Source: an uncultured bacterium (GTDB lineage: Bacteria > Bdellovibrionota > JACOXK01 > 2-02-FULL-40-11). Taken from it: 25,518 nt of DNA. The stretch lies in contig CAZDSE010000001.1 in assembly GCA_964507905.1 (NCBI GenBank), positions 1 to 25,518 of the forward strand. The letters run 5' to 3'. The notes beneath the pieces are model-generated. The model did no database searches. It saw only the letters and a program-made list of their open reading frames with translations, and was not told where the DNA came from. Both the position numbers and the translations under genes were made by a program. Position 1 is the first letter of the stretch. Every line of letters begins with the position of its first letter. Below, piece after piece: positions 1 through 25,518 of this stretch.

Positions 1-267
1 CGAACCATAGATCCCAGACTGTTGCTCCTTCCTCCCCCCAACTCTCTGGACAAAAGACTGCAGGCCTTGCTGGCCGCAATCGTCTGCACGCTATCCAGAG
101 AAGTGAAGATTGACGCTCCCGCTTGGGCCAAAAAACGATATTTCTTGAATGAACCGTGGTTTATTTCAGAATCAGAAAACTTAAAAGCCTCTGCCTTGCT
201 TGAATCCCCTCTGTATTTTAGAAAAAATAATATTTTCGTTCTCAATAATTTTTTGGAACGGGCATAA
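1..267 (+). CDS. 5'-truncated hypothetical protein, probable partner (antitoxin-like) of the downstream nucleotidyltransferase
   Basis: Frame 1 is open from base 1 (RTIDPRLLLLPPPN...), so the true start lies outside the window. The C-terminus ...ESPLYFRKNNIFVLNNFLERA resembles proteins I recall upstream of DUF6036-type NTases. The stop overlaps the next start (TAATG, 265-269). Confidence 0.6.
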   Translation, partial: RTIDPRLLLLPPPNSLDKRLQALLAAIVCTLSREVKIDAPAWAKKRYFLNEPWFISESENLKASALLESPLYFRKNNIFVLNNFLERA

Positions 268-797
268 TGCTCACAGAAAAAAAAATAAGAGAATTATTTG
301 AAGAATTAAATGAAAGATTAAAAGCACAAGGGGAAGTGGGCGAAATCGGAATTATAGGAGGGGCCGTCATGTGCTTGGTCTATCAATGCAGAACTGCCAC
401 ACGAGATATTGATGCTGTCTTTAAGCCCGCAAATCTCATTCGAAAAATTGCGTCCGAAATGGCCGATGCATACAGTCTCAATCCCAATTGGCTAAATGAT
501 GCCGCCAAAGGATATATTCAAAACCCAATCCAGAAAGAAGATATCATCCATTTATCCAATTTAAGGATTTGGGCACCCGAACCTCAGTATATGCTCGCCA
601 TGAAATGCATGAGCGCCCGGTGGGATACCCATGATCGGGAAGATGTAATTTTTTTAATTCAATTTCTGAAGATCAAAACGGAAAAAGAAGTCTTTAGACT
701 GATTGAATCTTATTACCCCAAAAAAACCATCCCTCCCAAAACCCAATTTTTCATCGAAGAAATTTTTGATAAAGATTTTAAGAAATCAAGGAAATAA
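267..797 (+). CDS. DUF6036-like / AbiEii-superfamily-like nucleotidyltransferase, putative toxin
   Basis: 176 aa with polbeta-type NTase motifs IIGGAVM and TRDID (GG...DxD), plus WLND and YMLAMK segments typical of this family. Translationally coupled to the upstream ORF. Confidence 0.7.
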   Translation: MLTEKKIRELFEELNERLKAQGEVGEIGIIGGAVMCLVYQCRTATRDIDAVFKPANLIRKIASEMADAYSLNPNWLNDAAKGYIQNPIQKEDIIHLSNLRIWAPEPQYMLAMKCMSARWDTHDREDVIFLIQFLKIKTEKEVFRLIESYYPKKTIPPKTQFFIEEIFDKDFKKSRK

Positions 798-822
798 ATA
801 AGAAAATCATCTAAAAGTACCC

Positions 823-1374
823 CTATCCCTGCACCACCAAATTCACCAGTTTCCCAGGAACATATATTTCCTTTACCATTTTTTTCCCTTCCAAATATTT
901 CTGAACGTTGGGATGAGAGCATGCTTGTTTAATAATTTCATCTTTGGACAAGTCCTTGGGCACTTCTATATTGGCGCGCAGCTTCCCATTGACCTGAATC
1001 ACAATCGACATGACTTGAGACGCAAGCCACTTTGGATCGGCGATTGGCCATTTTTCTTTAAAAATACTATCTCTATGGCCTAATTCTAGCCACAGCTCTT
1101 CAGAAAAATGAGGAGCCAAAGGAGACAACAAAATTAAAAAATCTTCCAAAGTCTTTGAATCTATTTTTTTGTTCTGCAAAGCACTCACTTCATTCATAAA
1201 TTCCATAAACGCACTGACCACCACATTAAACTTAAATGCTTCCAAACGTTCGGTAACTTTTTGAATCAATTGATGATGAGCTCGCTCTACAAGAGGATCC
1301 GAAACAGAAGTCACATCTTTTGATTCCAACACCCAATTCCATGCCCGCCTTAAGAACTTATGAGCACCCTCCAT
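823..1374 (-). CDS. leuS: Leucyl-tRNA synthetase C-terminal part (anticodon-binding and C-terminal domains); homology in this frame starts at 1416 ([17 protein letters not shown]...)
   Basis: [51 protein letters not shown] and YVPGKLVNLVV are LeuRS C-terminal motifs. Out of frame with the N-terminal part. Confidence 0.9.
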   Translation of the reverse strand: MEGAHKFLRRAWNWVLESKDVTSVSDPLVERAHHQLIQKVTERLEAFKFNVVVSAFMEFMNEVSALQNKKIDSKTLEDFLILLSPLAPHFSEELWLELGHRDSIFKEKWPIADPKWLASQVMSIVIQVNGKLRANIEVPKDLSKDEIIKQACSHPNVQKYLEGKKMVKEIYVPGKLVNLVVQG

Positions 1375-3326
1375 CCCATTGTCATTCCACTCGGACTCCT
1401 GTTCCGGAGGACCAATAGCCTCACCGTGTCGGCTCCATATTGTTTTACCAAATCATCGGGATTCACCACGTTCAGCTTGGATTTGGACATTTTTTCAACT
1501 TTTCCCGTTTTTTCAGACTTTCGACATACCATCCCTTGATTAAATAATTTTAAAAAGGGTTCATCGAAATCAATCAGTTTTAAGTCATATAAAACTTTCG
1601 TAAAAAATCTTGAATATAATAAATGCAAAATGGCATGCTCAATCCCACCCACATACTGATCCACCGGCATCCAATGTTTGACGGATTTTGGATCAAATGG
1701 CCCTTGGGTAAATTTAGGAGATGGATACCGCAAGAAATACCAAGATGATCCGGCCCATTGCGGCATCGTATCGGTTTCCCGCCTGGCTTTTCCCTTACAT
1801 TGATAACACTGTGTATTCACCCAATCTGAAATCGTGGCCAGCGGTGACTCCCCGGTCCCTGAAGGTTCATAACTTTTTACATCTGGCAATAGGAGTGGCA
1901 AATCTTCTTCTCTCAGTGGCAATTCTCCACATTTTTCACAATAAATAATGGGGATGGGTTCCCCCCAATAGCGCTGCCTGGAAAACACCCAGTCGCGAAG
2001 TTTGAAATGGACAGACGATTTGGCCAAATTCCTTTTGGTCAAAAAGTCTGTCATTTTCTTTTTGGCTTCAGGAGATGGGAGACCATTAAACTCGCCAGAA
2101 TTTATCAACATTCCCTCTTCACAATACGCCTCCCCCACGGGTGACGCCGGGGGGAAGGTATTCCCCTTTTCGGAGCTCTGCGAGAAAAGGGGAAAACCCC
2201 CAGGCGGCAGGACCCGTGGGGTAGAGACTACAGATATAATGGGCAAGTTAAATTTTGTGGCAAACTTAAAATCCCTTTCATCATGCGCGGGCACACACAT
2301 GATGGCGCCGGTCCCATATTCCATGAGAACATAATCCGAAATCCACACTGGAATTTTAGCCTGATTGATGGGATTCACCGCAAAAATACCCAAATTAACC
2401 CCAGTCACTGGCAAATCATGGCTCAAACGTTCGGTTTCCTTTTCTTGAGAGGCTTGTTTGATATAACTTTCGACATCCTTTTTGCGATTTGGCTCACAAT
2501 ATTTCAACACCAGTGGATGCTCAGGAGACACCACCATAAATGTCGCACCAAACAGTGTGTCGGGACGTGTGGTAAAAACAGTAATGGGATGTTGGACCCC
2601 CTTTGAATCCAAAATATCAAAAATAATTTCGGCCCCTTCACTCCTACCAATCCAATTGGCCTGCATGAGTTTTACTTTTTCAGGCCAATCCACTAATTTC
2701 TCCAAATCCTTCAGCAGACGATCAGCATATTGAGTGATTTTCAGCATCCATTGATTTAAATTTCGTTTGTCGACTGGGGCATCACATCGTTCACATCGAC
2801 CTGCCACCACTTCTTCATTGGCCAACCCCGCTTTACAACTGGGGCACCAGTTGATGGGCATGAGTTTTCGATAGGCGAGTCCCTTTTTATAGAATTGAAG
2901 AAAAATCCATTGAGTCCAGTGATAAAAAGATGGGTCGGTTGTATTAATCTCTCGGTCCCAATCATACATGGCTCCTATTTCTGTGAGCTGTCGGCGAATA
3001 TTGGACACATTTTTTTCAGTATTTAACTTTGGATGATTTTTTTTCTTGATGGCATCATTCTCCGCCGGCAATCCAAACGCATCCCATCCCATGGGGTGCA
3101 TGACTTTAAACCCCCTTAACGTCTGATATCTGGACCACACGTCACTCAGCACATACCCTCTCCAGTGTCCAACATGGAGCCCCGAACCCGATGGATAGGG
3201 AAACATATCCAAACAATAGTATTTGGGACGAGGATCTTCATCCAAAGCCCGATGGAACCCCTTTTCTTCCCAATATTTTCTCCATTTGGGCTCCAGGTCT
3301 AAGAAATTATATGGACGATTTGACAT
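1350..3326 (-). CDS. leuS: Leucyl-tRNA synthetase N-terminal ~636 aa (frameshifted after GADTVRL; the last ~21 aa are out of frame)
   Basis: [14 protein letters not shown] (HIGH), [13 protein letters not shown]1 editing motifs [10 protein letters not shown] and [61 protein letters not shown]. Confidence 0.95.
2133..2221. repeat. 89-bp nested inverted repeat (palindromic element) lying in frame inside leuS
   Basis: CCCCACGGGT (2133-2142)/ACCCGTGGGG (2212-2221), 10/10. CGCCGGGGGG (2145-2154)/CCCCCAGGCG (2197-2206), 9/10. TTCCCCTTTTC (2161-2171)/GAAAAGGGGAA (2184-2194), 11/11. Much more GC-rich than its flanks. Confidence 0.85.
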
Positions 3327-3372
3327 ACAGTGGATTTTACCTCATTTATTTTCTTAAAATCAAAGTTTATTA

Positions 3373-3401
3373 TTGACAAACAGGGAAGCTCTCCATTAAA
3401 T
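3373..3401 (+). promoter_or_regulatory. Candidate sigma70 promoter for pdaD-speB
   Basis: Perfect TTGACA (3373-3378), 17-nt spacer and a weak -10 TTAAAT (3396-3401), in the divergent leuS/pdaD intergenic region. Confidence 0.4.
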
Positions 3402-3431
3402 CAATCTCTGGTTTTGATTGGGGGAAAAAAT

Positions 3432-3977
3432 ATGATAGTCGCTAAAGAAATTTTTTTCGTAAAAGGGGTCGGCGTCCACAAGGCCAAACTCAGCTCATTT
3501 GAGATGGCACTTCGGGATGCAGGGATCGCGTGTTATAATCTCGTTCGAGTATCTTCAATTTTTCCTCCACATTGTAAAATCATTCCGACCAAAAAAGGAA
3601 TTACAAAGCTCAAACCTGGGCAAGTGGTGTTTGCGGTCATTGCAGAAAATTCAACCAATGAACCCAATCGTCTCATCGCATCGTCTATCGGAGTTGCGAT
3701 TCCGTCGGATTCCAGCAAATATGGATATTTAAGCGAACATCATCCTTATGGAGAAACAGATACCAAGGCCGGTGATTATGCCGAAGATTTGGCAGCTGAG
3801 ATGCTCGCCACAACGTTGGGCGTGGCATTCGATCCCAGTAAAAACTATGACGAACGAAAAGACCTATGGAAATTAAGAGATGAAATCGTGGCCACCAAAA
3901 ATTTCACTCAATCTGCCATCGGAAATAAAACTGGCTTATGGACAACAACGATTGCTGCAGCCATCCTGGTCCCGTAA
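3432..3977 (+). CDS. pdaD: Pyruvoyl-dependent arginine decarboxylase
   Basis: [27 protein letters not shown] contains the Ser-Ser autocleavage site; [18 protein letters not shown] and [10 protein letters not shown] also match. Start placed at ATG 3432 after a GGGG SD-like run, rather than at the 3330 extension. Confidence 0.9.
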
Positions 3978-3983
3978 TATTCA

Positions 3984-4859
3984 ATGGCCCATAACATTCA
4001 GCCTCCCGATAATTTTTTAGGTTTAGAAAAAGAGTATTCAGACTATTCAAAATCAAAAGTCGTCATTATTCCGGCACCGTTTGAAGCGTCTACCAGCTAT
4101 CAACAAGGCACTGCCTTGGGACCCAGAGCCCTGATAGAAGCGTCCAAACAAGTCGAATTATATGACATTGAACTCAATACCCATTTTCATACGGTCGGAA
4201 TCCATACCCATCCAGAACTTAATTTTTCAGAGAAAAGCGCCAAAGAATCGTGTGATATTTTATACGACACCTCTAAAAAAGTTTTAAGCGACCAAAAATT
4301 CCCCATCATGCTGGGGGGGGAGCATTCGATTTCGTATGGTCTTTTTTTGGCACTATTTGAAAAATATCCCAATCTTTCTGTCTTTCACATTGATGCCCAT
4401 ACCGATATGCGAGAAGCCTATGAAGGGAATCCGTATAGTCACGCGTCTATCTTATATCTCATTCGAAAAAAGTGTACGAAAACAGTTTCAATTGGCATCC
4501 GAAGTATGTGTGAAGAAGAAATGCTCTACGTTAAAAAATACAACGTTCCCGTTTATTTCGATTATCAAACTTCTCAAACTGGATTTGATACGAACGAATT
4601 ATTTTCTCATTTAACAAACAATGTTTACCTCACTATTGATGTAGATGGACTTTCTCCTACGATTGTTCCTTCCACCGGCACCCCAGAACCCGGAGGATTG
4701 GGCTGGTATGAAAGCTTGAATATTTTAAAAAAATTATTTAAATCTAAAAATGTGGTTGGAATGGATGTGGTGGAACACATGCCCATTCCCAATGTGGTTT
4801 ATGGTGATTTTTCTGTTGCCAAGTTAATTTATAAGTGTATAGGCTATAAATATTTCTAA
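3984..4859 (+). CDS. speB: Agmatinase (ureohydrolase family)
   Basis: Metal-binding motifs GGEHSIS, HIDAHTDMR, TIDVDGL and TGTPEPGG; directly follows arginine decarboxylase. Confidence 0.92.
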   Translation: MAHNIQPPDNFLGLEKEYSDYSKSKVVIIPAPFEASTSYQQGTALGPRALIEASKQVELYDIELNTHFHTVGIHTHPELNFSEKSAKESCDILYDTSKKVLSDQKFPIMLGGEHSISYGLFLALFEKYPNLSVFHIDAHTDMREAYEGNPYSHASILYLIRKKCTKTVSIGIRSMCEEEMLYVKKYNVPVYFDYQTSQTGFDTNELFSHLTNNVYLTIDVDGLSPTIVPSTGTPEPGGLGWYESLNILKKLFKSKNVVGMDVVEHMPIPNVVYGDFSVAKLIYKCIGYKYF

Positions 4860-4862
4860 CTT

Positions 4863-5207
4863 ATGAGCGCGTATAAAGGAATAACAGACCCAGTCGAAAA
4901 TTTAACTGTTGAAGATGACGTGCTCGTCATGAACATCAACGGAAAAGTATTTGATTCTGTCGGCCAAATAGAAACCGTGGATCTCCCCGAAGAAGGAGAA
5001 GAAGTCGTAGCGGGAGAAGAAATTGCGTCCATTTCGGGCACCGAAGGAGATGTTCAACTTAGAGCCCCAATTTCAGGAGTGGTCCTCGAAATAAATGATC
5101 TTTTTACAGAAAACATTCTGAAAACTATAGACGATGCCACTCTTTATGAATGGCTACTTAAGATTGAACCTCAGGATCCGGAAGATCTTGTAAAGTTTGA
5201 AGAGTAA
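4863..5207 (+). CDS. Glycine cleavage H-protein-like (lipoyl-domain fold) protein lacking the lipoylated lysine
   Basis: VGQIETVDLPEEGEEVVAGEEIASI...LRAPISGVVLEIN...WLLKIEP aligns with GcvH (LGDIVFVELP..G..V..GE.FGSV...LYAPVSGEVVEVN...GWLFKI). The ESVK motif is replaced by SGTE. Confidence 0.8.
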   Translation: MSAYKGITDPVENLTVEDDVLVMNINGKVFDSVGQIETVDLPEEGEEVVAGEEIASISGTEGDVQLRAPISGVVLEINDLFTENILKTIDDATLYEWLLKIEPQDPEDLVKFEE

Positions 5208-5844
5208 GTTCTTTCATATCCAAAATATCTTTGGAATCTTTTACTGAATCTTTTGCAAATAAAGGCAAAGACTCTGTCGTTCTACCTTTTAATTCTTTCA
5301 ATTGTTCCAATGATGGAAGATCCTTCACTTGATTTAAATTGAAAAATTCTAAAAATTCGTCGGTTGTGGAATAGATCAAGGGCCGACCGGGCGCTTCTTT
5401 TACTCCCACAATTTTAATCAGCTTTTTATCGAGCAATACCTTCAATAAATGTGAACTATCCACCCCCCGAATGCCATCAATATCAATTCGAGTCACCGGT
5501 TGCTTATAGGCCACAATGGCCAATGTTTCTAACTGAGCCCGACTCATGCGCTGGGGTTTCGACGCCAGCATTTTTTTGATCCAAGGAGCCTTGTCCAATT
5601 TGGTTCGGAAATGAACTCCTCCAGCAACTTCTTCCAAATAAATGCCATGTGAGGCGTCTTGATATTTAAGCTTTATCCCATTTAAGACTTCATTGATTTC
5701 TTCTCCCGATGCATCCCCAATGATGGTCAATAGTTCCTTTACCGTTATTGGCTTATCAGAAGAAAATATCAGCGCCTCAATTAGAGATTGTAAAGACTGA
5801 AGAGATTGCATCGTTTGTAAATTGTCCTGTGGTGTCGTTGTCAT
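5158..5844 (-). CDS. scpB: SMC-Scp complex subunit ScpB
   Basis: IEALIFSSDKP, LEEVAGGVHFRTK, LETLAIVAYKQPVTRIDIDGIRGV, GRPLIYSTTDEFLEFFNL...LPSLEQL. ATGA overlap with the scpA stop. Confidence 0.95.
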   Translation of the reverse strand: MTTTPQDNLQTMQSLQSLQSLIEALIFSSDKPITVKELLTIIGDASGEEINEVLNGIKLKYQDASHGIYLEEVAGGVHFRTKLDKAPWIKKMLASKPQRMSRAQLETLAIVAYKQPVTRIDIDGIRGVDSSHLLKVLLDKKLIKIVGVKEAPGRPLIYSTTDEFLEFFNLNQVKDLPSLEQLKELKGRTTESLPLFAKDSVKDSKDILDMKELTLQTLQDLPDPEVQS

Positions 5845-6635
5845 TCAAGTCTCCTCTCATGATCGTCTAACCCCTTCATAAAATCTGAATTTAATACCTC
5901 TACCTGGGCAATGCTTTTAAATGCCTGAACATAAATGTCGCTCAATGGATTAGACTGAAACAACTTAATATATCCCATTTTCGTCATTTCCAAAAGCGCC
6001 AAAAATACAACCACCATTTCTTTTCGTTTGGCACCGCCGTCCTTCACGAAACCATCAAAAGGAATTAAATCGTTTAATTTTTCATTGAGTGTTGTGACAA
6101 TCTCCATAATCTTGTCATACACACTAAGCTCTTCTCCCTCAATCGTATGAATCACTTTTTTGGATTTTAAAATCACATCCTGGAATGCCACAGCCAGTTC
6201 ATAGACACCCACTTCAATCAAACTTTCTTTGGGATCAAAATCCCAAGTGAGATCTCTCGGTGGCAAGAAGACCCGAAACAAATCCTCATTTAAAAATGGC
6301 CTCTTTAATAAATCTTCAGCCGCATTTTTATATTGCTCGTACTCCATCAGACGACGAATAAGCTCTTCTCTGGGATCTGGGCCTTCTTCTTGCGACTCGT
6401 CTTCTGATTTCGGCAGCATCATTTTTGATTTGATGTAAATAAGAGTTGCCGCCATCACGATAAATTCAGACGCCAGTTCGACATCCAATGTTCTCATGCG
6501 ATTAATGACATCCAAATATTGATCTGTAATTTTAGAGATCTCTAATTTTTGGATATCAAACTCATTTTGACGAATCAAATGCAGCAATAAATCCAAAGGA
6601 CCTTCAAAATTTTCTAATTTCACTTGGACTGTCAT
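5841..6635 (-). CDS. scpA: Segregation and condensation protein ScpA (kleisin)
   Basis: FEGPLDLLLHLI, ASEFIVMAATLIYIKSKMMLP, DPREELIRRLMEY, VVFLALLEM. ATGA overlap with the trpS stop. Confidence 0.95.
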   Translation of the reverse strand: MTVQVKLENFEGPLDLLLHLIRQNEFDIQKLEISKITDQYLDVINRMRTLDVELASEFIVMAATLIYIKSKMMLPKSEDESQEEGPDPREELIRRLMEYEQYKNAAEDLLKRPFLNEDLFRVFLPPRDLTWDFDPKESLIEVGVYELAVAFQDVILKSKKVIHTIEGEELSVYDKIMEIVTTLNEKLNDLIPFDGFVKDGGAKRKEMVVVFLALLEMTKMGYIKLFQSNPLSDIYVQAFKSIAQVEVLNSDFMKGLDDHERRLE

Positions 6636-7615
6636 ATCTTCATCGCCCCTCGCACTTCTTCGATGGTCCTCTCTGCAATTTGTCTGGCTTTGTGCTCTCC
6701 ATCTTTCAAAATCTCTTCCACCTTTTTGGGCTGTGCCAAAAGTTTTTCTCTCTTTTCTAAAAAGATATCATGCCACGGCTGCAATGTCGTTAAAAGCATC
6801 TTTTTACAATCGATACATCCAATCTTGGCCGTCCTACACCCGGCTGCCGCTTCATCTTGCGTCGGTCCATCGGAATATGCCTTGTGGAGTTCAAACAGAG
6901 GACATTTGGCAGGATCTCCAGGATCTTGTCTTCGTTTACGCGCTGGGTCGGTTACAAACGTCAATATCTTTTGATTAAAATCTTTAGAATTATCAGATAA
7001 ATACACGCAATTATTATAGCTATTGCTCATCTTTCGTCCATCGGTACCTGGTACCTTTGGAGACAGACTCAGCTCTGCCTCGGGCTCTGGGAAAATGGGT
7101 GCAAACAAAAAATTAAATCGTCGGGTGATTTCCCGACCCAATTCCAAATGAGACACTTGATCTTCTCCCACCGGAACCAATTCCCCTTTATACATGAGTA
7201 TATCGGCTATCTGAAGTACGGGGTATCCCAGAAAACCAAAATTCGACGTGTCCTTATTCTTTATCTGTTCTATCTGCTCTTTATACGTCGGATTCCGCTC
7301 CAACCATCCCACCGGTGTAATCATGGACAAAAGTAAAAAAAGTTCCGCATGTTCTTTTACATGAGACTGAACAAACAAAGTCACTTTGTTTGGATCCAGT
7401 CCCAAGGCCAGCCAGTCCGTAACATTATCCAAATAGGTTTTTTGAATTAAATTCGAATCTTTAAAATCGGTGGTCAATGCATGCCAATCCGCCGCAAAGA
7501 AAAAACAATCGTATTTGTCTTGTAACGATATCCATGTTTTTAGAGCCCCCAAATAATGTCCCAAGTGCATGGGACCTGTCGAGCGCTTACCGCTCACCAA
7601 TCTTTTCTTTTTCAT
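6632..7615 (-). CDS. trpS: Tryptophanyl-tRNA synthetase
   Basis: GPMHLGHYLG (HIGH), FFFAADWHALT, LFVQSHVKEHAEL, GFLGYPVLQIADIL, VPVGEDQ..HLELGR; KMSKS variant KMSNS. Confidence 0.95.
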   Translation of the reverse strand: MKKKRLVSGKRSTGPMHLGHYLGALKTWISLQDKYDCFFFAADWHALTTDFKDSNLIQKTYLDNVTDWLALGLDPNKVTLFVQSHVKEHAELFLLLSMITPVGWLERNPTYKEQIEQIKNKDTSNFGFLGYPVLQIADILMYKGELVPVGEDQVSHLELGREITRRFNFLFAPIFPEPEAELSLSPKVPGTDGRKMSNSYNNCVYLSDNSKDFNQKILTFVTDPARKRRQDPGDPAKCPLFELHKAYSDGPTQDEAAAGCRTAKIGCIDCKKMLLTTLQPWHDIFLEKREKLLAQPKKVEEILKDGEHKARQIAERTIEEVRGAMKI

Positions 7616-7663
7616 ATGTCATCCCCGCGAAAGCTATGTCATCCCCTCGAAAGCGGGGATCTC
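7615..7663. repeat. REP-like palindromic element (GTCATCCCCGCGAAAGCGGGGATC type) with a 20-nt tandem duplication
   Basis: TATGTCATCCCCGCGAAAGC (7615-7634) then TATGTCATCCCCTCGAAAGC (7635-7654), 19/20 identical, followed by GGGGATCTC. It fills almost the whole S2P-trpS spacer and translates as the familiar VIPAKA repeat peptide. Confidence 0.8.
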
Positions 7664-7666
7664 TCC

Positions 7667-8332
7667 CTAAAATAAAAACAAATGCTCCAACCACCGTCCC
7701 ACCAAAAATACCGGCCACGCCACATAGCTTAAAACCCCGGTCATCATCAATGCCAAGAGCACAATCATTCCACTCATGGGATGAATCGATTCAAAAAAAC
7801 TTCGAATATTGTCTGGCAAAAATCGCCCAATAATTTTGGATCCATCCAGAGGAGCAATGGGAAGTAAGTTAAAGAAACATAACATTAAATTGAGCCGGAT
7901 GCCAATCACCGTCAAATCCTGAAACATTCGAATGGATTCCGGCATGAAAACCCCAGAACCAAAGCTGGTCACCATCCCAAATATAAAGGCAGATATAAAT
8001 GCCAAAATAAAATTAGACCCAGGACCTGCCAAAGCCACCCAAAACATATCTTCCACCCGCCGACGAAAATTCAAGGGATTGACCGGCACTGGCTTTGCCC
8101 ACGCAAACGGAATCCCGCCCCAAAACACATATAATAATGGAAGAACAACGGTCCCTATGGGATCCAAATGAGGAATGGGATTTAAGGTCAACCGGCCCAT
8201 GAGCTTCGCCGTCGAATCCCCCTTCCGATATGCCACCCACCCATGACAATATTCATGGATCGTGAGCGACAACACAAATATCGGAAAATACAATAGCAGC
8301 AAATGCACTTTGTCCATAGAGACAATGTACAA
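7667..8332 (-). CDS. Site-2 protease family (peptidase M50B) membrane metalloprotease
   Basis: HEYCHG (HExxH), GRLTLNPIPHLDPIGT, VALAGPGSN, FNLLPIAPLDGSKI (NxxPxxxLDG). The start is TTG 8332 or, more likely, ATG 8317. Confidence 0.92.
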   Translation of the reverse strand: MYIVSMDKVHLLLLYFPIFVLSLTIHEYCHGWVAYRKGDSTAKLMGRLTLNPIPHLDPIGTVVLPLLYVFWGGIPFAWAKPVPVNPLNFRRRVEDMFWVALAGPGSNFILAFISAFIFGMVTSFGSGVFMPESIRMFQDLTVIGIRLNLMLCFFNLLPIAPLDGSKIIGRFLPDNIRSFFESIHPMSGMIVLLALMMTGVLSYVAWPVFLVGRWLEHLFLF

Positions 8333-8363
8333 GAATTAAGAGGAGGATTCAATAGATCTTAAC

Positions 8364-11300
8364 TTAATTGTGCCCTATCTCATAAATAGAGATAGTATAA
8401 AATGCTGAACTAAATGGATTTGTCATCGTAGTACACGAGTAACCGAATCCATTTCTATGAACAACTCCTATATATGATGCAGCAGGATTCGTTATGACTT
8501 TTTGAATGATGTTTGAAGTAGTGGTCAAATTTTGAGATAAACCATAATTTAATCGATTACAATCCCAATCGGCAAAGGCTTTGGCCATAGATTGATTAAA
8601 GGTCGGGAGACTGATCTGTACACTTTCTAAAAAATTCCATGACGGATCCAACAGAACCAATTTATCAACCGTCCCTGCATAGTTAAGCCTTGGGGCAAAT
8701 AAAATCCAATTATTTTGAAGAGGAGATATATTTTTTATATCAATAATATTTTCTGTGGAACTGACATAATTCGACAGTTTGGCTTTCAGATCTATTGGAG
8801 CTGAAAATACTTTTGAGTTGATATCAAAAGTGTACAGCTCGAAACTATTTTTAGATGCCACAAAATAAATCGTGTTATCGGTTGCCTTCAGAAGTCTCAT
8901 GTTTTCAAAATATTTATCTTGACCATATTCTTGATTGCTTAAAATCGCATTACTAAACGCCGTTGCACCATAAGTACTTCTCGAAGATTTTATAATTTGA
9001 TTACTGGCCGAAGCTCCATAGTCCTTAAACAAAAGCCATGAGAATAAAAAGTTGGATCCTTGGTTTACCACACCTAAAATAGAGGCATCGGTAACTGGCT
9101 CATAATTCACATCTACGCCAAGATCGGTGCTTAGAAAATCCTTAATCAGTCTTTTAGATTTTGTAGATTTGTTAATTTCCAAAAGACTTAGAGCTTTAAA
9201 ATTATCCCAAGCCCCCCCCTCACTTAGAAAAGCAATTTGTGTCAATGATGGGTCACTTGGAACATCAGAGACTACGATCTGAGGTCCGTAATAGTCCGTA
9301 CCCCCAGCCAACATATTTTCAGATGGAGAAGTCGAAAATGAAGCAATTTTTGAACAGCCATTGTTATATACATGAACCACTTGTGGTGGGAGTATGGCCT
9401 TCGTCGAACAGTTGGTATTATAGAAATCATCACAAATAATGGTTTCACTACCGGTAGCGTAATTAATATTTTTTTCGTATACATAAACATCCCCATTTTG
9501 TCCCAATGCAAATTTGGCTGCAAACGGCGCATAAAAAGGAAGATCTCGAGCCACAAACGCCCCTTTAAGATAAGGAAAATATGCATTCGCGGGGGCTTTT
9601 AGTTCATCGTAGGGAATATCGGTCACGCTACATTTATAAGCTGGGCAAAGTATTCCCGTGCATGTCTCAGAGGGGGCAGGAGGAGGTTCAGCAATAATGA
9701 GATCTGAAGACAAGGAGCTCGCCCCTTGTTCATACCCTGGATCTCCAGGATAGAGTAAAATATGCCCCATAATTTTAAATCCTGATTTGGGAACCGTGAT
9801 GGGACCTCCCAAATAAAATTGCGTATCTTTGAAATAGTATTCTGCCGTCGCTGGAGGAACCCATATCGAAGTAGAGGTCATAAAAGTACCAAGCAATGCG
9901 GCGGTAGCCGAGGGTTGTACACATTGATATCCTGTCGTTGATAATCCAGTTTTGGACGTCCCTGCTCCATAACCATAATCCGAAACTGAGTTGGTGTAGA
10001 AAAATGCGGGTCCTGTCATATTGAGTTCTGTTACGACAAACTTATCTAAAGGAAGCTTATAACTTACAGAATCGGAAGAAATATAGGGAGACGAACCAGA
10101 ATAAGCATTCATCACCGTCATCTTATTTCCCACAAAGTTGATCCCATCGCTATTATAGATATATTCATCTTTGGGCAATCCTTGATCTGTAAAAAGATTG
10201 AGAGAAAAAGCCTGATTGTTTTTTATCCCTTCCGTATTTTGATCGTTAAATGTAACTTGAGCTTGATTAATTGAAAAATTTAAATTTGGGAACATCCGAT
10301 AACTATACTGGACTTTTGTACAATTCCGATTCTGCAAGGAGACGTAGGAAAATATCCCAGTCACGGAAAATGGAATGAGCACATGGGAAACATTCACCGG
10401 CTTTTTAAAGGCCACTTGCCACCCTCCATTGGGAAAGATGGGGTTCGAGCTGGCTCTATTCATGTTAAAGTAATAGAGATCTCTTCCCACCCAATCATTG
10501 TATGGATAAGCCCCTGGAACCTGAAAAGATTGGATCACATCCGATGCAACGAGATCTTGAAGAGGTGAAAATCTGATGGCACCAATATTTGGTGCAAACC
10601 GATATTGCACTGTTTTAGATATGATCACACCATTATCACTTCTCAAGGCCTCAAGCTTAAAGTATTGAATTCTTTCAGTATCGCTTTTCCAATATCTCAG
10701 AAGTGAATCATACGTTCTGGCCGATGCATCCAGTTCAACCGGCTGAGACATCCCCAACAAGGTTGAAAAATCGGCCTTTTCAGACAGAGAAACTCTAAAC
10801 TTTGAAATCACACGATCCGAACTGCCCCGAAATGCATCCAAGACTTTCCATGAAAAACCAGATTGAGTATCAACAGAAGCACCGGGTTTAAAGCTGACCA
10901 AAGATTGATCTTGCCTTGGAGAAGTAATTTCAAACACATCGCATTCATCTTTGATTCCATCACCGTCGGAGTCTTGGCCGTTGTCATTGTATTGGCAAGA
11001 ATCACACGCATTTCCATAGCCATCGGAGTCTGAATCCGCTTGATCGCGGTTAGAGATAGAGGAACAATTATCAACAGTCCCTGTCACGTTAGAACAGGTC
11101 ATTAGACTACCATCACACCCATCTTGATCTGGGTCATTGGCCAAAGACTTTTTGGTAATGGGATCTATATCACAGACATTGTCAATTCGATCGACGTCAG
11201 TATCATTCCCAGAGTTGACTTGATTATGGCAGCTATCGCAATTTGCAAAACCCACCCCCGGTAGTCCATCCATGGCTTCTCCGGCAATGACTTTCCAATC

Positions 11301-14300
11301 GGTGGAAGCGGTAGAAGGTTCTATTCTTGCAGGTCTACATTCATGTAATGGATCTGTGGCATTGGCGAGAGGCCAATAGTCGACGAGATTATCTCCATCA
11401 GAATCATAGGCGGCTATCCCAGATTCACATGCATCTCCACCTCTGGCATCACCGTCTGAGTTTTTCTGATCATGATTTGCGATATTGGGACAGTTATCGA
11501 CTTGAGAAGCCCCGGTCTGAGGATTCTTACATGTTTGAAGTGTGGCATCACATCCATCTTGATCTAGATCATTGGGATAGGGATCGCATTTGGAATCAAT
11601 CCCATCTTTGTCCCCTTCCGTAAATGAATTTTGTTCATTATTTTTCCCCACACAACTGTCACATCGAACCGGTTGCCCATTCACCGTAACATCTGCTCCT
11701 TGAGTAATGGCTCCTGTGTCAAGATTGGTTTGGGCTCTTTGGCAGGCATTTAGAGGTTTATTTTCTTGTACCCCTTGTCTTCTTCTTTTCGCCCAATCGA
11801 GCCAGGTACTTTGTACCCCTTTATGATATTCGGGTTGTAAGTCTTGATCCGTATCTAGGGGATATGGATCACAGACATCTCCAACGCCATCCCCATCAGA
11901 ATCCATTTGATCAAAGTTTTTATCAAATGTCGTATTACTACAGTTATCACAAAACACACTCCCAGTACTGCAATCAGGGATTCCATCATTATCCAAATCT
12001 CTGGACGTATCCACAATTTGATTTAGCTCTGAAATATAATAGTAATCGCAGTTATTTCTAATCCCATCTAAATCGGCATCTAAAGAAGTATTCCCGATTT
12101 CTGATCCTGTTAATGTGCAAAAATTTCCTTCGCATGCATCTCCACAATTGTGGATATCTTTAGACCCACCAGACACTTCTACTTTACAAGAGTTATTGGA
12201 ATCCAGTTGATCTGAGTTTAAAGCACTGGCGCAGTTATCACAGCTATCTCCCACGCCATCTCCATCGCTATCTGATTGCGAGTAATTATAAAGTTGATTT
12301 TGAGTTAAAGATGGATATTTTTTGGGACTGCAGTTATCACACACATCATAGATGCTATCCAGGTCTAAATCATCCAAGCTTCCCGGCTGGTTTGGCCCAT
12401 TGTATACATTCCGACATGACGGAGATTCTTGACTATCTGCGATCCCGTCACTGTCTTGATCAGCGAATACAACATAGCTAACTATAGACTCCCCACTTTG
12501 ATTGCCCACACTGTCTCTGGCAGAGGCTCTCACAATCACACTTTTTGTATAACTGAGATTTACCGTAGGCCCTTGAACGGTTTGAGAAGTAATGAGTCCA
12601 CTGTTTGAGGCATCTTTGACTTCATAGAAAATCGTCGTTCCTGATTTATTTTCTGTTGAAAGCGTTATGGCAATACTATTTGAATAATTGGTATTAGATT
12701 GCCCAGGGGTAATGGTCATTGAGGGTGCTTGATTATCGATGGTATATTTAAATCCACTTGAAAGTGCTTCATTAGTTGCCTGATCCACACAAAGCGCATA
12801 CAGTATAAATTCCTGGTTTCTTGGAATTTTATTCTTATCACTATCGGATAATAATTTTGGGTAAATATATTGAGATGTGGCTGTGGGAACTTGATTCACC
12901 CCCCAATAAATACTGGCTTTTAAATTCTCTACCCCTGAGTCTGTACATTTAATCCCAAAATAACTAAAAAAGTTACTTTCATTATATGCAGTTTGGGAAG
13001 AAGGACTCATCTGGGGCTCTGAGGCTACTTTCTTAAACTCGATACTATTATTTAATTTTGCTCCTGCATTTTGTGCCAAATCTATTGCAAATGCTCGAAT
13101 AGTTGCTGTATCTGAAAGGGGTACTTCCGCATACCCCCCCGTGGCTCGAATTGTCTTTCCAGTGGCATCATTGGGATCGGGTTCTACGGGAGTGCCACTT
13201 CCATAAGTAATCGTATAATAAATAGTAGCAGTCGTATCTCTGACCGTGCTGTCTATAGACTTTTTGGCTTCTATTATAAATTTCTTACCAATATCTTTTA
13301 TCCCATACAGTCCTCCTATTGGATTCCCTTGTGGACTAAAGTTAACGACTGGCAGAGTTTTATCCAACTCATATTCTCTTTTTACTGGGGTTTGTGTTAT
13401 ATTTCCACTCACATCTTCCCCAATGACTTTTATAATCGTTACCCCTTCATCAGAAATCGTATCGATCACTTTGGGAAGCGCTGAAACTGTGACATCCATT
13501 TTATTGGTGTAGCTGGCTTTAGTAACAGTACAATCCGTGCCATTTAACACCCTGCACCAATACACAGTTTTAATATCACTATCCGCATTGTCCAATACAA
13601 CGGATATGGCTTTATTGGTTAATCGGGTTATTGGACTAATCGATAATACTGGAGCCATGCTATCTATGGCATAAGAAACCTCTTGGGTCTGACTTTGATT
13701 CCCCACACTGTCTTTTGCACTGGCTCTTACTATAATAGACTTTGTATAACTTCGACTCACTGTAGGCCCTTGGACCGTTCCACTTTCAAGTACACTGATT
13801 TGGTTTATGGCATCCAATATAGAATATGTAATTGTGGTCCCTGTTTTATTTTCTGTTGAAATGGTAAAATCCACTTTATTCGCATATGGAATCGAAGACT
13901 GACCTGGGCTTATTGTAACGGAAGGTGCCAATGTATCTATTGTATATTTATATCCAGCTGCAGATGTTCTACTTTCATTATTGGCCTCATCCACACACAG
14001 CGCATGAATCGTAAATTCAGCGTTTCTGGGGATTTTGTCCTTATCGCTATTCGATAAAACTTTAGAATATAAAAATTTTAAATCCTTTGTGGGAACTTCA
14101 TTAATCCCCCAATACAGTGTGGCTTTTAAATTCTCTGCCCCTGAGTCTATGCACTTAATCCCAAATAAATTAAAAAAGTTACTCTCCGCATATATATCCG
14201 GCGAAGGACCCACTTGTACCTGGGAAGCATCTTTTTTAAACTCTATCCGATTGCTAGAAGCCTCTCCTGCGTTTTGTGCCAAATCTTTTGCAAATGCTCG

Positions 14301-16490
14301 AATGGTGGCTGTATCTGAAAGAAATTCTTCCTTATACCCATTGGTTGCTGTCTTTGTCACTCCCGTATGATCATCCGGATTGGGTTCTACTGGAACATTA
14401 CTCCCATACGTAATCGTGTAATAAATCGTAGACCCACTATCTCTCTTATTATTATCTTTGGGATTAATCGCTTCTATACTTACTTTTTTGGGAATGTCTA
14501 AACTTCCATACGGCCCACCTCCCAATGGATTATATTTAATCACAGACTTGGTTGTATCTAGCTCATACTCCTTCTTATTGGGTTGAGACAAATTCAAATC
14601 ACTGTCTTCTGCAATGAGCTTTATAATGGTTATTCCCTCATTAGAAATCGTATCGATCACTTTGGGAAGCTCGGCCTTGGTGACATCCATCTTTGAAGTG
14701 TAAGTGGTTTTACTAACCGTGCAATCAGGCGCATTTAATGCCTTACACCAATAAATTGTTTTGATATCACTGTGTGTAGAATCTACTTTTACAGATATGG
14801 CTAAATTATGGAGCCTTTCATCCGGCATAATCGTTAACTCCGGAGCAATGCTATCTATCGTATAGGTACTTTCCAAAAGAGGCGTAGACATATTCCCCGC
14901 TCTATCTTTCACAAATGCTTTAATCACATTTTGTCCCTGGGTTGTAAGCCTTGGAAGCGTAAATGAATATGGTAAATCAAATACATCCGCTCTATTTGTA
15001 TTTTGATCACTGTCTAAAGGCGCCAATTTGTTATTGGTCCAATACATGATGCCGGCTTCCGATGACTGAAGCTTTGCCACCACATCCGCTGTATATCTTC
15101 CTTGAATTGGGGTTATTGAAAGTGTTGGAATTTCTTTGTCCAATACAAACCGAAATGGACCTTCTTTTGAAAAATTATTAAGCGCATTATACGCACTAAA
15201 TCGCAACGTAAATACTTTGGCCTGCCCCACATTTACCTTATACGGATCTTGGCTCCCCACCCTTATCCCTGTAGATGCATCAAATTTTAAAGACGTCTTA
15301 TCTGCATCCTCTGCCACTTCCCCTTCTTTTAAACTGTAATATATCTCATCTGAGCTATTGGCCGTTAAAAGCATTATCTTAAAATCTTCATTATAATAAC
15401 TTCGGTCAGATAACGCCGTAGCCGCCACTCGATCCACTTCAATCTTTAGCCCTGTCGGTGCTTGCGTATCCACCTTATAGCTCGCATTAAATATCCCACT
15501 CGTATTCCCATAACTGTCCCTTGCCCTCGCCTTTATCACTGTCCAGTCATTTATCTTTTGTATCGTTATTTTTCCCCCATGCATCACATGCATACTCCGC
15601 ATCTCACCAGCCACGATGGGATCACTCCCATCCTCTGTATAAAAAATCTCATCCGTCGCATCCTTCGCAAATAACGTAACATCAAATGTAGCTCCTCGAA
15701 TGGTGTCCGCCACAGGAGAAAAACTCACCCCGGGCGCATCCTTATCAATCGTTATTATTAATCCTATCTCCTCACTCTTCTTATCCACTCGGTCCATGGC
15801 TATGGCTTTCACCACATAGGTCTTTTCTTCCCCGGGATTGGCTGTTAAATTTAATTTCTTGGATGAAGACATGTCCCATACCAAATTCGAATCTATGGCA
15901 GCTATTGAAGAGACCATCGAATATTGTACTTTTTTAATATCCGTAGAACCATCTGCCAAAATCTCTACCCCTATATCCTTTGTGTATATAATCCCACGAT
16001 CCGTCACCTGATCCGCTCTCACTGGAGTTATATTGACCAAACTATCCATTAATCCAATGTCTGATGTCAAAAACCTAATCTTTGGATCATCCACATCGAT
16101 CTCATAATGAAGAGTCTTAACTTCTGTCTTTTGAAGCCCAAATACAGAAAAAAACGCCACATCTGTTGTCTCTATTATTGGTATCGCACTCTGTGGCACA
16201 TACTCAAAACTACTCTCCTCTTGTGGCACTATCCCATCCAACGCATAATATATCTTTGCCCCCACCCTCGATGCTTCCAAAAATACATCTATCGGCACCC
16301 CATATAACCCCTCAGGTTTACTTGCCCAGCTCGTTAGCTTGTCCTCCACCGCAGCCTTCCCAGCTCCTTGTTCCAACTTCCCTGGCCCCTCCCCGGTAGG
16401 TGAACACGACATAAAAGCCCATGACCCAAAAAAAAGAAAAAAACATAATATTGTCTTTTTTGAAATTAGTTTTAAAGAATTATATATCAT
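8364..16490 (-). CDS. Giant (2708 aa) predicted lipoprotein adhesin-like protein: Ig/CHB_HEX_C-like repeats, thrombospondin type-3 repeats and a C-terminal binding region
   Basis: Signal MIYNSLKLISKKTILCFFLFFGSWAFMS-C29. Repeated IYY..DG..P / ID..AP / A.D..GN Ig-like units. Many DxDxDGxxDxCDNC motifs. C-terminal Fn3-like, discoidin-like (GGWQVAFKKPVNVSHVLI) and propeller-like segments; these domain names are by-eye calls. Confidence 0.8.
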   Translation of the reverse strand: MIYNSLKLISKKTILCFFLFFGSWAFMSCSPTGEGPGKLEQGAGKAAVEDKLTSWASKPEGLYGVPIDVFLEASRVGAKIYYALDGIVPQEESSFEYVPQSAIPIIETTDVAFFSVFGLQKTEVKTLHYEIDVDDPKIRFLTSDIGLMDSLVNITPVRADQVTDRGIIYTKDIGVEILADGSTDIKKVQYSMVSSIAAIDSNLVWDMSSSKKLNLTANPGEEKTYVVKAIAMDRVDKKSEEIGLIITIDKDAPGVSFSPVADTIRGATFDVTLFAKDATDEIFYTEDGSDPIVAGEMRSMHVMHGGKITIQKINDWTVIKARARDSYGNTSGIFNASYKVDTQAPTGLKIEVDRVAATALSDRSYYNEDFKIMLLTANSSDEIYYSLKEGEVAEDADKTSLKFDASTGIRVGSQDPYKVNVGQAKVFTLRFSAYNALNNFSKEGPFRFVLDKEIPTLSITPIQGRYTADVVAKLQSSEAGIMYWTNNKLAPLDSDQNTNRADVFDLPYSFTLPRLTTQGQNVIKAFVKDRAGNMSTPLLESTYTIDSIAPELTIMPDERLHNLAISVKVDSTHSDIKTIYWCKALNAPDCTVSKTTYTSKMDVTKAELPKVIDTISNEGITIIKLIAEDSDLNLSQPNKKEYELDTTKSVIKYNPLGGGPYGSLDIPKKVSIEAINPKDNNKRDSGSTIYYTITYGSNVPVEPNPDDHTGVTKTATNGYKEEFLSDTATIRAFAKDLAQNAGEASSNRIEFKKDASQVQVGPSPDIYAESNFFNLFGIKCIDSGAENLKATLYWGINEVPTKDLKFLYSKVLSNSDKDKIPRNAEFTIHALCVDEANNESRTSAAGYKYTIDTLAPSVTISPGQSSIPYANKVDFTISTENKTGTTITYSILDAINQISVLESGTVQGPTVSRSYTKSIIVRASAKDSVGNQSQTQEVSYAIDSMAPVLSISPITRLTNKAISVVLDNADSDIKTVYWCRVLNGTDCTVTKASYTNKMDVTVSALPKVIDTISDEGVTIIKVIGEDVSGNITQTPVKREYELDKTLPVVNFSPQGNPIGGLYGIKDIGKKFIIEAKKSIDSTVRDTTATIYYTITYGSGTPVEPDPNDATGKTIRATGGYAEVPLSDTATIRAFAIDLAQNAGAKLNNSIEFKKVASEPQMSPSSQTAYNESNFFSYFGIKCTDSGVENLKASIYWGVNQVPTATSQYIYPKLLSDSDKNKIPRNQEFILYALCVDQATNEALSSGFKYTIDNQAPSMTITPGQSNTNYSNSIAITLSTENKSGTTIFYEVKDASNSGLITSQTVQGPTVNLSYTKSVIVRASARDSVGNQSGESIVSYVVFADQDSDGIADSQESPSCRNVYNGPNQPGSLDDLDLDSIYDVCDNCSPKKYPSLTQNQLYNYSQSDSDGDGVGDSCDNCASALNSDQLDSNNSCKVEVSGGSKDIHNCGDACEGNFCTLTGSEIGNTSLDADLDGIRNNCDYYYISELNQIVDTSRDLDNDGIPDCSTGSVFCDNCSNTTFDKNFDQMDSDGDGVGDVCDPYPLDTDQDLQPEYHKGVQSTWLDWAKRRRQGVQENKPLNACQRAQTNLDTGAITQGADVTVNGQPVRCDSCVGKNNEQNSFTEGDKDGIDSKCDPYPNDLDQDGCDATLQTCKNPQTGASQVDNCPNIANHDQKNSDGDARGGDACESGIAAYDSDGDNLVDYWPLANATDPLHECRPARIEPSTASTDWKVIAGEAMDGLPGVGFANCDSCHNQVNSGNDTDVDRIDNVCDIDPITKKSLANDPDQDGCDGSLMTCSNVTGTVDNCSSISNRDQADSDSDGYGNACDSCQYNDNGQDSDGDGIKDECDVFEITSPRQDQSLVSFKPGASVDTQSGFSWKVLDAFRGSSDRVISKFRVSLSEKADFSTLLGMSQPVELDASARTYDSLLRYWKSDTERIQYFKLEALRSDNGVIISKTVQYRFAPNIGAIRFSPLQDLVASDVIQSFQVPGAYPYNDWVGRDLYYFNMNRASSNPIFPNGGWQVAFKKPVNVSHVLIPFSVTGIFSYVSLQNRNCTKVQYSYRMFPNLNFSINQAQVTFNDQNTEGIKNNQAFSLNLFTDQGLPKDEYIYNSDGINFVGNKMTVMNAYSGSSPYISSDSVSYKLPLDKFVVTELNMTGPAFFYTNSVSDYGYGAGTSKTGLSTTGYQCVQPSATAALLGTFMTSTSIWVPPATAEYYFKDTQFYLGGPITVPKSGFKIMGHILLYPGDPGYEQGASSLSSDLIIAEPPPAPSETCTGILCPAYKCSVTDIPYDELKAPANAYFPYLKGAFVARDLPFYAPFAAKFALGQNGDVYVYEKNINYATGSETIICDDFYNTNCSTKAILPPQVVHVYNNGCSKIASFSTSPSENMLAGGTDYYGPQIVVSDVPSDPSLTQIAFLSEGGAWDNFKALSLLEINKSTKSKRLIKDFLSTDLGVDVNYEPVTDASILGVVNQGSNFLFSWLLFKDYGASASNQIIKSSRSTYGATAFSNAILSNQEYGQDKYFENMRLLKATDNTIYFVASKNSFELYTFDINSKVFSAPIDLKAKLSNYVSSTENIIDIKNISPLQNNWILFAPRLNYAGTVDKLVLLDPSWNFLESVQISLPTFNQSMAKAFADWDCNRLNYGLSQNLTTTSNIIQKVITNPAASYIGVVHRNGFGYSCTTMTNPFSSAFYTISIYEIGHN
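10938..12461 (-). repeat. Thrombospondin type-3 (Ca2+-binding) repeat region, ~508 aa
   Basis: DSDGDGVGDSCDNC, DSDGDGVGDVCDP, DADLDGIRNNCD, DLDNDGIPDC, DSDSDGYGNACDSC, DSDGDGIKDECD and others. Confidence 0.85.
12474..14865 (-). repeat. Tandem duplication of a ~397-399-aa (about four-domain) module within the giant gene
   Basis: Copy 1 TIDSIAP...VSYAID (~13671-14865); copy 2 AIDSMAP...VSYVVF (~12474-13670); period 1191-1197 nt. Shared exact DNA includes GAAATCGTATCGATCACTTTGGGAAGC. Confidence 0.9.
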
Positions 16491-16533
16491 ACAGTCTCAG
16501 CTTACGTTCCACATCCCACCTAAATACTTCTTA

Positions 16534-16542
16534 AGTTTACCA
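16534..16542 (-). promoter_or_regulatory. Possible extended -10 promoter (TGgTAAACT) upstream of the 2708-aa gene
   Basis: TGn-TAnnnT motif 44 nt upstream of ATG 16490, preceded by a long A/T tract. No clear -35. Confidence 0.3.
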
Positions 16543-16644
16543 TAAAAATAAAAAAAGAAATAAAAATTTTAAAAAAACAAATCAAGATTCTAATCAAATT
16601 TTAATCCGCCATTATTAAACATCCGTCCTAATTTTTTATACCCA

Positions 16645-19600
16645 CTATAACTCCGTAGGTTCGTTGCAGATAAAATAATGATAATATTTGTCATAGTCGG
16701 AAGAGACATCTCTTAGGACAGGCCCAATAATCTTTTCTTTGGGCAGGACATTCCTCCGATGGACCATGATAAAATGCTGTCCTAGATTTGCGACATAGAT
16801 GTGATTCCCATAGGCTCCTACAATTCCCGATCCAAATGAACCTGCGCTTGCCACATTGTAATAAAAAAGATCATTGGTGATGGGAGTCGATTTCCCGGGT
16901 GGAAGCGATGTAAAAAAGTGCTTAAAGAGCCACTCATTGTAGCGAATACTCGCCTGAAATCCAAGAGGTGGAAGCTGGACTGAAGCATCTCTAAATTCAC
17001 AATTTTTGAGTCGATCCCCTTCCCTTTGATATACAATCGAAGGCAATGAACCGTGCCCAATGACGAGTTCGCCTCTCTTAAACGCACCAAAATCGAGTCC
17101 CCGGGTAAAGCTGGTCGCACTGCTGTCGCCCATCCATTCGGTATAGCCAGAGAATTGACTATCTGGAGATCGTGTCAGATCTATGCTTGAAAGAACGACG
17201 AACGTATTTGCATCAAACGCCCGCACACTGGCCCTAGAATGGTAACTCGATCCATCCCATACAGTCACAAAGAGAATCCCATCATCCGTTGCTTCAATAT
17301 TCCCAATTCCTTTAACCAATCTTGGAGCTACGCTTTTTAATGGGATTTCCGCTAAAATATTTCCATTATGATCATAAACATCTATTTTCCCAGCGGTTAC
17401 ATAATGATCAGAATTCATCACCGCATTCACCACATAAATTTTATCTTTAAAAACGGCCAATGACCTCGGCTCATACCCAATCGGAATGACTTTGGGATCA
17501 GCGGAGAGATTGTTCATATTAAAAATCTGTAAGCGTTTATTTTTGGTATCGGATACCCACAAATCCGTATGATCACCCTCTTCAACAAATACCGTGTCTA
17601 TTGGCTCATTAAATTCACCCATATTGGCACCCAATACATTCTTATTCACATTAGACGGATCTATTTTACCAAGCACATATTTGGGCATACAAAAACAGAC
17701 TTCGTTATTGGGCACTGCATAAACGCTGCTACTCCCACCCGGTATGATGCCTCCATAAAATGTCTGATAAACTGGCTGATTGGATTTTTCCAAACATTCT
17801 TTTTTATCAAAAATTTGAATCCGATGATTGTAGCGATCAGCAACACCAATATATTTAGAATTGATACTGATTTTTCCGGCTTCCCCTGCTCCCGGAATAG
17901 ACGCTTGGTTATTCGTAATGGCCCATGATTTCGGAATGGATGCTTGGCTCGCACCTCCCGAGACCAAAGAAAACTTCTGGGGTTCCCAGTACACTTCAAA
18001 ATTAGGCCGCATTTGAGGGCTCAGTCTAAAAAATCCTTTCCGACTCAAAACTTCATTATAATAGCTGTCTTCTGTTTCTCCATATTGCTTGGGATGATAA
18101 CACCCAATAAATCCGCTAAAAAAAGTCGGAGCCGGATCGCCCCAAGCCTTTCCACTGCTCACGGTAAACTCTGCATTGGCTTTGGCTTGGGCCCCACTTA
18201 TATCTGTAACCACGAGTTCTACTTTATAAATTCCTGCGACATTGGGGACATAGGTCACTTGATTGCCAGTGGATTGTAACGATTGTTTGACGCCACCGGG
18301 TAATTCAATGGACCACGTAGAGGTCACCGCATCCCCATCGGGATCCAATATAGTGCCTTTCATTTTCACTTCGCCCAATGTTTCTATTTCACCCAGCGGA
18401 TCTAAAACAATCGCCGCTGTTGGAGGTCTCGATTGAATTCTAAAGTTTTGAGATTTGGTTTCGGTGGCTTCTCCATCGCTAACCGCCACAGATACTGCAA
18501 ATGATCCGTAATCTGAACCCGTCATTTTTGAATTGAGGGCCTCACTATTTTCAAGAGTCGCTCCACCACTGACCATCCAACTAAAGGTCAGCTGATCATT
18601 ATCAATATTTTGAACAGGGATCCCCAATGTATATGATGCTCCTTTTAAGAGTCTCGCCAACCCTTCGATGATATCCACTTTGGGATCAAAAGAAATCTCT
18701 CCCAGCTTGGGCGCTGCATTCACAACCGTAAAGCTCGACAACTGAGATACCTCCAAGCCTTGTTCGTCTTTTACGATGAGTGTAAACGGAATGGGACCTT
18801 TTTGTTGAGGTGTAAAAGTCACTGATTTTCCCTTCAGTGATTCGTTCAGCACACTTAATTTCCATTCAATAGTTAGCTTATCCACTGTGCTTTCAAGATC
18901 TTGAACATCTGCGGTTAATGTTGCAAGCTGTCCTTTATATATGGCGTCCGGTTGGGCCAGAATGCCTGTAATTTTTGGGGCATGATTTTCCACGCGAAAG
19001 GATTGAACGACAGACTGAGTTTGTCCCCCTTGAGGATCTTTGACAATCAATCTCAATTCATGATCTCCAAAGTCCGATATGATAAAGATGACATTTTCAG
19101 ATAAATTTTTTGTTTTTAATTCAATGACTCCATTGGGTTTGATCAATTGCCATTCGCAGGTCAATGCATCTAAATCCAAATCTGATGCAATGCATTGCGC
19201 GTCGATCGGTTTATTAAAAATAATGGGTTCGGTGAGAAGTTTAATCTGGGCATTCGCAGGATCTCTGTTTTGCGTCGCAAATTTTGTTTCAGTCGATGCA
19301 CTATCCATTGAATCTGTCACCTTGAGCTTAATGACGTATTCACCATACGATGGAGGCATAAAAATAGGCTCAGCGACTTTTAATGTCTCAAGCCGCAAAG
19401 TCCCCTTCCACACCTCCCATGCATATTGGAGTGTATCTGAGTCTGGATCCAATGCATCAGATGACAAACTCACTTGTTGGCCCACCATATACGGAGATGT
19501 TTTGGCATAAATTTGAGTTAACGTGACCGACTTATTCAGAGTCGTAAAAGATGCTATTCGTTCAGATTTCGCCCCTTGGGCATCGGTTAAAATGAGTTTA

Positions 19601-22452
19601 ACATCATATTTTCCTTTGGAAGAAATTTCAAATCGGGGACTTTCCATTATTTTTTGATCCGTTTTTAAAATTTCTGCACCCAAGCTGTCTTTGACACTCC
19701 ACGCATAGACGAGAGAGTCTTTTTCCAAATCATCTACTTGGGCACTTAAAGTTAAAAAGTCATTTAAGTAAATCGCTGTCGGATCCATTTTAATTCCCGT
19801 AATCACCGGAGCGGCATTATCAACCATGATGGACTTTGACTGACCAACGGTATCAAATGAATCGGTCACCTTGAGCTCAATATGATAAGATTTTCGTTCT
19901 GGAATCTCAAACTCTCCCATTTTTCCGCTCAAAGATTTAATCACTTGATCTTGATCATCCAATAAGTTCCATTCATATGAAATGAGTGCCACTTGACGAA
20001 TATCCGGATCTGAAGCGGTTGCACTCAGAGTCACTTTCCCGCCTTGATTCACATGCAAAGGAGTTACACTCATCGACTCAATGACTGGTTTTCGATTGAG
20101 AACATCTATTGAAATGATGTCTGGCGCACTGTCGCTCTCTCCATCATTCACCACCAATGACACATTATAATGACCGGGTTCTATGGCTTTAAAGATGGGA
20201 CTGGATGATGTCGAATCTGCTCTAGAGAGAGAGGCTTTGTCAGAATCCACTTTCCACATAAATTTACTGATGCCACTATCACTCCTGGCTTGAGCGGCAA
20301 TGACCACTCCTTCATCAATAAATGCGGCCGATTTTGCCGATGTCAAAGAGGTTATTTCAGGTGGACGATTATCGACAGCAATGGACGCATGCGATGGATC
20401 GCTTTTGGATACTCCATCTGAAACAATGAGCTCCACATTGTATGTCCCCTTATGGGTGGGCAAAAAACTTAACTGTGATTTTATTTCGTCAACACCCAGC
20501 GCCACTGATGATCCCGAGGGTTGATTGATGAGCTGCCACTTATATGTCAGCCGCCCTTGGTCCTCAGTATCCGTATCATAACTCTTCGTTCCATCTAATT
20601 TAACAAGCTCTCGACCCACCATAGTGGTTGGCGATGCACTTGCAACGGCCACAGGTTTTTCATTCGCCACATGAACTTCTCTGTGATCCTCTGAAAATCC
20701 AAAACCATCGGTCACGCTCAAAATAATGTCATAGGTTCCGGATTGAACCACCTCAAAAGAGTTTTCAATACCTTGTAATTCTATTAAATCTCCACCAGGC
20801 TTTTTAATTTTCCACGAGGTCGACAACTGATCTCCATCTGGATCATCTTCGGTCAAACTTTGAAGACGAATTTTAGAAAAAATATGAGCCTCTTCGGGTG
20901 TGACTGAGGCAATGGCTTTGGGAGGCCTATTTTCTAAGTAAAGTGTCACGGGTTCACTTCGAACAATGGTATCTCCATCGGACACCGTCAGACGAACCTC
21001 ATATGAAGATTTTTTTGAAAAGGAGATATCCATTTCGACGCCAGATTTTGACGACACCATACTCCCATCTTCCTTATCCCGGATTTCCCATTGATGGGTG
21101 AGTGGATCTCCATCCAAATCAGCTCCCCCATGGCTAAACAAATGAAAAACTTCTCCAACTGATCCTTTGAGGGGAACAGCCAGAATGATGGCCCGCGGGG
21201 ATTGGTTTATAATTCTGATACTATCTTCTTTTGTTGTTTTTCCGCCCAATCCATCTGAAACTTCTAATTTAATTTTTTGGGTTTTCTTGGTTGCCACCGT
21301 GTAGCTAGATTCTTTGCCTTCTAGCGTTTTTTCGCCATCATTGATGACCCATTTGACGTTAAACTCATCCCCATCCGGATCTGTACTTCCTCTGGCATCC
21401 AGATGAATTATTCGACCCACTGTGGCTTCTTTGACATCCATCTTAAGATCCGCCACTGGATTTCGATTGATCACGGTTAGTTTTAAAATGCTGGATGCAA
21501 CCACCGCTGTGCCATCGGTGACTGCTGCTTGGATTTCATATTTTCCCCGTTTGGTGGCTTTAAAATGTTGCTTTTCTCCCGAGAGATCTAAAGCAAACTC
21601 CTTTAAATCATCTATCCCTTTAATTTTCCACGTGGTGCTCAATATATCCCCATCGAGATCAAAGGGCTGCGAGAGACTGAAATCGACGGTATCATCTAAG
21701 GTTGCGGAGAACCGATTCATAATCGCTTTAAATGTCGGAGCTGAATTGATAATCTCAATTTCTTTTTCGACAATATCGGATTGCGATTCACCGTCTGACA
21801 CCAAAAGCTGAATTTTATATTCCCCTTTTTTGTCGGCTTTAAAGGAAGTCTGAGCGACTGATGTGCTCGCCAGTTCAGTTTTGGATCCATCGGGTCTTTG
21901 TAAATTCCAAGAAAAATATAACCTGTCTTGATCTGGATCAGAACTTTTGGAGCCGTCTATTTGAAAAACAGACCCGACAATTGGAGTTTGAATTTTGGAA
22001 ATTTCCATCATTGCTATGGGGACTCTATTTTTGACTCGAATGGTAATGGGAATAGGCTTTGATGTATGTTTTCCTGCTTTTGCTACGAGCCACGCCACAT
22101 AGGTTCCCTTTTTATCTGGAACAAATACGGGATTTGCAAACTTCGCATCATTTAAAATACTGCCGGATTCTTCCGGTGCAATGAGTCTCCATTCGTACGT
22201 AATATTTTTTTGAGGAAGTTTCCCTGCGTAAATTTGGACCGAATCTCCTGGCTTAACTTCTTCGCTGTTTTCCACATAAGGAGAAACATTGTCCAAAACG
22301 GATGGGCCAATTTCTTCTTCGGCTGTTTTTGTTTGAGGAGCCTCAGATGAACTCGTGCCCTTGTCTTTTCCGCATCCTTGCCAGGTAATTGCAAAAAATA
22401 CAACAATAAGAACGAGATTAAATTTCATCCACAAACGTTCCACTGATTTCAA
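16645..22452 (-). CDS. Large (1935 aa) predicted lipoprotein with 15 tandem PKD-like Ig domains and a C-terminal NHL-like beta-propeller region
   Basis: Signal MKFNLVLIVVFFAITWQG-C (likely ATG start at 22428). Repeats follow N-x-x-P-x-A...DPDGD.L.Y.W...G.Y.V.L.V.DG (~18151-22306). Head has GVADRYNHRIQIF, WVSDTKNKRLQIF and YVANLGQHFIMV. Confidence 0.85.
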   Translation of the reverse strand: MKSVERLWMKFNLVLIVVFFAITWQGCGKDKGTSSSEAPQTKTAEEEIGPSVLDNVSPYVENSEEVKPGDSVQIYAGKLPQKNITYEWRLIAPEESGSILNDAKFANPVFVPDKKGTYVAWLVAKAGKHTSKPIPITIRVKNRVPIAMMEISKIQTPIVGSVFQIDGSKSSDPDQDRLYFSWNLQRPDGSKTELASTSVAQTSFKADKKGEYKIQLLVSDGESQSDIVEKEIEIINSAPTFKAIMNRFSATLDDTVDFSLSQPFDLDGDILSTTWKIKGIDDLKEFALDLSGEKQHFKATKRGKYEIQAAVTDGTAVVASSILKLTVINRNPVADLKMDVKEATVGRIIHLDARGSTDPDGDEFNVKWVINDGEKTLEGKESSYTVATKKTQKIKLEVSDGLGGKTTKEDSIRIINQSPRAIILAVPLKGSVGEVFHLFSHGGADLDGDPLTHQWEIRDKEDGSMVSSKSGVEMDISFSKKSSYEVRLTVSDGDTIVRSEPVTLYLENRPPKAIASVTPEEAHIFSKIRLQSLTEDDPDGDQLSTSWKIKKPGGDLIELQGIENSFEVVQSGTYDIILSVTDGFGFSEDHREVHVANEKPVAVASASPTTMVGRELVKLDGTKSYDTDTEDQGRLTYKWQLINQPSGSSVALGVDEIKSQLSFLPTHKGTYNVELIVSDGVSKSDPSHASIAVDNRPPEITSLTSAKSAAFIDEGVVIAAQARSDSGISKFMWKVDSDKASLSRADSTSSSPIFKAIEPGHYNVSLVVNDGESDSAPDIISIDVLNRKPVIESMSVTPLHVNQGGKVTLSATASDPDIRQVALISYEWNLLDDQDQVIKSLSGKMGEFEIPERKSYHIELKVTDSFDTVGQSKSIMVDNAAPVITGIKMDPTAIYLNDFLTLSAQVDDLEKDSLVYAWSVKDSLGAEILKTDQKIMESPRFEISSKGKYDVKLILTDAQGAKSERIASFTTLNKSVTLTQIYAKTSPYMVGQQVSLSSDALDPDSDTLQYAWEVWKGTLRLETLKVAEPIFMPPSYGEYVIKLKVTDSMDSASTETKFATQNRDPANAQIKLLTEPIIFNKPIDAQCIASDLDLDALTCEWQLIKPNGVIELKTKNLSENVIFIISDFGDHELRLIVKDPQGGQTQSVVQSFRVENHAPKITGILAQPDAIYKGQLATLTADVQDLESTVDKLTIEWKLSVLNESLKGKSVTFTPQQKGPIPFTLIVKDEQGLEVSQLSSFTVVNAAPKLGEISFDPKVDIIEGLARLLKGASYTLGIPVQNIDNDQLTFSWMVSGGATLENSEALNSKMTGSDYGSFAVSVAVSDGEATETKSQNFRIQSRPPTAAIVLDPLGEIETLGEVKMKGTILDPDGDAVTSTWSIELPGGVKQSLQSTGNQVTYVPNVAGIYKVELVVTDISGAQAKANAEFTVSSGKAWGDPAPTFFSGFIGCYHPKQYGETEDSYYNEVLSRKGFFRLSPQMRPNFEVYWEPQKFSLVSGGASQASIPKSWAITNNQASIPGAGEAGKISINSKYIGVADRYNHRIQIFDKKECLEKSNQPVYQTFYGGIIPGGSSSVYAVPNNEVCFCMPKYVLGKIDPSNVNKNVLGANMGEFNEPIDTVFVEEGDHTDLWVSDTKNKRLQIFNMNNLSADPKVIPIGYEPRSLAVFKDKIYVVNAVMNSDHYVTAGKIDVYDHNGNILAEIPLKSVAPRLVKGIGNIEATDDGILFVTVWDGSSYHSRASVRAFDANTFVVLSSIDLTRSPDSQFSGYTEWMGDSSATSFTRGLDFGAFKRGELVIGHGSLPSIVYQREGDRLKNCEFRDASVQLPPLGFQASIRYNEWLFKHFFTSLPPGKSTPITNDLFYYNVASAGSFGSGIVGAYGNHIYVANLGQHFIMVHRRNVLPKEKIIGPVLRDVSSDYDKYYHYFICNEPTEL

Positions 22453-22457
22453 CCCTC

Positions 22458-24530
22458 TTATTCTAAGACAAATTCTCCCTCTGTATCAAAATTTAAATCT
22501 TGTTTCCATTGATCCGGATCAAATGTCACCGGAGGAATACCGGCCGTAAATTCTGCGACTTGATCTTTATCCGCTCTCAAATGAATCACATTGCCTTGAG
22601 ATCGCATATGGAGTTTTAAAATATTTAAAAGATTACTGACTTCTGTGATGTGTTCTGTATCTTTGGAAGTGTAATAGGTACGACTATCCAGAATAAACCG
22701 ACCTTTTACATCCACACCATTGATCAATGGAAGGGAGCTTAAAGCAACATTATTTTCTATAATATACGAAATTTTTTGATTATTCTTCGTAAAGCCGAGA
22801 TTTATAAGATGCATTCCATTCATAAACACATTGTTTTTAATGAGTCTCAACCCTTGATCATAATTCCCTTGTAAAAACGCTGTTCTAAACGTATCAAAAC
22901 AGTTGTTTTGAACCACAATCACTGGCTTTTCCCATTCAATCGCTATTTTTTGATTCCACTTTTCCCCAGCATCATGCGTCCGAATGGGGATGCGCACATT
23001 TTTAAAGTGATTGTTTTGGATAACAATATCGAGATCATTCTCACTGGGTCCAATCATCTCATATTCATTGTCATATGTGTTGGGCCAACCTCCTAAAAAC
23101 TTAAGTCCATGAATCGTCACATGAGATACATAGTGGGCCATCGCAAAAATAACGGCCTGCCCATGCGCTTGTTTTAAAATGGGGATAAATCCGTCTCTTG
23201 CTCGAATGATCAATCGTTTATTCAGTGTATTATCCTGCCAATGATTAATCAGGGGTATATAGACTGCTGAAGTAAAATCATATTGAGAATTATCTTGAAT
23301 CTCGATCACAAAATCTTCCAACAAGTGGGGTTTTGTATCGATTAAATTGTGAGCGGGCAAATAAGTGGTCAACTGGGCAACTGCATCTTTTAAATGTGAA
23401 AAGCGATTGGGACAATCTGGACTGGGTACAATGTCTTTGGCCACAATAAACGCATTTTCTTGATCCTGACTACATTCAATATCCTTATAATAATGAAGAT
23501 CAAATCCAGGCTGTGGGAGTTTTGGAATATCCGCACAAGAAGTGATTGTGGCTACGCCAGTGCCTGTGCCACCTCCAGTACTTGTCCCACCACCAGTGTC
23601 AGTTCCTCCACCAGTCCCGGTACCAGTCCCTGTCCCACCACCATCGCCAGTTCCTGTCCCACCACCAGTGTCTGTTCCGCCACCAGTCCCTGTTCCACCG
23701 CCGTCATTAATAATCGGCGCGTCAATTGAAATATTGACAGAGGCGTAATGTGCCCCATCATGTGACACAATAAAAATGTTGGCCATCCCCGGGAAATCTC
23801 CTGGCAGCAAATGAAATTTAATTCGCCCTTCTTTTGAAGAAATCAAAGATCCCTCAATAATCTCACCTCGAGAAGATATCACGACAAATTCTTTATCTTG
23901 TGAAATTCCCAAATCATCAGACTCAAATTCAAAAGCGCTTTTAGACCCGGCCACGAGCGATCCAGACGTTACGGCATGAATGGCTCTGGGCTCGCGAACT
24001 GAAAAAACAAATGTTTGATTCCCGGGAACCTTTGTCCCTTGAATTCCAAACATTGCCCCCAAAAATGTAATGGATAAACTTTCTTCACTTGAAACTTGAT
24101 CTGGTAAAAAGCCAAGTCTTAATTCTTTTCGATCTCCTTTGAGTACGGTGATGGGCGAAATCTTACTCCCATCACTGGCCCGTAAAACTTCGATCCCCTC
24201 ATCAAGAGTACTTTCCTCGGGAAATTCATTGGCCATAAAGAAAATGAGTTTGGAGTTGGATGGGAAATAAAATACTTTTTCCATTTGTTCTTTGGCACCC
24301 AGACTTAAAATCTCAACCGGCATAACCACCTGTCCACTCATTTCATCAAAAAAACCACCGTATGACACATTCAACACTTCTTTTAAACTCTGCTGCTCAT
24401 CCGATTCTTGAGTGGCAGTGACCGTCGCGGGAGACTCACTCCCCTTGTCCTTTCCGCAAGACACAACAAGACTCACCATTAAAATATAAACATAAAAAAT
24501 AATTTTCTTGTGCATTGAAGACTTCATCAT
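22458..24530 (-). CDS. 690-aa predicted lipoprotein: Ig-like domains, Gly/Thr linker and a right-handed parallel beta-helix (pectin-lyase-like) domain
   Basis: Signal ...ILMVSLVVS-C25. IVAKD...F..LKDAV, LIIRARDG.IP.L and VTIHGLKF motifs, plus asparagine-ladder repeats IQNNHF, VQNNCF, IKNNVF, IENNVA. Confidence 0.7.
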   Translation of the reverse strand: MMKSSMHKKIIFYVYILMVSLVVSCGKDKGSESPATVTATQESDEQQSLKEVLNVSYGGFFDEMSGQVVMPVEILSLGAKEQMEKVFYFPSNSKLIFFMANEFPEESTLDEGIEVLRASDGSKISPITVLKGDRKELRLGFLPDQVSSEESLSITFLGAMFGIQGTKVPGNQTFVFSVREPRAIHAVTSGSLVAGSKSAFEFESDDLGISQDKEFVVISSRGEIIEGSLISSKEGRIKFHLLPGDFPGMANIFIVSHDGAHYASVNISIDAPIINDGGGTGTGGGTDTGGGTGTGDGGGTGTGTGTGGGTDTGGGTSTGGGTGTGVATITSCADIPKLPQPGFDLHYYKDIECSQDQENAFIVAKDIVPSPDCPNRFSHLKDAVAQLTTYLPAHNLIDTKPHLLEDFVIEIQDNSQYDFTSAVYIPLINHWQDNTLNKRLIIRARDGFIPILKQAHGQAVIFAMAHYVSHVTIHGLKFLGGWPNTYDNEYEMIGPSENDLDIVIQNNHFKNVRIPIRTHDAGEKWNQKIAIEWEKPVIVVQNNCFDTFRTAFLQGNYDQGLRLIKNNVFMNGMHLINLGFTKNNQKISYIIENNVALSSLPLINGVDVKGRFILDSRTYYTSKDTEHITEVSNLLNILKLHMRSQGNVIHLRADKDQVAEFTAGIPPVTFDPDQWKQDLNFDTEGEFVLE
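23559..23705 (-). repeat. Gly/Thr low-complexity linker built of 6-aa units (GGGTGT / GGGTDT / GGGTST)
   Basis: Degenerate 18-nt repeats, e.g. CCACCACCAGTGTC occurring twice. Confidence 0.9.
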
Positions 24531-24579
24531 CTTTTCTTCTCGTCGACCTTAGCTCCAGCAAACGTTCTACATATTTCTA

Positions 24580-24608
24580 ATTATACCACGGTTTATCTGA
24601 AATCAAAG
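24580..24608 (-). promoter_or_regulatory. Extended -10 sigma70 promoter for the 690-aa/1935-aa operon
   Basis: Minus strand reads TGgTATAAT (24588-24580), a perfect extended -10, 50 nt upstream of ATG 24530. The -35 position reads CTTTGA (poor). Confidence 0.7.
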
Positions 24609-24615
24609 ACTTTGA
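24603..24615. promoter_or_regulatory. 13-bp palindrome TCAAAG-A-CTTTGA overlapping the -35 position; candidate operator
   Basis: Perfect 6-bp arms with a 1-nt centre. Confidence 0.4.
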
Positions 24616-24685
24616 ACGAGAAATTTTCGTCGAAAACATGGTCCTTCCAAATTATAAAAATTTAATGAGTTTCTCACTTTTCCCT

Positions 24686-24711
24686 ATTTTCCGAGCAATA
24701 GCTCGGAAAAT
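24686..24711. promoter_or_regulatory. 26-bp perfect inverted repeat of unknown role
   Basis: ATTTTCCGAGC-AATA-GCTCGGAAAAT, 11-bp arms. No 3' U-tract on either strand. Confidence 0.5.
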
Positions 24712-24849
24712 CTGGCCTTACCCCTGATGTGAACCCCGTTTAGACAGGGCACCCTAACTCTTGTATAAAGTCAGAAAAGATATTGCCTCAAAGCCTTACG
24801 GTCCGGTTTTAAGCTTTAAGGAATCTGGTTTTAAATTTTTCTTAATAGC

Positions 24850-25167
24850 TTATTGGACGTTCAAATGTAATATGGTCTCCGATTGCTGCGTAGAGTCTAA
24901 ATTGGTTGCTTTAAATTTAAGTTCATAGGATTTTTGCCCTTTAAATTCATAATAAAGCTGAGGGAGCTCAAAAAAACCAGGAACTTCTTCGATCACACTT
25001 CCTTGGACCACTCCCCCAACAATGGGATATGACTTCACCACACTCTCAGATTCTTGAGCTAAGTTTCCATCTAAAAACCATTGATAATGAAATCGATGGC
25101 TTGGATTAACCCTCCCAAAAAGCGATATGGTGTATTTAGATTCTGGTGAAAAAGTGGTGATTGATTT
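24850..25167 (-). pseudogene. Start-less 105-codon open frame encoding a PKD/Ig-like domain (gene remnant)
   Basis: The frame is open from 25167 (after TAA 25170-25168) to the stop at 24850: ...RFHYQWFLDG...YELKFKATN...ETILHLNVQ*, resembling the PKD units of the 1935-aa protein. The only start codon (GTG 25041) lies mid-domain. Confidence 0.45.
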
Positions 25168-25180
25168 TTAAAATTAGAAA

Positions 25181-25518
25181 CTACGGATTAACCGGTGTTA
25201 AGATCTGGATTCGATAGTTCGCCGGATCGGAGATAATAATTTCATTTTTTGGGCCGAAGGAAGCAAAGGGCCTAATATTAAGAGACCTTACAGACCCATA
25301 AAATTCCTCCATTCCTCGATATTCTCCCATCTGCCCTAACGCAACTCCTTGCTCACCGAATGAAAGAATAGATTCTCCGGTCGGAGAATAAACATGCCCA
25401 AAATATCGATCATTTATGCCAAGCTCAGACTGAAACACCAACACATGGCCCAGAGGACCAATGTCAATCCAAGATTTTGTATAAGAACTATCTGATTTTT
25501 GAATTTCAAACTCATCAA
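25181..25518 (-). CDS. C-terminal end of an NHL-repeat protein (5' end outside the window)
   Basis: The frame stays open to the window edge (DEFEIQKSDSSYTKSWIDIGPLGHVL...). SFGEQGVALGQM and IIISDPANYRIQIL match NHL consensus FG..G...GQF / I.V.D..N.RIQVF. Confidence 0.75.
   Translation of the reverse strand, partial: DEFEIQKSDSSYTKSWIDIGPLGHVLVFQSELGINDRYFGHVYSPTGESILSFGEQGVALGQMGEYRGMEEFYGSVRSLNIRPFASFGPKNEIIISDPANYRIQILTPVNP

Follow-up and report, generated by a model that had tools for sequence, protein, structure and literature searches.

A GC-rich palindrome in the LeuRS reading frame of an uncultivated bacterium, with features of an inserted palindromic repeat

Palindromic elements within genes

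That palindromic elements can insert in frame into unrelated housekeeping genes has been established since the palindromic elements of Rickettsia (RPEs) were described (Ogata et al. 2000, 2002; reviewed in PMC10969869). Bacterial MITEs found within genes include ERIC, BOX, QMITE1, and the MITEs of Anabaena (PMC10969869). REPINs are inverted doublets of REP units that form a hairpin, and REPs are mobilized by RAYT transposases (PMC3116915). Here we describe an 89-nucleotide (nt) imperfect palindrome that lies inside the reading frame of leuS, the gene encoding LeuRS, on the 25.5-kb stretch of DNA analyzed in this study (the window), and we consider how this 89-mer compares with each of these systems.

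Like the RPEs, the 89-mer is hairpin-forming DNA that lies in frame in a conserved housekeeping gene, where it adds a peptide at a position compatible with the fold, and like them it has no obvious terminal repeats, target duplications, or transposase. RPEs, however, are about 100 to 150 bp long, are present in tens to hundreds of copies per genome, encode a conserved peptide, and are found in Rickettsia, whereas this element has 89 bp, is much GC-richer than its host, is known from one copy, and lies in an uncultivated clade outside Rickettsia. The nearest LeuRS sequences are from MAGs labeled Deltaproteobacteria, the nearest with a name being that of "Deltaproteobacteria bacterium GWA2_38_16." With REPINs the 89-mer shares an inverted-doublet architecture, in which two inverted GC-rich units with imperfect palindromic cores flank a short spacer and fold, as single-stranded DNA or RNA, into one hairpin of ~70 to 110 nt. 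It differs from REPINs in its single known copy, in the lack of a RAYT gene in the window, and in its location, which is inside the leuS frame rather than extragenic. Intragenic MITEs are likewise small, non-autonomous, and hairpin forming, and in-frame fusions with host reading frames are possible for them. MITEs have terminal inverted repeats that match a parent IS and, usually, target-site duplications; the 10-bp outer stem of the 89-mer could serve as terminal repeats, but neither a duplication nor a parent IS was found. GC-rich hairpin inserts in the coding sequences of an AT-richer genome are also known from yeast mitochondria, as GC clusters and "byp" elements, and the 89-mer resembles them in being a GC-rich hairpin insert inside a coding sequence. 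Theirs is a different genetic system, and "byp" elements are skipped by the ribosome, whereas the 89-mer is in frame and requires no bypass. The 89-mer is RPE-like in its working and REPIN-like in its architecture, and both in-frame palindromic insertions and intragenic MITEs are phenomena already known.

The leuS hairpin and its translated loop

The leuS gene lies on the minus strand and is read in two frames, a first one of 658 amino acids (aa) at window positions 1350 to 3326, which holds the HIGH motif, the CP1 editing domain, KMSKS, and the insert, and a second one of 183 aa at positions 823 to 1374, which holds the anticodon-binding and C-terminal part. The 658-aa open reading frame (ORF) is a LeuRS, with Thermus thermophilus LeuRS as its best PDB match (E = 9e-208), and Pfam recognizes in it the class I synthetase core and the LeuRS editing domain PF13603 (residues 224 to 429).

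A preliminary description of this DNA had reported a nested GC-rich hairpin at positions 2133 to 2221, and sequence, stem pairing, and composition all confirm it. The hairpin is carried by the minus strand within LeuRS residues ~368 to 398; its sequence on the plus strand is CCCCACGGGTGACGCCGGGGGGAAGGTATTCCCCTTTTCGGAGCTCTGCGAGAAAAGGGGAAAACCCCCAGGCGGCAGGACCCGTGGGG. In the outer stem, CCCCACGGGT (2133 to 2142) pairs with ACCCGTGGGG (2212 to 2221) at 10 of 10 positions, followed by a bulged middle stem in which GCCG and GGGGG face CCCCC(A)GGCGGC. The inner stem of 15 nt, 93% complementary with an 11/11 core, joins GGTATTCCCCTTTTC (2157 to 2171) to GAAAAGGGGAAAACC (2184 to 2198) and encloses an apical loop of 12 nt (2172 to 2183; GGAGCTCTGCGA on the plus strand). 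The 89-mer can also be read as two arms. The left arm (39 nt; 2133 to 2171, plus strand) has a palindromic core of its own (GGGGAA-GGTA-TTCCCC, GGGGAAGGTATTCCCC), and the right arm (38 nt; 2184 to 2221, minus strand) is an inverted copy of the left with the core GGGG-AAAA-CCCC (GGGGAAAACCCC). The left arm and the reverse complement of the right arm align end to end with one 1-nt gap and several substitutions.

Folding of the leuS mRNA strand over positions 2120 to 2235 gave −61.7 kcal/mol (z = −5.17), compared with −41.9 ± 3.8 kcal/mol for shuffled controls, none of which (0/200) was as stable, bearing out the strong stem-loop expected from the earlier reading. At its maximal extent the helix predicted by RNA folding spans about 2126 to 2228 on the minus strand, with 4 to 5 additional bp beyond the 89-mer that overlap the host codons V-S and E-A. 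Folded as single-stranded DNA, the hairpin had a z score of −5.5. It was the extreme of a sliding 100-nt scan of the whole 25.5 kb (−58.2 kcal/mol; GC-corrected z = −6.4), whereas the best value beyond the leuS stretch at about 1951 to 2260 was only −34.9 kcal/mol. At 67% GC, the 89-mer lies well above the remainder of leuS (43%) and the window as a whole (41%).

A second leuS hairpin lies ~80 nt downstream of the insert in the mRNA (minus strand; window positions 2003 to 2058), with an outer stem formed by ATGACAGAC…GTCTGTCCAT and an inner stem formed by TTTGACCAAA/TTTGGCCAAA; it is weakly significant (z = −2.2; 6/200 shuffles equally stable). Rfam returned no match to the 89-mer at gathering score, and the top matches at the E-value threshold were unrelated miRNA models, scoring 15 to 21 bits against cutoffs of 84 to 100. 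We rejected identities as a known RNA family, a tRNA-like structure, or an intron remnant. An intrinsic terminator was also rejected, since no U-tract follows the full stem and only an internal 5-bp subhairpin fits the terminator pattern. A very stable helix of ~35 bp within a coding region, with a weaker hairpin ~80 nt farther along the mRNA, might nonetheless suggest a functional element, either an mRNA structure that tunes leuS (as a ribosome pause, an RNase III site, or a determinant of stability) or a new interaction surface on the editing domain. We give this explanation very little chance, the least of those considered here, given that the hairpin is conserved in no relative, has no Rfam match above noise, is not terminator-like, and encodes a low-complexity peptide with predicted disorder. 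Any regulatory role of the leuS mRNA hairpin is purely conjectural.

The hairpin begins with the second position of a Thr codon and runs through the third position of a Gly codon. Translated on the minus strand, a detail to be added to the preliminary description, the insert yields ~30 Pro/Gly/Ser-rich residues of low complexity between PIISVV-S and EAYCEEG, with no stop codon. The in-frame peptide that had been placed between NLPIISVV and EAYCEEG was therefore correct, as was its assignment to the CP1 editing domain, its residues lying inside PF13603 (224 to 429). Only a short variable loop had been expected at this site, and the homologs agree: the span from PAHD to LRDW is 101 aa here, the longest among the best 120 LeuRS sequences, and has its canonical 84 aa in 91 of these 120. 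The insert is absent from all 119 other best LeuRS homologs (119/119), and in the nearest orthologs (P0002, P0003, and P0005; 76 to 77% identity), 2 to 12 residues stand in place of the 31. These alignments support a lineage-specific in-frame insertion. In an AlphaFold2 model of LeuRS built on 50 homologs, residues 371 to 396 have pLDDT values below 50 and no secondary structure, while the flanking blocks reach 86 to 96; the model thus predicts that the insert is a disordered loop on the editing domain, in line with the disordered surface loop foreseen from sequence. The hairpin makes up 89 of the 93 nt of this loop. Since the loop is almost all hairpin, a plain insertion would also require that the ancestral loop was lost or had been very short, like that of P0005.

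Farther along leuS, ~700 nt downstream of the hairpin, comparison with the ortholog alignment places a deletion of ~13 nt, whose junction (AGGCT followed by ATTGGT) lies at positions 1411 to 1421 on the minus strand. It shifts the frame, splits leuS into the 658- and 183-aa ORFs, and costs four residues, the "FELF" of the conserved motif RL[FY]ELF[IV]GPPE, two of which are nearly invariant. The rest of the first leuS frame retains all residues that are invariant across the 50 sequences of alignment A2, which suggests that the deletion is recent, belongs to a minority allele, or is an assembly error. The split leuS could be genuine, as a defective or divided gene, or could stem from a minority allele or a mistake in assembly.

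One explanation of the hairpin follows the same line: it might, like the 13-nt deletion, lie outside the functional leuS of the organism, as an assembly or amplification artifact or as part of a defective minority allele. The gene is essential and normally single copy, yet it is frameshifted here with conserved residues lost, on a metagenome-type contig that no independent assembly supports, neither its LeuRS nor its agmatinase being listed in the public assembly index. We nevertheless consider this explanation highly improbable. The insert is exactly in frame, is free of stops, and sits in the one loop whose length varies among relatives. Fold-back artifacts consist of perfect inverted adjacent sequence, whereas the 89-mer is imperfect and unrelated to its flanks. 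The conserved residues kept elsewhere in the first frame also speak against it. Given the frameshifting deletion, we can only infer that a working enzyme tolerates the hairpin.

Searches for copies and hairpin repeats in related genomes

The preliminary description had proposed that the 89-mer belongs to a mobile palindromic repeat family with many further copies. A profile of the two arms recovered both arms themselves (E = 3.6e-9 and 5.8e-6). Beyond the arms it found no copy: the best E value was 19 for the rest of the 25.5-kb window and 11 for the 88 kb searched from seven related genomes. Among JGI metagenomes, an arm-consensus pattern with 25 specified bases had 0 matches, and a pattern with 19 specified bases had only 21 single-arm chance matches, none of which extended; these lay on contigs of 50 to 75% GC, 20 of the 21 at ≥58%. 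In viral contigs, one pattern gave 0 matches and the other a single unrelated GC-rich direct repeat (L146), and blastn searches of plasmids and phages found no match to the 89-mer. A full HMMER search with its six-frame translation against 1.84 billion protein representatives returned none at E <= 0.001. When genome contigs were scanned with a generic terminator-like pattern of the inner stem (TCCCCTTTTC…GAAAAGGGGA), none of the matches listed extended beyond 15 nt. Word-index protein searches, run with the six-frame concatenate and with the 60-aa in-frame segment, were empty but carry no weight, since they also missed the window's own LeuRS, although local phmmer scores that protein at E = 2.6e-8.

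The local copy density is thus <=1 per 25 kb, far under RPE or REP densities. The flanks of the element, GTCTCTA on one side and GAGGCGT on the other, contain no target-site duplication, and the window contains no gene for a transposase, a RAYT, a Y1 transposase, an HUH or GIY-YIG nuclease, or another nuclease. Of the proposal made from the sequence, the in-frame insertion and the analogy with RPEs hold and fit this clade, but no second copy was found. The many copies that it predicted did not appear in the window, in the 88 kb from relatives, or in the public collections scanned; the suggested check for a target duplication found flanks without one; and no RAYT/TnpA(REP), HUH, or GIY-YIG gene accompanies the element in the 25.5-kb window. 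Mobility of the 89-mer is unproven.

The relatives carry palindromes of their own in the same loop. Units of the form GTCATCC(Y)…GAAGGATC lie in frame at the CP1 loop of P0003, P0007, P0008, P0009, and P0010, and in P0008 and P0009 the GTCATCC…GGATC repeat is also present in frame at a second leuS site. Full units number 8 in about 114 kb of clade DNA, compared with 0.06 expected from shuffles; 7 of these are in frame in leuS, and 1 is intergenic in the window (7618 to 7668). The window locus as a whole occupies positions 7616 to 7668 on the plus strand, where a truncated 5′ half-unit and a full unit (GTCATCCCCGCGAAAGC and GTCATCCCCTCGAAAGCGGGGATCTC) sit between trpS (6632 to 7615, minus strand) and the M50 peptidase gene (7667 to 8332, minus strand). 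Judged by these counts, GTCATCC…GGATC is demonstrably a real multicopy repeat family. The copy in the CP1 loop probably dates back to an ancestor of much of the clade and not to repeated insertion. One to three tandem 5′ half-units of 15 to 24 nt precede the repeat at L001 1180 to 1265, L003 3040 to 3150, and L005 5915 to 5975, a pattern that suggests either slippage or an element that repeatedly inserted itself into its own 5′ end. Host codons for Val-Ile (GTCATC/GTCATT) look like the beginning of this repeat. A literature search with the sequence string of the repeat found only unrelated primer matches, and we know of no published name for it.

Like the 89-mer, the GTCATCC…GGATC repeat is GC rich, forms hairpins, and is found in frame within the CP1 loop of LeuRS, in its case in relatives; unlike the 89-mer, it has a unit of about 25 to 37 nt and a different sequence and is demonstrably multicopy. 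Because the 89-mer has no detectable similarity to the loop DNA of relatives, it did not evolve from that DNA. Derivation of the 89-mer from the relatives' loop repeats, or from the L149 hairpin described below, was rejected for lack of a significant alignment.

Further long hairpins of 100 to 165 nt, most of them GC rich and all different in sequence, are present in the contigs of relatives, and the 89-mer has no significant alignment to any of these. They include a hairpin of 165 nt with terminal repeats of roughly 30 bp (L005, 4627 to 4790), one of 125 nt (L005, 15574 to 15700), and a REPIN-like inverted doublet of GTCATYCTGAG units (L003, 12735 to 12835; 42% GC over 12700 to 12870). The long MITE-like hairpins among these have perfect terminal inverted repeats of 30 to 33 bp; their sites are upstream of leuS and where RNase HII adjoins UPF0102, and at the latter site the UPF0102 ORF is called about 40 aa longer than those of relatives. 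On L149, the contig of the closest relative (P0005), a 115-nt hairpin with 65% GC (1455 to 1570) overlaps the 3′ end of mutS and is fused in frame to MutS, giving it a new tail, VGGWGGARRGAHLDEASGVPRGDG, that ends at a stop codon. The lineage is rich in hairpin repeats able to end up inside genes, and these in-gene repeats raise the prior probability that the 89-mer is one of them.

The clade can also be read in the opposite direction. The 89-mer may be a solitary palindrome of local, non-mobile origin, which arose when template switching or hairpin-primed repair made an inverted copy of a short GC-rich insertion in the loop. The lack of another copy in the metagenome, protein, and relatives' searches would then be expected, as would the lack of a target duplication at the insert and of a transposase in the window; the arm substitutions and the one-base gap fit an old local duplication, and the CP1 loop is known to be prone to indels across this clade, where relatives show tandem expansions of half-units. 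We find this origin unlikely, however, since a GC content 24 points above that of leuS suggests sequence of a foreign or repeat type, neither arm is similar to the flanks or to the loop DNA of orthologs, and the clade demonstrably has hairpin repeat families, inverted doublets included.

Proposed origin and window context

Our preference, held with modest confidence, is that the 89-mer is a tolerated insertion of a palindromic repeat similar to REPINs, MITEs, or RPEs. It is the strongest hairpin in the window, is far richer in GC than its gene (67% versus 43%), and is absent from homologs, and its inverted arms with internal palindromes have a REPIN-like layout. The same loop in relatives holds units of a proven repeat, and long hairpins recur in the relatives' contigs. 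In-frame palindromic insertions are established elsewhere, and the loop formed by the insert is predicted to be disordered. The case is weakened by the lack of a second copy in any of the collections searched, of a target duplication, and of a recognizable parent element or transposase in the window. Under this proposal, a palindromic repeat that resembles REPINs, MITEs, or RPEs and is not autonomous would have placed a copy in leuS, landing in, or replacing, a permissive hypervariable loop at the C-terminal edge of the CP1 editing domain. With the frame kept and no stop codon introduced, the ribosome would read through the element as ~30 Pro/Gly/Ser-rich residues, and the translated insert would be a disordered loop at a distance from both the catalytic and the editing pocket. 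The element would then persist because the loop tolerates it and not through any function. We infer all three of these parts, namely the origin from a repeat element, the tolerance in a working enzyme, and the lack of function.

A broader version is more tentative, and we would not yet count on it: the 89-mer may be the first known member of an undescribed family of GC-rich hairpin repeats in an uncultivated groundwater-type clade, a family that, along with the GTCATCC repeat and the relatives' other long hairpins, repeatedly colonizes coding sequences. The colonized sites would then comprise two in leuS, an essential gene, and one at the end of mutS, and elements would have landed in the LeuRS CP1 loop recurrently, a "coding palindrome" phenomenon like that of Rickettsia but outside the Rickettsiales. 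If the 89-mer is repeated, selfish DNA inside protein-coding genes extends beyond Rickettsia, where it is best documented, to a distant uncultivated lineage and to a GC-rich type of element, and the LeuRS loop that borders the editing domain is a naturally permissive insertion site. Such a loop, if truly permissive, would be of use in engineering and would help to explain the origin of new surface loops. A solitary 89-mer would be a curiosity confined to one hypervariable loop. Both outcomes leave the core of the enzyme unaffected and imply no new mechanism.

Other genes in the window encode PvlArgDC, agmatinase, GcvH, ScpB, ScpA, TrpRS, an M50 peptidase, and a DUF6036 nucleotidyltransferase. 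At positions 22 to 797 on the plus strand, an 81-aa ORF without a family match overlaps the start of the DUF6036 nucleotidyltransferase ORF, and these two ORFs stand where relatives have succinate dehydrogenase genes after leuS; they may be an inserted toxin-antitoxin-like pair. The window also encodes very large predicted surface proteins on the minus strand: one of 2,708 aa (8364 to 16490) has an internal duplication of about 1.2 kb (12495 to 14864), one of 1,935 aa (16645 to 22452) has PKD and Big_9 repeats, and one of 690 aa (22458 to 24530) has a proline-rich 18-nt tandem repeat at 23533 to 23715.

Follow-up and report, generated by a model that had tools for sequence, protein, structure and literature searches.

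Do three adjacent genes for unusually long predicted lipoproteins encode one coordinated surface-appendage system, or separate modular proteins? This question is raised by a 25 518-nt window (the whole stretch of DNA that was analysed), in which three complete open reading frames (ORFs) of 2708, 1935 and 690 aa, the lengths given in an earlier note on this DNA, lie next to each other on the minus strand, as do all features described below. Gene A (8364–16490; lipobox FMSC, Cys29) encodes a predicted giant lipoprotein with Pfam matches, gene B (16645–22452; lipobox TWQGC, Cys27) a predicted lipoprotein that would have 1927 aa if its alternative ATG at 22428 were used, and gene C (22458–24530; lipobox VVSC, Cys25) a predicted orphan lipoprotein. 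Because the start of B follows the stop of C after a gap of 5 nt, C and B probably form one operon. We favour, with a probability of about 55%, the view that A, B and C are separate, lineage-specific giant modular lipoproteins, adhesin-like and of the Leptospira Lig type, and not a dedicated machine.

The remainder of the window contains housekeeping genes only. The G+C content, GC3 and codon usage of the A/B/C region match those of the housekeeping genes, and its composition is thus native; the region is an "island", as it had been called, by position (three co-oriented neighbours) and not by composition. No accessory, secretion, sortase or translocon gene was found within the window, in agreement with the earlier reading that dedicated secretion genes are missing, and no Slam/DUF560, T2SS, T1SS, SusC/SusD-like or transporter gene lies near A/B/C in it. 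The leuS gene on the same contig carries a frameshift (at least one on the contig), which indicates imperfect sequence quality.

The N-termini of all three proteins match the lipobox rule of PROSITE (PS51257); the Cys is residue 29 in A, 27 in B and 25 in C, and the +2 residue is Ser, Gly and Gly, respectively, so that the lipoprotein-type starts proposed previously were recovered. A scan of every ORF of 80 aa or more, in all six frames of the window, found such an N-terminus in A, B and C alone. The predicted signal peptide and lipobox of A (aa 1–29, MIYNSLKLISKKTILCFFLFFGSWAFMSC; 16404–16490) comprise a basic n-region and a hydrophobic core of 15 aa, with Ser at +2. The public gene call for A begins at Met27 (16412) and yields 2682 aa without the signal peptide. 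No good Shine–Dalgarno sequence was found for the A start, and the longer, favoured form is preferred solely because of the textbook signal that it would encode, which leaves the start ambiguous. The presence of a lipobox reveals little of where a lipoprotein is finally located (PMC7857515), and surface exposure therefore cannot be read from it alone.

The predicted stalk of A consists of about 12–13 Ig-like beta-sandwich modules (aa ~50–1341; 12468–16343), delimited by Pfam and a module profile. Pfam matches to CHB_HEX_C_1 and Fn3_assoc are above cut-off, and the stalk contains a tandem duplication of about 400 aa (aa 522–942 versus 920–1341, ~60% identical). The best match of the module profile is the Ig-like extender of a Marinomonas adhesin (4p99, E=3e-4); streptococcal R28, a chitinase and antibody domains are also matched. 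A TSP3-like, Asp/Cys-rich region follows (aa 1342–1855; 10926–12467), for which the NCBIfam MtsC thrombospondin-3 model (throspo3_MtsC) gives E=3e-15, far below the cut-off, and Pfam TSP_3 reaches 21.5 bits, just under its cut-off of 25. These matches agree with the Ig/CHB_HEX_C plus TSP3 stalk first read by eye. The 31 Cys and 9–11 DxDxDG motifs of this region suit an oxidising, calcium-containing compartment, and it presumably binds calcium. An internal duplication (aa 1579–1735 and 1714–1884) extends about 29 aa beyond the TSP3-like region into the C-terminal region.

The C-terminal region of A (aa 1856–2708, 853 aa; 8367–10925) is an orphan with no homologue or fold match. A phmmer search with aa 1881–2708 against 1.84 billion representative proteins returned only the query itself, and no match to the region was obtained in the word-indexed search, Pfam (even at E≤1), PDB, PHROGs or plasmids. 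Its AF2 model (pLDDT 30) is unusable for fold. The discoidin- or propeller-like head once suggested for A has no counterpart in Pfam or PDB, and no internal repeats were found in the region.

In gene B, both parts of the earlier description, a stalk of 15 PKD modules and an NHL-like head, were recovered. Pfam PKD_4 (207 bits) and PKD (183 bits) match the stalk (aa 82–1417; 18202–22209), and a PKD profile built from B itself resolves 15 PKD-like modules, of which 13 are strong (E<1e-19) and two weak. The C-terminal region (aa 1435–1935; 16648–18150) contains NHL repeats: Pfam NHL scores 37.3 bits over the last 500 aa, against a cut-off of 20, and there are weak PDB matches to the NHL domains of Thin and TRIM71. 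This end is probably a beta-propeller, and homologues of it were not found in the word-indexed search.

Gene C had been described as an Ig plus Gly/Thr stalk with a beta-helix head. The Gly/Thr-rich linker of 50 aa (aa 276–325; 23556–23705), whose coding DNA is a degenerate tandem repeat with an 18-nt unit, is present, but neither the supposed Ig part at the N-terminus nor the supposed head has a family or structure match in Pfam, NCBIfam, PHROGs or PDB. A word-indexed search of 5.8 billion clusters returned C only, and its AF2 model (pLDDT 34) is unusable for fold. The C-terminal region (aa 326–690; 22461–23555) contains "I-x-I-x-N-N" motifs at aa 502 and 538 and two looser ones, recognised by eye, near 565 and 590; this by-eye pattern, to which neither Pfam nor PDB adds support, hints at a right-handed beta-helix.

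Might these proteins instead be enzymes that forage on polymers outside the cell, either lipid-anchored or shed, as the glycan-degrading surface lipoproteins of Bacteroidota do? Modules of the CHB_HEX_C type are known from chitobiases and hexosaminidases, the profile of A matches a chitinase among others, the "NN" repeats at the end of C recall the beta-helices of polysaccharide lyases, and lyases and lactonases are found among NHL propellers. However, Pfam and NCBIfam revealed no catalytic domain of any sort in the three proteins, neither SusC/SusD-like nor transporter genes lie nearby, and the beta-helix of C finds no backing in Pfam, PDB or AF2, so that we regard this reading as unlikely. 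The "depolymerising heads" of the earlier note go back to the same by-eye fold guesses, to which no tool lends support.

A location inside the envelope, as periplasm-facing or inner-membrane scaffolds, would be consistent with the lack of a surface-export gene (Slam, T2SS) in the window. The dimensions of the stalks argue against it: a typical Ig domain is about 4 nm long, so that 15 PKD or about 13 Ig-like modules, if straight, would form a rod of about 50 nm, which is more than a usual periplasm spans. Extracellular proteins are, moreover, the characteristic setting of PKD, TSP3 and Ig arrays, and a location inside the envelope seems rather unlikely to us. The same arrays, together with the restriction of the lipobox to exactly three ORFs, would support the favoured view of modular surface lipoproteins.

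The closest architectural parallel is Lig of Leptospira, in which a lipoprotein signal precedes 12–13 tandem Ig-like domains that form an elongated rod; LigB and LigC have a large non-repeat C-terminal extension, Lig proteins are found on the cell surface, and some chromosomes carry ligA and ligB in tandem (PMC7821625). The genes described here have the same order of lipoprotein signal, module rod and non-repeat C-terminal end, and are likewise neighbours; since this layout is that of surface-exposed proteins, we propose a Lig-type adhesin function. The architecture is thus already known, whereas the ends of A and C, which are without detectable homologues, are uncharacterised. The repeats also differ, being Big_2 in Lig but PKD in B and CHB_HEX_C/Fn3_assoc-type in A, with no Big_2 match in Pfam. 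A adds a TSP3-like, putatively calcium-binding region and is 2708 aa long compared with about 1890. The ends are orphans and unrelated, and nothing here places the source organism among the spirochetes.

If this proposal is correct, A, B and C would be made with a Sec/signal-peptidase-II type signal, and the standard Lgt/LspA pathway would acylate Cys 29, 27 or 25, which would then be the first residue. A short low-complexity tether directly after this Cys would lead into a rod of about 12–13 Ig-like modules plus the TSP3-like region (A), of 15 PKD modules (B), or of a short domain and the Gly/Thr linker (C), and the rod would keep the unique C-terminal region distant from the membrane. Lipidation, surface exposure, a spacer role of the repeats and a binding role of the ends are what we infer from such a layout. 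The C-terminal regions most likely bind ligand, a fold being assigned only for B (NHL); for A and C this is a guess, and their ends could be enzymes. The proteins would most probably be exposed on the cell surface, acting as lipid-anchored adhesins, and their clustering would reflect co-expression (C and B) and local diversification of surface-protein genes.

The same logic of anchor, Ig-like extender and ligand-binding end is found in the giant RTX adhesins secreted by the type I route, such as Marinomonas MpIBP/MpAFP and Salmonella SiiE. The extender matched best by the module profile of A is region II of MpAFP, and by analogy a calcium-dependent stiffening of the Asp-rich region of A is plausible. 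Unlike these adhesins, A, B and C have no RTX repeats, T1SS signal or T1SS genes, and they would be anchored by an N-terminal lipid, where the RTX adhesins use a retention module that plugs a channel of the outer membrane. Pfam and NCBIfam, searched with a limit of E≤0.01, gave no match to any model for RTX, autotransporter, sortase, PEP-CTERM, MYXO-CTERM or T9SS C-terminal domains, which agrees with the earlier statement that RTX repeats, an autotransporter barrel and a sortase motif are absent. An N-terminal lipid anchor is also the device of Gram-negative surface lipoproteins (Slam-, T2SS- or BAM-dependent), for which, as for A, B and C, display outside the outer membrane is presumed; these are typically far smaller, and no Slam/DUF560, T2SS or SusC/D-like gene is near.

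The earlier note went further and joined the proteins into one surface-appendage system of giant anchored lipoproteins with heads at graded heights, read here as coordinated and with a shared export route. The genes are adjacent and co-oriented, C and B almost abut, the stalk lengths differ, and a further NHL-like gene lies upstream. B and C also have an identical C-G-K-D-K-G directly at the lipobox Cys (16 of 17 nt identical, the remainder unrelated), which could be a common sorting signal and resembles the Bacteroidetes lipoprotein export signal C-X-K-(D/E)2 (PMC5080379), with Lys at +3 and Asp at +4. However, with one acidic residue only, it fails the two-acidic-residue minimal signal, and A is without it. 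When A, B and C were compared with each other, this six-residue motif of B and C was the only sequence or domain in common. The window holds no accessory gene or translocon for such a system, the downstream neighbours are housekeeping genes of the same composition, and the synteny survey that had been suggested, of genomes and metagenomes, gave no conserved A/B/C cluster or partner genes. We consider a coordinated system improbable; what stands of the earlier interpretation is an N-terminal lipoprotein signal, a long beta-sandwich spacer and a unique, uncharacterised end. A further comparison is with the mosaic adhesive trimer (MAT) fibres of Bdellovibrio, a predatory "deltaproteobacterium" that has a repertoire of surface fibres whose C-terminal binding domains vary. 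In MAT proteins a conserved N-terminal domain (~130 aa) and a trimeric beta-prism shaft are common to all (PMC10769870); A, B and C have no common domain and no phage-fibre-like match in PHROGs, and the word "lipoprotein" is absent from the main text of the MAT paper.

All six window proteins found in a cluster look-up are singleton clusters, and three of these are housekeeping proteins, which means that the source organism, an uncultured environmental bacterium, is one that has been sampled only once. The nearest LeuRS match found among species representatives, at 68% identity, is from a groundwater "Deltaproteobacteria" MAG, followed by Firmicutes at 58–60%. The missing homologues of A, B and C fit such an unsampled lineage, given the singleton housekeeping proteins and the 68% identity of LeuRS. 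The Firmicutes matches could also suggest a cell with no conventional outer membrane, in which a lipid anchor would mean the surface by default and the absence of secretion genes would be trivial; no outer-membrane gene occurs within the window, which is too small for judging envelope genes. The nearest relative, however, is labelled Deltaproteobacteria and has local gene order in common with the window, and such a cell is highly improbable.

Upstream of C, the 3' end of the further co-oriented gene runs off the window (25181–25518, stop at 25181). Its NHL-like last blade (…ISDPANYRIQIL) has a single match, NCBIfam ScyF-NHL at E=0.006, and none in Pfam, so that "another NHL gene" stands as a weak assignment. 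Downstream of this gene lies an open frame of 104 codons that lacks a proper start (24853–25164), previously called a PKD remnant; it has no Pfam match and scores 1.8 bits against the PKD profile of B, and is possibly a decayed beta-sandwich domain.

The three large minus-strand genes of the island (the co-oriented array at 8364–25518), here called A, B and C, encode predicted lipoproteins that are best filed as orphan-ended additions to the known large modular lipoprotein adhesin-like proteins. An earlier note had described them as lipid-anchored proteins with long stalks and varied heads, and this observation is largely correct; the folds assigned to the C-terminal ends of A and C, and to a supposed remnant upstream of C, found no support. 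Housekeeping genes occupy positions 1–8332, and encode a DUF6036 protein, leucyl-tRNA synthetase (leuS), a pyruvoyl-dependent arginine decarboxylase, agmatinase, a GcvH-like protein, ScpB, ScpA, tryptophanyl-tRNA synthetase (trpS) and an M50-family peptidase. Gene A (8364–16490, 2708 aa) is followed after 31 nt by the M50 gene on the same strand. Gene B (16645–22452) encodes 1935 aa if translated from a TTG and 1927 aa if the ATG at 22428 is the start, and is separated from A by an AT-rich spacer of 154 nt; only 5 nt lie between the stop of gene C (22458–24530, 690 aa) and the start of B. Searches of Rfam and for tRNAs matched no RNA genes, and promoter and terminator scans gave the same result as shuffled sequence. 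Two short tandem repeats were also seen: at 7615–7654 a 20-nt unit occurs twice (95% match) in the DNA that separates trpS from the M50 peptidase gene, and at 16549–16593 an AT-rich 21-nt unit is repeated 2.1 times within the spacer of 154 nt that precedes A.

The N-termini of A (…AFMSC), B (…TWQGC) and C (…VVSC) conform to the PROSITE PS51257 rule, which combines an N-terminal basic region, a hydrophobic core and a lipobox ending in Cys. The residues at position +2 are S, G and G, respectively, and in each protein a low-complexity tether of 25–30 aa follows the Cys. In a six-frame scan of all open reading frames of at least 80 aa, such N-termini were found on these three proteins only. In the public gene call, A (2682 aa) starts from Met27, just ahead of the Cys, and thus lacks the predicted signal peptide, which is encoded in the additional stretch at 16412–16490 (minus strand). 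Neither candidate start is preceded by a convincing Shine–Dalgarno sequence. We favour the longer form, since the 26 added residues would make a textbook signal peptide, and since a cytoplasmic location would be unlikely for a Cys-rich protein with Ig-like and thrombospondin type 3 (TSP3) regions. Homopolymer runs of T7–T8 occur within the signal-coding stretch of A.

The stalk of A, that is, its repeat modules, is composed of approximately 12–13 modules of 90–110 aa each, most of which close with the pattern …Y-x-[IVL]-D-x-x-[A/x]-P. Pfam matches to CHB_HEX_C_1 and Fn3_assoc exceed their cut-offs, and when a profile built from the modules was compared with the PDB, the best matches were Ig-like domains, namely the Marinomonas ice adhesin extender (4p99, E=3e-4) and domains of streptococcal R28, of a chitinase and of antibodies. 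A block of four modules and about 400 aa (12468–14927, minus strand) is tandemly duplicated, aa 522–942 and 920–1341 being about 60% identical, which indicates that the stalk grew through segmental duplication. Beyond it, aa 1342–1855 are Asp/Cys-rich, and this TSP3-like region has a duplication of its own (aa 1579–1735 and 1714–1884). Assignment to thrombospondin type 3 repeats was judged by a TSP_3 score above the gathering cut-off and by DxDxDGxxDxxD motifs with paired Cys residues. The region contains 9–11 DxDxDG motifs and 31 Cys, scores 18–21.5 bits with Pfam TSP_3, just under the gathering cut-off of 25, and matches the NCBIfam thrombospondin-3 model (MtsC) at E=3e-15, far below that model's cut-off.

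The end of A (aa 1856–2708) showed no Pfam match even at E≤1, nothing relevant in a PDB sequence search even at E≤10, and nothing significant in a search for internal repeats. Its single-sequence AlphaFold2 model has a pLDDT of 30 and is unusable, so that a fold search on it would be meaningless. The end had been described as discoidin-like or propeller-like, which is thus a guess: neither a Pfam match nor a confident model supports a discoidin (F5/8 type C) domain, and the propeller was rejected as unsupported because no significant internal repeats were found.

In gene B, the array of PKD domains named in the earlier note was confirmed: 15 PKD-like modules, 13 of them strong by their own profile, fill aa 82–1417, and Pfam PKD_4 (207 bits) and PKD (183 bits) both reach the gathering score. 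An NHL beta-propeller would be expected to exceed the Pfam NHL gathering cut-off and to have six blades; the last 500 aa of B score 37.3 bits against a cut-off of 20, with two stretches alone matched, and in the PDB this end has weak matches to the NHL domains of two proteins, Thin and TRIM71.

Gene C contains a Gly/Thr run of 50 aa (aa 276–325), the DNA of which is a degenerate 18-nt tandem repeat. No family match to C was obtained in Pfam (E≤1), NCBIfam or PHROGs, and no PDB match at E≤10; its single-sequence AlphaFold2 model (pLDDT 34) is likewise meaningless as a query for a fold search. A pattern search located the motif I-x-I-x-N-N at aa 502 and 538, and inspection by eye adds two looser copies, close to aa 565 and aa 590, with a spacing of 25–36 aa. 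These by-eye 'NN' motifs are the sole hint of the beta-helix head proposed for C, and a right-handed parallel beta-helix of the pectate-lyase type is supported by no Pfam match, no PDB match and no confident model.

Upstream of C lies the 3' end of a further gene, co-oriented with A–C on the minus strand and with its stop at 25181. It is NHL-like only through one motif and an NCBIfam NHL-type model (E=0.006). Beginning 17 nt past this stop is a stop-free open frame of 104 codons (24853–25164, minus strand), which has no usable start until codon 42. This frame had been called a PKD remnant; the PKD profile of B gives it 1.8 bits, and it has no Pfam PKD match. To be read as part of the upstream gene, the frame would need a changed stop codon as well as a frameshift, and it may represent what is left of a C-terminal beta-sandwich domain that has decayed.

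Known routes to the cell surface were compared with the array. As noted earlier, the array lacks RTX, autotransporter and sortase features. RTX/type I-secreted adhesins were excluded, with no match to HemolysinCabind or related models (Pfam, NCBIfam) and no type I secretion genes in the window, as were autotransporters and other type V systems, with no C- or N-terminal beta-barrel translocator matched (Pfam, NCBIfam). Neither LPXTG, PEP-CTERM, MYXO-CTERM nor type IX CTD sorting models were matched, and the C-termini of A, B and C are not hydrophobic. Matches to the MtsC and M36 models arise from the TSP3 and PKD repeats alone and are far below cut-off. Slam-dependent surface lipoproteins, for which an adjacent Slam (DUF560) gene was looked for, were rejected, as there is none in 1–8332 or within the island; nor does the window hold any accessory, translocon or sorting gene. 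A lipobox tells little about final localisation; some bacteria use Slam, T2SS or BAM for surface export, the route in Bacteroidetes and spirochetes being unknown (PMC7857515). It is therefore nothing out of the ordinary that no secretion gene is linked to the array.

The only sequence detectably shared by any of the three proteins is C-G-K-D-K-G, found straight after the lipobox and identical in B (22355–22374) and C (24439–24458), both on the minus strand, with 16 of 17 nucleotides the same. In A the corresponding residues are C-S-P-T-G. A chance match of B and C is unlikely, and the motif could be a sorting cue, perhaps a lineage-specific one. The Bacteroidetes lipoprotein export signal, C-X-K-(D/E)2-X directly past the lipidated Cys, has two acidic residues (PMC5080379); the motif of B and C comes near it with a single acidic residue, A departs from it altogether, and this signal was rejected for all three. 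That the array forms a new, coordinated appendage system, as had been suggested, is not borne out, given the lack of common sequence apart from the B/C motif, the lack of accessory genes in the window, and the fact that scans of GTDB species genomes (with A) and JGI metagenomes (with B and C) found no conserved cluster elsewhere.

By the mechanism that we consider most likely, A, B and C would be exported by Sec, lipidated at the predicted Cys and held on the membrane by the N-terminus, with the repeats acting as a spacer and the unique end carrying out binding or catalysis. Judging from general domain dimensions, 13–15 modules of approximately 4 nm each, if straight, would reach roughly 50 nm, beyond a typical periplasm, and calcium may stiffen the Asp/Cys-rich stretch of A. 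Such a build and display resemble those of the Leptospira Lig proteins, which have a lipoprotein signal, 12–13 Ig-like domains and a C-terminal extension, are surface exposed, and are encoded in tandem (ligA and ligB) on some chromosomes (PMC7821625). The likeness is architectural only: the Lig repeats are tandem Big_2 domains (PF02368), whereas the repeats here are PKD or CHB_HEX_C-like, and as Pfam finds no Big_2 domain in any of the three proteins, they do not belong to the Lig family. The MAT fibres of Bdellovibrio are a functional analogue only (PMC10769870).

Two features of the locus deserve to be retained, the orphan ends and the motif that B and C share after the lipobox. Should the proteins be exposed on the surface, A would rank with the largest known lipid-anchored proteins of the adhesin-like kind, and the ends of A (853 aa) and C (365 aa) would be folds without detectable relatives that could represent new binding or enzymatic domains. 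The B/C motif could help to define lipoprotein surface routes outside Proteobacteria, Bacteroidetes and spirochetes, a question still open (PMC7857515). We consider it improbable that this lineage exports very long fibrils, of up to 2708 aa, lipid-anchored at the N-terminus and with entirely new end folds, to the surface by a route keyed to the C-G-K-D-K-G of B and C and unlike those of Slam, T2SS and the Bacteroidetes; if it did, its display of surface lipoproteins would follow a new pathway, and the ligand-binding folds would be new as well. The locus makes no long-standing question directly testable, and mainly shows the orphan look of surface proteins in an unsampled lineage.

A full phmmer search with the end of A (aa 1881–2708) against 1.84 billion representative proteins found itself alone, and a word-indexed search of 5.8 billion clusters returned C alone. 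With the end of A or of B as query, the same type of search came back empty, a weak negative, as the proteins themselves were not recovered either. Scans of GTDB species genomes with A, and of JGI metagenomes with B and C, gave no match, nor did tblastn against phages and plasmids or a PHROGs search. In a look-up among about 15 billion proteins clustered at 90% identity, six window proteins were found (TrpRS, ScpB, agmatinase, A, B and C). Every one is a singleton, and all derive from a single NCBI contig (29,463 nt, about 4 kb of which lies outside the window); B is also present in a Logan read-set assembly. The organism has thus been sampled once, its lineage is essentially unsampled, and the missing homologues are partly a sampling effect. 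Acquisition of A-B-C as a horizontally transferred island was also considered. The GC content, GC3 and codon usage of the three genes match those of their neighbours, which rules out a recently acquired island.

The only relative with LeuRS identity above 60% is a groundwater metagenome-assembled genome labelled 'Deltaproteobacteria bacterium' (0.1-µm filter fraction; contig JACQJD010000015), at 68%; all other matches are at 60% or below. This contig keeps the divergent order of leuS and the pyruvoyl arginine decarboxylase–agmatinase–GcvH-like genes (3330–5207 on the plus strand of the window; 146–1891 in the stretch of the relative that was compared). Its leuS is intact (860 aa). In the window, leuS (823–3326, minus strand) is broken by a frameshift into open reading frames of 658 and 183 aa, with the junction near 1407–1416; either the assembly carries an indel here or an essential gene is genuinely disrupted.
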